39,219 nucleotides of DNA, from NCBI GenBank assembly GCA_039798685.1, contig JBDKFM010000002.1, positions 1-39,219 of the forward strand. Reading direction: 5' to 3'. The stretch is from Candidatus Parcubacteria bacterium (GTDB taxonomy: Bacteria > Patescibacteriota > Microgenomatia > Levybacterales > UBA12049). Below, piece after piece: positions 1 through 39,219 of the stretch. Position numbers and translations under genes: made by a program. The notes beneath the pieces were generated by a model, which worked only from the letters and a program-made list of their open reading frames with translations, was not told where the DNA came from and ran no database searches. Numbering within the stretch: the first letter of the stretch is position 1; the number at the start of each line of letters is the position of its first letter.

Positions 1-13
1 GACTGCATCTTCG

Positions 14-19
14 TATAAT
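14..19 (+). promoter_or_regulatory. -10 hexamer TATAAT, 5 nt upstream of the PBP start codon
   Basis: Read directly: cgTATAATgaggtATG. Any -35 region is lost at the window edge. GAGG is too close to the ATG to act as a normal SD. Confidence 0.4.
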
Positions 20-24
20 GAGGT

Positions 25-2235
25 ATGCACGAACTTCAGAGAGATATTGATGAGTTCCGCAAGCACCCGGAAAAGAGAGCATCAATTGCCAAATCAGTCA
101 TACGTGAACTTTGGTTGATCGGAAAAAAGCCGCTCTTTTACATATTTGTCAGTCTGATCGTTCTCCTCATCCTTACACCGGTTCTCACCTATCTCTACTT
201 TGTTCGTGACCTGGGGAGCAAAGAACGGATCACAAACCGCAATAACGGTGGCCTCGTGCTCCTAGACCGAAACGACAAACCATTTTTTACTTTTTATGAA
301 GCAAAAACCAAAAACGTGATTCCCCTCGAGAAGATCCCGAAGTTCACGCAGGAAGCAGTCATCGCAGTTGAAGACAAAGATTTCTACTCTCATGCCGGTA
401 TCTCTCCGACCAGTGTGATCAGAGCAGCACTCGCTGATATCCAGAACCGTGAAATCTCACAAGGAGGATCAACAATCACCCAGCAGCTCATCAAAAATGC
501 GTTACTTTCCCCCGAGCAGACATTTCTCAGGAAATATCAGGAAGCGATCCTTGCACTTGAAGTAGACAGACGGTATAGCAAAGACGACATTCTCGAAATG
601 TATCTCAACACTGTCTATTTTGGTGAGGGTGCATTTGGGATTCAAGACGCCGCTGAAGCATATTTCAGTAAGCCTGCCTCAGAACTCACACTCGCTGAGA
701 GCGCACTTCTTGCAGGTATTCTCCCTGCTCCCTCAGCCTACTCTCCACTCTCAGGAGATCGGGACAAGGCATTCTCGAGACAAAAAAAAGTACTGACGCA
801 GATGGCAGCACAGGGCTACATCACAAAAGAAGAAGCCACAGCAGCCGAAGAAGAAGAGATCATTTTTGATCCGAAAATCCGCGAGCTAAATGTTGAAGCA
901 CCGCATTTTGCACTCATGGTCAAAGACGAGCTGGCAAAAAAATATGGCGAACAGCAACTCGCGAGATCCGGTTATATTGTCAGAACGACACTTGATCTGA
1001 CAAACCAGGAGCATGCAGAAACAGTCGTAAAAAATCAGGTCGCACGACTACGTGGAAACAAAGCAACCAACGCCGCACTCGTCGCGATGAATCCAAAAAC
1101 AGGTGAAATCCTCAGTCTCGTTGGAAGCCATGACTGGTTTGATGAATCAAACGGAAAAATAAATATGGTTGTCAGAGCTCGCCAACCCGGATCATCCTTC
1201 AAACCGATTGTCTATGCTGATGCTCTCTCCCGCCGCCTCATCACCGCCGCTACAGAACTCGAAGACAAACCAATCACTTTCCCGGATGGCTACAAACCAA
1301 GAAACTATGACAACAAATTCAGAGACCATGTGCTGGTACGCTTCGCACTCGCCAACTCACTCAATATTCCGGCAGTCCATGTCATAGAAAAAGTAGGTGT
1401 CGCAAATACCGTCGCATTCGCCAGAAAACTCGGCATCACCTCCCTCACCTCGCCTGAAAGGTATGGCCTGTCACTCGTCCTCGGAGCAGCGGAAGTTCCT
1501 CTTCTCCAGATGACAGATGCCTATGCCGTCTTCGCAAATGGAGGGTATCTCGTCACTCCGACGACAATAATGGAGGTAAAAGATAAGAATAAAAAAACTA
1601 TTTTTACCAACGGACCAAAAAAAACATTCGTTCTTGATCAGGGTGTCGCATTTATTATCTCCTCCATTCTCTCAGACAATGAAATACGCAAAGAAACATT
1701 CGGCGGCGCACTGACCGTCTCACGTCCAGCAGCAGTAAAGACAGGAACGACTGAAAACTATCGCGATGCTCTCACGATTGGCTACACACCAAATCTCGTC
1801 GTTGGGGTCTGGGTCGGCAATAACGATAACACACCGATGGACACCGTCGCAGGGTCACTAGGAGCTGCTCCGATCTGGAGACAGGTAATGGAACAATTTT
1901 TCAAAACGCTCCCACGGGAAAATTTCACAAAACCATTCTCAATCATCGACCAGAATATCTGTAAAGAAAACGGTAAACGTGCTGAAGAGGCAACGACAAG
2001 TGCGTACACGGAATTTTTCCTGAGAGGAACTCTGCCCAAAGAACTCTGCACCAATGCACTCCCAACAGATACACCGACCCCGATTAAATCGGGGCCGACA
2101 AATGCACCTGATCCCACCGAACAGCCAACACAACAACCGACAATAAATCCGGCTGAGCAAAATGTACCAACACCAACTTTGACACAGGATAACGCAATTG
2201 AAGTCATAGGAGTCACAATAATCCCCGTGCCATAA
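25..2235 (+). CDS. Class A penicillin-binding protein (PBP1A-type bifunctional glycosyltransferase/transpeptidase)
   Basis: N-terminal TM helix. GT51 motifs EDKDFYSHAGIS, GGSTITQQL, RKYQEA. Transpeptidase motifs SSFK (SxxK), SLN (SxN), KTGTT (KTG). Pro/Thr-rich C-terminal tail. Confidence 0.93.
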   Translation: MHELQRDIDEFRKHPEKRASIAKSVIRELWLIGKKPLFYIFVSLIVLLILTPVLTYLYFVRDLGSKERITNRNNGGLVLLDRNDKPFFTFYEAKTKNVIPLEKIPKFTQEAVIAVEDKDFYSHAGISPTSVIRAALADIQNREISQGGSTITQQLIKNALLSPEQTFLRKYQEAILALEVDRRYSKDDILEMYLNTVYFGEGAFGIQDAAEAYFSKPASELTLAESALLAGILPAPSAYSPLSGDRDKAFSRQKKVLTQMAAQGYITKEEATAAEEEEIIFDPKIRELNVEAPHFALMVKDELAKKYGEQQLARSGYIVRTTLDLTNQEHAETVVKNQVARLRGNKATNAALVAMNPKTGEILSLVGSHDWFDESNGKINMVVRARQPGSSFKPIVYADALSRRLITAATELEDKPITFPDGYKPRNYDNKFRDHVLVRFALANSLNIPAVHVIEKVGVANTVAFARKLGITSLTSPERYGLSLVLGAAEVPLLQMTDAYAVFANGGYLVTPTTIMEVKDKNKKTIFTNGPKKTFVLDQGVAFIISSILSDNEIRKETFGGALTVSRPAAVKTGTTENYRDALTIGYTPNLVVGVWVGNNDNTPMDTVAGSLGAAPIWRQVMEQFFKTLPRENFTKPFSIIDQNICKENGKRAEEATTSAYTEFFLRGTLPKELCTNALPTDTPTPIKSGPTNAPDPTEQPTQQPTINPAEQNVPTPTLTQDNAIEVIGVTIIPVP

Positions 2236-2240
2236 ATGCA

Positions 2241-2654
2241 CTAAGGTTTCGGCGGAGAATTTTTTATTTTGTTAATCTGCCTGAGAGCGACAGGAGCAAA
2301 AGCAATCATCTCCTCAGGCAATAACGGCCTCGCCTGTTCTCCATCAAGAATTCCCGGACGAACTGACTGCATCACCGCATAAAGATCACCCTGCTCAGTG
2401 AGATACACAGATTCCCCGGGATTTACGCGACCTGGAATCCTTAACAACGGATGCTCTTCTCTTTCCAACTTATCACCTCTTTTTACCTCAACAGCAAGCA
2501 CCGGAACCTGATGAGGTTGGAGCTGACTCAACTGCTCCAAAAAAATCTCACGCGTTGACGTAAGAAATGCATCAACTGCATTTTCAAATCTATGCTGGGG
2601 ACTTGTTGTTTCAACAGAAGTTTCAGGTGGTAACAACTCGAGTTCGATCGCCAT
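2241..2654 (-). CDS. Hypothetical protein (137 aa)
   Basis: ORF fills the whole gap between the PBP gene and the DUF2207 gene. TATTAT lies 10 nt upstream of the ATG. No recognisable motif. Confidence 0.55.
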   Translation of the reverse strand: MAIELELLPPETSVETTSPQHRFENAVDAFLTSTREIFLEQLSQLQPHQVPVLAVEVKRGDKLEREEHPLLRIPGRVNPGESVYLTEQGDLYAVMQSVRPGILDGEQARPLLPEEMIAFAPVALRQINKIKNSPPKP

Positions 2655-2695
2655 AATGGATGGAATAATAGCTGATTTTGCCTATAATAGCAACC

Positions 2696-4486
2696 TTACC
2701 AGCTTCCGCCACCACCTCCGCCAAACCCACCTCCTGAGGATCCTCCGCTGCTGGAAAAACCGCTGCTTTTCGGAGCGGATGCGATCGAACTTGAGACAGA
2801 TGTCGCAAATGAGTTCATGCTGGATTGAAATGACATGTAATTAAACGCATGCGCACCGTAATACCATCCGCTCCCCATCTGTTTCTCAGGCAGTCCAATA
2901 TCCTTCATTGCCTGTGCAAATTTTGCAGTCAGTCCAAACACAATCGCATACGGCAACACTTCATTAAACAGATTTTTCTTCTCAAAAAATTTCTGTCTGT
3001 GTGTTTCCGCAGTTGAGATAAAAAGTCGATACCCTCTGATGCGTCGATACATCTCCCTCCCCTTTGCCGTTCTCCGCGACATAAACGGTGTCAGTATCAG
3101 GAAAAATACTCCCAGAGCCACGACACTGATTGCAACACTGACGGGATATGGCGACTCCCCGTTCACGACGTAAGAGAAAAATACAAATCCCAAAATTAGA
3201 AGTACAATTCCCAAAACAAGGTAAATTCCCCGCACTGATTCAGGGTTTTTCGGAAACAACTTTTCGGAAACCACCCGCTCGTAGAGTGATTTTTTCACAT
3301 CGGCAAGATCTGTGTAAAATTTCTGCTTCAGTGATGAGACTTTGACTTCGTCCTTCCCGTCAAACAACCTCTCAAAAAGCATTTTTTCATATGGCACGAG
3401 TTCCTTCGTCTCTGTTTTTTTTCTCTTCAAGAGATAATCAGTACTCCCGAACATCCAAGATTTTTCAACTTCAGTGATGCTGAGATATCCTCTTCCTGCC
3501 AGATCAATGATTGTTGCGACGACATCAAGTGTATCAGCCCGTTCATCACTGAGCACTCCAATTTCAGCTGGACGCAGCTTTTCAGGAGGCGTATACTCCA
3601 CAACCACCGTTTCATGCTCTCCGACTCCACGTATCCGCTCATTGTCTGAACTCACAAAAAGCCCTTTCCCCATATATGTCATATCCCGCCCGTTTTTCAG
3701 CCAGATAACAAATGCGATTCCCACTGCTCCAAGTAACAGAACGCCCAGAAATAGTAACGATGCCGGCTCAATCATTTTCTCAAATAATGTCTTTGGCTTT
3801 TGCACGACAAGAAGTGGAATTACACCTTTTTCGTACCCTGTCACAAGCGTCAGCCCTTCATTTGGCTGAAGCGGACGACTTGCAGCATATGAGACAGACT
3901 GCGCACCCTCAGCTATCGTATAGGTACACGGATCTTTATATGTCGAGTATCCCTGAAAACAGGTCGCTTGAAGCACAGGAGCACTTTCGACTTTGACACC
4001 GGCTGACGCACGTTCTATCGGAACCCCCCATCCGTTACCGGTCACATTCCAGTAAAGCTCGTCATAACCGTCAAAACCTTGCAGTATCCCTTTTACAGAA
4101 TACGTCAGCACATACCTATGTGTTCCCGAGAGTGTCTTATCTGCATCTCCAATTCGTATGTTGATATTATTCTCATTTTTCGTTACGTTCGTGGTCGCAC
4201 TCAGTCCGTCCTGCATCACACTGTCTATATGCAATTCAGTGTAATAAGGCTTCCCGTCCCGGTCATATACGTAGGGTAAATCCCTATAAATTCCATGCTT
4301 CTGAAGTGTCCCGAAATCGACTTCAATCGTCTCTTGTATCTTCACATCTCCGGTTTTTTCAACAGCAATTTCTGAATGAAATGAATCAATTACCCACCCG
4401 GTCTCCTGGGCATAAACACGTGGGGCAATAAGCGATAAGCAATAAGCGAAAAGCAGAAATAAAAATATGCCCAGAACCCGCTTCAT
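2696..4486 (-). CDS. DUF2207-family membrane protein
   Basis: Signal/TM segment MKRVLGIFLFLLFAYCLSLIAP, extracytoplasmic N-domain and several central/C-terminal TM helices. The Gly-rich tail SSGGSSGGGFGGGGGGSW is typical of DUF2207. Confidence 0.8.
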   Translation of the reverse strand: MKRVLGIFLFLLFAYCLSLIAPRVYAQETGWVIDSFHSEIAVEKTGDVKIQETIEVDFGTLQKHGIYRDLPYVYDRDGKPYYTELHIDSVMQDGLSATTNVTKNENNINIRIGDADKTLSGTHRYVLTYSVKGILQGFDGYDELYWNVTGNGWGVPIERASAGVKVESAPVLQATCFQGYSTYKDPCTYTIAEGAQSVSYAASRPLQPNEGLTLVTGYEKGVIPLLVVQKPKTLFEKMIEPASLLFLGVLLLGAVGIAFVIWLKNGRDMTYMGKGLFVSSDNERIRGVGEHETVVVEYTPPEKLRPAEIGVLSDERADTLDVVATIIDLAGRGYLSITEVEKSWMFGSTDYLLKRKKTETKELVPYEKMLFERLFDGKDEVKVSSLKQKFYTDLADVKKSLYERVVSEKLFPKNPESVRGIYLVLGIVLLILGFVFFSYVVNGESPYPVSVAISVVALGVFFLILTPFMSRRTAKGREMYRRIRGYRLFISTAETHRQKFFEKKNLFNEVLPYAIVFGLTAKFAQAMKDIGLPEKQMGSGWYYGAHAFNYMSFQSSMNSFATSVSSSIASAPKSSGFSSSGGSSGGGFGGGGGGSW

Positions 4487-4492
4487 TTCTGC

Positions 4493-4501
4493 ATTGTAGC
4501 A
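4493..4501 (-). promoter_or_regulatory. Extended -10 promoter TGCTACAAT, 6 nt upstream of the DUF2207 ATG (leaderless arrangement)
   Basis: Minus strand reads gTGCTACAATgcagaaATG. Confidence 0.5.
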
Positions 4502-4541
4502 CGGAGATTGAGAGTTGAATAGTTACACAGAAATTAGAAAA

Positions 4542-5255
4542 CTATCGTGTAGGTGTGAGATATGTTTTTATTTCTCCGTAAATACTTGGCACCAAATGAG
4601 GTTCATGCTCAAAGACATGCGCGTCGCCCCATTTTGAGATGACTCTCCCATCCTTCGTCAAAATTCCCGCGTGGCTTGGATCAAGAACAAAATCATTGTA
4701 GTAAAGCGCGATTGCCCCTGGTACCGGATGGCTTGCTTCATATCTTGCTCCCCCCTCTTCCTCCCAAAATGTCGCAAAGTCCTGTCCAGCAGGAAATTGA
4801 AACGCGTAATTAAAACACACCTCACCAGGTATCCGTTCTTCAGCCCGCTGCACGAGAAAAATTCCATCTATATCGAGCACTGCATCAACCTGATTCCTCG
4901 CAAGATACTCATCGATGACATGTCTTTGAGGGGTCACTTCCTGACCCATATGACGTGCGATGCGGTCATACAACTCGCGCCCGCGTCGTTTCAAACGAGC
5001 TGAAGCGGGATCACCCTCCTGCCTATACACAGAATGAAGAAGCAGCAACACCATAATCTGATGATCCAAGATATCATAAGAACGTGCTATTTCCCGAAAC
5101 GCCATCTCATGATCCTCTGTAAAACCAGGACGTAAATATCGAAGCACTCTCTCTTCAAGAGGGGTAAATGAAGTCACATCTCCCGAAGATACTTCAGGAC
5201 TCTCAGCCTGAAGCATCGAGAGCTGTCTATAAGGTTGCTGATCAGTTTCAATCAT
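4542..5255 (-). CDS. Hypothetical protein; C-terminal part weakly NlpC/P60 (papain-like) in pattern
   Basis: 237-aa ORF starting 23 nt downstream of the HExxH gene. Pattern GEVCFNY ...(about 50 aa)... PGAIALYYNDFVLDPSHAGILTKDGRVISKWG resembles the Cys...His spacing and the G-x-hydrophobic...H-x-G-I strand of NlpC/P60. Pattern recognition only. Confidence 0.55.
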   Translation of the reverse strand: MIETDQQPYRQLSMLQAESPEVSSGDVTSFTPLEERVLRYLRPGFTEDHEMAFREIARSYDILDHQIMVLLLLHSVYRQEGDPASARLKRRGRELYDRIARHMGQEVTPQRHVIDEYLARNQVDAVLDIDGIFLVQRAEERIPGEVCFNYAFQFPAGQDFATFWEEEGGARYEASHPVPGAIALYYNDFVLDPSHAGILTKDGRVISKWGDAHVFEHEPHLVPSIYGEIKTYLTPTR

Positions 5256-5278
5256 AGTAAAAAATGACTCACTAAAAA

Positions 5279-6367
5279 TTATTTCGGAAAAAGCTCTTCA
5301 TGTATGCCTTGAGCAGCTGCATCAGATGCTACCTGGGTATCAAAAATGTTGTGATCGGTAAAGAACGAGCGTTTCGGATCAGGATCATGAAGCAATGACT
5401 GAAATGAGGTGTACGTTTCAAGCGACTCCCATTTCACCTGAGATATTTGATCTTCAGTCGATCCCGTAAATTCAGACTCTAATCTTCGAACTTGAGCATA
5501 AGGCAACAGATTATGTGCGATGAAACTAGCATAAAAAGCGGCAAGTTCGTTCACTACAGACGGGAAATCAGTGAGTCCATCGACATGTTGCAGACCATGT
5601 TTCCTTTCATGCACTACGACCCCATATATCTCAAGCACCTGCGCGACACTCAGAGGAGCACTACTTCCGTCATCATCAACACCTATTCCGATCACGATAG
5701 ATTTTAAACCCGGATAAAATGCGCCACTCCCTATCCCATGCTGCCTTGTAAAAAAAATTGCATTCACATTTTGCTCCAACAATGGTCGTCCCGTTACATT
5801 CAGTAAATCGTGAATAGCATGAACTAAAGCTGTGTCCTCCTCACCATGTACATATGAGACTTCATCAATTCGTGTCACAGACGACTCTGCTGAGTACTCT
5901 CCGTCAGCATCGACACTGCCTCTGGGCACAAAAAGCACCCCTCCCACTCCGTCATGTATCGCAATTTCATCCTCGATCAACATCGGATGGCCTGAGATAT
6001 GCGCTTCTATCATCAAATTGAGTTCATTTCCTGCAATTACCGTTAAGAGATGTGATCTTCTTCTTTGGCTATTCCATACAGAGCGCTTCTTCGTTGATTC
6101 TTTGTCTGACGCCTTACTCACGCGGTAACGTACTTCCTGGGAGAGAGACTCAAGCGCTTCCGCTTCACGCGGTCGCACTCGATACATTGTCTCAAGTGCC
6201 CTATCCATAAACATCTCCGGACTGATTTGTGCCAACGGTGCATATGAGGTCATGACAGCACCACGTAGATCCTGACGGAGTTCCCGGATTGACCGTTGCC
6301 CGATACTCTCAATGGGTTCACCTTCCTGCGCATCAACTCTCGGAAAATATCCGTTTTCCTGCAACAT
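5279..6367 (-). CDS. Hypothetical protein with HExxH motif (putative gluzincin-like metallopeptidase)
   Basis: VVVHERKHGLQH contains HExxH, followed 17 residues later by NELAA (a possible third ligand Glu). The track start at 6376 is TTG. I prefer the ATG at 6367, which sits 8 nt downstream of TGCTACTAT. Confidence 0.6.
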   Translation of the reverse strand: MLQENGYFPRVDAQEGEPIESIGQRSIRELRQDLRGAVMTSYAPLAQISPEMFMDRALETMYRVRPREAEALESLSQEVRYRVSKASDKESTKKRSVWNSQRRRSHLLTVIAGNELNLMIEAHISGHPMLIEDEIAIHDGVGGVLFVPRGSVDADGEYSAESSVTRIDEVSYVHGEEDTALVHAIHDLLNVTGRPLLEQNVNAIFFTRQHGIGSGAFYPGLKSIVIGIGVDDDGSSAPLSVAQVLEIYGVVVHERKHGLQHVDGLTDFPSVVNELAAFYASFIAHNLLPYAQVRRLESEFTGSTEDQISQVKWESLETYTSFQSLLHDPDPKRSFFTDHNIFDTQVASDAAAQGIHEELFPK

Positions 6368-6375
6368 ACCGGACA

Positions 6376-6384
6376 ATAGTAGCA
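6376..6384 (-). promoter_or_regulatory. Extended -10 promoter TGCTACTAT, 8 nt upstream of the ATG at 6367
   Basis: Minus strand reads tcTGCTACTATtgtccggtATG. Confidence 0.45.
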
Positions 6385-6421
6385 GAAATGAAGCTATTTA
6401 TCAAACTATGGGTTGTATCGA

Positions 6422-6988
6422 TTACGTAGAAAGCTCTTCATCGTCATCTTCTTCTATACTCCCAAATGTCTCTTTATTCTCATCGACATGCGGCAAAAGT
6501 GTCTCAAGAATCCTCACATATCGCACAGGATTATGCACGGCATACAACTCAGCACACTCATTAAGACGCCAATCAAAAAGAGTCAATGTGCCGTAATTTA
6601 GCATCTTTCCAAGCACGCTCTGACTGATTCCGACCTGTTTGATATTTTGTATTCCGTGATGCTCGACTTTCTTAAAAAACACCCCCCTCTTATGCGCGAT
6701 TCCGTGAGGCGAAATTTCATAATACTCATTTACCCACTCCATAACGACATACACAGTCAACGCTGATTCGACGAGACTGAGAAGAATAAGTGACGAGAGA
6801 CCAAAAAGTGGATCATCAACAGGCAGCCACGCCTGAAGTCCTGTTGAGTAAAGTGAGTAGTATAAAATGATGAGCAGTACAGTCGTCAAGACATCAGCAA
6901 AAATAAGTTTCACAACCAAAAATGAGATACTCATCCTCACATTGACGTGATCAACTGCGATTTTTTTCGTTTTTTCGTTTGGCTGCAT
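6422..6988 (-). CDS. Membrane protein with bacterial PH domain (bPH_2 / YdbT-YdbS-like, DUF304)
   Basis: Two TM helices, then YYEISPHGIAHKRGVFFKKVEHHGIQNIKQVGISQSVLGKMLNYGTLTLFD, typical of membrane-flanked bPH domains. The track start at 7024 is TTG. The ATG at 6988 is preceded by TACCAT and a 7-nt spacer. Confidence 0.7.
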   Translation of the reverse strand: MQPNEKTKKIAVDHVNVRMSISFLVVKLIFADVLTTVLLIILYYSLYSTGLQAWLPVDDPLFGLSSLILLSLVESALTVYVVMEWVNEYYEISPHGIAHKRGVFFKKVEHHGIQNIKQVGISQSVLGKMLNYGTLTLFDWRLNECAELYAVHNPVRYVRILETLLPHVDENKETFGSIEEDDDEELST

Positions 6989-7053
6989 CCTCACTATGGT
7001 ATCGCTCCTCTTTGGGAAATACAAGCAGTGGTATCACTTCGCTATGGAGATGT

Positions 7054-7449
7054 TTATGCAGTCCCCACACTCGGATCCTGCTCCATGAGGCTGAAAATAT
7101 TTTCTTCTGTATCTTTACAGTACACAACCCACCCTACACCGGAGACGGGTTTTTTTGAGACAATGACTTTCCCACCATTCTCAATCACCCGTCCGACTGC
7201 GTCCTCAATATCCTCAACATCGACAGTATTCACAAATCCATTTACTGGTTGACCCTCTTTTGGTTTTCCTGCCTTCCTTCTCATAATCGCGCCGTCAATT
7301 CCGGGAGTGTCTGATGTACCGGTTGTGATAAGCCAGTATTCCTGTGGACCATTCCAACGCAGTATTTCCCAGCCAAACACAGACGTATAAAACGCCGATG
7401 CTCGCTCAGGATCTTCTGCATGGATCTCAAAATGCACAACTCGTGCCAT
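7054..7449 (-). CDS. VOC (glyoxalase/bleomycin-resistance/dioxygenase) family protein
   Basis: MARVVHFEIHAEDPERASAFYTSVFGWEI... is a typical VOC N-terminus. The track's N-terminal extension (to 7665) overlaps the cupredoxin gene and was trimmed to the ATG at 7449, 7 nt after the cupredoxin stop. Confidence 0.8.
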   Translation of the reverse strand: MARVVHFEIHAEDPERASAFYTSVFGWEILRWNGPQEYWLITTGTSDTPGIDGAIMRRKAGKPKEGQPVNGFVNTVDVEDIEDAVGRVIENGGKVIVSKKPVSGVGWVVYCKDTEENIFSLMEQDPSVGTA

Positions 7450-7456
7450 AGGGGTA

Positions 7457-7984
7457 TTACTGAACAATAAGCTTGCCGACCATTCCCATCTGGCGATGGT
7501 TGCCGACTGAGCAGTAGAATTCGTATGTTCCGGCTTTATCTGCAACAAATGTAATCGTATCGCTCTGTCCTGCTGAGAGCACTTTTGTCCGTGCTTCCTC
7601 GAACTCATCGACAACCCAATCGTGCATGCCTGTTTTATTATTGAGAGTGATCGTGACTTTATCACCTTTCTTCACTGTAATAGTCGTAGGATTGAACTTA
7701 AAGCTTGTTGATTCGATAGTAAACGATTTTTCAGTAGCAGACATCGCGGATTCACTTCCTGATGAGGGAGTTGTTTCCTCAGTGACCTCAACCATTGCGC
7801 CTTCAGGAGTCGGCGACACAACAGCCGTCTCTTCAGTCGTTGCTGGTACCGATGTTTTTGATTGATTCATAAAAAACACTGCACCGAGTATGCCAAGCAC
7901 AATCACGACAAATACGCCGATAAGAATCATGTTTTTGTTGCTTCCTGCTGGCTGTGGAGCTGATGAGGATGTATTCTCGTCCAT
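7457..7984 (-). CDS. Membrane-anchored cupredoxin (type 1 blue-copper, plastocyanin/azurin-like) protein
   Basis: N-terminal TM helix and a Thr/Ser/Glu-rich linker. Cupredoxin domain with candidate Cu ligands H (GMHDW), C (FYCS), H (GNH) and M (QMGM). Confidence 0.8.
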   Translation of the reverse strand: MDENTSSSAPQPAGSNKNMILIGVFVVIVLGILGAVFFMNQSKTSVPATTEETAVVSPTPEGAMVEVTEETTPSSGSESAMSATEKSFTIESTSFKFNPTTITVKKGDKVTITLNNKTGMHDWVVDEFEEARTKVLSAGQSDTITFVADKAGTYEFYCSVGNHRQMGMVGKLIVQ

Positions 7985-7993
7985 GAGATGTTT

Positions 7994-8023
7994 ACTATAC
8001 TATAGTAAATTTATTCTTGTCAA
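7994..8023 (-). promoter_or_regulatory. Sigma-70-type promoter TTGACA-18-TATAGT, 9 nt upstream of the cupredoxin ATG, overlapped by a perfect 9+1+9 palindrome
   Basis: Minus strand reads gggTTGACAagaataaatttactatagTATAGTaaacatctcATG. The palindrome TTTACTATAcTATAGTAAA lies at 7991-8009. Confidence 0.5.
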
Positions 8024-8071
8024 CCCTAAACGGATAACCGACATCTTCACATTCTCTAGAGAAAGGAATTT

Positions 8072-8206
8072 TTAATCTCTCTCGAGTCCGACCGGACCAC
8101 GGAGTTCAGTCGTCTCCTTAATCTGCTCCCTGTTTAGCAGCATATAAAGACTAATACAAAGTACCAGTATGACGAGTATGATCGCTGCAATATTTTCATT
8201 CTTCAT
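8072..8206 (-). CDS. Small (44 aa) single-TM hypothetical protein
   Basis: MKNENIAAIILVILVLCISLYMLLNRE... The ATG at 8206 is preceded by TATACT and a 6-nt spacer, the same geometry as other genes here. The longer track ORF (to 8257) overlaps the upstream gene. Confidence 0.4.
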   Translation of the reverse strand: MKNENIAAIILVILVLCISLYMLLNREQIKETTELRGPVGLERD

Positions 8207-8222
8207 ATTCCAAGTATACAAC

Positions 8223-9530
8223 CTATGAGGGATGCACATACCTGTAGGTAATAGCAATTGTCGTCAAAAGCATCACACTAAGATACAACACGCTGATTCT
8301 TCCGAACCATTGATCTTTTTTAAAAAGAATAAGTAACAGTAACGGCACACATAACAACCCGAGTAAAATCCGGTAAAAAAACGGGGAAAGACCGAAATAT
8401 GAATCATAAAAATACTCAAGCTGCGGGATACCGACCAAAATACAGACAAGAAAAAATGCCATACTTTTTTTCCTGAGAGTCTCCAAAAGAAACAGCGAGG
8501 TTGCAGCCGCCATGAACGGAAACAGCGGGATCAGATACCAGCCGCTTTGCCCTGTCTTTGAGAGTGATGCAAGAAGTGTGAAAAAATACACCCCTGCCGG
8601 AATAAGTAGAAGCAGATGTTTTTTATATTCCCGGCTCAGAAATCCTAACGAGACAAATCCGAGAAAATACCATCCGTCATAGTACACTTTATTGACAATA
8701 ACAGGCTGCAACACAAGCATCCACAGGGCTTGCGGACCGATATCGCGACCTGATTGCAAACCCTGAATCTCCCAGAATAAATTCCAGTTATACAGTGCAG
8801 CATAGACGAAAAGCAGGGATGCACAGAGCAAAAATGAAGCCGTCAACAGAGCACTCTGCCTGAGAGACAGATTATTGCGGAAAAACAGACACAAAAGTAT
8901 CACAAAGAGTACGCCGCCAAGTATTTTTGTCAAAAAAGCAGCTCCGGCAATTACTCCCAACACAAAAACGCGTTGCCAACTCAGATGATGTTTCCACCGC
9001 GAAAAAAGTAACAACGCCGTCACAAAGAGAAGTGCGAGCTGATTCTCTGCAACCGAGACCCGCTGATTCATCACAAAAATAGTCACCGTTGAGTAAAGAA
9101 CTAACGTCAGAAGCGCAGCAGCAAAACTATACTCACGCTTGATGAGGAAGAACAAAATAATTCCGGTCAGTGTCGTCATCAATATCGGGAAAAGACGTAT
9201 CGTCTCAAGTTTTTGCTCAGTAAACCCCTCCTGTTCAAATCCTAAAAGAAACATGCCAAGTGTCAGCGCATATCCGGGTGGATGATCGAAATAAGGCGAC
9301 ACAATAGGAAAGTAGATATGGTCAATGATTACATCCTCCCGGTTGTGATACGCCTGAAATGCAGACCATGAAACAGGCATCCCTTTTGTCAAAAGACTCG
9401 TCCCGAGAAACGAGTATGTGTACTCATCTGAAGTGGCTCCTCGTTGGGGAAAATAACTGTAGTGATACACCCTAAGCCAGATACTGAGAAGGATGACAAG
9501 AACAAATAATATTTTTTGCAGTAGCGACAT
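8223..9530 (-). CDS. Polytopic GT-C-fold glycosyltransferase (GT39/ArnT/PMT-like)
   Basis: More than 10 predicted TM helices. The first-loop acidic motif (RGATSDEYTYSFLG) resembles the DE motif of ArnT/PMT-type lipid-linked sugar transferases. Confidence 0.65.
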   Translation of the reverse strand: MSLLQKILFVLVILLSIWLRVYHYSYFPQRGATSDEYTYSFLGTSLLTKGMPVSWSAFQAYHNREDVIIDHIYFPIVSPYFDHPPGYALTLGMFLLGFEQEGFTEQKLETIRLFPILMTTLTGIILFFLIKREYSFAAALLTLVLYSTVTIFVMNQRVSVAENQLALLFVTALLLFSRWKHHLSWQRVFVLGVIAGAAFLTKILGGVLFVILLCLFFRNNLSLRQSALLTASFLLCASLLFVYAALYNWNLFWEIQGLQSGRDIGPQALWMLVLQPVIVNKVYYDGWYFLGFVSLGFLSREYKKHLLLLIPAGVYFFTLLASLSKTGQSGWYLIPLFPFMAAATSLFLLETLRKKSMAFFLVCILVGIPQLEYFYDSYFGLSPFFYRILLGLLCVPLLLLILFKKDQWFGRISVLYLSVMLLTTIAITYRYVHPS

Positions 9531-9582
9531 GACGATATGCTTATCCTATCGACTCCTTCAAAAAACTGCAAGACAAATCCAA

Positions 9583-10629
9583 CTATTCTTCGGGTAGTGG
9601 TGTCACCCCAGAAAATTGTGTCGTATAAAAATGCATACTTCTTTCAACAGCTTGTGGCCAACTTCCGTTGTTGAAGTTATGATTCTCACCCTGATAAACA
9701 AAATATTCATGTGTTATTTCTTTTTTGGTTAAAAGCTCATCAAACTGATCCGACCAACGCTTCGGTACTGCCTCATCCGCTGATCCCTGATGCAGCTGAA
9801 GAGGAGCTTGTATCCATGAAAGATATTTCGTGACAGTATACTCATAGACGTCATACTCCCGTTCGAATTCAGCAATAACTTTCCGAAGTGCCTTCCCTTC
9901 ATCATCAAACTCATCTGTAAAATACAAAATGTTATAGGGAAACGGTTTTGTGACAGGGGCCCACAGTACTGTCGGGATCGGTTTTCCCGAAATTGCCAAG
10001 ACGCTGAGTGCAATTTGCCCTCCGTTGCTATGCGCCCAGATACCGATCTTTGTCAGATCTGCTTGCTGTGTGAGATCGTCATCATTTTCAAGAGCAGTAT
10101 TCAAAGTACCAACGGATGCAAGAAGCGAGAGCGCTGTCGTATATGTTTGAAAGCGCTCTTCGATCGATTTCTCAGATGGCATATCTGACTCTCCATATCC
10201 TAAAAAATCAGGAGCGAGTGTGATAAATCCATTTCTCGCAAATTCCTCAGCCGTTCTTCTCGTTCCCTCACCGGTCGTATATATCTCACGGTCTACATAC
10301 CCGCGAAATAAAATAATCACAGGATATGTACCCTCTTTTACTGGGAGATTGAGAAGTCCGCTGACTTTTTTCTCACCGTCCCGAAAGTAAAACATACGGG
10401 ACGTAAACGCTTCATCTTCTTTTATTACTTTTCCAAATGTGATTTTTCCCTCAGGAAATGCAGTTTCCCTGAGACGCTTGTAGGAGTACTTCGCGAGTGG
10501 TTTTTCAAATATCCTCTGCTCTTTGGCAATAGGATTGACGATTTTTTCACTGATAGAACTTTTGAAAATATATAAGCCACCCCCTACACTAAGCCCGATG
10601 ACGAGAACAAGGATCAGTAGTTTCCACAT
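9583..10629 (-). CDS. Membrane-anchored alpha/beta hydrolase (S9 prolyl-oligopeptidase / dienelactone-hydrolase-like)
   Basis: N-terminal TM helix. Nucleophile elbow GIWAHSNGG (GxSxG-type). C-terminal LHQGSADEAVP and GENHNF supply the Asp/His of a catalytic triad. Confidence 0.75.
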   Translation of the reverse strand: MWKLLILVLVIGLSVGGGLYIFKSSISEKIVNPIAKEQRIFEKPLAKYSYKRLRETAFPEGKITFGKVIKEDEAFTSRMFYFRDGEKKVSGLLNLPVKEGTYPVIILFRGYVDREIYTTGEGTRRTAEEFARNGFITLAPDFLGYGESDMPSEKSIEERFQTYTTALSLLASVGTLNTALENDDDLTQQADLTKIGIWAHSNGGQIALSVLAISGKPIPTVLWAPVTKPFPYNILYFTDEFDDEGKALRKVIAEFEREYDVYEYTVTKYLSWIQAPLQLHQGSADEAVPKRWSDQFDELLTKKEITHEYFVYQGENHNFNNGSWPQAVERSMHFYTTQFSGVTPLPEE

Positions 10630-10708
10630 GATTTTGCGTAGTGTATACTAACAAAAAGAAAGAAAAATTGCCATTTTAACCATCCTTCTTAGGCGTAATT
10701 GTGCATTA

Positions 10709-10737
10709 TTGACAAAGATTTCAATACACCCTATAAT
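10709..10737 (+). promoter_or_regulatory. Perfect consensus sigma-70 promoter TTGACA-17-TATAAT, 14 nt upstream of the ATG at 10752
   Basis: Read directly: aTTGACAaagatttcaatacacccTATAATttactctaggacttATG. Confidence 0.65.
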
Positions 10738-10751
10738 TTACTCTAGGACTT

Positions 10752-11267
10752 ATGGATACTAAGAGAGAAGTGTTTAAACGTCGCCCAAAAGAAGTCACCG
10801 TAGCCGTGGATATCATCATTGATAAAGATGCGGCACTTGCACGGATTGAGCCCTTGGTCGTAATATATGATTACGAGGTGCTTAACGCAATTCGATCCGA
10901 AGATCAATCTGTGGCGCCTGAAGTTAAAAGATTTCATACACAAGCCAGAGAAACAGCGCAAGTTAGACTCGACCTCTACTCAAGTCTCCGGAGTGGCGTA
11001 CAAAGCGGGAGAGTATCACTTTTTCCAGATCCTAATTTACACGCAAATGATCCCTATTTTATTCCTCGATCTAAACTCTTGGCAGACGATAGAGAATTTG
11101 TTCTAGGGATGTCAGAATTAATGGATATCATCGATATATTAATAGCACCAAGAGCTATAACTACAACCTCAGAAGCCGAAAAAAATAGAACAAGATTAAA
11201 CGTTATAAATCGGTTACAAAAGGAAGAGAATGTGAATTTTATGGTCACCCCACCTCCTCAGGGATAA
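10752..11267 (+). CDS. Hypothetical protein (171 aa)
   Basis: ORF directly downstream of the consensus promoter. Its stop abuts the uppS stop with 0 nt between them. No recognisable motif. Confidence 0.6.
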   Translation: MDTKREVFKRRPKEVTVAVDIIIDKDAALARIEPLVVIYDYEVLNAIRSEDQSVAPEVKRFHTQARETAQVRLDLYSSLRSGVQSGRVSLFPDPNLHANDPYFIPRSKLLADDREFVLGMSELMDIIDILIAPRAITTTSEAEKNRTRLNVINRLQKEENVNFMVTPPPQG

Positions 11268-11948
11268 CTACTTCCCGAACCTTCTCTCCCGCGCGGCAAA
11301 ATCATCAAGAGCAATTTGCAGCTCCTTTTCATCAAAATCAGGCCAGAGAGTATCAGTAAAATAAAGCTCCGTATAGACAGACTGCCAAGGCAAAAATCCA
11401 CTAAGCCTTTTCTCTCCCCCTGTCCGGATCATAAAATCAGGATCGGGAATATTCGACGTGTAGAGATAATTGCTAAATTGCTTATCGTTTATCGCGAATT
11501 GCTTATCATCTACTGCTTTTTTTATTGCCTGGAGAATCTCATCCCTACCCCCGTAATTGAGAGCAATTGTGACCGTAATTTTTTTATTGTCTTTTGTTTC
11601 TTCAAGTAGCTTCTTTAAGTCACTTTGTATATCCTGAGGAAATTTGCTGATATCTCCGATGACTCCAAACTTTACGTCATTTTTCTTCATCCTCTCAACC
11701 ATGGGATCACGAAACATTCTCCTGAATACTTCCATCAGCACCGCAACCTCCTGCTCCGACCGCTGCCAGTTCTCAGTTGAGAATGCCCAGAACGTCACGA
11801 ATTTCACGCCTTTCTTTGATGCGTATTCAACAAGAGGCTCTATCTGATGCGCTCCTTTATCATGGCCAAAAAGCATCTCAAGTTTGTGTGATACTGCCCA
11901 ACGCCTATTACCATCCATGATAAACGCGATATGAGTTGGAATATTCAT
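11268..11948 (-). CDS. uppS: Undecaprenyl-diphosphate synthase (cis-prenyltransferase)
   Basis: HIAFIMDGNRRWA, FSTENWQRS and IRTGGEKRLSGFLPWQ are hallmark UppS motifs. Confidence 0.93.
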   Translation of the reverse strand: MNIPTHIAFIMDGNRRWAVSHKLEMLFGHDKGAHQIEPLVEYASKKGVKFVTFWAFSTENWQRSEQEVAVLMEVFRRMFRDPMVERMKKNDVKFGVIGDISKFPQDIQSDLKKLLEETKDNKKITVTIALNYGGRDEILQAIKKAVDDKQFAINDKQFSNYLYTSNIPDPDFMIRTGGEKRLSGFLPWQSVYTELYFTDTLWPDFDEKELQIALDDFAARERRFGK

Positions 11949-12008
11949 AATTTTAAATTTTCATTGAAGCTAAAAAATCTTAATTTTACACATTTACAGT
12001 GCAAAATC

Positions 12009-12040
12009 ATTTCAAATTTCGAATTTCAAATTGAAAATTA
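12009..12040. repeat. A/T-rich inverted-repeat family, copies in the idi-uppS spacer
   Basis: atttcaaattt (12009-12019) plus the 19-mer aatttcaaattgaaaatta (12022-12040). The same 19-mer recurs at 20743-20761. Each copy overlaps the TAA stop codon of the upstream gene. Confidence 0.8.
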
Positions 12041-12562
12041 CTCAAGAAACTTTACCGTTTCTATCGCCCATGGTGTATATTTCTCAGGATTCTTTTTCAC
12101 ATCAGTGATAAATTCCTGTTTCGGCATCCATTTATATTCATAAATCACATCGGGATTCGCAGCTACTTCCCCGTTATATTTCCCTACTAACACTGCGCAG
12201 TACTCATTTTCACAATGTGCATGATATTTTGCAAAGTAATTAAATCCTCCGATTTTTTCAATCGATACATCACGAATTCCCATCTCATCTTTGAGCGATC
12301 TATTCGCTGCTTCTTCATACGTTTCATCATGTCCCTCAGAAAAGTGCAACACATGACTAATCGCTGTAAGATCCCAATACTTATCCCACCTGACATGTTT
12401 TCGTAATTGCAAAAGCACCTCGCCCTTAGAATTTTCAAGAAGCACCACGAATGCACGGTGATGAATCCCATCCCCAAAATGACACTCACCTTTATCTTCA
12501 TATGCACCCGTCGGCACATCATTCTCATCGACAATAATCAGCTGTTGTCTGGCTTGGCTCAT
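12038..12562 (-). CDS. idi: IPP isomerase type 1-like Nudix protein (catalytic Cys position not conserved)
   Basis: Aligns along its length with E. coli Idi as I recall it: His pair CHFGDGIHH, HRAF, ENE (CENEYCAVLVG), W...SH. The NSVCGHP segment reads LTAISHV here. Sits between the MVD homolog and uppS. Confidence 0.65.
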   Translation of the reverse strand: MSQARQQLIIVDENDVPTGAYEDKGECHFGDGIHHRAFVVLLENSKGEVLLQLRKHVRWDKYWDLTAISHVLHFSEGHDETYEEAANRSLKDEMGIRDVSIEKIGGFNYFAKYHAHCENEYCAVLVGKYNGEVAANPDVIYEYKWMPKQEFITDVKKNPEKYTPWAIETVKFLE

Positions 12563-12571
12563 ATACTCTGT

Positions 12572-12580
12572 ATTTTAGCA
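12572..12580 (-). promoter_or_regulatory. Extended -10 promoter TGCTAAAAT, 9 nt upstream of the idi-like ATG
   Basis: Minus strand reads ttcTGCTAAAATacagagtatATG. Confidence 0.45.
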
Positions 12581-12590
12581 GAAAGAAGAA

Positions 12591-13034
12591 TTAGACGGAC
12601 TTTTCCTGAAGAAGTGGCGCGACAAGACATAAGCGCTCACGTTTTTGTGCAAGAGTAACATGAAACATCTCTTCTGAATTTCTTGGAGTTTCTCCAATCC
12701 ATCTATCATGATGCGCCTGATATGGAGCGACATCATGGGTCGTCGCATCATGTCCATGTATACGAGTTTGAAGCTCCCCACTCTCATCTCTCCGCTCATA
12801 GATTTCACCATAAGACAACTCCACGATGATTGGACGCTTATCAGGACTTAACACAGCATCAACTGGTGCAGCAGTCGCAAGTAATTCAGCTCTCGTTGGA
12901 AATAGTTCAGAATACACCAGAGTCATGAGCCCTTGCTCTCTTCTCACGCCATACGCTGCATGACGCATTTCTTTACCAGAATAAGCAACCTCAACGACGC
13001 TTCCGGAAATTGGATGTATTTCTCCTCTATTCAT
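12591..13034 (-). CDS. Hypothetical His-rich protein (147 aa) embedded in the MVA cluster
   Basis: ORF between the MVD and IDI homologs. TATAAT (13052-13057) lies 17 nt upstream. Contains the segment RIHGHDATTHDVAPYQAHHDRW. No family recognised. Confidence 0.6.
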   Translation of the reverse strand: MNRGEIHPISGSVVEVAYSGKEMRHAAYGVRREQGLMTLVYSELFPTRAELLATAAPVDAVLSPDKRPIIVELSYGEIYERRDESGELQTRIHGHDATTHDVAPYQAHHDRWIGETPRNSEEMFHVTLAQKRERLCLVAPLLQEKSV

Positions 13035-13100
13035 ATTCTTACAGGATATGGATTATAACGAAATAAAGCTAAAAAAACAAAAAAAATGCTCTTAAGGATT

Positions 13101-14081
13101 TTAGAACAGATGAGTATCGAGAAGATGCGCACCCTTTGATGCGTTTGAGGCGATGATTTGCTTCACGACAGATATTTCCCGCAATTTCTCAGAGAGAATC
13201 TTCTCTGTAGATTTCTCACAGAGTATATGGATATTCTGACCTGTGTTCATCGTGAAATAACACGCAAGCCCTTCACTTCTCCATCGCTGCACGGCTTTCA
13301 TAATAGTAATCGTTGCGGGGTACCAATAGATAAGTGAGGGGTGTGATGTCAGCATAATTGCATGCATTTCAAGAGCCTCTGATTCTGTGATCTCTCCAAA
13401 TATTTTAAAATCTTTTTCTTCAAGTGATTTCTTTATCCTTACAATTTTTTCTTTTATCAAATCTTGTCGAACTCGGAAGAAAGGACTCGATGCAGCCAAC
13501 TTCTGCCCCTCGGTTGTACTCACATCTTTTACCTGATCAGTAAGTATGACAGCGATGTCGATGATATCCCAATAATCCGGAGGATAAATACTCGTCGCAT
13601 ACGACATCTCTGACGTATCGCCATCACGCCACTCGACAAATCCATCGGGAATCGACCGACATGCCGATCCTGAACCCTGTCGCGCAAGGATGCTGAGTTC
13701 TTTTTCTGACAAATCTAATCCAGCGGCTTTTGTTGCGGCGAGTGTGAGTGCTGCAAATCCTGATGCAGATGAAGACAATCCGGTACCCCGCGGGAAACTA
13801 TTTTCTGAAACAACTTTTGCCCTCTCACTGATCCCTGCGAGCGCACGAACCCGATCAAGATGCGAGGAAACTTTTTCCTTTGTCCCATTCTTTTCTACAG
13901 TACCATTGATGACGACATCATCATCTCTCAGTGAGGAGTCAAATTCCACTGTCGTCGTTGTTGTAAGCTCCGACAAATTCATCGAGATACTTCCATTGCT
14001 TGGAAGCTTCAAAGCTTCATCTTTCCTCCCCCAATATTTTATGAATGCGATATTTGATGGAGCAATAACCGTACACTTCAT
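13101..14081 (-). CDS. mvaD: Diphosphomevalonate decarboxylase family protein (MVD/PMD homolog, atypical active-site motif)
   Basis: APSNIAFIKYWGRKDE, GLSSSASGFAAL and ARQGSGSACRSIPDGFVEW are hallmark motifs. The C-terminal motif reads CYFTMNTGQNIHIL instead of ...FTMDAGPN... Confidence 0.85.
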   Translation of the reverse strand: MKCTVIAPSNIAFIKYWGRKDEALKLPSNGSISMNLSELTTTTTVEFDSSLRDDDVVINGTVEKNGTKEKVSSHLDRVRALAGISERAKVVSENSFPRGTGLSSSASGFAALTLAATKAAGLDLSEKELSILARQGSGSACRSIPDGFVEWRDGDTSEMSYATSIYPPDYWDIIDIAVILTDQVKDVSTTEGQKLAASSPFFRVRQDLIKEKIVRIKKSLEEKDFKIFGEITESEALEMHAIMLTSHPSLIYWYPATITIMKAVQRWRSEGLACYFTMNTGQNIHILCEKSTEKILSEKLREISVVKQIIASNASKGAHLLDTHLF

Positions 14082-14179
14082 ACTTTAATTTCAAATTGCT
14101 AATGTGCAATTTTCAATATCCAATAATCTTTTCGTTTCCATTTGAAATTTGTTATTTGATATTTGAAATTTGAAATTCA
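14082..14179. repeat. A/T-rich inverted-repeat family, about 5 copies filling the kinase-MVD spacer
   Basis: aatttcaaattg (14087-14098), caattttcaat (14107-14117), atttgaaattt (14140-14150), atttgaaatttgaaatt (14161-14177). Opposite-orientation copies sit immediately after the upstream stop and just before the downstream ATG. Confidence 0.8.
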
Positions 14180-15163
14180 TTCAACCCTCACTCCTTCTGC
14201 ATTTGTTGTGACCTTAAGAACTTCTCCCCCCGCTTTCTCAATCGCGTTTTCAATAGCACGTGTACCCTGAGCATCATGAAGAGCTATCATACAATCCCCG
14301 CCTCCTGCACCTGAAAGTTTCGCTCCATATGCTCCGGCTCTTCTCACTGCGTCTATCATACCATCAAGCTTCTCTGTACTGACACCCAGTCCCACAAGTA
14401 ATTTCTGATTTTCATCCATCAACATGCCTGCTTCTTCGAAATCGTCTTTTTCAAGCGCTACTTTGGCTTTCTCAACAATTACTTCGATGTCTCTATACAC
14501 TGTCTCCACGAACTCCGGATTTTTCTGAGCGAGCTCCGCAACTTTATGTATCAAGGTTACCGTGTCTGCTTTGATCCCTGTATAACCAATGAGTAATGGT
14601 ACATGTTTTATGGATAATGGTTTTATTTCCTTTCCTCCTGTGACAAAATAAAGCGTACCGCCATATATCGCAGAAGCGACATCAAACCCAGACCCTTTCC
14701 CCTGAATATCTAAGACAGTTTTATATGAAAGATCAAAAATTTCTTTCTGTGATAAGTTCAGATCAAATAATTCTGAAAATGCTTTAGTAACACACACGGT
14801 TGTGGCGCTTGATGACCCAAATCCAAACGTCGATGCGAATTCCGATTTTGTGGAGATGTGGAGTCCGGCGATACGACTACGCGGCACACGCCCAGAATCG
14901 ATAAAATTTTTTACTGCGTACTCGACAAACCTCGCTCCTTTTGGAATCTCTCCCTTTCCCAACTCTTCTAATGATTTTTCGTAATTTTCTACCCCAACAT
15001 CCGGTGCATCTACACGTAGCGCTTTGCCCTTAGCGTTTTGCGAAACCATCAAATGCAGTCGTTGATCAACTGCGGTGACCAGACAGGGATGACCATACAC
15101 AACAGCGTGCTCACCAAAAAGCATCAGTTTTCCAGGAGCAGATACGGTAAGTGAACGCAGCAT
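14177..15163 (-). CDS. Mevalonate-kinase-like GHMP kinase, paralog 2 (candidate phosphomevalonate kinase or second MVK)
   Basis: APGKLMLFGEHAVVYG (MVK-type motif 1), GSGFDVASAIYGG (catalytic Asp), divergent P-loop FGFGSSSATT, canonical motif 3 KLSGAGGGDC. Only 3 nt lie between the upstream stop and its ATG. Confidence 0.8.
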   Translation of the reverse strand: MLRSLTVSAPGKLMLFGEHAVVYGHPCLVTAVDQRLHLMVSQNAKGKALRVDAPDVGVENYEKSLEELGKGEIPKGARFVEYAVKNFIDSGRVPRSRIAGLHISTKSEFASTFGFGSSSATTVCVTKAFSELFDLNLSQKEIFDLSYKTVLDIQGKGSGFDVASAIYGGTLYFVTGGKEIKPLSIKHVPLLIGYTGIKADTVTLIHKVAELAQKNPEFVETVYRDIEVIVEKAKVALEKDDFEEAGMLMDENQKLLVGLGVSTEKLDGMIDAVRRAGAYGAKLSGAGGGDCMIALHDAQGTRAIENAIEKAGGEVLKVTTNAEGVRVE

Positions 15164-15166
15164 ACG

Positions 15167-16240
15167 TTAGTGCACAGTGAGGCCGGATGCACCCAAACGG
15201 ATTCCGACCGGTGTGAGATTAAACTGTGCCAAAACATCTTCAAGTGTTTTCTTATCACTATGATACACGAGGAGATGACCAGTACCTCTGATTTTTCCTC
15301 CTCCCCCCGAGATCTTCGCAGCGCCACCTGACGCCTCAATACTCCTGATGATATTTTTGACGTTACCCGATACTACTTCCAATTGCTCAAGATTTTTTTC
15401 ACCCTGCTTAATAATCTCAATCAAATCCGCCTCATGATTATTCTTAAGGACAATCACCATATCCCGTGTCACTTTTTCCAGATCATTAAATACATTCGCC
15501 ACAAACTCAATTTTCTCATTATAAAGATCTCGTACTGCCTGCACCATCTCTCCTGTCGACTCCTCAGGAATTCCCGTGTCTACCAAATAAAACCGTGACG
15601 CGATCGGATCCAAAATCCCAAACGGCACACGCTGCACAACTTTCAGTACCTCAGATTCCTTTCGAAACCAGATCAAATTTCCGCTCGAGACTATCGCCGC
15701 ATCACCACCGGACGGATTTCCATGTTTTTTCTGCTCGATAAGTACCGCAATTTCATGCACTGTTGCCATCTCAAGTTTCTTCCCGAGAAACGTGATGATC
15801 GCTGTTGCAACTGCAGCCGCAAGTGCAGCGGACGAACCAAGCCCGGCACCCATCGGAATATCTGAGGTGATGGTGAGTGTAAAACCGCTCTGTGGTGGAA
15901 CTCCAAGATACAAGAGCGTCTCCCCGATTGCAATCGCGAGATAATCAACCGGATCTTTCGTGATCGCCTTCAGTATCTGTGAATCTTTCTTGTCCAGAAA
16001 ATCCTCCCACTGCTTCTGACCTCTATATGTTTTTTCCATGACCTCATCGAGTGTCAGAATAACATCTGTCTTAGTATCTTTTGAGATAATCTGAATTTTC
16101 GCATCACTTCTTGGCAGAAGATGAACCGTACATCTCCTATCGATTGCAGCCAAAAGAGCCGGTTTTCCATACACGACGGCATGTTCACCCATGAGATGAA
16201 TTTTTCCGGGAGCGGAGACAGTAATTGCCTGCATGAGCAT
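15167..16240 (-). CDS. mvk: Mevalonate kinase (GHMP kinase), paralog 1
   Basis: APGKIHLMGEHAVVYGKPALLAAID, HGNPSGGDAA, PMGAGLGSSAALAAAVA, KISGGGG. These are the most canonical MVK motifs of the two paralogs. An alternative start is the ATG at 16234. Confidence 0.82.
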   Translation of the reverse strand: MLMQAITVSAPGKIHLMGEHAVVYGKPALLAAIDRRCTVHLLPRSDAKIQIISKDTKTDVILTLDEVMEKTYRGQKQWEDFLDKKDSQILKAITKDPVDYLAIAIGETLLYLGVPPQSGFTLTITSDIPMGAGLGSSAALAAAVATAIITFLGKKLEMATVHEIAVLIEQKKHGNPSGGDAAIVSSGNLIWFRKESEVLKVVQRVPFGILDPIASRFYLVDTGIPEESTGEMVQAVRDLYNEKIEFVANVFNDLEKVTRDMVIVLKNNHEADLIEIIKQGEKNLEQLEVVSGNVKNIIRSIEASGGAAKISGGGGKIRGTGHLLVYHSDKKTLEDVLAQFNLTPVGIRLGASGLTVH

Positions 16241-16257
16241 CTATTATACTATGTGTT

Positions 16258-16266
16258 TGCTATAAT
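16258..16266 (+). promoter_or_regulatory. Extended -10 promoter TGCTATAAT, 7 nt upstream of the ATG at 16274 (leaderless arrangement)
   Basis: Read directly: ttTGCTATAATtcccaagATG. Confidence 0.55.
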
Positions 16267-16273
16267 TCCCAAG

Positions 16274-16975
16274 ATGCAACCACGCTTAGAACAACTACGA
16301 CCAATATTGCCTGAAGAAGCCGAGGTAATCTCGCATATGCCGATCAACAGGCTCTTCATCCTTGTGCACCCGCTCAACGAGCCACTTGGTGATGTACTCC
16401 TGGACACCAATCACACCAGACGTGTACGGAAAGATTTTTTCGAAAATGCACTGACACATTTTACCCCGCACTCACCAAATGACGTCCTCGTTCTCATCCC
16501 AAATGTCGGTCCGAGATTTCACGACTTCAGAACAAATGTACTGAAAACAAAAGTCATGATGGAGCAATTTCACACAAACTACTCATGGGTATCATTGGCA
16601 GATGCTTTCGAACATACCACTGAGTTTCCACGACAAGTGATCATCGGAGAGAATATCCCTGATCCTTCTGTCCCTGCAACGGTACTTGAGAAACGACTTG
16701 AAAAACATGGATTCGGTATCATGTCTGACACAACAATTGTCCTCGGAGGAGAACTCGCTCCAAACTGCGTAATGGACGCAGCACTTGATCTCTTATCACT
16801 TCCGCAGGTTGGGTCTGTATTTATAGATCTCAGAGTGATTGTAGGTATCGCAGATTATGCAAGAAAAGGAATGTATACACCAGAACACACAGCCGTCACG
16901 TTTGCAAAACGGATGTTTCCTTTCCATGAGGTAACAAGAGGAGGAGAAAATTTACTGAAGGTCTCAAATCACTAA
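16274..16975 (+). CDS. Hypothetical protein (233 aa), opposite strand inside the MVA cluster
   Basis: The track ORF starts at 16121 and overlaps the kinase gene. It was trimmed to the ATG at 16274, directly behind the extended -10 element. No confident family assignment. Confidence 0.6.
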   Translation: MQPRLEQLRPILPEEAEVISHMPINRLFILVHPLNEPLGDVLLDTNHTRRVRKDFFENALTHFTPHSPNDVLVLIPNVGPRFHDFRTNVLKTKVMMEQFHTNYSWVSLADAFEHTTEFPRQVIIGENIPDPSVPATVLEKRLEKHGFGIMSDTTIVLGGELAPNCVMDAALDLLSLPQVGSVFIDLRVIVGIADYARKGMYTPEHTAVTFAKRMFPFHEVTRGGENLLKVSNH

Positions 16976-17283
16976 GCTGCACTTGCAGCGCGTAGACGTA
17001 GTCTTGCCACGTACGCATATGCTGCACCCATCGCTTCAATAGAGATCCCAAGCTCAGGTAATTTCGTCGCAATTGCCACACCGGAAAATGCAACGATCAC
17101 ACCACGAAGTACATCTCCTTTCGAAACATCGACACCACCCCCCTGACCATTTTCCGAGTGAGGTGTACTACCGAAATGTTCACTGACAGAGATTGACTGA
17201 GGGACATCACGAACAAACTCTCCTCCGCTCAATTCAGAGTTCTGAAAACTTGGTACCCTTCCGTTTCCACTCTCAGGTTTCAT
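16972..17283 (-). CDS. Hypothetical protein (103 aa) with hydrophobic C-terminal half
   Basis: The ATG at 17283 is preceded by TGTTACGAT and a 6-nt spacer. Its stop codon interlocks with the stop of the convergent gene (CTAA at 16972-16975). Confidence 0.5.
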   Translation of the reverse strand: MKPESGNGRVPSFQNSELSGGEFVRDVPQSISVSEHFGSTPHSENGQGGGVDVSKGDVLRGVIVAFSGVAIATKLPELGISIEAMGAAYAYVARLRLRAASAA

Positions 17284-17289
17284 GTGCGA

Positions 17290-17298
17290 ATCGTAACA
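17290..17298 (-). promoter_or_regulatory. Extended -10 promoter TGTTACGAT, 6 nt upstream of the ATG at 17283
   Basis: Minus strand reads ataTGTTACGATtcgcacATG. Confidence 0.45.
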
Positions 17299-17334
17299 TA
17301 TGGACTCTTTGGAATCAATTACGAACTCAGGAGA

Positions 17335-18075
17335 CTACATCTGATGACGCGATAAGGAGCTTGTTATCTGTACGACGTATCGATCCTGCATGACATGTGC
17401 AATTCTCCCGTCCACGAAAGAAATATTTGCAGGACTTCCTTCCGAATACTCACTGAGCAATGGAAGCACATTTGCCTCAAGTAATGAATTGGTTACTAAA
17501 TATCTCTCATCGGTTGTAAATGTTGTAATTAACATCGGTCGACTTGCCATAGACATCAAATTTCCCCACTCAGCCAGGACATGATTCATGATCGGATCAG
17601 GTCCGATACTTGGATGCCGAGCAATCACCACATCAGGCATCGTGCCAAGTACACGCAAAATAGCGTCAGGACTTTTCTTACCCAGATCCTCTTCAAGCCA
17701 TACGGCATCTGCCTTCATAGCTGAAAGTACACCCATCTCCCCAACACTCTTATCAACTCCCATAATAAGTGACTCCGGAAAAAGAGCTCGCGCATGCAAA
17801 AGCTCACTTCCCTCACCAAAACCCAAAAACAGAAGAGACGGTGCATGAGGCAGTGCATCACGATCAAGATACTTCGCAAAAAAATCAGGGAGATGAGACG
17901 AGATATCCAATAAAGTATCTGTCGCAGCGTCAATGATGTCCCTAATAAGGCTACCATCGGGTAAAGAATTAAACACAATAGATGATTCTTCAGGCCTTTC
18001 TTTTATCGCTGTAACAAGCATTTGTACAGCAGCATAAATCTGCTCCTCATCCGGACTCAGTGTTTCTGCGCTCAT
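17335..18075 (-). CDS. Hypothetical protein, possibly a class I SAM-methyltransferase-like Rossmann fold
   Basis: SLLFLGFGEGSELL...LIMGVDKS resembles MTase motif I plus the acidic post-I residue, and DVVIARHP resembles motif IV. Weak. TATAAT (18084-18089) lies 8 nt upstream of the ATG. Confidence 0.55.
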   Translation of the reverse strand: MSAETLSPDEEQIYAAVQMLVTAIKERPEESSIVFNSLPDGSLIRDIIDAATDTLLDISSHLPDFFAKYLDRDALPHAPSLLFLGFGEGSELLHARALFPESLIMGVDKSVGEMGVLSAMKADAVWLEEDLGKKSPDAILRVLGTMPDVVIARHPSIGPDPIMNHVLAEWGNLMSMASRPMLITTFTTDERYLVTNSLLEANVLPLLSEYSEGSPANISFVDGRIAHVMQDRYVVQITSSLSRHQM

Positions 18076-18120
18076 GACGATGGATTATAGCGAATTGGGA
18101 AGAAAATTAAAACTATGAGT

Positions 18121-18423
18121 CTAAAGTGGTTTAAATTTGATTCCGTAGGGGATGATGTTTTCCTTGTCCTCATGAGTAATCCGACGCATCACTGCAACGA
18201 CTCTCATACCTGATTTCAGATCTTTTTCTGTCCAGTCAACCAACTGCCCAACCATCATCTCGCCAGTACCGAGGCGCACAATTCCGACTGGATACGGTGC
18301 TTGGTCAGCAAAATTCTTCGGGGGCACCCGAACGATCGTCCAGTACAGAAGCTCCCCTTTCACTCCGATATGATTGACAAGTTTCTTCCCTCTTCTCCAC
18401 AATTTCACAGGTGTCGTGATCAT
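18121..18423 (-). CDS. DUF35 OB-fold protein (thiolase/HMG-CoA synthase scaffold family), lacking the zinc ribbon
   Basis: GELLYWTIVRVPPKNFADQAPYPVGIVRLGTGEMMVGQLVDW...GMRVVAV matches the DUF35 C-terminal OB fold. Only 100 aa and no Cys at all. Immediately downstream of the thiolase. Confidence 0.75.
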   Translation of the reverse strand: MITTPVKLWRRGKKLVNHIGVKGELLYWTIVRVPPKNFADQAPYPVGIVRLGTGEMMVGQLVDWTEKDLKSGMRVVAVMRRITHEDKENIIPYGIKFKPL

Positions 18424-18500
18424 ATGTATCGAAATTTCAAATAGATACCAATTTCAAATTTCCAATGATTCCTTCTTTCGCTATCAGTCATTTGAAATTA
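18424..18500. repeat. A/T-rich inverted-repeat family, copies in the thiolase-DUF35 spacer
   Basis: aatttcaaat (18433-18442), aatttcaaattt (18450-18461), atttgaaatt (18490-18499, overlapping the thiolase TAA stop). A 51-nt unit (18449-18499) aligns with the 43-nt unit at 14107-14149. Confidence 0.8.
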
Positions 18501-19658
18501 GAAATTATTTTTTTTAAATATATGAACTGTCGCAATCGCTCCTGATCCTCCGACGTTATGCGCCAGACCTATCTTTGCATCTGTGACAGACTGCTTCTCA
18601 CCAGCAGTCCCCATGAGCTGCTCAAATATCTCAACTGCCTGTTTGACACCGGTTGCACCGACCGGATGACCGCATGCCTTAAGTCCTCCTGAAGGATTGA
18701 CGATCGTTTTTCCTTTTCCTCTGGTAAATTTCCCTTTCTTCAGATCCGATGCTCCTTTTCCGGTTTCTGAGAACCCCAGATCCTCAACTGCGATTAACTC
18801 AGCGATACTGAAACAATCATGCACCTCAGCGACATCGACATCGACTGGCCTCAACCCTGCCCGGGCGTATGCACGTCTCCCCGCATCTTTTGCTGCATTG
18901 AGAGACGTAAATGATGCACGCTTATGAAGTGCCAATGTATCAGTCCCTACTTCACTTGCGACAATCGAAACACTATTTTTTGAGATAATCTTCGGGTCAC
19001 TACTGATAATCACGCATGCGCCGCCGTCAGTAACGGGTGAACAATCAAGTAATTTTAGAGGGTCGGCAATCCTGCTGCTTTTCATTACATCAGCAACAGT
19101 TACCTTAAACTTAAACTGCGCCTTCTGATTGTATGATCCGTGAAAATGATTTTTTACCGCAACTTCCGCCAGGTCCTCCTCTTTGTACTTATATTCGGAC
19201 ATATATGCCTGCGCCATGAGTGCATATAATCCGGGAAATGTAATCCCCGATCCCCGCTCCTCATCGGACCCTGCCGCCATGAGCGCAGATGCAACAAGAT
19301 CACCTCCGGCATCAGTCATTTTCTCAATCCCCAACACAGCAACTGTCGTATAGAGTCCTGCTTTAATGCTATTTATTGCATTATGCAATGCCACTCCTCC
19401 TGATGCACACGCTGCCTCAAGCCTAAACGCAGGAACCGGTGAAAGCCCCAACTCTTCGGCATAAAACGAACCAATATTTTCCTGATGTCCGAGAAGTCCA
19501 CCAAGCATATTTCCCACATAGAGCGCCTCTACTTTTGATGACGAAATCCCGGATTGTGCCAAAGCAGAATTGAATGCTTCTTTCGCAAGTTCCCGAGGAG
19601 AGCTCGTCCAAAGCTCACCGAATTTTGTTGTCGCCGCTCCTATAATTGAAATATTCAT
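18498..19658 (-). CDS. Acetyl-CoA acetyltransferase (archaeal-type thiolase)
   Basis: Active-site EAACASGG. NPSGGLKACGHPVGATG. HNVGGSG near the C-terminus. Sits between HMGCS and DUF35, as in archaeal operons. Confidence 0.88.
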   Translation of the reverse strand: MNISIIGAATTKFGELWTSSPRELAKEAFNSALAQSGISSSKVEALYVGNMLGGLLGHQENIGSFYAEELGLSPVPAFRLEAACASGGVALHNAINSIKAGLYTTVAVLGIEKMTDAGGDLVASALMAAGSDEERGSGITFPGLYALMAQAYMSEYKYKEEDLAEVAVKNHFHGSYNQKAQFKFKVTVADVMKSSRIADPLKLLDCSPVTDGGACVIISSDPKIISKNSVSIVASEVGTDTLALHKRASFTSLNAAKDAGRRAYARAGLRPVDVDVAEVHDCFSIAELIAVEDLGFSETGKGASDLKKGKFTRGKGKTIVNPSGGLKACGHPVGATGVKQAVEIFEQLMGTAGEKQSVTDAKIGLAHNVGGSGAIATVHIFKKNNF

Positions 19659-19684
19659 AATAACTATTTTCTATTTGCCACACC

Positions 19685-20722
19685 CTACAACTTGTGTGTT
19701 TTCTGCAAATATTGTAGATAACTTATATATTCTTTATCAGCAATCTGTGTACTGACAGGAATCGTTTTTTTCTGAAAATCAGTAATTTTTTTTGTTGTCT
19801 CGAAGATAAATCCGTCAGCTCCCGCTCCTGATCCGTACGAGACAAAAAATATCTTCTGTCCTGGCTTTGCAGTATCCAACACTTCAGCAAGCCCGAGCAT
19901 TGCAGACGCTGTATATGGGTTTCCGACCATATCGACAGTCAACGAGGGAAGAAGTTGTTCTTTAGTGAATCCAAGCTTTGCTGCAACAGCGCGGGGAAAC
20001 TTACCGTTTGGCATATGAAAGACGCAATAGTCAAAATCAGATGGCTGCATCTGTGATTTCATAAGTAGTGCATGCGCCTCCCCTAACACATGCGCAAAAT
20101 ATGCCGGTTGACCGGTAAACCTTCCGAAATGCGAAGGATACCGCACGCCATCTCTCCTCCAAAAATCCGGTGTGTTTGACGAGAATGATGACATCTCTTT
20201 TATTTCAGCAATCAATTCATCTTTATTGCTCCCCAGGATATACGCTGCCGCGACACTCGCAGCGCTGTACTCAAGTACATCATGTGGTTTTGCTTGTGCG
20301 GTATCAGATCCAATGACGAGTCCGTATCCGATCTCTCCGCTCCCGAGTAACCCGGCAGTGACCTGCATTGCAGCAGTTGCTGCCTTACAGGCGAATTTCA
20401 TATCAACTGAAAAATAGTGATTTCCCATCCCGATCGCCTCTGCAATAATTGTCGCTGACGGATTGACCGCATAGGGATGACTCTCTGATCCGACGAACAC
20501 ACTTTGCAGCTTTTTCGCATCCAGTCCGCATGCACGAAGTGCCGAGACCGTCGCCTCAACACCCATTGTGATCGCATCCTCATCAGTGTTGGGGACGGCT
20601 TTTTCCTTCACCTGAATCGCATCCACGATATCCGCAGGATTTTTCTGCCATGCCCGAGCGATATCCTCAATTTTAATTCTGTAATGCGGAATATATGTAC
20701 CGTATGAAACAATGCCTACCAT
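19685..20722 (-). CDS. mvaS: Hydroxymethylglutaryl-CoA synthase (archaeal-type, about 345 aa)
   Basis: MVGIVSYGTYIPHYRI N-terminus, VGSESHPY (Glu), KFACKAAT (Cys), CVFHMPNGKF (His). Confidence 0.88.
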   Translation of the reverse strand: MVGIVSYGTYIPHYRIKIEDIARAWQKNPADIVDAIQVKEKAVPNTDEDAITMGVEATVSALRACGLDAKKLQSVFVGSESHPYAVNPSATIIAEAIGMGNHYFSVDMKFACKAATAAMQVTAGLLGSGEIGYGLVIGSDTAQAKPHDVLEYSAASVAAAYILGSNKDELIAEIKEMSSFSSNTPDFWRRDGVRYPSHFGRFTGQPAYFAHVLGEAHALLMKSQMQPSDFDYCVFHMPNGKFPRAVAAKLGFTKEQLLPSLTVDMVGNPYTASAMLGLAEVLDTAKPGQKIFFVSYGSGAGADGFIFETTKKITDFQKKTIPVSTQIADKEYISYLQYLQKTHKL

Positions 20723-20735
20723 AATAAAAATTTTT

Positions 20736-20761
20736 AATTTACAATTTCAAATTGAAAATTA
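20736..20761. repeat. A/T-rich inverted-repeat family, copy in the HMGR-HMGCS spacer
   Basis: aatttacaatttcaaattgaaaatta. The last 19 nt are identical to 12022-12040 and 24 of 26 nt match 12015-12040. It overlaps the HMGR TAA stop. Confidence 0.8.
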
Positions 20762-21910
20762 TTTCCCTCTCCCCAATCGTCTATGACTCTCTGCAAGGCT
20801 TCCCTCTGAGAGACTAGCCAGAAGCGAGATCTCCCCTGCCAGACAAGCTGCGACGACAATCTGTGCAAACTCCTCAATTTTCCCTTCACCGCTGACGCCG
20901 AGAATTTGCAGTGCTTCTTTTTGTGTCGGAAGATTTGTTCCTCCTCCAACTGTACCAACGAGTAGCGCCGGCAGATACACGCCAACATATAAATCACCAT
21001 TTTCAAGCACTTTCGCTGTCGTAATCCCAAGCGACCCTTCAACGACGTGCGCCGGATCCTGTCCTGTCGCGAGAAATATCGCTGCGATCACATTTGCGAG
21101 ATGCGCATTAAAGCCCATTGACCCTGCGGCTGCTGATCCCAGCATTACTTTTCCGAGCCACACATCAAAAAACTTCTCGGGCGTCGTCTTCAGTATCTCT
21201 TTTAGAACTCTTCTTTGAAGAACGACCTCAGCCCACGCTTTCGTCCCTCTCGCAGATATCGCATTGATCCATGCCGGCTTCTTGTCAGTATCAAAATTTC
21301 CCGCAACAGAAAGACACGGAATCCCTGTTTCTTTTTCGATATATGAAACCGCCGCCTGTGTCGCGATCGTCGCCATATTCATCCCCATCGCATCCCCTGT
21401 GTCATAGGAAAAACGAAGAAAGGTATAATTCGGTAAACTCTTTGTTGTGACGTCCAATAACTGCAGATGTCCTGATGTCGCTTCGGTAATTGCTTTGATC
21501 TTTTTCTTCTCTTCTTTTATAAACGTATGCAGTCTTGTGCCTTCTTGTATTGAAGCTGTGTAAAAAACTGGTCCGCGACTCATACCGACTTTATGCGTAT
21601 GGACAACTGCTCCACCAGATTCCGAGATCGCCTTACAACCACGACTAATTGATGCTACAAGCGCTCCCTCAGTCGTCGCTAATGGCAAATAATAATCTTT
21701 ATTTGTAATTTGAGAGTTGAAATTTGAAATTTTCAGTGGTCCCGCAATCCCAAGTGGGATTTGTACGGCACCAATCATGTTTTCGCAGTTTTTGGTTGAG
21801 GCAATCTCAAGTTCCGGAGAATATGTCGCAATATGTGGTAGCTCAGCAGAAATCTCCTGCTCTAGGGCTTTGCGTCTCGTTTTTGTGTCAGGTAAATCTC
21901 GTATCTTCAT
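20759..21910 (-). CDS. mvaA: HMG-CoA reductase, class I (soluble archaeal/eukaryotic-type catalytic domain)
   Basis: ENMIGAVQIPLGIAGPL, LPLATTEGALVAS, GDAMGMNM, GTVGGGT, C-terminal ESHRRLGR (His). An SD-like AGGAGAGG lies 9 nt upstream of the ATG. Confidence 0.9.
   Translation of the reverse strand: MKIRDLPDTKTRRKALEQEISAELPHIATYSPELEIASTKNCENMIGAVQIPLGIAGPLKISNFNSQITNKDYYLPLATTEGALVASISRGCKAISESGGAVVHTHKVGMSRGPVFYTASIQEGTRLHTFIKEEKKKIKAITEATSGHLQLLDVTTKSLPNYTFLRFSYDTGDAMGMNMATIATQAAVSYIEKETGIPCLSVAGNFDTDKKPAWINAISARGTKAWAEVVLQRRVLKEILKTTPEKFFDVWLGKVMLGSAAAGSMGFNAHLANVIAAIFLATGQDPAHVVEGSLGITTAKVLENGDLYVGVYLPALLVGTVGGGTNLPTQKEALQILGVSGEGKIEEFAQIVVAACLAGEISLLASLSEGSLAESHRRLGRGK
21691..21736. 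repeat. Repeat-family-related segment inside the HMGR coding sequence
   Basis: In mRNA sense, AAATTTCAAATTTCAACTCTCAAATTACAAAT matches GAATTTCAAATTTCAAATATCAAATAACAAAT of the 14147-14179 spacer at 28 of 32 positions (manual alignment). AAAGATTATT follows in both. The segment encodes KISNFNSQITNKDYY. Confidence 0.6.
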
Positions 21911-22040
21911 ACTAGAAAGCCTCTCCTGTCAAGCTGCCAAATCATGATTTTCCGCGGCATCTAAACGTGAGAGGAATTCCTGTACTCTTTTATCGGATCT
22001 TATTCGAAAATCATTCGGGTAGGAATGAGATGGAGTTGCC

Positions 22041-22688
22041 TTATATTCCGTCAAGATGCGCTCTCACCTGATGAAATAACTTTGGTTCAAATGCGCGCAC
22101 AATTACAGATGGGATAGAATTCTGTTTAAATCCATCAAGCAGTGCAAACGACAGTCGCAATTGTGAGAGTAATGCGTCATCCATCGGTGCGATCACAAGA
22201 GGTACAGGATAAATAATCTCACTATTTTCTTTGTATTTAAAGTTCTCATAGATTATCTGTCCATTTTTCATACCTTTCTTTTCAGCCAGCATCAGCGCCG
22301 TATCTTTCTGCAACGGAACCTGCACTGAGAGATAGGAGAAAAGTCGGTTATTGTCCTCTCTGAACCGAAACACCTCATGAGTCCCGGATACATTACTTGA
22401 GTCCGGTTCAAAATCACCTAACGCTTCGACCTGATCAGTATCTGCAACAACCCAGATCTTCCTCCCGTCACCATATCCTGTCTGTTGCTTTCTTGCATAA
22501 ATAATAAAATTGAAAGGATCCAATTCTTCATCTACCACAATTGCAATCTCAGATGATGCAGTCTCAGCAAACTCACGTTGTAGTTCGCGACCATTTAACA
22601 CCGGTCCAAACGGACGTATCATTTCACCTAATTTATACACCGGAACACGCTTCTTCTCAGGAGTGGCCGGTTGCTCTGGATGGGACAT
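22041..22688 (-). CDS. Hypothetical protein (215 aa)
   Basis: The ATG at 22688 is preceded by TATAAT (22695-22700) and a 6-nt spacer. No recognisable motif. Confidence 0.6.
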   Translation of the reverse strand: MSHPEQPATPEKKRVPVYKLGEMIRPFGPVLNGRELQREFAETASSEIAIVVDEELDPFNFIIYARKQQTGYGDGRKIWVVADTDQVEALGDFEPDSSNVSGTHEVFRFREDNNRLFSYLSVQVPLQKDTALMLAEKKGMKNGQIIYENFKYKENSEIIYPVPLVIAPMDDALLSQLRLSFALLDGFKQNSIPSVIVRAFEPKLFHQVRAHLDGI

Positions 22689-22748
22689 CGTATAATTATA
22701 GGTCGTTTAGTGGAAATTTGCAATTGCGGTACATAACTAAGCTAAGAT

Positions 22749-23501
22749 TTATATTTGTCGGTACTCCCAGGGAATAATTTTTTTCCGTAACAGTATCACA
22801 AGTAAATACAGTACAAAGCTCATACACGAAGAAAAAATAATGAGTGCAAACAAGAGATCTATTCTATGGGAATTTGCTGCCTGTAACATGACAATCCCAA
22901 GCCCCCTGTACCCCCCAACAAATTCCCCAACAATCGCCGCAGCAATCGCATACACAACTGAGATCGAAAGTCCAGCCATAAAAAACGGCATACTGGCTGG
23001 TAACTTTGCTTTCAAGAGTATCTGAGCTCTCGTCGCGTGCATACTTTTCAGAAGAAAGAGAATATCCTTATTGAGTGACCCCAACCCCTCACTCATCGCG
23101 AGTGTGACCGGGAAGAAACAGTACAACACAACGATGATCACTTTTGGAGAGGTACCGAATCCGAACCATACAAGAAGAAGAGGCGCAAGCGCCATAATCG
23201 GTATCGTTTGTGAAAGAACCAGTATGGGTGAGAATACATGTTTTATCCGTTCCGATGCGTCGATACCAATCGCCAGCAACACTCCCAGCACAATACTTAT
23301 GCAGAGTCCTAATAACGCTTCAAAAAGCGTCGTCAAAGCATTCACAAACACCAGTTCCCAATTACGAGCCAGTGCATCAAGCACCGACAATGGATCAGGA
23401 AGAAAACGTGGACTAATCCCTGAATACATCACGACAATCTGCCACAACACGATACATCCTCCTATACCTATTCCACACCACACAGATCTACCGATCTTCA
23501 T
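22749..23501 (-). CDS. thiX: ABC transporter permease (NitT/TauT family, ThiX-like)
   Basis: Six TM helices with a BPD-type permease core (ALTTLFEALLGL...LVLSQTIPIMALAPLLLVWFGFG). Trimmed from the track start (23645) to the ATG at 23501 (MKIGRSVW...), which overlaps the ATPase gene by 14 nt. Confidence 0.8.
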   Translation of the reverse strand: MKIGRSVWCGIGIGGCIVLWQIVVMYSGISPRFLPDPLSVLDALARNWELVFVNALTTLFEALLGLCISIVLGVLLAIGIDASERIKHVFSPILVLSQTIPIMALAPLLLVWFGFGTSPKVIIVVLYCFFPVTLAMSEGLGSLNKDILFLLKSMHATRAQILLKAKLPASMPFFMAGLSISVVYAIAAAIVGEFVGGYRGLGIVMLQAANSHRIDLLFALIIFSSCMSFVLYLLVILLRKKIIPWEYRQI

Positions 23502-24291
23502 GCGTCTCTCCTTCCTGTGATCTAAAAAAATACGACGCGATCTCCTCTTCAAGTAAAAGTGCTTTTTTTGTTCTGAGCCATTTCCTGTCTCTTTTCCCAC
23601 TATACCCAACAGAAATATCGGCAACAATGCGTGCGGGACGGTCACTCATTATGAGAATCCTGTCTGAGAGCAGAATCGCCTCGCTTATATCATGTGTCAC
23701 CAAGAGCACAGTAGACTTGTACCGTGTACGAAGACGCATTAGCCAGAGCTGGAGCGAAAAACGAGTCAGTCCGTCAAGGGACCCAAACGGCTCATCCAAA
23801 AGAAGAAATGATGTATTGAAAAGTATTGTTCGAAGAAGCGCCACCTTCTGCTGCATACCGCCTGAAAGTGAAGATGGATACGAATCTGCATATTTCAATA
23901 GATCAAACTCCCGCAGTAATCTAAGCGATTTTTTAATCATCATCTGTCGTGGCCACCCTTGTATCTCAGGTCCTAACGTAATATTTTGCAACACTGTACG
24001 CCAGGGAAAAAGTGTTGAAGATTGTGGCATATATCCACACTTCCCTGCCAACTGACCCGAAGTCCCTGAGAGGACAATTGATCCATCAGTCGGTGCAATC
24101 AAGCCAGCGATAAGATGAAGCAACGTACTTTTTCCGCATCCACTCGGCCCGATGATGCTCACAAACTCTCCGGCACGCAAACGAAACGAGAGTGAAGAAA
24201 GTACGGGAGTTGCAGCAAAGTCCATGCTGACACGGTGAAGCTCCAACTGCACTCCGGTAATATTTTTATTACTTTTCAAATAAGAAGACAT
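23488..24291 (-). CDS. thiZ: ABC transporter ATP-binding protein (NitT/TauT family, ThiZ-like)
   Basis: Walker A GPSGCGKST, signature LSGGMQQKV, Walker B LLLDEPFGSLD, H-loop VTHD. Confidence 0.88.
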   Translation of the reverse strand: MSSYLKSNKNITGVQLELHRVSMDFAATPVLSSLSFRLRAGEFVSIIGPSGCGKSTLLHLIAGLIAPTDGSIVLSGTSGQLAGKCGYMPQSSTLFPWRTVLQNITLGPEIQGWPRQMMIKKSLRLLREFDLLKYADSYPSSLSGGMQQKVALLRTILFNTSFLLLDEPFGSLDGLTRFSLQLWLMRLRTRYKSTVLLVTHDISEAILLSDRILIMSDRPARIVADISVGYSGKRDRKWLRTKKALLLEEEIASYFFRSQEGETHEDR

Positions 24292-25294
24292 TTGAGTAGA
24301 GCGATTCGTAATTTAATGACGTTACTACTTTGCCTTTCGCATCTGTGAGAAGTTTCTCTTTCAACATAAACGCAGGATATTTTGTCCACGAATTTTTTTT
24401 CTGAATCCCCCACGCACCACCCGTATCTGCATAGCGTCTGCTCAAATATAACTGACTTTGTCTTACCAAATCAGCGTCTGCAAATGTCCCCTTCGGAACT
24501 GCTTTTAGGAGTAAATTTGCCGACTCGATCGGGTACTCTCGGGCATATTCATACCCTTTTGCAGTAGCCTTCATAAATCGTTTGATACGGTCAGAGCGTG
24601 TGTTGACAGAATCAGGATGCGCGATGATATTCGGCGTTGAGTAATCCGGTATACCGAATGCAGTAATGGGAAAAGCAGTAAGTGATAGTCCCTGCATCTT
24701 CGCAGCAACTCCGTCCCATCCGTCAAAGATCCACACAAAATCTACCTGTCCGCTCTCAAGCGCCTGCATCGCTGAGACAGTAAGAGTGACAGTCTCAAAC
24801 TCTCCCTGTCCACCAGCACTCTGGATAATTTTTCTCACAACTGCCTCCTCAAACGGCGCACCGAAACCTCCGTATATTTTCCCGTCTAAATCAGATGGAC
24901 GCGTGATGCCTGAATCTTCTCTCACAACGAGACTTGAGGTATTGTGTTGGATGATCGATGCAATTGAGACAACAGGGCTACCAAGCGCAGCATCACTCAC
25001 TACTCCCTCTGTCGAACTTATCCCGACATCCGCTTTCTTCGTCGCGACCAATACATCAGAAGAAACTGCCTGACTATATGGAAGTATTGTGACTCGAACA
25101 CCTTCATCTTTATACCATCCCTTCTTTTGTGCAACGTAGATTCCCGTATGATTTGTATTAGGCGTCCAATCAAGGGCAACCGTTACTTCCTGCAATTCTA
25201 CAGGTGTTGAGGTTATTTGCTTCTCTTTGGGATACAGATTAACTCCGAGGATACACAGGAGAACAACAGCACCAAGAATGATTTTTTTCTTCAT
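24269..25294 (-). CDS. thiY: NMT1/THI5-like substrate-binding protein (ThiY-like pyrimidine-precursor binding protein)
   Basis: Signal/TM segment MKKKIILGAVVLLC. VTVALDWTPNTNHTGIYVAQKKGWYKDEGV is typical of the NMT1/THI5/ThiY family. Directly downstream of a TPP riboswitch. Start set to the ATG at 25294. Confidence 0.8.
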   Translation of the reverse strand: MKKKIILGAVVLLCILGVNLYPKEKQITSTPVELQEVTVALDWTPNTNHTGIYVAQKKGWYKDEGVRVTILPYSQAVSSDVLVATKKADVGISSTEGVVSDAALGSPVVSIASIIQHNTSSLVVREDSGITRPSDLDGKIYGGFGAPFEEAVVRKIIQSAGGQGEFETVTLTVSAMQALESGQVDFVWIFDGWDGVAAKMQGLSLTAFPITAFGIPDYSTPNIIAHPDSVNTRSDRIKRFMKATAKGYEYAREYPIESANLLLKAVPKGTFADADLVRQSQLYLSRRYADTGGAWGIQKKNSWTKYPAFMLKEKLLTDAKGKVVTSLNYESLYSNVFLFEK

Positions 25295-25384
25295 ATTCCT
25301 CTCGCCGGCATTACCCGGATCAGGTTCCATGGGTCGTCCGGTTTTCCGAACCTCTCAGCCTGCCATACAAGCTCCCCTCTCAGT
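25295..25384 (-). promoter_or_regulatory. TPP (THI-box) riboswitch
   Basis: Minus strand reads ACUGAGAGGGGAGCUUGUAUGGCAGGCUGAGAGGUUCGGAAAACCGGACGACCCAUGGAACCUGAUCCGGGUAAUGCCGGCGAGAGGAAU, then AUG. Conserved elements GGGGaGC, GCUGAGA, ACCC, AACCUGAUCcGGgUAAUgCCgGCG and AGaGGAA are all present. The P3 stem AGCUUG/CAGGCU and P5 stem CCGG/CCGG can be drawn. I could not identify the P1 helix by eye. Confidence 0.85.
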
Positions 25385-25386
25385 GC

Positions 25387-25395
25387 ATTGTACCA
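25387..25395 (-). promoter_or_regulatory. Extended -10 promoter TGGTACAAT driving the TPP riboswitch / thiYZX operon
   Basis: Minus strand reads gtaTGGTACAATgcacugagagggg, with the riboswitch core starting about 7 nt downstream. The same 9-mer precedes cysS. Confidence 0.5.
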
Positions 25396-25450
25396 TACCA
25401 AATCCGTAAAATTCCTCGCATTTTCTCCGACAAAACCATATAATACCTCT

Positions 25451-25978
25451 ATGTCTTTTATCGCGCGTATTAAAGCCGGAGAAAAAACAGCAATCGTCGA
25501 ATTCTACAAAGCATTTGCACCAAAAATTCAGCTCTATCTCGAACGCCGTCTTCCAAAAGAAATCGCTCATGAAATCCTCAACGACGTCTTCCTCGATGCG
25601 CTCGATGAGATTCCCCTCCTCAAGCATGAACAAAATATTCTCGGATGGCTCTACCGCATCGCCCGCAACAAAACGATCGATTATTACCGCAAGAAAAAAC
25701 TCAAATCCGTCCTTTTCTCACAAGTCCCCTACCTGGAGTTCGCGGCCAAAGAAATGACGCAGCCGGAATTTGTCCTGGAAAAAGAACGCATACGTGAGCG
25801 GATTGAAATTGTAATGAGAAAACTCTCGACAAAATATGCAATTATTTTAAGAATGCATTATGAAGATGGCATGAGAATTAAGGATATTGCACTTTCTCTC
25901 AATCTGACCTCAAAAGCTACAGAGTCTTTGCTCTTTAGAGCAAGACAAAAGTTTATAAAGGAATATTCTTCGCAGTAG
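25451..25978 (+). CDS. ECF-type RNA polymerase sigma-70 family factor
   Basis: Region 2 (LNDVFLDALDEI...GWLYRIARNKTIDYYRKKK) and region 4 HTH (ILRMHYEDGMRIKDIALSLNLTSKATESLLFRARQKF). Trimmed from 25217 to the ATG at 25451, which is preceded by TATAAT (25439-25444) and a 6-nt spacer. Confidence 0.85.
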   Translation: MSFIARIKAGEKTAIVEFYKAFAPKIQLYLERRLPKEIAHEILNDVFLDALDEIPLLKHEQNILGWLYRIARNKTIDYYRKKKLKSVLFSQVPYLEFAAKEMTQPEFVLEKERIRERIEIVMRKLSTKYAIILRMHYEDGMRIKDIALSLNLTSKATESLLFRARQKFIKEYSSQ

Positions 25979-26150
25979 ACCACAAGTGCCTGGGTCCGCC
26001 TGCATCATTATGCGAAGCATTACGGGCAGGCGAGAATGAAATTCATCAAAGAATACGATATATCATAATAGATGTCATTGTGAACAAAGCGAAGTAGTCT
26101 CTTAAAGTAAGATTGCCACATCGCTCTCGCACCACGAAAAGACAGACATT

Positions 26151-26393
26151 ATGGACGAACGGAAATTCTTAGAACTACTTGAGAAACGCGCAGATGAGCA
26201 GGAGCGTCTCATCAAACAGATTCCACTGCAGCGTGTCTTTTTGACCTCAAGCCTCTGGCTTGGATCGCATCCCTGGCGGTTTCTCATCCCACTTGCACTC
26301 CTCCTTACAATGCTTTTCCGAACAATTCTCGGATACCGCTACTACGAACTGATACTGAAGATATTCGGCGGATTTGGATTTATCTTAAAATGA
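26151..26393 (+). CDS. Small membrane protein (80 aa), possible anti-sigma-like partner
   Basis: Charged N-terminus followed by 2 TM helices. Downstream of the ECF sigma gene. Its stop overlaps the next start (ATGA). Confidence 0.5.
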   Translation: MDERKFLELLEKRADEQERLIKQIPLQRVFLTSSLWLGSHPWRFLIPLALLLTMLFRTILGYRYYELILKIFGGFGFILK

Positions 26394-26707
26394 AAAAGCC
26401 TGTACTCTACATCTTTATCGGCTACGTCTGGAGCAAAACGCTTCTCGGACTTGTGATCCACCCATATAAATCAGTCAGGGAAATGACAAGGCAAAAAGTA
26501 CTTGTTCCTGTCGTGTTCTCACCACTCATCGGTCTGTCTATTCTGTTTGTACTCGGCCGTATGGGGTCATTTGTTTTCGAGGTCGAGGGATTTAGAAGAA
26601 CCGTTCTCGCCGTTACTCTCTCAACCGGACTTATCGCAATACTACTCTGGCAGGCATTCCTCCTCTACCTTCTTCTTAGCTTTTATCTCGGTATGAAAAA
26701 TAGATAA
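26390..26707 (+). CDS. Small membrane protein (105 aa, 3 predicted TM helices)
   Basis: ATGA start/stop overlap with the upstream ORF. Hydrophobic helices throughout. Confidence 0.5.
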   Translation: MKKPVLYIFIGYVWSKTLLGLVIHPYKSVREMTRQKVLVPVVFSPLIGLSILFVLGRMGSFVFEVEGFRRTVLAVTLSTGLIAILLWQAFLLYLLLSFYLGMKNR

Positions 26708-26746
26708 TCCCTTGTCTACAGGATAAACTTCTACTATACTTCCGGG

Positions 26747-27220
26747 ATGAGAAATTCTGAAACTACAGAACAACGCTTTTCACGAAGAGCTCTCCTCACG
26801 GGAGGAGTGCTTACTGAGAAAGAAAAAGTTATCCTCGTATCTCCGATTCCTCTATATGCGACAATTTACCGTTCAGAAGATGTTGATCGGATTGATCTTC
26901 TCTCGCTTCAGGGACAACAAAAAACGATAAGAAAAAGTGGCGCAATTGGTGCGAAACTTGGTGCAGCGATCGGAGCTTTATGTGTAGTAGGTACCGAAGA
27001 AACACCCAGACGGAAATTTATTAAAAAAGTAATCAATGGAGCTTGTGAAGGGTCAGCGACTGGTCTTATATTCGGATCTAGTATAGCGCCACTTATGGGT
27101 GCAACCGGACTCGTAGATGTACACATCGTGCAGCCATTACTCAAAGGCATATCATCTCAAGAAGCATTGGAAAATTTACAGATTGAGAAAAAAGAAGCAG
27201 AGATGCAGAGAAATACGTAA
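26747..27220 (+). CDS. Hypothetical protein with glycine-zipper-like segments
   Basis: GAIGAKLGAAIGALCVVG and GSATGLIFGSSIAPLMGATGL are glycine-zipper-like. TATACT (26735-26740) lies 6 nt upstream of the ATG. Confidence 0.55.
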   Translation: MRNSETTEQRFSRRALLTGGVLTEKEKVILVSPIPLYATIYRSEDVDRIDLLSLQGQQKTIRKSGAIGAKLGAAIGALCVVGTEETPRRKFIKKVINGACEGSATGLIFGSSIAPLMGATGLVDVHIVQPLLKGISSQEALENLQIEKKEAEMQRNT

Positions 27221-27353
27221 GTATTCATAAAAGAAATACTCTAAAACCTGCACTCTCCTAGACGTCAAATACTATACACATATTTTGTACCCAAAAAAAT
27301 AGAATAAGTGACTATTGAGGAGAAATTTTAATCCGCAGAAATCCTTGAAGAGA

Positions 27354-28775
27354 TTATTTTTTGACTCTTTTTATATGTGTACCCTTTTCAGAATCATTGA
27401 GTTCGTACCCAAGACGCAATATCTTATCCCGTAGCTGATCAGCCGCCTTATACTCCTGATCGTTCCGCAAACGCTTTCTCTCATTGACCAATGCCCTGAT
27501 ATCATCAGGAACATCAAGCGCTTCCTCACGACTTCTGAGCACTTGTGCATTTTTGAGATCCAAACCGAGCACTTTATCAAACTTTAACAGCGCTTTCTTC
27601 TTCGCAGAATCAGAGAGATCTGATTTCACCATCTCCCACATCACGGCTGTTGCCTCCGGATAGTTCAGGTCGTCGTTTATCGCCGCCAGAAACCGTTGTT
27701 CGAAAGATTTTGCCCCACCGGTTCCTGTCATACCCTCTTCCTCTTCAAAACGGATAACAATTTCACGTAATTTATTAAGCGCATTCTGCGCCGCCTGCAA
27801 CGCGACAAGTGTAAAGTTCATCTCCTGTCTGTAATGCGCCTGCATGTAGAGATACCGAAGAGCAAGAGGATCATATCCCTCTTTCTCCAGATCATAGAGT
27901 TTATAATTATTGCCTTTACTTTTACTCATCCGCTCACCCTGCACGAGAATAAACGCTCCGTGTACCCAAAAATTCGCAAATTTCTGCCCGGTTGCCGCCT
28001 CGGACTGTGCAATTTCATTGGGGTGATGTGTCTCCCGCAGATCGATTCCTCCCACATGTATATCAAACGACGAGCCGAGATACTTCATCGCCATCGCAGA
28101 ACACTCTATATGCCAACCGGGAAATCCGACTCCCCATGGACTCTTCCACTCCATCTGCCTCTTCACTCCGTGAGGCGTAAACTTCCAAAGTGCAAAATCT
28201 CTGGGATTTCTCTTCTCCGCATTGACCTCAACACGGGCACCTTCTTTGATTTGATCGAGATTTGAGAGCGCTCCGTAATCAGCAAGCATCGTTGTATCAA
28301 AATAAATCCCGTCACTTGTCTGATAGGTAAACCCTTTGGCATCAAGCGTTTTTATGAGATCGATCTGTTCTTGTATGTGATCCGTCGCCTTTACCAGATG
28401 TGTTGGTGGTGTGAGATTGAGCGCGCCGTAATCTTTCAAAAATGCATCTGTATAAAATGCAGCAATCTCCCATGCTGATTTACCTTCTTTTTCGGCTGAT
28501 TTTTCCATCCTGTCATCACCTGTATCCGCGTCGCCGAGGTTATCACCCGTCAAATGCCCGACATCAGTGATATTCATCACAGAATCAACTTCATAGCCGT
28601 TGTACTGCAAGGTCCGAAGAAGAAGATCAGATGTCGTATAAGTACGGAAATTGCCGATATGCGCAAAATCATAGACTGTCGGACCACACGTATACATCCC
28701 GACATTGAGACTACCTTCTCGAATGGGTTTAAAATCCTCGATTTTTCTTGTGAGTGAGTTATAAAGTCTGAGCAT
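27354..28775 (-). CDS. cysS: Cysteine--tRNA ligase
   Basis: MLRLYNSLTRK..., CGPTVYDFAHIGNFR (HIGH), KMSKSKGN (KMSKS). The track start at 28796 is TTG. The ATG at 28775 sits 6 nt after TGGTACAAT. Confidence 0.93.
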   Translation of the reverse strand: MLRLYNSLTRKIEDFKPIREGSLNVGMYTCGPTVYDFAHIGNFRTYTTSDLLLRTLQYNGYEVDSVMNITDVGHLTGDNLGDADTGDDRMEKSAEKEGKSAWEIAAFYTDAFLKDYGALNLTPPTHLVKATDHIQEQIDLIKTLDAKGFTYQTSDGIYFDTTMLADYGALSNLDQIKEGARVEVNAEKRNPRDFALWKFTPHGVKRQMEWKSPWGVGFPGWHIECSAMAMKYLGSSFDIHVGGIDLRETHHPNEIAQSEAATGQKFANFWVHGAFILVQGERMSKSKGNNYKLYDLEKEGYDPLALRYLYMQAHYRQEMNFTLVALQAAQNALNKLREIVIRFEEEEGMTGTGGAKSFEQRFLAAINDDLNYPEATAVMWEMVKSDLSDSAKKKALLKFDKVLGLDLKNAQVLRSREEALDVPDDIRALVNERKRLRNDQEYKAADQLRDKILRLGYELNDSEKGTHIKRVKK

Positions 28776-28781
28776 GTATGG

Positions 28782-28790
28782 ATTGTACCA
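28782..28790 (-). promoter_or_regulatory. Extended -10 promoter TGGTACAAT, 6 nt upstream of the cysS ATG (leaderless arrangement)
   Basis: Minus strand reads gctaTGGTACAATccatacATG. Confidence 0.55.
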
Positions 28791-28867
28791 TAGCAAAAAT
28801 CATTAAGATAGCCTCAGGTTCAGACCTATAGTTGATATGTTTCATGAAAATAAATATAATAGTCACC

Positions 28868-30007
28868 ATGAAATTAACCGAGGTACGTCACCCATCATAT
28901 GAGTACAAACCATCAGCACTCGTCTCTACTCCACCAGTGCTAGATATAGAGAGAGCAAAGTCAGCTCAAAAAGATGCTGAACTCTACTCTGTCGACAGTT
29001 TTTATCCTCACGAGCACCCTTCATTAGTGCTTGCAACGTCACTCATTTTTTATCATCACAACCTGAACAGGGATACGATCAAAGGAACGCCTCAGGAACA
29101 GGATATCGTCAGGCTAAGAACGCGAGAACTTGCTGCTGCAGAAACAACTGCTTTCCTTCCAACAATTGGTATCGAGATTGAGGCAGACCTTGAACCATAC
29201 CGCATGCAAACTGAGATTGCGAATCTCCAATATGAAGTTTTTTTTAGGACGCTGAGAATGCCCTCAAATCACGCAAGCAGTGTCAATGATTATTGGGAAT
29301 TCTCACCACCACCATCGTACTCAGCTTTTACCACTTCAAGAATTGCCTATGAACTCTTAAGAGGAAGATACATACCTTCACTTGCGACAAATAGACAACG
29401 GTTTACAAAGGGAATTAAATATACACTAAGTAACAAAGACCAAAAACGCATTACCACCAACCTCTCACAATATCTCCGCTCAGCACATATCAATTTCGGA
29501 GTACCGTCTGAGACAATGCTTTTTTCCCACGATACCAATGAACTAAAACAGGACATAACAACTCTTTCTGCATCACTCGCACTCGCATACACAAGTCAGC
29601 GCAGACTGACGAATCGCGTAAATCTGAATCTTCTTGCAGAGATACACAACGATGCCCAACCAACCGCAAAAAAACCAACGTTTGATAGGCTGGAGCTACT
29701 TCCTTTTGAGATCGGAGCTGCTTCAAGTTTAGAGCTTTTCATCAACTCGCAGTACTTAGCAGCAGCATTGTTTGCCTATCATTCCGAACAGAGGGACACA
29801 GCACTCGCGAGGTGCTGGCAACAATTCTCTGAGTTTACATCTGCATTAGTTCCCTCATTACCTTTAGAGACTGAAAAAGTACAGAAACTTGATACCACGC
29901 TTGGGAAAGATAACGAACTTCGTGAAAAGCTAAGGACATTAGTGAAAATCTACTCCCGTCATGCAATGAGTATCGCCGATCAGCTGAGTAACGAGACAAT
30001 TGTATAA
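28868..30007 (+). CDS. Hypothetical protein with glutamine-synthetase/amidoligase-like motif triad (tentative)
   Basis: PTIGIEIEA (GxExE strand), DYWEFSPPPS (E-x-x-S-P-P) and SAHINFGVP (HxH-like) occur in the order and approximate spacing seen in GCS2/Amidoligase_2-type carboxylate-amine ligases. Start set to the ATG at 28868, 7 nt after TATAAT (28855-28860). The track start at 28832 is TTG. Confidence 0.55.
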   Translation: MKLTEVRHPSYEYKPSALVSTPPVLDIERAKSAQKDAELYSVDSFYPHEHPSLVLATSLIFYHHNLNRDTIKGTPQEQDIVRLRTRELAAAETTAFLPTIGIEIEADLEPYRMQTEIANLQYEVFFRTLRMPSNHASSVNDYWEFSPPPSYSAFTTSRIAYELLRGRYIPSLATNRQRFTKGIKYTLSNKDQKRITTNLSQYLRSAHINFGVPSETMLFSHDTNELKQDITTLSASLALAYTSQRRLTNRVNLNLLAEIHNDAQPTAKKPTFDRLELLPFEIGAASSLELFINSQYLAAALFAYHSEQRDTALARCWQQFSEFTSALVPSLPLETEKVQKLDTTLGKDNELREKLRTLVKIYSRHAMSIADQLSNETIV

Positions 30008-30027
30008 CCTCAGAGGTTCTCAGTTTA

Positions 30028-30915
30028 TCAGGTTGCTTGACTTATAATACTCAGAACCGATGATCTCATCTCCTGGTCAAATATCTCTTTTCGTGTCGCT
30101 ACACGCGAACCAAACGTATTATGTGACCTCAGCAAAGCAAGCTTCTGACCTTGTGGTATTACTACTCGCTCCTGTTGATTTTGCGGCTGAGGATTCCAGA
30201 ACTTCACTGATTCATATGCAAGATAATAGTTTCCCGGAACAACAACTCCATTTTTTGTACGGAACGCATTGACACTATATGATGAATTTACACCAACTGT
30301 TTTACTTAGTAGTCCAACGCCGTCATAGCTCGTACTCCCAGCCTGAATGGCTTGCACAAACCGGTCTTCAGCAAGTATACAACTCCCTTCCTCTTGCACC
30401 CACTGAAAAAGCCTCGTCTCATATGAGGCAACCGGCAACTCACTCACTCTACCCCTCAGATCATCAGACATCACATCAATCGGGAATTCTGCGAGCATCG
30501 TTCCCAGAACAAATGCATAATTACTCTGCTCATGAGGATTTTGAGTGTAACGATCAAACATCACCGTCAGCATATGCATCACAGCATCATTTGAAGTTGC
30601 CTCCTTTACACTCTGCGCGGGCATCTTATCAGTACGAAATAATGACGAGCACAATTTTTCAAAAAGTGCATGCGTCGAAGGAAATGATGTAAATATATCT
30701 GAAACTACGAACGGTAAAAACGGATCGCCATCAGTGTAGAAAAAACTTTCAGCAACTTCTCTCGTGTGATCCGCTTGATCATGTGGGAGATTGTGCACTA
30801 AAGACTCTATATAAGTGTCAACGGATCGCATTCCGCGATTTAACTCATACCTCCTCGCTTGCCCGGAGTGCATGCTCTCAGAATATCTTCCCAGTTCACC
30901 TATAAAAACTCCCAT
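30028..30915 (-). CDS. Hypothetical protein (295 aa)
   Basis: Has a canonical promoter and a GGAGG upstream. Convergent with the amidoligase-like gene (20-nt gap). No recognisable motif. Confidence 0.6.
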   Translation of the reverse strand: MGVFIGELGRYSESMHSGQARRYELNRGMRSVDTYIESLVHNLPHDQADHTREVAESFFYTDGDPFLPFVVSDIFTSFPSTHALFEKLCSSLFRTDKMPAQSVKEATSNDAVMHMLTVMFDRYTQNPHEQSNYAFVLGTMLAEFPIDVMSDDLRGRVSELPVASYETRLFQWVQEEGSCILAEDRFVQAIQAGSTSYDGVGLLSKTVGVNSSYSVNAFRTKNGVVVPGNYYLAYESVKFWNPQPQNQQERVVIPQGQKLALLRSHNTFGSRVATRKEIFDQEMRSSVLSIISQAT

Positions 30916-30934
30916 ATTCCTCCATGAACAAATG

Positions 30935-30963
30935 AGTATAGGGGGCGATATCTAAAAAGTCAA
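30935..30963 (-). promoter_or_regulatory. Sigma-70-type promoter TTGACT-17-TATACT, 19 nt upstream of the ATG at 30915
   Basis: Minus strand reads caTTGACTttttagatatcgcccccTATACTcatttgttcatGGAGGaatATG. Confidence 0.55.
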
Positions 30964-30986
30964 TGTTATAGGACTAAATACTCAAC

Positions 30987-31511
30987 TTATCCTGAAGCCC
31001 CGGGGAATTTTTCTGTCTTCTGCTGCGCCTGCTTCAGCGCGATATCATCATCCTGTTTTTTCTTCTGCTCTTCTTCTTGCAAATCCTGCATTTTTTCCTG
31101 TTCCTCAACCTTTTTCTCCTGCTCCTCTTCCTCCTCAGCAGGTTTTCGCTCTGTCAACGGAATATAATATTCCTCCTGATGCAACTTCTGACGAAGCGCC
31201 TCAAGCTTCACTGCTTCCTCTGGAGTTTTTCCGTCTTTTATCTGATCCTTCACAAACTGACTCGGTTCTTTCACGTCTCCTTCTGCTTGCTGTGGGGAAA
31301 GTCCATGTGCTTCGTTTGGATTTGAAGGCGCATAAAAAGAATTGACCACTTCCTCAGTCTGCTGATCAGCTTGCACTGCCCCCTGCTGTCCAGACGGCTG
31401 CGTATTCCCTACCTGTCCCGCAACTGCTTTGGCACTCGTTTTGACCTGCTGAGCAAATCCCTTTTCAAGATTCTCAAGTCCCTCATCAAATGCTTTTTTT
31501 ATATTTACCAT
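30987..31511 (-). CDS. Acidic low-complexity (Glu/Gln/Lys-rich) hypothetical protein
   Basis: 174-aa ORF starting 4 nt after the sufT-like stop. The C-terminal half is EEEEQEKKVEEQEKMQDLQEEEQKKKQDDD. Confidence 0.55.
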   Translation of the reverse strand: MVNIKKAFDEGLENLEKGFAQQVKTSAKAVAGQVGNTQPSGQQGAVQADQQTEEVVNSFYAPSNPNEAHGLSPQQAEGDVKEPSQFVKDQIKDGKTPEEAVKLEALRQKLHQEEYYIPLTERKPAEEEEEQEKKVEEQEKMQDLQEEEQKKKQDDDIALKQAQQKTEKFPGASG

Positions 31512-31515
31512 ATCT

Positions 31516-31824
31516 TTATCGTATAATACCCATCAACTCTTTTGCATCATCTGTCATGTTGTCTGGATTCCATGCCGGCTCCCATACGAGATTGATTCTC
31601 GCCTCCTTGACTCCTTCTATCTTTTTTACCGCTACCGGGATCCACTCTTCAAACACAAATGACAGCGGACATCCGGGAGTCGTGAGAGTCATGGTAACTT
31701 CTACTTCCCCCTTGTCCTGATCGATAGCAATATCATAAATAAGTCCGAGATCAACAATATTGACGTTGAGCTCAGGGTCCAGAACTGTCTTCAATTGCTC
31801 AGTGACCTGTTCCTTTGTGATCAT
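31516..31824 (-). CDS. sufT: Fe-S cluster assembly protein SufT-like (DUF59/MIP18 family)
   Basis: VTEQLKTVLDPELNVNIVDLGLIYDI...VTMTLTTPGCPL is the DUF59 signature. Start moved to the ATG at 31824, 8 nt after TGGTAGGAT. The alternative start is 31842. Confidence 0.85.
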   Translation of the reverse strand: MITKEQVTEQLKTVLDPELNVNIVDLGLIYDIAIDQDKGEVEVTMTLTTPGCPLSFVFEEWIPVAVKKIEGVKEARINLVWEPAWNPDNMTDDAKELMGIIR

Positions 31825-31832
31825 AGGATACA

Positions 31833-31841
31833 ATCCTACCA
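31833..31841 (-). promoter_or_regulatory. Extended -10 promoter TGGTAGGAT, 8 nt upstream of the ATG at 31824
   Basis: Minus strand reads aTGGTAGGATtgtatcctATG. Confidence 0.4.
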
Positions 31842-31857
31842 TATCCTCTGAGACTTC

Positions 31858-31866
31858 TGCTATAAT
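31858..31866 (+). promoter_or_regulatory. Extended -10 promoter TGCTATAAT, 8 nt upstream of the ATG at 31875 (leaderless arrangement)
   Basis: Read directly: tcTGCTATAATcccaagctATG. Nearly identical to the element at 16258-16273. Confidence 0.55.
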
Positions 31867-31874
31867 CCCAAGCT

Positions 31875-32750
31875 ATGGGACCAAGATCAGAACGAATACT
31901 TGCGCTAGAAGCCCCCGGATATCCGGTAAAACCGATGCAAGAATCAATTGCTCCTGCAGATATCCTTCGACGAAGAGCGCAGCTTCCCCACGAAAAACAA
32001 CAACTCGATCAAATCCAAGATGCATTGATCGATACAACCGGCAGGGTGCTTCAGGATGAACTAGTCCAACAATTTGGATTTGATAGAATGCGCTGGCAGC
32101 TTCTCGTGCAACACAATGCACTGAGCGCCTTCTATCTGGGTAGTACTACTGAAACTGGGAAAAACATCAGCCTCGATGAAGCAGAAGGTGTTGTGGAAAT
32201 CCGAACAAGTGTCTGGGGAAATTATGGAGAAAACGGTCGAGCGACAACAAGTCCCGAAGTCAGGATCGGCGGTGTCGCTGAAGATTCTTCAGGACAAAAC
32301 AGAGCAATAGGACTACTTTATCAAGAAGGAAAACTTTCCGGAATCGGCATCTCCTTCTCAGATACAGAAATTCTTCCCCCAAATCAGTTTCCATATGATG
32401 ACGATCTTCGCTGGGAATACGAAAGATTTACTCATGCTATGCCAAGCAATATAGGAGATATGACTTTTTCACATGAAACACCTGGACACATCACTGCTGA
32501 GATGAAACGCAAGACAAGCGACCATAATCGATTACTGGATATCGGAACGAATCCTCAAGATCGTACACCCGTTTTATTTCATCTTTACCCAAATCATGGA
32601 TTGTGGATCAATACAGGCTTAGAATATAAATGGATAGAGTTCGATGCAACCAAAAGAACGAGCAGAGGAAATGCTATTTTTAAAGAAACACATCCTTTTC
32701 CAGAGATCTCTCGATGGAGTATTAGTATACCTCGAGCACTTGAAAAATAA
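31875..32750 (+). CDS. Hypothetical protein (291 aa)
   Basis: ORF directly behind the extended -10 element. No recognisable motif. Confidence 0.6.
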   Translation: MGPRSERILALEAPGYPVKPMQESIAPADILRRRAQLPHEKQQLDQIQDALIDTTGRVLQDELVQQFGFDRMRWQLLVQHNALSAFYLGSTTETGKNISLDEAEGVVEIRTSVWGNYGENGRATTSPEVRIGGVAEDSSGQNRAIGLLYQEGKLSGIGISFSDTEILPPNQFPYDDDLRWEYERFTHAMPSNIGDMTFSHETPGHITAEMKRKTSDHNRLLDIGTNPQDRTPVLFHLYPNHGLWINTGLEYKWIEFDATKRTSRGNAIFKETHPFPEISRWSISIPRALEK

Positions 32751-32760
32751 ACTAACTATT

Positions 32761-33174
32761 TTACTTCCGCTTTTTGTGGAGTGATTTTTTTGCTTTCGAT
32801 TTTGCAACTATCGTACTTTCGACGACATCCTCAACAGTACTCCAGAAATCTTCGTTATTTTCATCCGCCAAAAGTCGCTCAACAATCCTCTTATAGCCTT
32901 TTCCGGCATAGCGAAGCTGCATACTTACAGACGCAATCGTCGTCGGAGTAACACGAAGCGTCTTCCCTATCATCGGATACGTATATTCTTTCTCAAGCAT
33001 CAGAGCAATCGCGAGGCGTTTGGCGAGCATCATCTTCTCAATCGGAGACAGTAAATCACTGAGAAACGCATCCAACTCATTCTTATCCTTCATCGTCAGA
33101 ATTGTTGATGAAAAAAGCGCAAACATTTGCTCTTCGAGGTCTCGTCGTACCGGTAGTTTTGATAATTGTGACAT
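32761..33174 (-). CDS. TrpR-like / YerC-YecD family DNA-binding protein
   Basis: LSPIEKMMLAKRLAIALMLEKEYTYPMIGKTLRVTPTTIASVS matches the helix-turn-helix core of the Trp-repressor-like YerC/YecD family. Confidence 0.6.
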   Translation of the reverse strand: MSQLSKLPVRRDLEEQMFALFSSTILTMKDKNELDAFLSDLLSPIEKMMLAKRLAIALMLEKEYTYPMIGKTLRVTPTTIASVSMQLRYAGKGYKRIVERLLADENNEDFWSTVEDVVESTIVAKSKAKKSLHKKRK

Positions 33175-33192
33175 TTTAAAATTTGGCTTTTT

Positions 33193-33221
33193 ATAATATA
33201 TATCACCGAACAGATTGTCAA
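33193..33221 (-). promoter_or_regulatory. Sigma-70-type promoter TTGACA-17-TATTAT, 18 nt upstream of the ATG at 33174
   Basis: Minus strand reads ccTTGACAatctgttcggtgatataTATTATaaaaagccaaattttaaaATG. Confidence 0.55.
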
Positions 33222-33284
33222 GGAAGTGTTTTTTGCAAAATAAGACTTTTACACGGTACTCACTGTTTCATGTAAAATAAAATA

Positions 33285-34046
33285 GTGCACATAAAGTTTC
33301 TTCAACTCAATATCTACATGGGAAAATGTATGGAGACGCTCCTTACCTATCTTAAAGAGGAGCAGTTCGATATCCTCAGTTTCCAGGAGGTGTCAGGTGG
33401 CGAAATAAGTTTTGACAAGAGCAATACATTTCAAAAGATCATTGATCTCGGGTATGACGGAGAGATCAGCGTGACATGGAGATATAAAGACAAACCCCAC
33501 TCCTTTTTCGGCTCATCAGTATTTTTCAAACCGGCATTCACACTCCTCAATAAAAAGGAAATCTGGCTCAAAGACTATATGGAGATTGAGACGCTTGAAG
33601 GTTTTAAATCAGAAGAATTCCCAAAATCCGCACTCAGCGTCACACTTGAAAATGAAGGCAAAAAGTTTGAAATTATCAGCACACATCTCGCCTGGTCACC
33701 AAGAGCCACCGACACTCCTGAAAAACTACGACAGGCAGAAATATTCCGTACATATATGACAGAGAGACATCTCCCATTTATCCTTTCGGGTGATTTCAAT
33801 GTCACCCCGGACACAAAAGTCTCATCGATGTTTGACCACTTCGGCCGCAATCTGACAAAAGAACACAACCTTAAAAATACCTTAAATCTCAGGGTGCACA
33901 GACACAAAGAGGAATTGCTCAGAGAAGGAGGTGTCGCAGTTGATTATATTTATGTGAGTCCTACTATTTCGGTCACAAAATTCTCTCCAGTAGACTCAGT
34001 AGATCTCTCTGACCACCTCGGACTCCTGCTTGAGTGTGAAATTTAG
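33285..34046 (+). CDS. Endonuclease/exonuclease/phosphatase (EEP) family protein
   Basis: FLQLNIYMG...FDILSFQEV (N/E motif), ISTHL, SGDFNVTPD, SDHLGL (catalytic His). GTG start preceded by TAAAAT (33273-33278) and a 6-nt spacer. The first in-frame ATG is at 33318. Confidence 0.8.
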   Translation: MHIKFLQLNIYMGKCMETLLTYLKEEQFDILSFQEVSGGEISFDKSNTFQKIIDLGYDGEISVTWRYKDKPHSFFGSSVFFKPAFTLLNKKEIWLKDYMEIETLEGFKSEEFPKSALSVTLENEGKKFEIISTHLAWSPRATDTPEKLRQAEIFRTYMTERHLPFILSGDFNVTPDTKVSSMFDHFGRNLTKEHNLKNTLNLRVHRHKEELLREGGVAVDYIYVSPTISVTKFSPVDSVDLSDHLGLLLECEI

Positions 34047-35494
34047 AGAGAATGCGTCTTTCCATTTTGAAACAGTGCCGAATCTCTAAAGATCCGGTGA
34101 TTTTTTACTTCATCAGGCGTTGAGACGCTCTCGCACAATCCGTGTAAGAATTTCTCATCACTGATAATGCCGCTCTCTGCTCTCCCAGTTTCTCTGGTCA
34201 CAACGGAATACAAATCAAGCGCTCTATTCAGTATACGAATATGATCATTTCTTCTGATTCTCGTCTCATCTGTACCGAGAGAATATGCAATTTTTTGCTG
34301 ATAGATAAAATCCCTAAGGATCATGTTCATATCACTCTTGCTCCCTCTTCTTTTCAGAAGTTCAAAAACTGCATTCCTCAGTGTTGCGTCCTCAGTAAAC
34401 GTCTTATCGACGATTACCTCCCCTATCGTGCTTCGTATATGCGGATGCATCTTTGAATAACTATCTGGGGCTTTGGCGTCAGCCTCATCTTTCAAAAGAG
34501 AAAAAAGAAGAAGTTTGGCATCTACCGAAGCACTCTCATGTTCATAGAACAGACCAAACTCATGCCACAGTGATTTTGCATCAGAGTATGCAAATGCTTT
34601 TAGGATTTGAAGCCGTATCTTCTGTACTTCATCCCGAAGTGCTTCTGATGGACGTCCGCCGATACGCATCTGCTCTTGTGCCTGTGTAAAGTAATTTCGG
34701 TAGACAGTGAGAAGATGTTCCTGTGCCGGCTTATTTGACGACTCCCCCTCATAACCCTCTGCTGCATCCCGCAGCGGATCAATATATACTCTTCGGACAC
34801 GATTGATGAGTCCTTGATTACCACTTCCCCTCATTGAAGCATCAAGCACGGGCTCCATGTGTACCAGAAACGCCGCATGCCCATAAGCACTTTGTGAATG
34901 GAGCACGAGCTCTGCCATTCGCGGATTTCTTTCAAAATGCTCAAGAAAAAATTCAATGATTGCTGGATATTCCTCTAATGCAAGCGCCGTTGTCCCGTCT
35001 CTTTTTCCAATCATTTGCTCAAGACGCATGAGTGCAACTGATGCTCCTGCCTGATCCTGTGTAATCTCAACCTTTTGCGCAAGACGTGAAAAAGCCCGAA
35101 ATGACTCAGGATGCGCCTCAAAAACATTTACGCTACCTTGTACTATCGTTTTCAACGTCTCCCGATCCATCTCAATTGCGTGCTGCGCAACACGAGGTAT
35201 GTATGAGGCTGCGATAAGACGCCCGAAAAATCCGCCTGGATTTTCTCCCTCATCACCAGTCGGCATTGTATGATCCGTAAAAGTCCAGCGCGATTGTGGC
35301 ATACCGCTCCCGGTCGGTGAAGTATTTTCCATACGGAGGTCTGCGATCCCGCTTTTTGATAAAGCTGAGGCTGTTTCCTGAAGGAGCATAAAATCCACAA
35401 CAGGCATGGTACTACGCTCAAATTGTATTTGTGCGAAACCGTCTGGAGAAGTCTTAAACTCAATATGATTACCATTTCGAGGCCGTTCACTCAT
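34043..35494 (-). CDS. Hypothetical protein (483 aa)
   Basis: Long ORF with an extended -10 element 6 nt upstream. Its stop interlocks with the EEP gene stop (TTAG at 34043-34046). No recognisable motif. Confidence 0.65.
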   Translation of the reverse strand: MSERPRNGNHIEFKTSPDGFAQIQFERSTMPVVDFMLLQETASALSKSGIADLRMENTSPTGSGMPQSRWTFTDHTMPTGDEGENPGGFFGRLIAASYIPRVAQHAIEMDRETLKTIVQGSVNVFEAHPESFRAFSRLAQKVEITQDQAGASVALMRLEQMIGKRDGTTALALEEYPAIIEFFLEHFERNPRMAELVLHSQSAYGHAAFLVHMEPVLDASMRGSGNQGLINRVRRVYIDPLRDAAEGYEGESSNKPAQEHLLTVYRNYFTQAQEQMRIGGRPSEALRDEVQKIRLQILKAFAYSDAKSLWHEFGLFYEHESASVDAKLLLFSLLKDEADAKAPDSYSKMHPHIRSTIGEVIVDKTFTEDATLRNAVFELLKRRGSKSDMNMILRDFIYQQKIAYSLGTDETRIRRNDHIRILNRALDLYSVVTRETGRAESGIISDEKFLHGLCESVSTPDEVKNHRIFRDSALFQNGKTHSL

Positions 35495-35500
35495 GAAGGA

Positions 35501-35509
35501 ATTGTAGCA
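35501..35509 (-). promoter_or_regulatory. Extended -10 promoter TGCTACAAT, 6 nt upstream of the ATG at 35494 (leaderless arrangement)
   Basis: Minus strand reads attTGCTACAATtccttcATG. The same 9-mer precedes the DUF2207 gene. Confidence 0.55.
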
Positions 35510-35617
35510 AATTTGAGGGTAATTTACAATACTCTAGGCTTATTATAGCCTCACTTTCCTCTCTTCTACGATACCCGAATCCAGACTGAGTAAATCTTGA
35601 TTCTCTGCCATTTTGAA

Positions 35618-35626
35618 TGTCATACT
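35618..35626 (+). promoter_or_regulatory. Extended -10-like element TGTCATACT, 6 nt upstream of an in-frame GTG at 35633
   Basis: Read directly: aaTGTCATACTgcatatGTG. Confidence 0.35.
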
Positions 35627-35632
35627 GCATAT

Positions 35633-36142
35633 GTGGAAAGAATTGGTCTCGTACTAACTATCGCCGTTATCCTCATCTTCACACGACATTTTCTACGTCG
35701 ATCAATGATACTCGCATGGATTGTAGGCATTCTTCTTCTTGTCTCACTTGTCTACACCACCTTTCAGGGAGCAGGTGTGTTATCCAAAAATCCCATTTTT
35801 ATTTTCTATGGATTACTCACAACTGTCGTAGTAAATGCGTTTGGAATTTTGCTTTTACTCGCTGATACCAAGAACAAATTATCCTCTATTGTAAAAGACT
35901 CACCCCTTTCAAATCACCTTGTGAGAGGTGCAGCACTCTGCGCTCTCCTTCTTTTACAAACCCACCTGTATGCGTTTTTACTCTACAAATTTAGTAGTTC
36001 GCATCCCGGGAAGGGAGATTTAGTGATGCCCCTTCTCCTCTCATTTATTAGTGGGGTCATACTCATTCATTTCTATAGAGATTTTCGGATAGCTCGGAAT
36101 CAGGAAGTAAATATTCCTCAGGGAGACAAAATAGCAACCTAA
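35633..36142 (+). CDS. Hypothetical integral membrane protein (5-6 TM helices)
   Basis: Hydrophobic throughout. The track start at 35597 is TTG. The GTG at 35633 fits the local promoter-to-start geometry, but the start remains uncertain. Confidence 0.55.
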   Translation: MERIGLVLTIAVILIFTRHFLRRSMILAWIVGILLLVSLVYTTFQGAGVLSKNPIFIFYGLLTTVVVNAFGILLLLADTKNKLSSIVKDSPLSNHLVRGAALCALLLLQTHLYAFLLYKFSSSHPGKGDLVMPLLLSFISGVILIHFYRDFRIARNQEVNIPQGDKIAT

Positions 36143-36747
36143 TATTCACTTCTGCCGTCCATTGCGCGCTCGAGGGTTGTGGGGTCGGCATATTCCAAAT
36201 CTGCACCAACAGGAAGTCCTCTTCCAATCCTTGTAATTCTCACATCACTATTCGCACTCCGCAGTTGCTTACTGATATACATCGCAGTCGCTTCCCCCTC
36301 CATCGTCGGATTTGTTGCGAGGATGAATTCTTTTATAATATCGTTTCCACTTTTTGCACGCTGCAACAGCTGATTCACATAGATCTCATCTGGACCAATA
36401 TTATTTAAAGGATCAATCTTGCCATGAAGTACATGATAAATCCCTTTATATTTCCCATTTTTCTCAAGCGCGAGGACATCGAGAGGCTGTTCAACAACAC
36501 ACACCACCGAATGATCACGCAGCGCATCTGCACAAATACTACATGGATCTATTTCATCAACGTTATAACACGTCTTACAAAGTATCGTATTAGTTTTGAG
36601 ATTCTTCACTGCTTCTGCAAATCGATCAAGCTCATGCTGCGGTACATGCAAAAGATAAAACGTCAACCTCTGTGCGCTTTTCGGACCAATGCCGGGAAGA
36701 CGCTCAAATGACTCAATAAGTGACTGAATTGTTGCGGGGATTTTCAT
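36139..36747 (-). CDS. recR: Recombination protein RecR
   Basis: ERLPGIGPKSAQRLTFYLL (HhH), Cys4 finger CKTCYNVDEIDPCSIC, Toprim VVCVVEQPLDVLALE. Confidence 0.93.
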   Translation of the reverse strand: MKIPATIQSLIESFERLPGIGPKSAQRLTFYLLHVPQHELDRFAEAVKNLKTNTILCKTCYNVDEIDPCSICADALRDHSVVCVVEQPLDVLALEKNGKYKGIYHVLHGKIDPLNNIGPDEIYVNQLLQRAKSGNDIIKEFILATNPTMEGEATAMYISKQLRSANSDVRITRIGRGLPVGADLEYADPTTLERAMDGRSEY

Positions 36748-36759
36748 GATAGATACAGC

Positions 36760-36768
36760 ACTATAGCA
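36760..36768 (-). promoter_or_regulatory. Extended -10 promoter TGCTATAGT, 12 nt upstream of the recR ATG
   Basis: Minus strand reads gtTGCTATAGTgctgtatctatcATG. Confidence 0.45.
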
Positions 36769-36795
36769 ACTTCGCTACCCAACGGTCAATTGGCT

Positions 36796-37695
36796 TTAGG
36801 ACTGAAGCACACTGACGACTTCCGAGGCAACGGAAAGTGTCGTTAATTTCGAAAATTGTTTTTCCTCAGGTACCTCAATTGTGTCAGTGACGAAAACATG
36901 TGAGGCCGGTGAATCCTGCAATAATTTCGCTGCATCTTCTGAAAACACCGCATGCGTCGCAAAGATAGCAACGTCCTCTGCTCCTCCCTCGATAAGAATA
37001 CGTGCAGCCTGCACGATTGTTTTACCACTCGAGATCATATCATCAACAATCAGACAGCGTTTCTTTATCTTCCCGTGCACACCTGACGCATCGATACTCC
37101 CCGTCGTGAGATCCCGGTTTTTCTCAACCGATGTCGTCTCCATACCCCCAAGCATCTCAGATAGCTGCGAAAGCCTCCTGAGACCTCCCATGTCTGGGGA
37201 AACGAGTACTGTTTCATTATCAATCCAACCGTTTTTCTTTATTTCTGCGGCAAAAAGCGGCAGTGCGGAAAGATGCGTCACGGGAAGTGTAAAAAGCTCA
37301 GGAGTTTTGATTGAGTGAAAATCAAACCCGATGACTCGTGTCGCACCGTTTACCTCAATCGCATTGATCATCACCTCAAGCGACCTGGCCTCACCTGTCC
37401 TAAATACATGATCCTGTCGGGAGTAGCCGATATAAGGGATCACTGCAGTGACGGATTTCGCACCGTTTCTGGTAGCACCGTCAAGAAGAAGAAATAATTC
37501 TATATAGTGTTGATCAGTCGGCATACCAGTCGACTGGACAATCACCACATCCTGATCGACAATATCGTCTCTTAGCTGGATACGCTGCTCACCGTCAGGA
37601 AAAACGTGGTGTTCAACCTCAGAAAGCCTGATACCTAATCCCTCTGCAACCGCACTCCCCAACTGCCTCCCTGCAGAGCCTGCAAAAATCTTCAT
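36796..37695 (-). CDS. prs: Ribose-phosphate pyrophosphokinase
   Basis: MKIFAGS..., GYSRQDH, LVSPDMGG, IVDDMISSGKT. Start set to the ATG at 37695, 6 nt after TGTTACAAT. The track start is 37716. Confidence 0.92.
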   Translation of the reverse strand: MKIFAGSAGRQLGSAVAEGLGIRLSEVEHHVFPDGEQRIQLRDDIVDQDVVIVQSTGMPTDQHYIELFLLLDGATRNGAKSVTAVIPYIGYSRQDHVFRTGEARSLEVMINAIEVNGATRVIGFDFHSIKTPELFTLPVTHLSALPLFAAEIKKNGWIDNETVLVSPDMGGLRRLSQLSEMLGGMETTSVEKNRDLTTGSIDASGVHGKIKKRCLIVDDMISSGKTIVQAARILIEGGAEDVAIFATHAVFSEDAAKLLQDSPASHVFVTDTIEVPEEKQFSKLTTLSVASEVVSVLQS

Positions 37696-37701
37696 AGAAA
37701 T

Positions 37702-37710
37702 ATTGTAACA
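37702..37710 (-). promoter_or_regulatory. Extended -10 promoter TGTTACAAT, 6 nt upstream of the prs ATG (leaderless arrangement)
   Basis: Minus strand reads ggaTGTTACAATatttctATG. Confidence 0.55.
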
Positions 37711-37796
37711 TCCCAAAGAGAATGCTCATAGAGAAAAATGTCTGTCATCGAGAAAAAACTTTGGATCACTTCGTTCAATCGAAATGACGTTTCGTA

Positions 37797-37805
37797 TGGT
37801 ACAGT
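37797..37805 (+). promoter_or_regulatory. Extended -10 promoter TGGTACAGT, 6 nt upstream of the GTG at 37812
   Basis: Read directly: gtaTGGTACAGTaaaaagGTG. Confidence 0.45.
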
Positions 37806-37811
37806 AAAAAG

Positions 37812-39219
37812 GTGAAAAAAATCGCATATATCCTCCTCCCCTTTCTCTACCTATTCCTTCTCCTTTTCCAAATCGATCAGTCGATGCTCGAAGATCTGGG
37901 ACGTCATCTCAAGATGGGTGAAGTAATCCTGCAGTGCCTCTGTGTTCCTCAGACAAATCTTTTTTCATATACTCATCCGGATTTCCCCGTCGTCAATCAT
38001 GAGTGGCTGACGCAAGTTATTCTCTTTTTCTTTTACAAACACTTCGGACTCACAAGTCTGCTTTTCGTAAAAATAGCAGTAATCATGCTCTCTTTTGCAA
38101 TCGTCTATTATCTGGCAAAGAAAAAGAGCTCATGGTACTGGCTCACACTAATCTCCTTCGTCTGTATCATTATTTTTTCCTCGCGCTTCAGAGTACGACC
38201 TGAGATGTTCAGTTATCTTTTCCTCGCGCTCTTCCTTCTGATTCTCTCGTACTACCAAAGAGCAAAACGTCTACTCCTTCTCCTCCCGCTTCTGATGACG
38301 CTATGGGTAAATATGCACATTTACTTTATCCTCGGGTTCATGCTCTATGGCAGCTTTCTGTTGCAGGAATTTCTTGTCACAAAAAAACCACCCACTTTTC
38401 TTCTCATCATTGGTGGATTGTTATTCGTAGCAACGCTATTAAATCCTGAATTTGTCGATGGTGCGCTGCTACCGTTCACATTTTCTGCCAACTATGGTTT
38501 GTCAGTACAGGAAAACATGAGCGTCTTTGAGTTTGGGAAATATGCCCCGTCATTTATTTACACCCTCACGCTCCAAGTAATGACGTTTGAGATAGTTGTC
38601 GGCATCTTTCTTCTTACAGCTCCACTACTCTTCAAAAAAACAGCAGTTGCCAACATAACAAACGGACTGTTCTCAGCGCTTCTTGGATTACGATTTGTCC
38701 GGAGCATCAGCATCTTTGGACTCTTAGGACTTGAGCCACTTTCTGAAAAAATGACACTCATAGAAAAAAACCTGCGACATACTGCAGGACACCACATGCT
38801 CAATACGGTAAAAACACTACTTTTACTCAGTGTTCTTTTCGTCACATATCTGTATGCAGACGGATTGCATAAAAATAAAGTCCTTCAGTTTGGATTTCAA
38901 CCCTATGCAGAAGACGCGACAAATTTTATCAACAACAATCAAGTACAGGGACCGATTTTTAATAACTACCAGATCGGAAATTACCTGATTTATGGACTCT
39001 ATCCTCGCGAAAAAATCTTTATTGATGCCAGACCGGAGATGTATCCAAAAGAATTTCTCAGTGAGTACGAGAGAATGCTCGTTGATCAGGATTTTTTCGA
39101 TACTCAGGTACATAAATACGGAATCAATCTCATCGTATTTGGCGTACAGATGGAAGACCCGGAAACTATCAGACCGTTTCTCCTGAGGCAAATTGAGAGC
39201 AAGAAGTGGATTCCGATCT
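37812..39219 (+). CDS. Polytopic membrane protein, 3'-truncated by the window end (GT-C-like, tentative)
   Basis: Not in the supplied ORF track. I translated this frame by hand and found no stop from 37812 to 39219 (469 codons): VKKIAYILLPFLYLFLLLFQIDQSMLEDLGRHLKMGEVIL...NHEWLTQVILFFFYKHFG...FNNYQIGNYLIYGLYPREKIFIDARPEMYP... It has at least 9 hydrophobic helices and an acidic first-loop motif (MLEDLG). An alternative start is the ATG at 37884. Confidence 0.7.
   Translation, partial: MKKIAYILLPFLYLFLLLFQIDQSMLEDLGRHLKMGEVILQCLCVPQTNLFSYTHPDFPVVNHEWLTQVILFFFYKHFGLTSLLFVKIAVIMLSFAIVYYLAKKKSSWYWLTLISFVCIIIFSSRFRVRPEMFSYLFLALFLLILSYYQRAKRLLLLLPLLMTLWVNMHIYFILGFMLYGSFLLQEFLVTKKPPTFLLIIGGLLFVATLLNPEFVDGALLPFTFSANYGLSVQENMSVFEFGKYAPSFIYTLTLQVMTFEIVVGIFLLTAPLLFKKTAVANITNGLFSALLGLRFVRSISIFGLLGLEPLSEKMTLIEKNLRHTAGHHMLNTVKTLLLLSVLFVTYLYADGLHKNKVLQFGFQPYAEDATNFINNNQVQGPIFNNYQIGNYLIYGLYPREKIFIDARPEMYPKEFLSEYERMLVDQDFFDTQVHKYGINLIVFGVQMEDPETIRPFLLRQIESKKWIPI

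Follow-up and report, generated by a model that had tools for sequence, protein, structure and literature searches.

Most transcription units in the 39,219-nt stretch of DNA analysed here (the window), which comes from an uncultured, ultra-small bacterium and whose closest genomes belong to Patescibacteria (Microgenomates/Levybacteria), carry a -10 promoter element immediately upstream of their start codon. The best explanation, to which we give a probability of about 0.8 from promoter sequence, is that ordinary sigma-70-type promoters are placed at start codons, yielding leaderless transcripts that would be translated by 5'-terminal initiation. Housekeeping promoters would consist either of a -35 TTGnnn, 17 nt and TAnnnT or of an extended -10 (TGnTAnnnT) without a -35, and at about 24 of the roughly 35 units in the window, or about two thirds, only 6 nt (range 5-9) separate the -10 hexamer from the start codon. 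In 49 bacteria the distance from the -10 element to the transcription start site is about 7 bp (PMC12641261), and leaderless 'group C' genomes are recognised by a Pribnow box that precedes the start codon by 6-8 nt (PMC6028130). Since RNA polymerase normally starts about 7 nt past the -10, these transcripts would begin with the start codon's own A or G or have 1-3 nt in front of it; at the 7 of 24 units with spacers of 8-9 nt, transcription may begin 1-3 nt ahead of the codon, leaving a very short leader instead of none. On such mRNAs, which have no Shine-Dalgarno (SD) site, the ribosome and initiator tRNA would bind the 5'-terminal AUG or GUG directly, as for mycobacterial and Deinococcus leaderless mRNAs. 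A minority of genes would use SD-led initiation (HMG-CoA reductase (HMGR), thiY behind a TPP riboswitch, the gene at 30915 and an ABC permease) and, with many same-strand genes 25-60 nt apart each having its own promoter, expression would be largely gene-by-gene.

-10 elements 5-9 nt from start codons

An earlier note on this DNA had listed 21 starts with a -10 or extended -10 element 5-9 nt upstream, and a string check found every element, spacer and start codon to be a literal match, with coordinates and strands right. Their spacers measure 6 nt at 12 starts, 8 nt at four, 7 nt at three, and 5 and 9 nt at one each. Could this be an artefact of chance TAnnnT hexamers in AT-rich upstream DNA combined with free choice of start codon? 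Chance alone would indeed place TANNNT 5-9 nt before about 7 of 44 starts, and about nine start codons had been re-assigned in the earlier note. However, under a promoter-blind rule that takes each ORF to start at its first in-frame ATG, 19 of the 44 window ORFs have TANNNT at spacers 5-9 vs 7.0±2.4 (maximum 16) in 1000 dinucleotide shuffles of the upstream regions, and 17 of 44 have a stricter hexamer (TANNAT or TATANT) vs 2.8±1.6 (maximum 8), counts that none of the 1000 shuffles reached. When any ATG or GTG candidate is allowed, as had been done before, 26 are observed vs 11.6±2.7 (maximum 20) in shuffles given equal start choice. The spacer histogram has a sharp maximum at 6 nt (9 genes), with about 1-2 genes at each other spacer. 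The spacing distribution differs from that of shuffled regions, and only 4.7% of internal ATGs have the motif. Two further observations, a gene-call-free peak and conservation among orthologues (both below), are independent of start choice, and we consider an artefact extremely improbable. About three of the 21 starts could still be chance matches, given the shuffle expectation of about 7 of 44; one element, TGTCATACT at 35633(+), has the hexamer CATACT, outside TANNNT.

Promoter companions and unit heads

When 180 upstream regions from the window and related loci are aligned on the hexamer, T (70%), T (55%) and G (47%) appear at positions -23 to -21, which is a -35 element at 17-nt spacing that was not used in selection, and T (56%) and G (42%) appear at -3/-2, the TGn extension. 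Among the listed starts, TTG at 16-18 nt is found at 8 of 20 vs a background of 6.7% (P=4e-5) and TGn at 11 of 21 vs 7.3% (P=1e-7). The top-scoring full sigma-70 matches fall on these same -10 sites. Gene context is equally discriminating: TANNNT at 5-9 nt precedes 49% of genes with a divergent neighbour and 60% of genes behind same-strand gaps of 25-59 nt, vs 17%, which is background, before genes with gaps shorter than 25 nt (P about 1e-7 to 1e-8 for unit heads vs tightly coupled internal genes). These features support the view that the elements act as sigma-70 promoters, not as ribosome sites. A signal at the mRNA level (a non-SD ribosome-binding or AU-rich enhancer motif as in the 'group B' of Bacteroidetes, with no promoter) would suit an AT-rich motif at the position of a ribosome-binding site in a lineage with very low SD usage. 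We nevertheless hold it to be very unlikely, since it accounts neither for the unselected TTG exactly 17 nt away and the TGn extension, nor for the coincidence with full sigma-70 matches, nor for the restriction to unit heads, group B motifs preceding all genes (PMC6028130).

A further alternative accepts the promoters as real and proposes that protein is mostly made from read-through polycistronic mRNA, or from start points slightly upstream, by SD-independent internal initiation at AU-rich unstructured regions, at a U(-1)AUG context or by 70S ribosome re-initiation. Intrinsic terminators are not above chance in the window, with none in short spacers, and read-through transcripts probably cover these genes as well. 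Moreover, most tightly packed internal operon genes have neither SD nor -10 signal and already need SD-independent translation, U stands at -1 in 51-67% of genes across all contexts, and spacers of 8-9 nt leave room for leaders of 1-3 nt. What this proposal leaves unexplained is the dominance of spacer 6, at which the canonical +7 start is the A of ATG, as well as the conservation of spacing among orthologues and the lack of a TTG peak and near-lack of a GTG peak, which fits a restriction on 5'-terminal codons (PMC4633059). We regard it as unlikely. That sigma-70-type -10 elements sit 5-9 nt from the start codons of most units and leave no room for a leader or SD, as proposed in the earlier note, is the reading on which the shuffles, the -35 and TGn companions, the unit-head restriction, the orthologue spacing and the lineage-wide spacer-6 peak agree.

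Individual units and contrast cases in the window

Three of the 21 listed starts are weak (units are written below as element-spacer-start codon, with spans and strands). They are (i) the class A penicillin-binding protein PBP1A at 25 (TATAAT-5-ATG, 14..27(+)), because the window edge hides its -35 and the spacer is only 5 nt, (ii) a bPH_2 protein at 6988 (TACCAT-7-ATG, 6986..7001(-)), because its hexamer is poor and AGAGGAG precedes an alternative GTG at 6994, and (iii) the start at 8206 (TATACT-6-ATG, 8204..8218(-)), where the string is correct but opens only a putative 45-codon hydrophobic ORF and not the cupredoxin gene. The cupredoxin starts instead at 7984 (TTGACA-18-TATAGT-9-ATG, 7982..8023(-)) and would be near-leaderless, with a leader of 0-3 nt. 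It is one of three additional units of the same architecture absent from the earlier list, the others being a hypothetical protein at 31511(-) (TACGAT-6-ATG, 31509..31523), whose promoter overlaps the preceding gene at its stop codon and whose -10 at 6 nt recurs in the orthologues of related loci L001 and L002, and a GHMP/mevalonate kinase at 16234(-) (TATAAT-8-ATG). The latter is the minus member of a back-to-back pair with a 39-nt spacer (16232..16276), the plus member of which starts at 16274 (TGCTATAAT-7-ATG), and each -35 lies inside the opposite gene; the pair is kept in L001 as TATAAT-6-ATG and TGGTATAAT-7-ATG, 37 nt apart. A second divergent pair, with a 50-nt spacer (31822..31877), joins an FeS-assembly protein at 31824 on the minus strand (TGGTAGGAT-8-ATG; TATACT-8 in the L001 orthologue) to a plus member at 31875 (TGCTATAAT-8-ATG).

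Full promoters with a -35 precede hypothetical proteins at 6367 (TTGATA-17-TGCTACTAT-8-ATG, 6365..6404(-)), 17281..17298(-) (TGTTACGAT-6-ATG, TTGATT at 17 nt), 22686..22723(-) (TTGCAA-17-TATAAT-6-ATG), 26712..26749(+) (TTGTCT-17-TATACT-6-ATG) and 35492..35529(-) (TTGTAA-17-TGCTACAAT-6-ATG), and another at 28868 (TTGATA-17-TATAAT-7-ATG, 28832..28870(+)) that diverges by 92 nt from the cysteinyl-tRNA synthetase gene cysS (TGGTACAAT-6-ATG, 28773..28790(-)). Promoters within same-strand gaps serve a DUF2207 membrane protein (TGCTACAAT-6-ATG, 4484..4501(-), 55-nt gap), a NUDIX protein (TGCTAAAAT-9-ATG, 12560..12580(-), 28-nt gap) and a hypothetical protein (TATAAT-8-ATG, 18073..18089(-), 45-nt gap). 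An ECF sigma factor (TATAAT-6-ATG, 25439..25453(+)) and the ribose-phosphate pyrophosphokinase PrsA (TGTTACAAT-6-ATG, 37693..37710(-)) complete the ATG units.

All three GTG starts in the window have orthologue support. GTG 33285 of an EEP-family nuclease/phosphatase (TAAAAT-6-GTG, 33273..33287(+)) is the sole canonical start upstream of the domain, and orthologues have, at the same position, TAAGAT-6-ATG (L001 and L002) or TAATAT-6-ATG (L081). A membrane protein at 35633 (TTGATT-18-TGTCATACT-6-GTG, 35596..35635(+)) has orthologues in L081 (67% identical) and L082 (88%) that keep TTGATT and TGTCATACT at 6 nt, but with ATG, and a hypothetical protein at 37812 (TGGTACAGT-6-GTG, 37797..37814(+)) has one in L001 (69% identical) that likewise reads TGCTACAGT-6-GTG. 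Leaderless GTG starts had been called unusual, which is true of their rarity in this lineage but not of precedent, since in mycobacteria a 5'-end ATG or GTG is necessary and sufficient for leaderless translation (PMC4633059).

The contrast cases are few. An SD core (GGAG, GAGG or AGGA at -17 to -5) lies upstream of 10-13% of genes here (10% in the window) vs 52% in Chloroflexota loci under identical processing, and of 22% of internal genes vs 57% in this control, bearing out the claim that SD sites are scarce. The SD-like runs noted earlier for HMGR, thiY and 30915 are all present: HMGR has AGGAGAGG-9-ATG (21908..21927(-)), thiY has a long leader under SD-type control (the TPP riboswitch spans 25279..25388(-), and its 3' part contains GAGAGG and the AUG at 25294), and the leadered, SD-dependent unit at 30913..30963(-) reads TTGACT-17-TATACT-19-ATG, its GGAGG being 3 nt upstream of the ATG. 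A fourth example is the ABC permease, an internal gene whose ATG at 23501, probably the true start, follows GGAAGGAGAG-acgc (23499..23515(-)). Short leaders are implied at 10709..10754(+) (TTGACA-17-TATAAT-14-ATG, about 7 nt, no SD), at a TrpR-like protein (TTGACA-17-TATTAT-18-ATG, 33172..33221(-), about 11 nt, no SD) and at RecR (TTGACC-18-(TGC)TATAGT-12-ATG, 36745..36789(-)). Nine further units had been credited with leaders of 9-19 nt, a figure that mistook the distance from -10 to ATG for the leader, which by this geometry would be about 3-13 nt long.

Relatives and comparison with known systems

The spacer-6 peak is also present across 72 related loci. A test that needs no gene calls, run on the 23 closest loci, counted TGNTANNNT ahead of ATGs that open ORFs of at least 100 aa. 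There are 33 such cases at offset 6 vs about 3.6 per other offset (Poisson P about 6e-21), with no peak for TTG and none or almost none for GTG; the same test on 8 loci of Chloroflexota gave no offset-6 peak. The spacing is kept among orthologues whose spacer sequences differ: TATAAT at 6 nt is kept in 11 of 11 for the ECF sigma factor (one at 8), and TANNNT at 5-9 nt in 15 of 18 for PrsA and in 41 of 78 for cysteinyl-tRNA synthetase.

The layout is well known in mycobacteria and Deinococcus; for the Patescibacteria/Microgenomates (CPR) lineage, we found no published description. Judged from promoter sequence, the window would be an instance of group C, which comprises Actinobacteria (Mycobacterium, Streptomyces, Corynebacterium) and Deinococcus-Thermus (PMC6028130; Shell et al. 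2015, PMC4633059). As in that group, operon-first genes have a Pribnow box 6-8 nt before their start codon and no SD, starts are ATG or, now and then, GTG, but never TTG, and a large part of the transcription units is affected. The window differs in its lineage (a reduced genome of about 44% GC), its very frequent extended -10 (TGn) promoters, its rare GTG, the share of units (about two thirds vs 25-50% predicted for group C genomes) and its internal genes, mostly without SD, whereas those of group C are described with SD-type ribosome-binding sites. A leaderless majority and low SD use recall the archaeal 'group D' (Haloferax, Sulfolobus; PMC6028130), but there a TATA box sits at about -26, whereas the window has the -10 of a bacterial promoter, 6-8 nt from the start codon and accompanied by a -35 TTG or TGn. 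Very low SD usage and AT-rich DNA upstream of starts are shared with group B (Bacteroidetes/FCB; PMC6028130). The group B motif, however, lies in the mRNA before all genes, internal ones included, whereas that of the window is confined to unit heads and accompanied by -35/TGn features. Single leaderless mRNAs occur in E. coli and its phages, such as lambda cI from PRM and Tn1721 tetR, where, as predicted for the window, the A of AUG is the first transcribed base and initiation depends on the 5'-terminal AUG. In E. coli, leaderless mRNAs are translated weakly, at about 10% of leadered ones (PMC4633059), and they are rare exceptions there, whereas in the window this would be the default arrangement.

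-10 boxes near start codons and their lineage

The earlier note had listed 21 starts preceded by a -10 element at a spacer of 5-9 nt, and all 21 strings of element, spacer and start were found in the window exactly as described. The hexamer at 35633 is CATACT, which lies outside the TANNNT pattern, and the start at 8206 opens an ORF of 45 codons only; taken individually, three of the 21 sites (25, 6988 and 8206) are doubtful. That the pattern is due to chance, or to starts chosen to suit it, was considered and rejected. With free choice removed, all of 44 ORFs being taken to start at their first in-frame ATG, TANNNT stood at spacer 5-9 before 19 of the 44, as compared with 7.0±2.4 (max 16) in 1000 dinucleotide shuffles. 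A stricter hexamer gave 17 starts vs 2.8±1.6 (max 8), and when the shuffles were granted free start choice too, 26 were observed vs 11.6±2.7. Because of these differences, the shuffle-like spacing that the earlier note had named as fatal to its claim is refuted: the two distributions do not match. The gene calls behind these statistics follow simple ORF rules, the same for the controls. Only 4.7% of internal ATGs bear the TANNNT motif, and the histogram of spacer lengths in the window has a sharp mode at 6.

The DNA runs in which the window is contained are freshwater and wastewater metagenomes, with a depth of ~12x in freshwater samples. Its 39,219 bp (~44% GC) carry ~46 genes in tight packing, including PBP1A, UppS, an ECF sigma factor, CysRS, RecR, PrsA and a thiY-type ABC system downstream of a TPP riboswitch. 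Conserved proteins and synteny place the organism within the Patescibacteria (CPR), in the Microgenomates group, since the best genome matches of CysRS lie in MAG L001 (78% identity) and in the Candidatus Levyibacteriota MAG L002 (74%), with both of which the window shares the order of >10 neighbouring genes. CysRS is 60-64% identical in several other Levyibacteriota MAGs, and many further Levybacteria/Microgenomates MAGs match. GC skew is negative in all 2-kb bins of the window (-0.05 to -0.22) and the minus strand carries about two thirds of the genes; one published Microgenomates genome has reportedly been remarked on for its unusual strand composition disparity.

Beyond the window, -10 patterns followed by an ATG opening an ORF of 100 aa or more were counted per offset, without any gene calls. 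The closest loci gave 33 matches at offset 6 vs ~3.6 per other offset (Poisson P ~6e-21), and 49 further Patescibacteria loci gave a similar peak. It reaches 4.6x, its highest, in Microgenomates-labelled loci and falls to 2x in Parcubacteria-type loci; the Chloroflexota control has none (0.7x). These lineage-wide statements are drawn from 21-kb loci around one gene, this organism being represented by 39 kb. In the window as in the lineage-wide peak, the -10 box is thus localised ~6-8 nt upstream of first-gene starts, above chance, as in the leaderless genomes known as group C.

Promoter signature of the close -10 boxes

Four independent lines, of which the offset count above is one, say that the close -10 elements are sigma-70-type promoters. 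Alignment on the hexamer of 180 upstream regions with TANNNT at 5-9 nt, from the window and the 23 closest loci, brought out an unselected TTG at -23 to -21 (T 70%, T 55%, G 47%), the position of a -35 hexamer at exactly 17-nt spacing, together with the TG of an extended -10 at -3/-2 (56%/42%). The noted sites carry the same marks of sigma-70, a TTGACA-like -35 at 17±1 nt or a TGn extended -10: TTG lies at 16-18 nt in 8/20 of them vs 6.7% of all window TANNNT (P=4e-5), and TGn in 11/21 vs 7.3% (P=1e-7). The two features are largely complementary, which is classical sigma-70 behaviour. A scan of the window with a generic sigma-70 consensus gave no more matches than shuffles did (32 vs 35.1; 35 vs 34.5) and is too permissive as a test, being informative only in its top-scoring matches, which coincide with the proposed sites.

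An element so close to the start codon might instead be a ribosome-binding motif, either AU-rich or of the non-SD, Bacteroidetes type (group B), but such a motif would also precede internal genes. The -10 motif tracks the heads of units: it is found before 49% of divergent genes and, on the same strand, in 60% of the gaps that measure 25-59 nt. In gaps <25 nt the share is only 17%, which is background level. Both ribosome-binding readings were rejected. Among orthologues, the distance is kept and the spacer sequence drifts. ECF sigma orthologues have TATAAT 6 nt from the ATG in ten of 11 cases and 8 nt from it in the remaining one, the spacer sequences not being the same; a -10 at 5-9 nt is kept in 15/18 PrsA and 41/78 CysRS orthologues; and the divergent pair 16234(-)/16274(+), 39 nt apart in the window, is kept as a 37-nt pair in L001.

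The promoter of the ECF sigma gene is itself sigma-70-like, not ECF-like. Upstream of this gene (25400-25450 in the window), nine orthologues (L005, L008, L009, L011, L012, L014, L017, L021 and L023) share a block, TTTTTTGCTAAATCATTCG, across the -35 region (TTGCTA-17-TATAAT), which is absent from the window's own copy and may be a regulator binding site because it is conserved beyond what a -35 requires. As for the other end of the units, hairpins resembling intrinsic terminators were in no excess in the window (22 vs 16.5±4.1 and 22 vs 15.0±4.1 in shuffles), lying mostly inside genes and almost never between them.

Leaderless reading, start codons and Shine-Dalgarno usage

Among 49 bacteria whose start sites have been mapped, the -10 is found ~7 bp ahead of the transcription start (PMC12641261), and leaderless group C genomes are recognised by a Pribnow box that precedes the start codon by 6-8 nt (PMC6028130). 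When the spacer is 6 nt long, base seven is the A (or G) of that codon, and from this distance and this diagnostic we infer that the mRNAs would begin on the start codon itself or 1-3 nt upstream of it. A ribosome carrying initiator tRNA would then bind the 5'-terminal AUG directly and translate.

By curated starts, the 46 genes fall into four classes. The largest comprises 24 genes with a -10 at spacer 5-9, the 21 of the earlier note having been joined by 16234(-), 31511(-) and 7984(-); seven more have a -10 at spacer 10-19 and no SD, with implied leaders of ~3-13 nt; four are SD-led (HMGR, thiY, 30915 and the permease at 23501); and 11 are internal, with neither signal. The contention that most transcription units have a close -10 accordingly stands, at ~24 of ~35 units, their leaderless character being predicted from promoter geometry. 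Metatranscriptomes of the same study share zero words with the window sequence and zero with a Levybacteria locus from Rifle (L039); their contigs give no match on the window and match L039 by one spurious 33-nt piece only. Directly after TATACT-6, a 45-codon hydrophobic ORF (MKNENIAAIILVILVLCISLYML...) at 8068-8206 (-) may encode a leaderless small membrane protein, a kind of product that is common in mycobacteria; the loci examined contained no homologue.

The start codons of the 24 units are 21 ATG and three GTG, which agrees with the restriction of group C to AUG/GUG. In related loci, neither TTG nor GTG shows a peak after the -10 (two GTG at offset 6 vs 33 ATG), and all three GTG starts of the window are nevertheless supported. 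At 33285, no canonical start other than this GTG precedes the EEP domain, and its equivalent at the same position is ATG in L001 and L002 (TAAGAT-6) and in L081 (TAATAT-6). The equivalent of 35633 is ATG in L081 and L082, after the same TTGATT..TGTCATACT-6, and that of 37812 in L001 is likewise GTG, after TGCTACAGT-6. GTG after a -10 is rare at the level of this lineage. Leaderless GTG starts had been called unusual, which is right for E. coli but not in general: mycobacteria offer a clear precedent, a 5'-end ATG or GTG, not TTG/CTG, being necessary and sufficient there (PMC4633059).

Nine starts in the window differ from that of the longest ORF, and orthologues confirm six of those. For the glyoxalase/VOC protein, the true start is ATG 7449 (-) (MARVVHFEIH...), 7 nt past the cupredoxin stop, the longest-ORF GTG 7665 being wrong; for the ABC permease, the likeliest start is ATG 23501 (-), after GGAAGGAGAG, rather than GTG 23645. 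Upstream of the thiY/NMT1-type binding protein lies a TPP riboswitch (25279-25388, minus strand, 58.8 bits), the 3' part of whose aptamer includes GAGAGG and AUG 25294. This puts the actual start of thiY at 25294 rather than 25330, and the gene is probably controlled by occlusion of its SD and AUG.

The scarcity of SD sequences is borne out as well. An SD core at -17 to -5 precedes 10% of window genes and, by the same procedure, 12-13% of genes in related Patescibacteria loci vs 52% in Chloroflexota loci (P ~7e-19). SD is absent upstream of the genes with a close -10: no window gene, and <=1% in related loci, combines a -10 at 5-9 nt with an SD core. In group C, internal operon genes and leadered first genes have SD-type sites; here, tightly coupled genes have a core in only 22% of cases vs 57% in the control. 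SD pairing is not lost, because spacers 7-9 show a minor SD peak in relatives, good SDs precede four genes of the window and the TPP riboswitch encloses GAGAGG together with the thiY AUG. A gene-call-free SD test with GTG/TTG starts had its signal drowned by codon periodicity. Neither the window nor the 80 loci contain any rRNA; published work describes loss of the anti-SD for one subgroup of Parcubacteria, with a detection rate of 48%, and mentions none for Microgenomates (PMC9297842).

A survey of the -1 base at all gene starts (window and L001-L080) found T directly before 51-67% of start codons in Patescibacteria loci, in all contexts including tightly coupled internal genes. The corresponding figures are 23-30% for Met codons inside the genes of those loci and 17-40% for Chloroflexota gene starts; the window alone has ~45%. 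This T may provide an extended codon-anticodon context (U-1:A37), offsetting weak SD use.

A further observation concerns 13101-21910 (-), where this CPR/Microgenomates contig carries a full mevalonate route: HMGR, an archaeal-style trio of HMG-CoA synthase (HMGS), thiolase and DUF35 OB-fold protein, two GHMP kinases and diphosphomevalonate decarboxylase (MVD). A NUDIX gene (possible IDI) and UppS adjoin the cluster, which is syntenic in L001, L003, L007, L011 and L014. Four of its spacers (11949-12037, 14082-14176, 18424-18497 and 20723-20758, minus strand) contain a near-palindromic repeat, (C)AATTTGAAATT / ATTTCAAAT, and 11 of the 13 whole-window matches to TTTGAAAT fall in them; the genes downstream lack both an SD and a -10 at 5-9. 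In L001, L003 and L014, the orthologous spacers have other short AT-rich repeats (TTTGAGATTTGA, TTCGAATTT, AAATCTTAAATCTT). RNA folding of the AT-rich repeats in these isoprenoid spacers revealed no convincing structure (z +0.4 to -2.3), and the repeat could serve as an operator, as a processing site or as a region of SD-independent translation.

Implications and known leaderless systems

Taken at its broadest, our reading is that Microgenomates, and more weakly other CPR, initiate by default without leaders from 25-60 nt spacers (one gene, one promoter, one 5'-AUG mRNA), SD having been largely abandoned even at internal cistrons, which would use U(-1)AUG and AT-rich spacers; we give this roughly one chance in three. 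To our knowledge, and in the searchable literature, translation initiation in CPR bacteria has not been described. A literature search of incomplete coverage found no description of leaderless starts in CPR/Patescibacteria (Saccharibacteria, Microgenomates, Parcubacteria), and GeneMarkS-2-based pipelines may already have classified such genomes without comment.

What makes the finding matter is above all its bearing on initiation by the reduced CPR ribosome, with its short bS1 and missing bL9/uL30 (PMC9297842). If true, the broad reading would tie this ribosome to an initiation regime unlike that of typical bacteria, possibly ancestral. A regime dominated by leaderless starts and poor in SD would give the CPR translation apparatus a concrete, testable trait. 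There are practical consequences too: gene callers trained on SD sites will put starts in the wrong place in such genomes, and the compact TGnTAnnnT-N6-ATG cassettes are a guide to designing expression constructs for those few CPR bacteria that can be cultivated.

Leaderless architecture itself is not new, and what the present lineage would add is a deep-branching, low-GC member to the Actinobacteria/Deinococcus set in the debate on how initiation mechanisms evolved. The architecture in the window matches that of group C (Actinobacteria, Deinococcus-Thermus), but the lineage is a different one, extended -10 promoters are frequent, promoters in minimal spacers serve single genes, and SD use seems weak even at internal genes.

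Follow-up and report, generated by a model that had tools for sequence, protein, structure and literature searches.

The window analysed here, a stretch of 39,219 nucleotides (contig JBDKFM010000002.1 of the Candidatus Parcubacteria assembly GCA_039798685.1), carries on its minus strand a complete mevalonate operon encoding HMG-CoA reductase (HMGR), HMG-CoA synthase (HMGS), a thiolase, two GHMP kinases and diphosphomevalonate decarboxylase (MDD). Within this operon, between MDD and undecaprenyl-diphosphate synthase (UPPS), sits a gene for a protein resembling type 1 IPP/DMAPP isomerase (IDI-1), referred to as P0001. The source assembly comprises 1.18 Mb in 78 contigs and is 90% complete. The features of the locus are as follows.

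11268..11948, minus strand: UPPS, a cis-prenyltransferase, next gene downstream of P0001 (PF01255, 271 bits; TIGR00055, 262.6 bits, above its cut-off)
12038..12562, minus strand: IDI-1-like gene encoding P0001, 174 aa, of the Cys-less "type B" (open reading frame and translation)
12359..12361, minus strand: codon ATT of Ile68, at the position of the catalytic Cys67 of E. coli Idi (sequence read and alignments)
12371..12373, minus strand: codon GAT of Asp64, at the position of E. coli Thr63, candidate replacement acid/base (sequence read)
13101..14081, minus strand: MDD (TIGR01240, 276.8 bits, cut-off 171; PF22700 and PF18376)
14177..15163, minus strand: mevalonate kinase (TIGR00549, 217.4 bits, cut-off 163)
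15167..16240, minus strand: second GHMP kinase, phosphomevalonate kinase candidate (GHMP_kinases_N, 64 bits; TIGR00549, 177.5 bits)
18498..19658, minus strand: acetoacetyl-CoA thiolase, archaeal type (NF004720, 471.5 bits)
19685..20722, minus strand: HMGS, archaeal type (NF003274, 478.9 bits; TIGR00748, 417.3 bits)
20759..21910, minus strand: HMGR, class I (PF00368, 397.6 bits)

The second GHMP kinase is named as a candidate phosphomevalonate kinase from its operon position and from Hoshino & Gaucher 2018 (PMC6107057).

The sole Pfam match of P0001 was the NUDIX domain PF00293 (48.3 bits, above the cut-off of 21.1), and its top NCBIfam matches, the two IDI-1 models NF002995 (85.4 bits against a cut-off of 127) and TIGR02150 (73.4 bits against 105.8), fell short of the score required; the YfcD-type model NF011922 matched weakly (33.6 bits). 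The closest solved relatives by sequence, from a phmmer search of PDB chains, were E. coli Idi (E ~3e-11), with which P0001 shares 27% identity, and then human IDI1 and IDI2. The AlphaFold2 model of P0001 (95 sequences, pLDDT 97.1, pTM 0.91) gave ten top PDB matches in Foldseek that were all IDI-1 (TM 0.78-0.81), the best being human and E. coli IDI-1 at TM 0.80 and an rmsd of 2.2-2.9 Å for the predicted model, with YfcD ranked lower (TM 0.73), the remaining Nudix proteins not exceeding 0.61 and AtNUDX1 among the weaker matches. P0001 is thus confidently predicted to have the IDI-1 variant of the Nudix fold.

In IDI-1, a textbook enzyme for antarafacial acid/base catalysis, the catalytic pair is Cys and Glu, and the Cys belongs to the signature motif of the family. 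Three alignments were compared at this site: the phmmer alignment to PDB chains, a MAFFT alignment with E. coli Idi from NC_000913 and a family-HMM alignment of 281 domains. All three place Ile68 of P0001 opposite E. coli Cys67 of the TNxCCSHP motif. The minus strand from 12379 to 12344 reads tat tgg gat ctt aca gcg att agt cat gtg ttg cac, encoding Y W D L T A I S H V L H, and the ATT codon of Ile68 therefore occupies 12359-12361. The earlier note, which had aligned P0001 manually with E. coli Idi, described an IDI-1-like protein that keeps the metal site and the catalytic Glu and has Ile, encoded by the complement of 12359-12361, at the catalytic Cys position. Its motif pairs (CHFGDGIHH with AHTADTRLH, HRAF with HLAF, CENEYCAVLVG with VENEVCPVFAA, and WDLTAISH with WTNSVCGH) were reproduced, and the change from Cys to Ile is confirmed in full because the alignments and the AlphaFold2 and Foldseek results agree.

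All other metal and catalytic positions of IDI-1 were kept in P0001 in the three alignments. The metal site His25/His32/His69/Glu114/Glu116 of E. coli Idi corresponds to His28/His35/His70/Glu118/Glu120 and is invariant in the family, as are Glu120, Tyr109 and Trp165, the equivalents of Glu116, Tyr104 and Trp161. In IDI-1, Trp161 stabilises the carbocation and Glu116 and Tyr104 form the catalytic, proton-donating pair. The residues that bind diphosphate and Mg were retained in part (Lys24 for Lys21, Arg54 for Arg51 and Glu93 for Glu87) and changed in part (His56 for Lys55 and Ser89 for Arg83, the latter next to an invariant Arg88), and Thr63-Asn64 of the TNxCCSHP signature is Asp-Leu. The Nudix box of P0001, S69-x10-E80-x7-R88-S89-L90-K91-D92-E93-M94-G95-I96, departs from the consensus GX5EX7REUXEEXGU, in that the Glu of "RE" is Ser, Ala or Cys and the first Glu of "EE" (position 92) is variable in the family; it is as degenerate as that of true IDI-1. 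Since P0001 has no Cys67 and scores below the curated cut-offs, it is not a plain member of the IDI-1 family.

The absence of the Cys extends well beyond this genome. The earlier note had proposed a profile alignment and an ortholog survey of the catalytic position, and among 120 close homologs of P0001, drawn from 90%-identity clusters and 52-88% identical, the Cys67 column contained Ile in 101, Val in 5, Thr in 4, Ser in 2, Ala in 2, a gap in 6 and Cys in none. All 38 related loci in GTDB species genomes were likewise Cys-less, and these included bacterial loci from Levyibacteriota, Shapirobacteria, Curtissbacteria, Blackburnbacteria and "Microgenomates" and archaeal loci from Bathyarchaeia, Micrarchaeota and Aenigmatarchaeota. 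The clade of P0001 thus takes in Microgenomates-type CPR bacteria and, among the archaea, some members of DPANN and Bathyarchaeia. The label "uncultured Gammaproteobacteria", carried by many TPA records, was taken as generic. Strong purifying selection acts on the P0001 gene (dN/dS ~0.05 relative to the closest ortholog, at near-saturated synonymous sites), and its catalytic and metal-binding residues other than Cys67 are invariant across sequences that are only 35-50% identical. The loss of the Cys is neither chance nor a sequencing error.

Phylogenies (FastTree, IQ-TREE), which drew on a list of 150 of the ~1,900 relatives, placed P0001 in a supported Cys-less clade (SH-aLRT 91 to 95) and recovered a second Cys-less form, type C, as a separate supported clade (98), with the E. 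coli-type and eukaryote-type Cys-bearing clades each supported as well. CPR bacteria carry three forms of IDI-1, namely canonical, type B and type C. The base and root of the tree lacked resolution, the YfcD outgroup being a long branch, and the Cys-less forms are therefore best described as several deep lineages. The P0001 branch of the IDI-1 family is old.

A clade-wise comparison of alignment columns points to a residue that changes together with Cys67. At E. coli position 63, the first residue of TNxCCSHP and the position of Asp64 in P0001, Asp was present in 100% of type B and 88% of type C proteins and Asp or Glu in 93% of a class with Cys solely at position 66 (the Cys66-only class), and Cys67-bearing proteins had Ser, Thr or Ala. 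Among 235 non-redundant isomerase-like proteins without the hydrolase-type Glu at position 83, 85 had Cys67 and no acid at position 63 or 64 and 147 had the acid and no Cys67, giving an either-or pattern in 232 of 235; one protein had both and two had neither. The relatives with a hydrolase-like Nudix box behaved otherwise, 11 of 17 having neither Cys67 nor an acid at 63/64, and 9 of these 11 were also without Tyr104 and Trp161. Cys67 and acid63 changed about ten times each on the best tree; because just two independent contrasts fell on well-supported branches, their association is statistically not established, and it may reflect few ancient events.

Because an acid at position 63 or 64 tracks the loss of Cys67, Asp64 is the prime candidate for the second acid/base, and we put it forward as a substitute for Cys67 tentatively, at chances somewhat below even. 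The earlier note had suggested that isomerisation could use another residue, such as the extra Cys of the CENE motif; the general idea is favoured here, and that particular Cys ranks below Asp64. As a relocated thiol, Cys117 is 92% conserved in type B but not in the Cys66-only class, nor in type C, which fills the same genomic role and has Ala, Ser or Gly there; strand alternation also suggests that it faces away from Glu118 and Glu120. A Cys at the Arg83 position was likewise considered as a general substitute and set aside, as it occurs in a sister subclade and is Ser or Ala in the subclade of P0001.

The gene order MDD, IDI-like gene, UPPS is conserved in relatives, with tightly packed genes whose start and stop codons touch or overlap in one of these relatives. 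UPPS lies directly after the IDI-like gene, overlaps it or is fused to it, as in P0121 (396 aa) and L090-L092. Other fusions join the Cys-less domain to polyprenyl synthetase, in P0129 (528 aa) and P0132 (535 aa) and in further loci (L012, L014, L018, L025, L107, L108, L111, L117 and L119), and canonical Cys-bearing IDI-1 shows the same fusion in P0159. A 147-aa orphan reading frame at 12591-13034, considered as a compensating partner, was rejected: it had no Pfam or NCBIfam match and no counterpart in 40 related loci (tblastn, blastn), and MDD directly abuts the IDI-like gene in L008.

The Cys-less gene also occurs where the upstream pathway differs. Searches of the CPR genomes G013, G075, G016 and G123 found no HMGR, MDD or IspH, and genomes of this type carry the Cys-less gene in modules of IPPS, IPK, IDI-like gene and UPPS; in an alternative module of such genomes, a UPPS::IPPS fusion and IPK come after the IDI-like gene. 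In Curtissbacteria-type genomes the Cys-less gene comes after IspH. From these varied contexts it follows that the Cys-less gene travels with DMAPP-consuming enzymes regardless of the upstream route. No other isomerase was found in the near-complete relatives G123 (1 contig, 99% completeness) and G138 (3 contigs).

Within the source genome P0001 is the only candidate that was recovered for the isomerase step. The earlier note had seen no type 2 isomerase gene (fni) in the window, and this holds there and in the rest of the assembly, where the best IDI-2 (TIGR02151) score was 24.8 bits against a cut-off of 281.3, on another contig. Searches of the 90%-complete assembly also found no second IDI-1-like or canonical IDI-1 gene, no IspH and no IPK, the single AA_kinase being PyrH, an archaeal-type UMP kinase by score; five other Nudix genes are present, none of them IDI-like. 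The suggestion that the isomerase is encoded elsewhere is therefore without support. The assembly does encode BacA/UppP and a trans-polyprenyl synthetase, an enzyme that needs an allylic primer. Seven other sampled genomes of the same GTDB family are without the mevalonate pathway, and mis-binning of the contig is possible on that account.

The distribution of isomerases across the class is complementary. Of 201 genomes in the class sample, 62 had MDD and 13 had IDI-2 (a count that includes G068, flagged unpublished, on which nothing else here depends), and the best IDI-like gene was classified in 70. The 62 MDD-positive genomes comprised ~11 with type B (His at position 55 and no Cys), ~10 with the Cys-less type C (WDGSVVSH; Lys55 and Arg83 retained), ~20 with the canonical, Cys-bearing IDI-1 and 5 with IDI-2; the remaining ~15 were without an IDI call, had an odd or Nudix-only best match or had a gene sequence that was not retrieved. 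None of the classified MDD-positive genomes carried two of Cys-less IDI-1, canonical IDI-1 and IDI-2 together, in counts that come from a sample of the class and from relatives that are not independent. This pattern fits the expectation from isofunctional displacement.

On balance we favour, with moderate confidence, the reading of P0001 as a working IPP/DMAPP isomerase from a thiol-free lineage of type 1 (Nudix-fold) IDI, a role that is probably reflected in the operon position, the fusions and the complementary distribution with IDI-1 and IDI-2. The decarboxylase of the operon would supply IPP, C4 of which would be protonated from the side of Glu120, Tyr109 and the metal, as in E. coli Idi, and the C2 proton would be taken by a group other than a thiolate, the prime candidate being Asp64, acting directly or through water, Mg or the diphosphate of the substrate itself. 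The DMAPP produced would prime the trans-prenyltransferase, and the UPPS encoded next door would then make the undecaprenyl carrier lipid. A broader reading, which we hold slightly more tentatively than the role of Asp64 and regard as doubtful at present, is that IDI-1 exists in two designs, Cys67/Glu116 and a thiol-free Asp63/Glu116, the latter at least as old and maybe ancestral; if true, most Microgenomates-type CPR bacteria would use the thiol-free design, as would several archaea of DPANN and Bathyarchaeia. The ancestral option is raised because the Cys-less clades are deepest in the YfcD-rooted tree, where their placement lacks support.

Against the isomerase reading, to our knowledge mutant data show Cys67 to be essential in every characterised IDI-1. 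The residue (yeast Cys139) was regarded as essential by Wouters et al. 2003 (JBC 278:11903), as cited in PMC9354746. The scores under both NCBIfam cut-offs and the two changed diphosphate-binding residues also count against this reading. A literature search that covered sources outside subscription journals found no published description of a Cys-less IDI-1 and no assay of any member of the Cys-less clade.

With Cys67 absent, the diphosphate-binding cations Lys55 and Arg83 replaced and both NCBIfam IDI-1 scores below the equivalog cut-offs, the IDI-like pocket of P0001 might instead catalyse a different conversion of a prenyl or isopentenyl (di)phosphate, such as phosphohydrolysis of IPP, DMAPP, FPP or undecaprenyl-PP, action on the monophosphates IP or DMAP, or hydration of IPP after protonation without a far-side base. 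The earlier note had likewise considered a Nudix-type hydrolase, and Nudix enzymes that hydrolyse prenyl diphosphates do exist, AtNUDX1 being one that resembles the model distantly. The gene always adjoins UPPS or is fused to it, and the UPPS product needs dephosphorylation, but BacA/UppP is already present for undecaprenyl-PP, and a gene that in relatives is often beside IPK, as also described by Hoshino & Gaucher 2018 (PMC6107057), is unlikely to act on monophosphates in the source genome, because no IPK was found there. The Nudix box shows the degeneracy of true IDI-1, without restored Glu residues, and the equivalents of Tyr104 and Trp161, both missing in 9 of the 11 hydrolase-box relatives without Cys67 or the acid, are invariant. 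A different reaction would also leave the trans-prenyltransferase without a source of DMAPP, and it sits poorly with the mutual exclusion of the Cys-less protein and canonical IDI-1 or IDI-2 in mevalonate-bearing genomes, which points to the same role, and with the fusion of the Cys-less domain to a DMAPP-consuming prenyltransferase in relatives. A role other than isomerisation, hydrolysis included, is thus considered unlikely.

More improbable still is that P0001 is catalytically dead, a substrate-binding or scaffolding pseudo-enzyme that accompanies prenyltransferases, with DMAPP supplied by an enzyme that escaped recognition, by a host or by a gene within the 10% of the genome missing from the assembly. 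Such a protein could dispense with the catalytic Cys, CPR bacteria are host-dependent and some relatives are without any de novo pathway; the 90% completeness of the assembly and the lack of the pathway in other sampled genomes of the family also leave room for it. Binding alone, however, does not need the remaining catalytic and metal residues to be invariant at 35-50% identity, and the strong purifying selection speaks against it too. The near-complete relatives G123 and G138, assembled in few contigs, show no other isomerase, and genomes of the sampled class with IDI-2 never carry the Cys-less protein.

The interest of a thiol-free isomerase lies in the position of this lineage, a large, strongly conserved branch that has lost nothing but the Cys, sits where an isomerase is needed and has an invariant Asp nearby. 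If its members are isomerases, the IDI-1 mechanism can be reached in another way, and pathway engineering would gain a thiol-free enzyme. On the two-design reading, the "essential" Cys would be one solution and not a requirement, and nature would hold a Cys-free isomerase insensitive to oxidation and alkylation. Reconstructions of isoprenoid biosynthesis in CPR and DPANN lineages and of the ancestral mevalonate pathway assume an ordinary IDI-I, and this assumption would be tested. Annotation would change as well, because these proteins score under the curated IDI-1 cut-offs and are often named just "NUDIX domain protein". If they do not isomerise IPP, it would be no less notable that many CPR genomes have no recognised way of making DMAPP.

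Among known systems, the type 2 IDI (Fni, FMN-dependent) is a functional analogue that takes the same slot in mevalonate-bearing genomes and, in the sampled class, never occurs with the Cys-less protein. It is a TIM-barrel flavoenzyme unrelated to P0001 and was not found in the source genome. E. coli YfcD (PDB 2FKB) has a related fold (TM 0.73) and, like P0001, no Cys at the IDI position, but it has a full Nudix box (RREAEEELGI) and is without equivalents of His25, His69 and Glu116, whereas in P0001 the IDI metal site is present and the box is degenerate.

Hoshino & Gaucher 2018 (Mol Biol Evol 35:2185, PMC6107057) describe IDI-I as universal in mevalonate-bearing CPR, with IDI-II sparse, and as syntenic with mevalonate, IPK and prenyltransferase genes. 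The CPR "IDI-I" of that study is apparently the same gene family as P0001, and the present survey agrees with its account; in the portion available the CPR homologs are handled as ordinary IDI-I and the missing Cys and the Asp go unmentioned.

The type 1 IDI of E. coli (Idi, PDB 1NFS/1HX3) and human (IDI1, PDB 2I6K/2ICK) is the closest comparison. It has the Nudix-derived fold in common with P0001, together with a place at the end of a mevalonate operon and fusion to polyprenyl synthetase, and P0001 keeps equivalents of the E. coli metal site, Glu116, Tyr104, Trp161, Glu87, Lys21 and Arg51. P0001 differs from E. coli Idi in the replacement of Cys67 by Ile (Ile, Val, Ala, Thr, Ser or a gap across the clade), in the replacement of Lys55 by His and of Arg83 by Ser (Ser, Ala or Cys in the family), in five residues inserted behind His70 and in an additional Cys that precedes the ENE motif.

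Neither HMG-CoA reductase, diphosphomevalonate decarboxylase (MDD) nor IspH was found in the CPR genomes G013 (locus L079), G075 (L080), G123 (L082) and G016 (L081), each of which retained a compact module of trans-polyprenyl synthetase (IPPS), isopentenyl phosphate kinase (IPK), Cys-less IDI and undecaprenyl-diphosphate synthase (UPPS). The IPK of these modules matched NF040647 with a score of 197 bits. Retention of the module where those three enzymes were not found suggests that a C5 unit, either isopentenyl phosphate or a compound related to it, is salvaged from a host. One of these loci, L082, lies in a CPR genome consisting of a single 820 kb contig and encodes a prenyltransferase fusion immediately after the Cys-less IDI gene:

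L082:6525-8333, forward strand, UPPS (cis-prenyltransferase) fused to trans-polyprenyl synthetase, 602 aa

A ZIP zinc transporter gene is located directly upstream at L082.

The distribution of the mevalonate operon in the lineage of the window is patchy, with neither MDD nor a close homolog of the IDI-like protein present in any of the seven other sampled genomes of its GTDB family or in any of the four sampled from its order. This patchiness could be due to loss in the relatives, to horizontal transfer or to mis-binning of the 39-kb contig. Several further open reading frames lie within or beside the operon:

12591-13034, reverse strand, His-rich ORF of 147 aa between MDD and the IDI-like gene
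17335-18075, reverse strand, ORF of 246 aa inside the operon, with an OB-fold gene on one side and kinases on the other
10752-11267, forward strand, ORF of 171 aa adjoining UPPS on the opposite strand

The 147-aa ORF had no match in Pfam or NCBIfam and no counterpart by tblastn or blastn in 40 related loci, and in the related locus L008 MDD and the IDI-like gene adjoin directly with nothing between them; it is probably an orphan or spurious ORF within a lineage-specific spacer. Pfam and NCBIfam also gave no match for the 246-aa ORF. At the place corresponding to the 171-aa ORF, locus L006 carries a 199-aa ORF without a family match.

Among the homologs, the Cys-less type B form in a Chloroflexi MAG (L122, SHYK01000004.1, approximately 3144-3505) is spread across three frames, and is probably a pseudogene or the product of assembly frameshifts. 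Two tandem IDI-like domains occur in proteins of ~350 aa (P0139, P0140, P0150, P0158, P0181 and P0185), in which one domain is canonical, with Cys67, and position 83 of the second is occupied by Glu, as in hydrolases; the majority of these Glu83 domains lack Tyr104 and/or Trp161. A further IDI-1 class, including P0147, P0184, P0166 and L050, has the sole Cys of the pair at position 66 (motifs WDNTCASHP and WESSCSTH), accompanied by Asp or Glu at position 63. In the tree its members are interspersed among CC clades of the eukaryote type; the class may represent an intermediate between the two IDI-1 designs, the Cys67-bearing one and the proposed Cys-less one with Asp at position 63.

Follow-up and report, generated by a model that had tools for sequence, protein, structure and literature searches.

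A REPIN/MITE-like family of A/T-rich heptamer-array hairpins at intra-operon junctions of a CPR mevalonate cluster

Heptamer direct repeats of the sequence TAACTGA are found between genes in marine Beggiatoaceae, some Cyanobacteria and Bacteroidetes (MacGregor 2015, PMC4679880). For the Beggiatoaceae, a role in the recruitment or blocking of ribosomes through an RNA-binding protein was proposed, a translational role that was never tested (PMC4679880). The elements described here resemble these repeats in that 7-nt tandem units, in 2-6 copies, precede start codons by no more than a few nucleotides, are found in ribosomal-protein operons and now and then occur inside ORFs. The Beggiatoaceae repeat, however, is one fixed unit, nearly always direct (one inverted set) and genome-wide, whereas in the CPR lineage many units are used and about half of the arrays are inverted, giving hairpins that run from stop to start codon.

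REPs are typically G+C-rich and marked by a conserved 5' GTAG, with more than 100 copies in a genome and a cognate RAYT gene; their hairpin-forming doublets are mobilised by RAYT transposases. A REPIN is a pair of inverted repeats that, with the spacer between them, folds into one long hairpin (PMC3116915, PMC3337134). Like REPs and REPINs, our elements are short imperfect extragenic palindromes that form families homogeneous within a genome and lie between operon genes. Here, in contrast, no RAYT gene was seen, and the A/T-rich stems have arms built of tandem units whose copy number varies. Cyanobacterial STRR heptamer arrays are likewise intergenic and of period 7, with copy-number indels that fit slippage. 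Heptanucleotide long simple sequence repeats (SSRs; Mrazek 2007, as summarised in PMC4679880) share the period-7 unit, the intergenic location and the slippage-type indels in copy number. Long SSRs and STRRs are described as direct arrays, unlike the paired inverted arrays and tight stop-to-start placement found here. Rickettsia palindromic elements (RPEs) are small palindromic repeats that are also inserted in frame into genes. Enterobacterial small repeats also occur within genes (PMC2759123). Our elements too are small palindromes between genes and, in frame, in tolerant loops (heptamer arrays in HMGR, GC palindromes in L002 and L003), a likeness of kind; the elements are unlike in sequence, size and lineage.

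Translational coupling by RNA unfolding is an established mechanism, known from E. coli rpmI-rplT, phage f1 genes VII-IX and MS2 coat-lysis/replicase (review PMC12548453). There, as proposed here, a hairpin covers the downstream initiation region, with its opposite arm placed in the stretch on which the upstream ribosome is translating or terminating (PMC12548453). Each of those hairpins is a unique sequence shaped by gene-specific selection and in most cases masks an SD, whereas the present ones come from a repeat family, involve no SD and are only putatively coupling.

The window, a stretch of 39,219 nucleotides (39 kb) from a Microgenomates/Levyibacteriota-like CPR genome, carries a mevalonate (MVA) cluster in whose spacers a preliminary description had noticed a recurring A/T-rich word. 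The word is genuine: AATTTCAAAT has 10 exact copies on both strands against 0.41 expected, a count reached by 0/100 shuffles. Eleven sites had been listed; ten are exact, and the one at 12009 is only the 9-mer ATTTCAAAT, the 10-mer there (CATTTCAAAT) having one mismatch to AATTTCAAAT. The last copy, previously put at 21720, lies at 21722-21731, inside the HMGR coding sequence, so that the proposed confinement to MVA spacers applies to the other nine, which occupy four of them; as had been said, the 39 kb hold no exact copy outside the ten sites. When up to one mismatch is allowed, the window has 31 matches (9.2 expected), 22 of them in spacers 11949-12037, 14082-14176, 18424-18497 and 20723-20758, and four within HMGR 21701-21731. 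Composition alone is insufficient to explain the count, because the four A/T-rich spacers, shuffled on their own dinucleotide content, are predicted to hold 0.10 exact copies and nine are present. The copies are not independent, being members of period-7 tandem arrays detected with TRF. The features are as follows.

Exact AATTTCAAAT copies, plus strand: 12022, 14087, 18433, 18450, 20743
Exact AATTTCAAAT copies, minus strand: 14140, 14161, 14168, 18490, 21722
Period-7 arrays (TRF): 12009-12032, 14140-14177, 20727-20760, 21701-21732
11949..12040, minus strand: spacer between the NUDIX/IDI-like gene and UPPS; 19-mer TAATTTTCAATTTGAAATT first, then CGAAATTTGAAATG (period-7 array)
14082..14179, minus strand: spacer between the second GHMP kinase gene (kinB) and MVD, the most complete element
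18424..18500, minus strand: thiolase to DUF35 spacer, with exact 10-mers at 18490 (minus), 18450 (plus) and 18433 (plus)
20723..20761, minus strand: HMGR to HMGS spacer, a 36-nt remnant with the 19-mer at the TAA stop
21701..21732, minus strand: period-7 array AATTTCA AATTTCA ACTCTCA AATTACA AAT in the HMGR coding sequence

It is well supported that AATTTCAAAT is the junction word of (ATTTCAA)n period-7 arrays and their inverted complements, (TTGAAAT)n, which form AU-rich, regularly bulged hairpins. Each starts within the stop codon of the upstream gene, which in all four spacers forms part of the base of the 5' arm. Three of the elements occupy nearly the whole spacer between co-directional genes, their 3' arms stopping 2-13 nt short of the next ATG; the fourth (HMGR to HMGS) is a remnant. 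The inverted arrangement previously reported is real: one copy sits at the stop codon, its complement shortly before the next ATG. The "alignable units" of 43-51 nt align only loosely. The window hairpins are of low stability (-3 to -19 kcal/mol, with z from +0.15 to -2.2 in sense), and terminator-like sites were found in none of the four spacers.

In the kinB/MVD spacer, the 5' side reads, in mRNA sense, TGA-(ATTTCAA ATTTCAA ATATCAA ATAACAA ATTTCAA), followed by the loop GGAAACGAAAAG and then by (ATTGGAT ATTGAAA ATTGCAC ATTAGCA ATTTGAA)-ATTAAAGT-ATG; the 5' arm starts within the stop codon and the 3' arm reaches to 5-6 nt before the ATG. The arms (14087-14124 and 14140-14177, the latter with 5.4 copies of period 7 by TRF) are 71% complementary over 38 nt. 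Folding of the RNA gives -15.2 kcal/mol (z -1.95) for the sense strand and -18.9 (z -3.3) for the antisense strand, and 95/95 sites are the same in L161, a 96%-identical relative. The thiolase to DUF35 stem pairs TAATTTCAAATG with ATTTGAAATTGG around a loop that includes GCGAAAGAAGGAAUCAUUGG, and GTATC-TATTTGAAATTTC-GATAC makes another, small hairpin that stops 2 nt short of the ATG. The arms of the main stem (18439-18459 and 18490-18510) are 81% complementary over 21 nt, the fold is weak (-12.8 kcal/mol, z -0.27), and the spacer shows 1 SNP in 74 nt relative to L161 and no difference from L162. The NUDIX/IDI-UPPS spacer makes a single long imperfect hairpin from the TAA stop to 13 nt before the ATG, with 3.4 copies of period 7 at 12009-12032 (TRF); it folds at -18.8 kcal/mol in sense (z -2.24) versus -8.3 in antisense and differs from L161 by 3 SNPs and 1 indel. 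As described earlier, 12022-12040 and 20743-20761 hold the same 19-mer, AATTTCAAATTGAAAATTA, and both copies overlap a TAA, the stops of the NUDIX/IDI-like gene and of HMGR, respectively. The HMGR to HMGS junction of L161 measures 94 nt and holds a full periodic hairpin that folds from the stop codon into 6-bp helices with 1-nt bulges between them (-16.2 kcal/mol). The 58 nt absent from the window are bordered in L161 by direct copies of TTTGAAATT, and the window remnant hardly folds (-3.3 kcal/mol).

Such elements are not peculiar to this genome; CPR bacteria, which are tiny and uncultured, have them in many operons. The MVA junctions of 51 related CPR-type loci comprise 156 of at most 15 nt (mostly overlaps), 14 of 16-33 nt and 65 of 34-180 nt, and the long spacers are largely hairpins whose arms consist of 7-9 nt tandem units. 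Unit sequences vary between genomes, and widely within them too, and the same families appear at non-orthologous junctions, ribosomal-protein operons included. The share of spacers with a hairpin of z < -2.5 is 45% within MVA clusters and 27% elsewhere. Periodic spacers are found at 48/218 co-directional junctions versus 1/71 convergent plus divergent ones (p=6.5e-6), and in 45/200 cases from CPR-type loci, 1/113 from low-GC and 6/182 from high-GC non-CPR controls (pooled, 7/295). The median distance is 3 nt from the stop to the start of the stem and 6 nt from the end of the stem to the ATG, a geometry that arises partly by construction, since the element makes up almost all of the spacer. In about half of the periodic spacers the array is direct and there is no hairpin. 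It is well supported that the window elements are a local family of a wider REPIN/MITE-like class with arms of 7-9 nt tandem units, and equally that this class occupies intra-operon junctions in Microgenomates-type CPR genomes and is not a mevalonate-specific regulatory motif.

At the same MVA junctions, L001 (80% HMGR identity) and L002 have different repeat units, and most relatives have no spacer. The 10-mer itself recurs in the distant L013, again at the stop of HMGR, and a CATTGTT family is homologous across L002, L003 and L004, at three different junctions. Together with the 58-nt indel, these two recurrences give signs of turnover and mobility. L004 carries hairpins at its map>infA, infA>rpmJ, rpmJ>rpsM, rpoA>rplQ and rplM>rpsI junctions (rpmJ identified by eye); upstream of the first, a promoter-like TTGTTC-N17-TATAAT can be read by eye, in which case this hairpin would lie in a 5'UTR and would not be a coupling bridge. 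Other comparisons give signs of constraint. Window hairpin spacers differ from L161 at 4/289 sites and 4-fold sites at 109/1376 (p=7.6e-6), a test weakened by the mosaic divergence of the pair (0.3-11% per gene), and L082 and L083, which are 81% identical, share an orthologous hairpin whose two 18-nt arms match fully around a loop that has diverged.

Among the roles suggested earlier, two remain live and are compatible with each other: a MITE-like repeat, and an RNA structure that serves coupling or processing. The hairpins probably keep the translation of adjacent genes linked; the full reading that we favour, REPIN/MITE-like heptamer palindromes that hold stop and start codons together for translational coupling, we put slightly short of an even chance. 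The spacers are SD-poor, as stated before: an SD-like word precedes few of the 41 window starts, and at many of them a TATAAT or TACAAT stands some 12-14 nt ahead of the ATG (leaderless-type). Internal cistrons would then rely on the upstream ribosome, because SD motifs are few and many -10 boxes are set for leaderless transcripts. Such boxes occur in 12% of hairpin/periodic spacers versus 28% of the others (p=0.005), and SD-like words in about 15% of both classes. The elements may arise or insert by slippage and recombination between heptamer copies, and may persist at junctions because the transcribed hairpin holds stop and start codons side by side. It would keep the A/U-rich stretch before the ATG paired until the terminating upstream ribosome melts the lower stem, and the downstream gene would be coupled over the 36-95 nt gap by RNA unfolding or re-initiation. 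Against coupling, E. coli library data associate structure just past the stop codon with poorer coupling (PMC12548453). We also counted against it the weak window stems, the hairpin-less arrays, the L004 5'UTR case and the lack of strand or polarity bias: sense versus antisense folding energies gave no strand signal for RNA-level selection (38 to 31, p=0.51), and the arms no polarity relative to transcription (34 to 27).

A possible but less probable reading is that the elements are selfish or neutral DNA without a function of their own, either REPIN/MITE-like mobile palindromes or "long simple sequence repeat" heptamer arrays made by slippage, which pile up in intra-operon spacers because no other non-coding places are without promoters and terminators. 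The absence of strand and polarity bias fits this, as do families common to distant genomes at non-orthologous junctions, unit turnover among close relatives (window, L001, L002), the direct repeats around the 58-nt indel, the heptamer arrays and GC-rich palindromes in frame in the HMGR loop and the many relatives that manage without spacers. Heptanucleotide repeats are, moreover, the commonest bacterial long SSR class and are ascribed to polymerase slippage (Mrazek 2007, as summarised in PMC4679880). However, window-L161 spacer divergence lies far below that of 4-fold sites, the L082/L083 stems were kept while loops diverged, and elements are tolerated at essential ribosomal-protein operon junctions. 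Nor was a transposase seen among the window ORFs scanned; the arms vary in copy number and are not terminal repeats of fixed form, and streamlined genomes would be expected to delete junk.

It is rather improbable that the elements serve mRNA processing or stability, as AU-rich duplexes cut by RNase III or another endonuclease, protective 3'/5' stem-loops or partial terminators. They would uncouple cistron half-lives and set enzyme ratios, and after a cut close to the 3' base the remaining leader would be very short and fit for leaderless-type initiation, starts of this type being widespread in the genome. Duplexes of 20-40 bp with regular bulges between cistrons, a T-run after the hairpin in some relatives (L082, L083, L002 8588-8676) and the 5'UTR context in L004 are consistent with such a role, and REP hairpins are known to influence mRNA turnover (PMC3479197). 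Yet the weak, GC-poor window stems would be poor exonuclease blocks, the four spacers lack a terminator-like site and there is no sense-strand bias.

Less probable still, the single-stranded arrays might bind a protein (ribosomal protein S1, Csp-like or CsrA-like) that recruits or blocks ribosomes at SD-less starts. Arrays do stand immediately before start codons where SD motifs are scarce, and about half of the periodic spacers hold direct arrays and no hairpin; ATTGGA and GGA words recur in 3' arms, and the nearest published parallel shares position, period and ribosomal-protein operon context (PMC4679880). But units differ so widely between and within genomes that no single protein motif is evident, the arms have no orientation bias relative to transcription and the strand distribution of the loop motif ACGAA (9 to 5) is not significantly biased.

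Operators for a mevalonate-specific DNA-binding regulator, suggested earlier, are very unlikely: although the core TTTCAA-T-TTGAAA is palindromic and the word is limited to the MVA cluster within 39 kb, as L001's own word is in its 21 kb locus, the sites lie at internal gene junctions and not in the promoter-like regions upstream of HMGR, unk246, unk147 and kinA, a 7-bp period puts successive sites on different helix faces, orthologous clusters have unrelated words or no spacer, ribosomal-protein operons share the architecture, no regulator gene was found in the cluster and no DNA-binding domain in its six ORFs without a Pfam family (NCBIfam matches were not meaningful).

The array inside the HMGR coding sequence (4.6 copies of period 7 by TRF) encodes a variable loop, KISNFNSQITNK, between GPL and YYLPLATTEG. 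In relatives, the loop is built of heptamer arrays with other units (TTCAGAG in L001, AATCTCA in L005, ATTAAAA in L096, TTAAGAA in L136), and in L002 and L003 it carries in-frame GC-palindrome insertions.

The genes of the mevalonate (MVA) cluster lie on the minus strand, apart from one opposite-strand conserved ORF in their midst. From the first in transcription order, they are:

21910-20759, minus: HMGR, first in transcription order
20722-19685, minus: HMGS, after HMGR
19658-18498, minus: thiolase, after HMGS
18423-18121, minus: DUF35 gene, after thiolase and followed by two ORFs without Pfam match
16270-16975, plus: conserved opposite-strand ORF, mid-cluster, after these two ORFs and ahead of the GHMP kinases
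16240-15167 and 15163-14177, minus: two GHMP kinase genes (kinA, kinB), ahead of MVD
14081-13101, minus: MVD, followed by one ORF without Pfam match
12562-12038, minus: NUDIX/IDI-like gene, ahead of UPPS
11948-11268, minus: UPPS, last in this order

The A/T-rich 10-mer AATTTCAAAT, to which the preliminary description had drawn attention, is a real, non-random feature of this cluster. Indeed, counting both strands, the 39,219-nt window holds 10 copies versus 0.41 expected, nine in four spacers of the cluster (kinB-MVD, thiolase-DUF35, IDI-UPPS and HMGR-HMGS) and one (21722-21731) within the HMGR coding sequence. Allowing one mismatch gives 31 matches versus 9.2 expected, 26 of them between 11949 and 21731, and dinucleotide shuffling of the four A/T-rich spacers predicts 0.10 copies versus the 9 observed. 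The copies are not independent events, since the word is part of period-7 tandem arrays, detected by TRF at 12009-12032, 14140-14177, 20727-20760 and 21701-21732. Among the sites first listed for the word, that at 12009 is only a 9-mer and that at 21720 should be 21722. The 19-mer reported as identical at 12022-12040 and 20743-20761 is so, and both copies overlap a TAA stop codon. Another period-7 array, of ATAAGCG (3.9 copies, 4425-4455), lies near the 5' end of a DUF2207 gene (2696-4486, minus strand); its sequence bears no relation to the AATTTCA family.

Read in the mRNA sense, all four spacers carry the motif at their start, within or touching the stop codon. The stop codon is included in the base of the stem in 4/4 spacers, the HMGR-HMGS remnant hardly folding; in the other three, 2-13 nt separate the end of the stem from the ATG.

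Organization of the four spacers (mRNA sense)
kinB-MVD: TGA-(ATTTCAA)x5-loop-(ATTGnnn/ATTTGAA)x5-AAAGT-ATG; arms of 38 nt, 71% complementary
thiolase-DUF35: TAATTTCAAATG pairs with ATTTGAAATTGG; a second small hairpin stops 2 nt short of the ATG
IDI-UPPS: a single long, imperfect hairpin beginning in the TAA (-18.8 kcal/mol)
HMGR-HMGS: 36-nt remnant, hardly folds; 94 nt at the L161 junction

These hairpins are thermodynamically weak (sense z-scores from +0.15 to -2.2), and the arms of the elements behave as terminal inverted repeats. In L161 (GCA_964610225.1), a contig about 96% identical to the window, the 94-nt HMGR-HMGS spacer folds, starting at the stop codon, as a series of 6-bp helices with 1-nt bulges between them. 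Of this spacer, 58 nt are missing from the window; in L161, they stand between direct copies of TTTGAAATT. Considered as a MITE target-site duplication, this flanking sequence proves to be the repeat unit itself, and loss of the segment through slippage or recombination accounts for the difference as well as the presence or absence of a MITE does. A search of Rfam 15 at the gathering threshold matched the spacer elements to no family, the only match in the window being a TPP riboswitch at 25279-25388. Intrinsic termination was rejected: the four spacers contain no terminator-like site, and the window copies show A/T-rich stems and lack a T-run.

Few translation starts of the window are preceded by an SD-like word. 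At many genes, TATAAT or TACAAT is found about 12-14 nt before the ATG, ending 6-8 nt before it (for example upstream of 18075, 22688, 31875, 4486, 35494 and 26747). This is the geometry of leaderless transcripts, and suggests that leaderless mRNAs are widespread in the source organism. The promoter-like regions of the cluster (21911-22040 upstream of HMGR, 18076-18120, 13035-13100 and 16241-16290) hold no copy of the word. The TTGAAA within the word was also considered as a promoter element. The sole promoter-like match in the spacers, TTGAAA-N18-TATTAT (20750-20721), is unable to serve HMGS because its -10 box sits on the HMGS ATG.

The closest genomes are Levyibacteriota/Microgenomates MAGs (L001, with 80% HMGR identity, and L002, with 68%). 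Across 51 CPR-type loci, the lengths of MVA junctions are bimodal: 156 are of 15 nt or less (mostly ATGA-type overlaps), 14 of 16-33 nt and 65 of 34-180 nt. Thiolase and DUF35 genes overlap or almost abut in 28 of 48 loci. The long spacers of the relatives consist for the most part of hairpins with arms built from tandem units of 7-9 nt, and these units are genome-specific: AAGATCAAA / TTTGATCTTTGCGCTTTGAGATT in L001, confined to the cluster within its 21 kb locus; CATTGTT and ATATCAAAT in L002; GAAATCC in L097; TAGAGCT and ATTAAAA in L096. No exact copy of AATTTCAAAT occurs in L001, and both L001 and L002 carry other, non-homologous units at the orthologous junctions, while L161, the nearest relative sharing the word, differs from the window by only 0-3 SNPs per spacer. 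The word also appears in the distant L013, at the HMGR stop codon and after the next gene.

The hairpins are not peculiar to mevalonate genes, since their families recur at other junctions. The CATTGTT family can be aligned between non-orthologous junctions (HMGR-HMGS in L002, DUF35-kinA in L003, rplM-rpsI in L004). In L004, where the MVA genes overlap, analogous AAATAGT-array hairpins stand in ribosomal-protein operons, at map-infA, infA-rpmJ, rpmJ-rpsM and rpoA-rplQ (rpmJ identified by eye). Thus, the initial view of a mevalonate-specific feature does not hold, most relatives having overlapping genes at these positions. The same reading was right in part: the inverted-repeat family is there, and RNA structure and a MITE-like repeat, two of its candidate roles, are still the live ones, but the operator that it also listed is unlikely.

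The class is restricted by junction type and by lineage. Taking as periodic a spacer with at least 50% self-match at a lag of 6-10, we found 48 periodic spacers among 218 co-directional junctions versus 1 among 71 convergent and divergent ones (p=6.5e-6), the lone exception being a miscalled co-directional junction. The same pipeline gave 1/113 in low-GC, mostly archaeal, and 6/182 in high-GC non-CPR loci. The commonest period is 7. In 66 related hairpins, the median distances are 3 nt from the stop codon to the stem and 6 nt from the stem to the ATG. Folding z-scores below -2.5 were obtained for 45% of co-directional spacers of 30-200 nt inside MVA clusters versus 27% outside. Ordinary spacers have a leaderless-type -10 box in 28% of cases, but hairpin or periodic ones in only 12% (p=0.005); about 15% of either class contain an SD-like word. 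Other features did not hold up. A G·U/strand test for RNA-level selection revealed no bias between sense and antisense energies (38 to 31, p=0.51). The polarity of the arms (A-rich 5' arm versus T-rich), an impression gained from the first examples, failed at 34 to 27. The apical loop motif AAACGAAGAAAT, which L013 and (twice) L096 carry exactly and the window approximately, is neither enriched nor strand-biased (9 to 5 in 70 hairpins).

The sequences themselves establish the anatomy of the elements, the breadth of the class, its restriction by junction type and lineage, the low divergence described below and the 58-nt indel. We infer, beyond this, that the spacers are transcribed through, that the hairpins fold in vivo and that they would affect translation. 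Once transcribed, the hairpin would hold stop and start codons adjacent, and the A/U-rich stretch before the ATG would stay paired as long as no terminating ribosome had melted the lower stem; this would be why the elements persist between genes of an operon. Such a mechanism is translational coupling of the RNA-unfolding type (PMC12548453), whose hairpins the window elements resemble in having arms at the stop codon and in the downstream initiation footprint. Indirect support for such coupling comes only from hairpin spacers being depleted in leaderless-type promoters. The rationale is strongest for thiolase, HMGS and DUF35: these genes are overlap-coupled in most relatives; in archaea, the three proteins form a stoichiometric complex. 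The main functional rival is an element for mRNA processing or stability, which would cover the L004 infA hairpin, apparently situated in a 5'UTR.

Among non-functional readings, the main one is neutral or selfish DNA. Between the window and L161, 4 of 289 aligned sites differ in the hairpin spacers versus 109 of 1376 4-fold degenerate sites of the cluster genes (p=7.6e-6); for all spacers the figure is 6 of 607 versus the same 109 of 1376 (p=9e-12). This low divergence is moderate evidence only, because the divergence between the two is mosaic, ranging from 0.3 to 11.5% per gene (0.3-0.7% in DUF35, kinA and MVD, 9-11.5% in HMGR, kinB and unk103). Between unk147 and the IDI-like gene, moreover, L161 carries Cyt-b5 and a 74-aa ORF, two genes missing from the window. 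These differences suggest recent recombination within the cluster (window 11268-22688). In L082 and L083, which are 81% identical overall, both 18-nt arms of an orthologous hairpin are identical and the loop has diverged. The elements turn over, as shown by the 58-nt indel and the differing units of L001 and L002. An origin as REPIN/MITE-like or slippage-generated heptamer palindromes and persistence through coupling both agree with the facts, and may go together.

An operator for a cluster-specific regulator is the least likely reading: the copies lie at internal stop/start junctions and not at promoters, the word is missing from orthologous clusters (L001 and L002 having other units), a 7-bp period sets successive copies on different faces of the helix, and no regulator gene was found, the MVA-cluster ORFs yielding no DNA-binding domain and six unannotated cluster or flanking ORFs no Pfam and no meaningful NCBIfam match.

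Heptamer arrays also reach into coding sequence. The HMGR loop between GPL and YYLPLATTEG (window 21701-21732, minus strand) is a hotspot; this variable loop is encoded by heptamer arrays of a different unit in each of the window, L001, L005, L096 and L136. In L002 (about 5030-5200) and L003, it carries in-frame insertions of 30-45 residues with CCGCCAG...CTGGCGG GC-palindromes, which occur in intergenic spacers too.

Like the REP/REPIN sequences, known for their extragenic palindromic doublet architecture (PMC3116915, PMC3337134), the window elements are imperfect palindromes or inverted doublets, hairpin-forming and extragenic. They differ in being A/T-rich, whereas REPs have another composition and a cognate RAYT gene. 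No RAYT or transposase domain was detected among the window ORFs scanned with Pfam, and no GTAG stands at the ends of the window elements; a conserved GTAG is a feature of REPs. In the literature, the nearest counterpart is the TAACTGA heptamer of the SD-poor Beggiatoaceae, directly repeated upstream of start codons, including those of ribosomal-protein operons; in the account of PMC4679880, a role in translation is proposed, without a test. That article also summarises the work of Mrazek, according to which the dominant units of long bacterial simple repeats are heptanucleotides. The window arrays (3.4-5.4 copies by TRF, ending 2-13 nt before the ATG in an SD-poor setting) are of the same kind but, as their unit sequence differs, of another family. 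The feature belongs with two known kinds, heptamer simple repeats and REPIN-like palindromes, as a variant whose distinctive trait is the stop-to-start placement in CPR operons. Our survey of the literature on CPR, Patescibacteria and Microgenomates found no earlier description of such hairpins.

How internal operon genes are translated without SD-led initiation is poorly understood, and CPR bacteria are not culturable for direct study. If periodic hairpins couple stop and start codons, they would be a simple and portable solution to this problem, and would account for CPR junctions either overlapping or lying about 35-180 nt apart. A broader proposal, rather unlikely in our opinion, is that stop-start bridging heptamer hairpins might be a lineage-wide, sequence-independent device of Microgenomates-type CPR, bacteria without SD-led initiation and with a preference for leaderless starts, for serving internal cistrons over long spacers, through unfolding-coupled re-initiation, ribosome shunting or cleavage to near-leaderless mRNAs. 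The unit shared across the junctions of one cluster would then be an operon-level address for junction pairing or for one trans-acting factor. Were the elements merely selfish or slippage products, they would still form an undescribed repeat class, usable as strain markers, and a record of a mutational bias to 7-nt slippage in CPR genomes. In annotation, such elements can be mistaken for pathway-specific regulatory motifs, as happened here, and they also put heptamer arrays into protein loops.

Other repeats were encountered. A second, G+C-richer palindromic class, TGTCATTCC/TGTCATCC ... GGAATGACA/GGATGACA, is intergenic in many CPR loci, at convergent and divergent junctions too (L002 7360-7425; L004 5780-5850; L017 20129-20250; L092 500-670 and 1000-1070; L095 4455-4530; L104 1200-1270; L135 8800-8880). 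Another local family of L002 consists of four copies of TAGGACCGTCC near divergent or convergent genes (3870-3925, 4645-4680, 9900-9935, 10045-10085), with the short tandem units GTCCCCATAGTG, CTTTTGGGGAC and GTCCCTAAGGT alongside.

The mid-cluster opposite-strand ORF (about 233 aa) matches no Pfam or NCBIfam family. In front of it stands a leaderless-type TATAAT-N7-ATG, and the ORF is shared by the window (16270-16975, plus), L161 (11450-12151, minus), L001 (13987-14730) and L002 (10222-10818). Beside the MVA cluster, the TPP riboswitch (Rfam RF00059, 58.8 bits; 25279-25388, minus) lies directly upstream of an NMT1/THI5-like binding protein gene (24269-25330), and goes with ABC transporter genes (23488-24291, 22749-23645); the group is probably a thiamine-precursor uptake operon. 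Finally, a conserved non-coding block, CGAATGATTTT...CGATAAAG.GTA.TACAGGAA, lies upstream of HMGR in the window (21950-22015, minus), L001 (9860-9930), L002 (4690-4760) and L161 (6350-6420). Its arrangement GAATGA-N17-ATAAA(A/G) is common to the window, L001 and L002, and the block resembles an operon promoter followed by a structured leader of about 70 nt.
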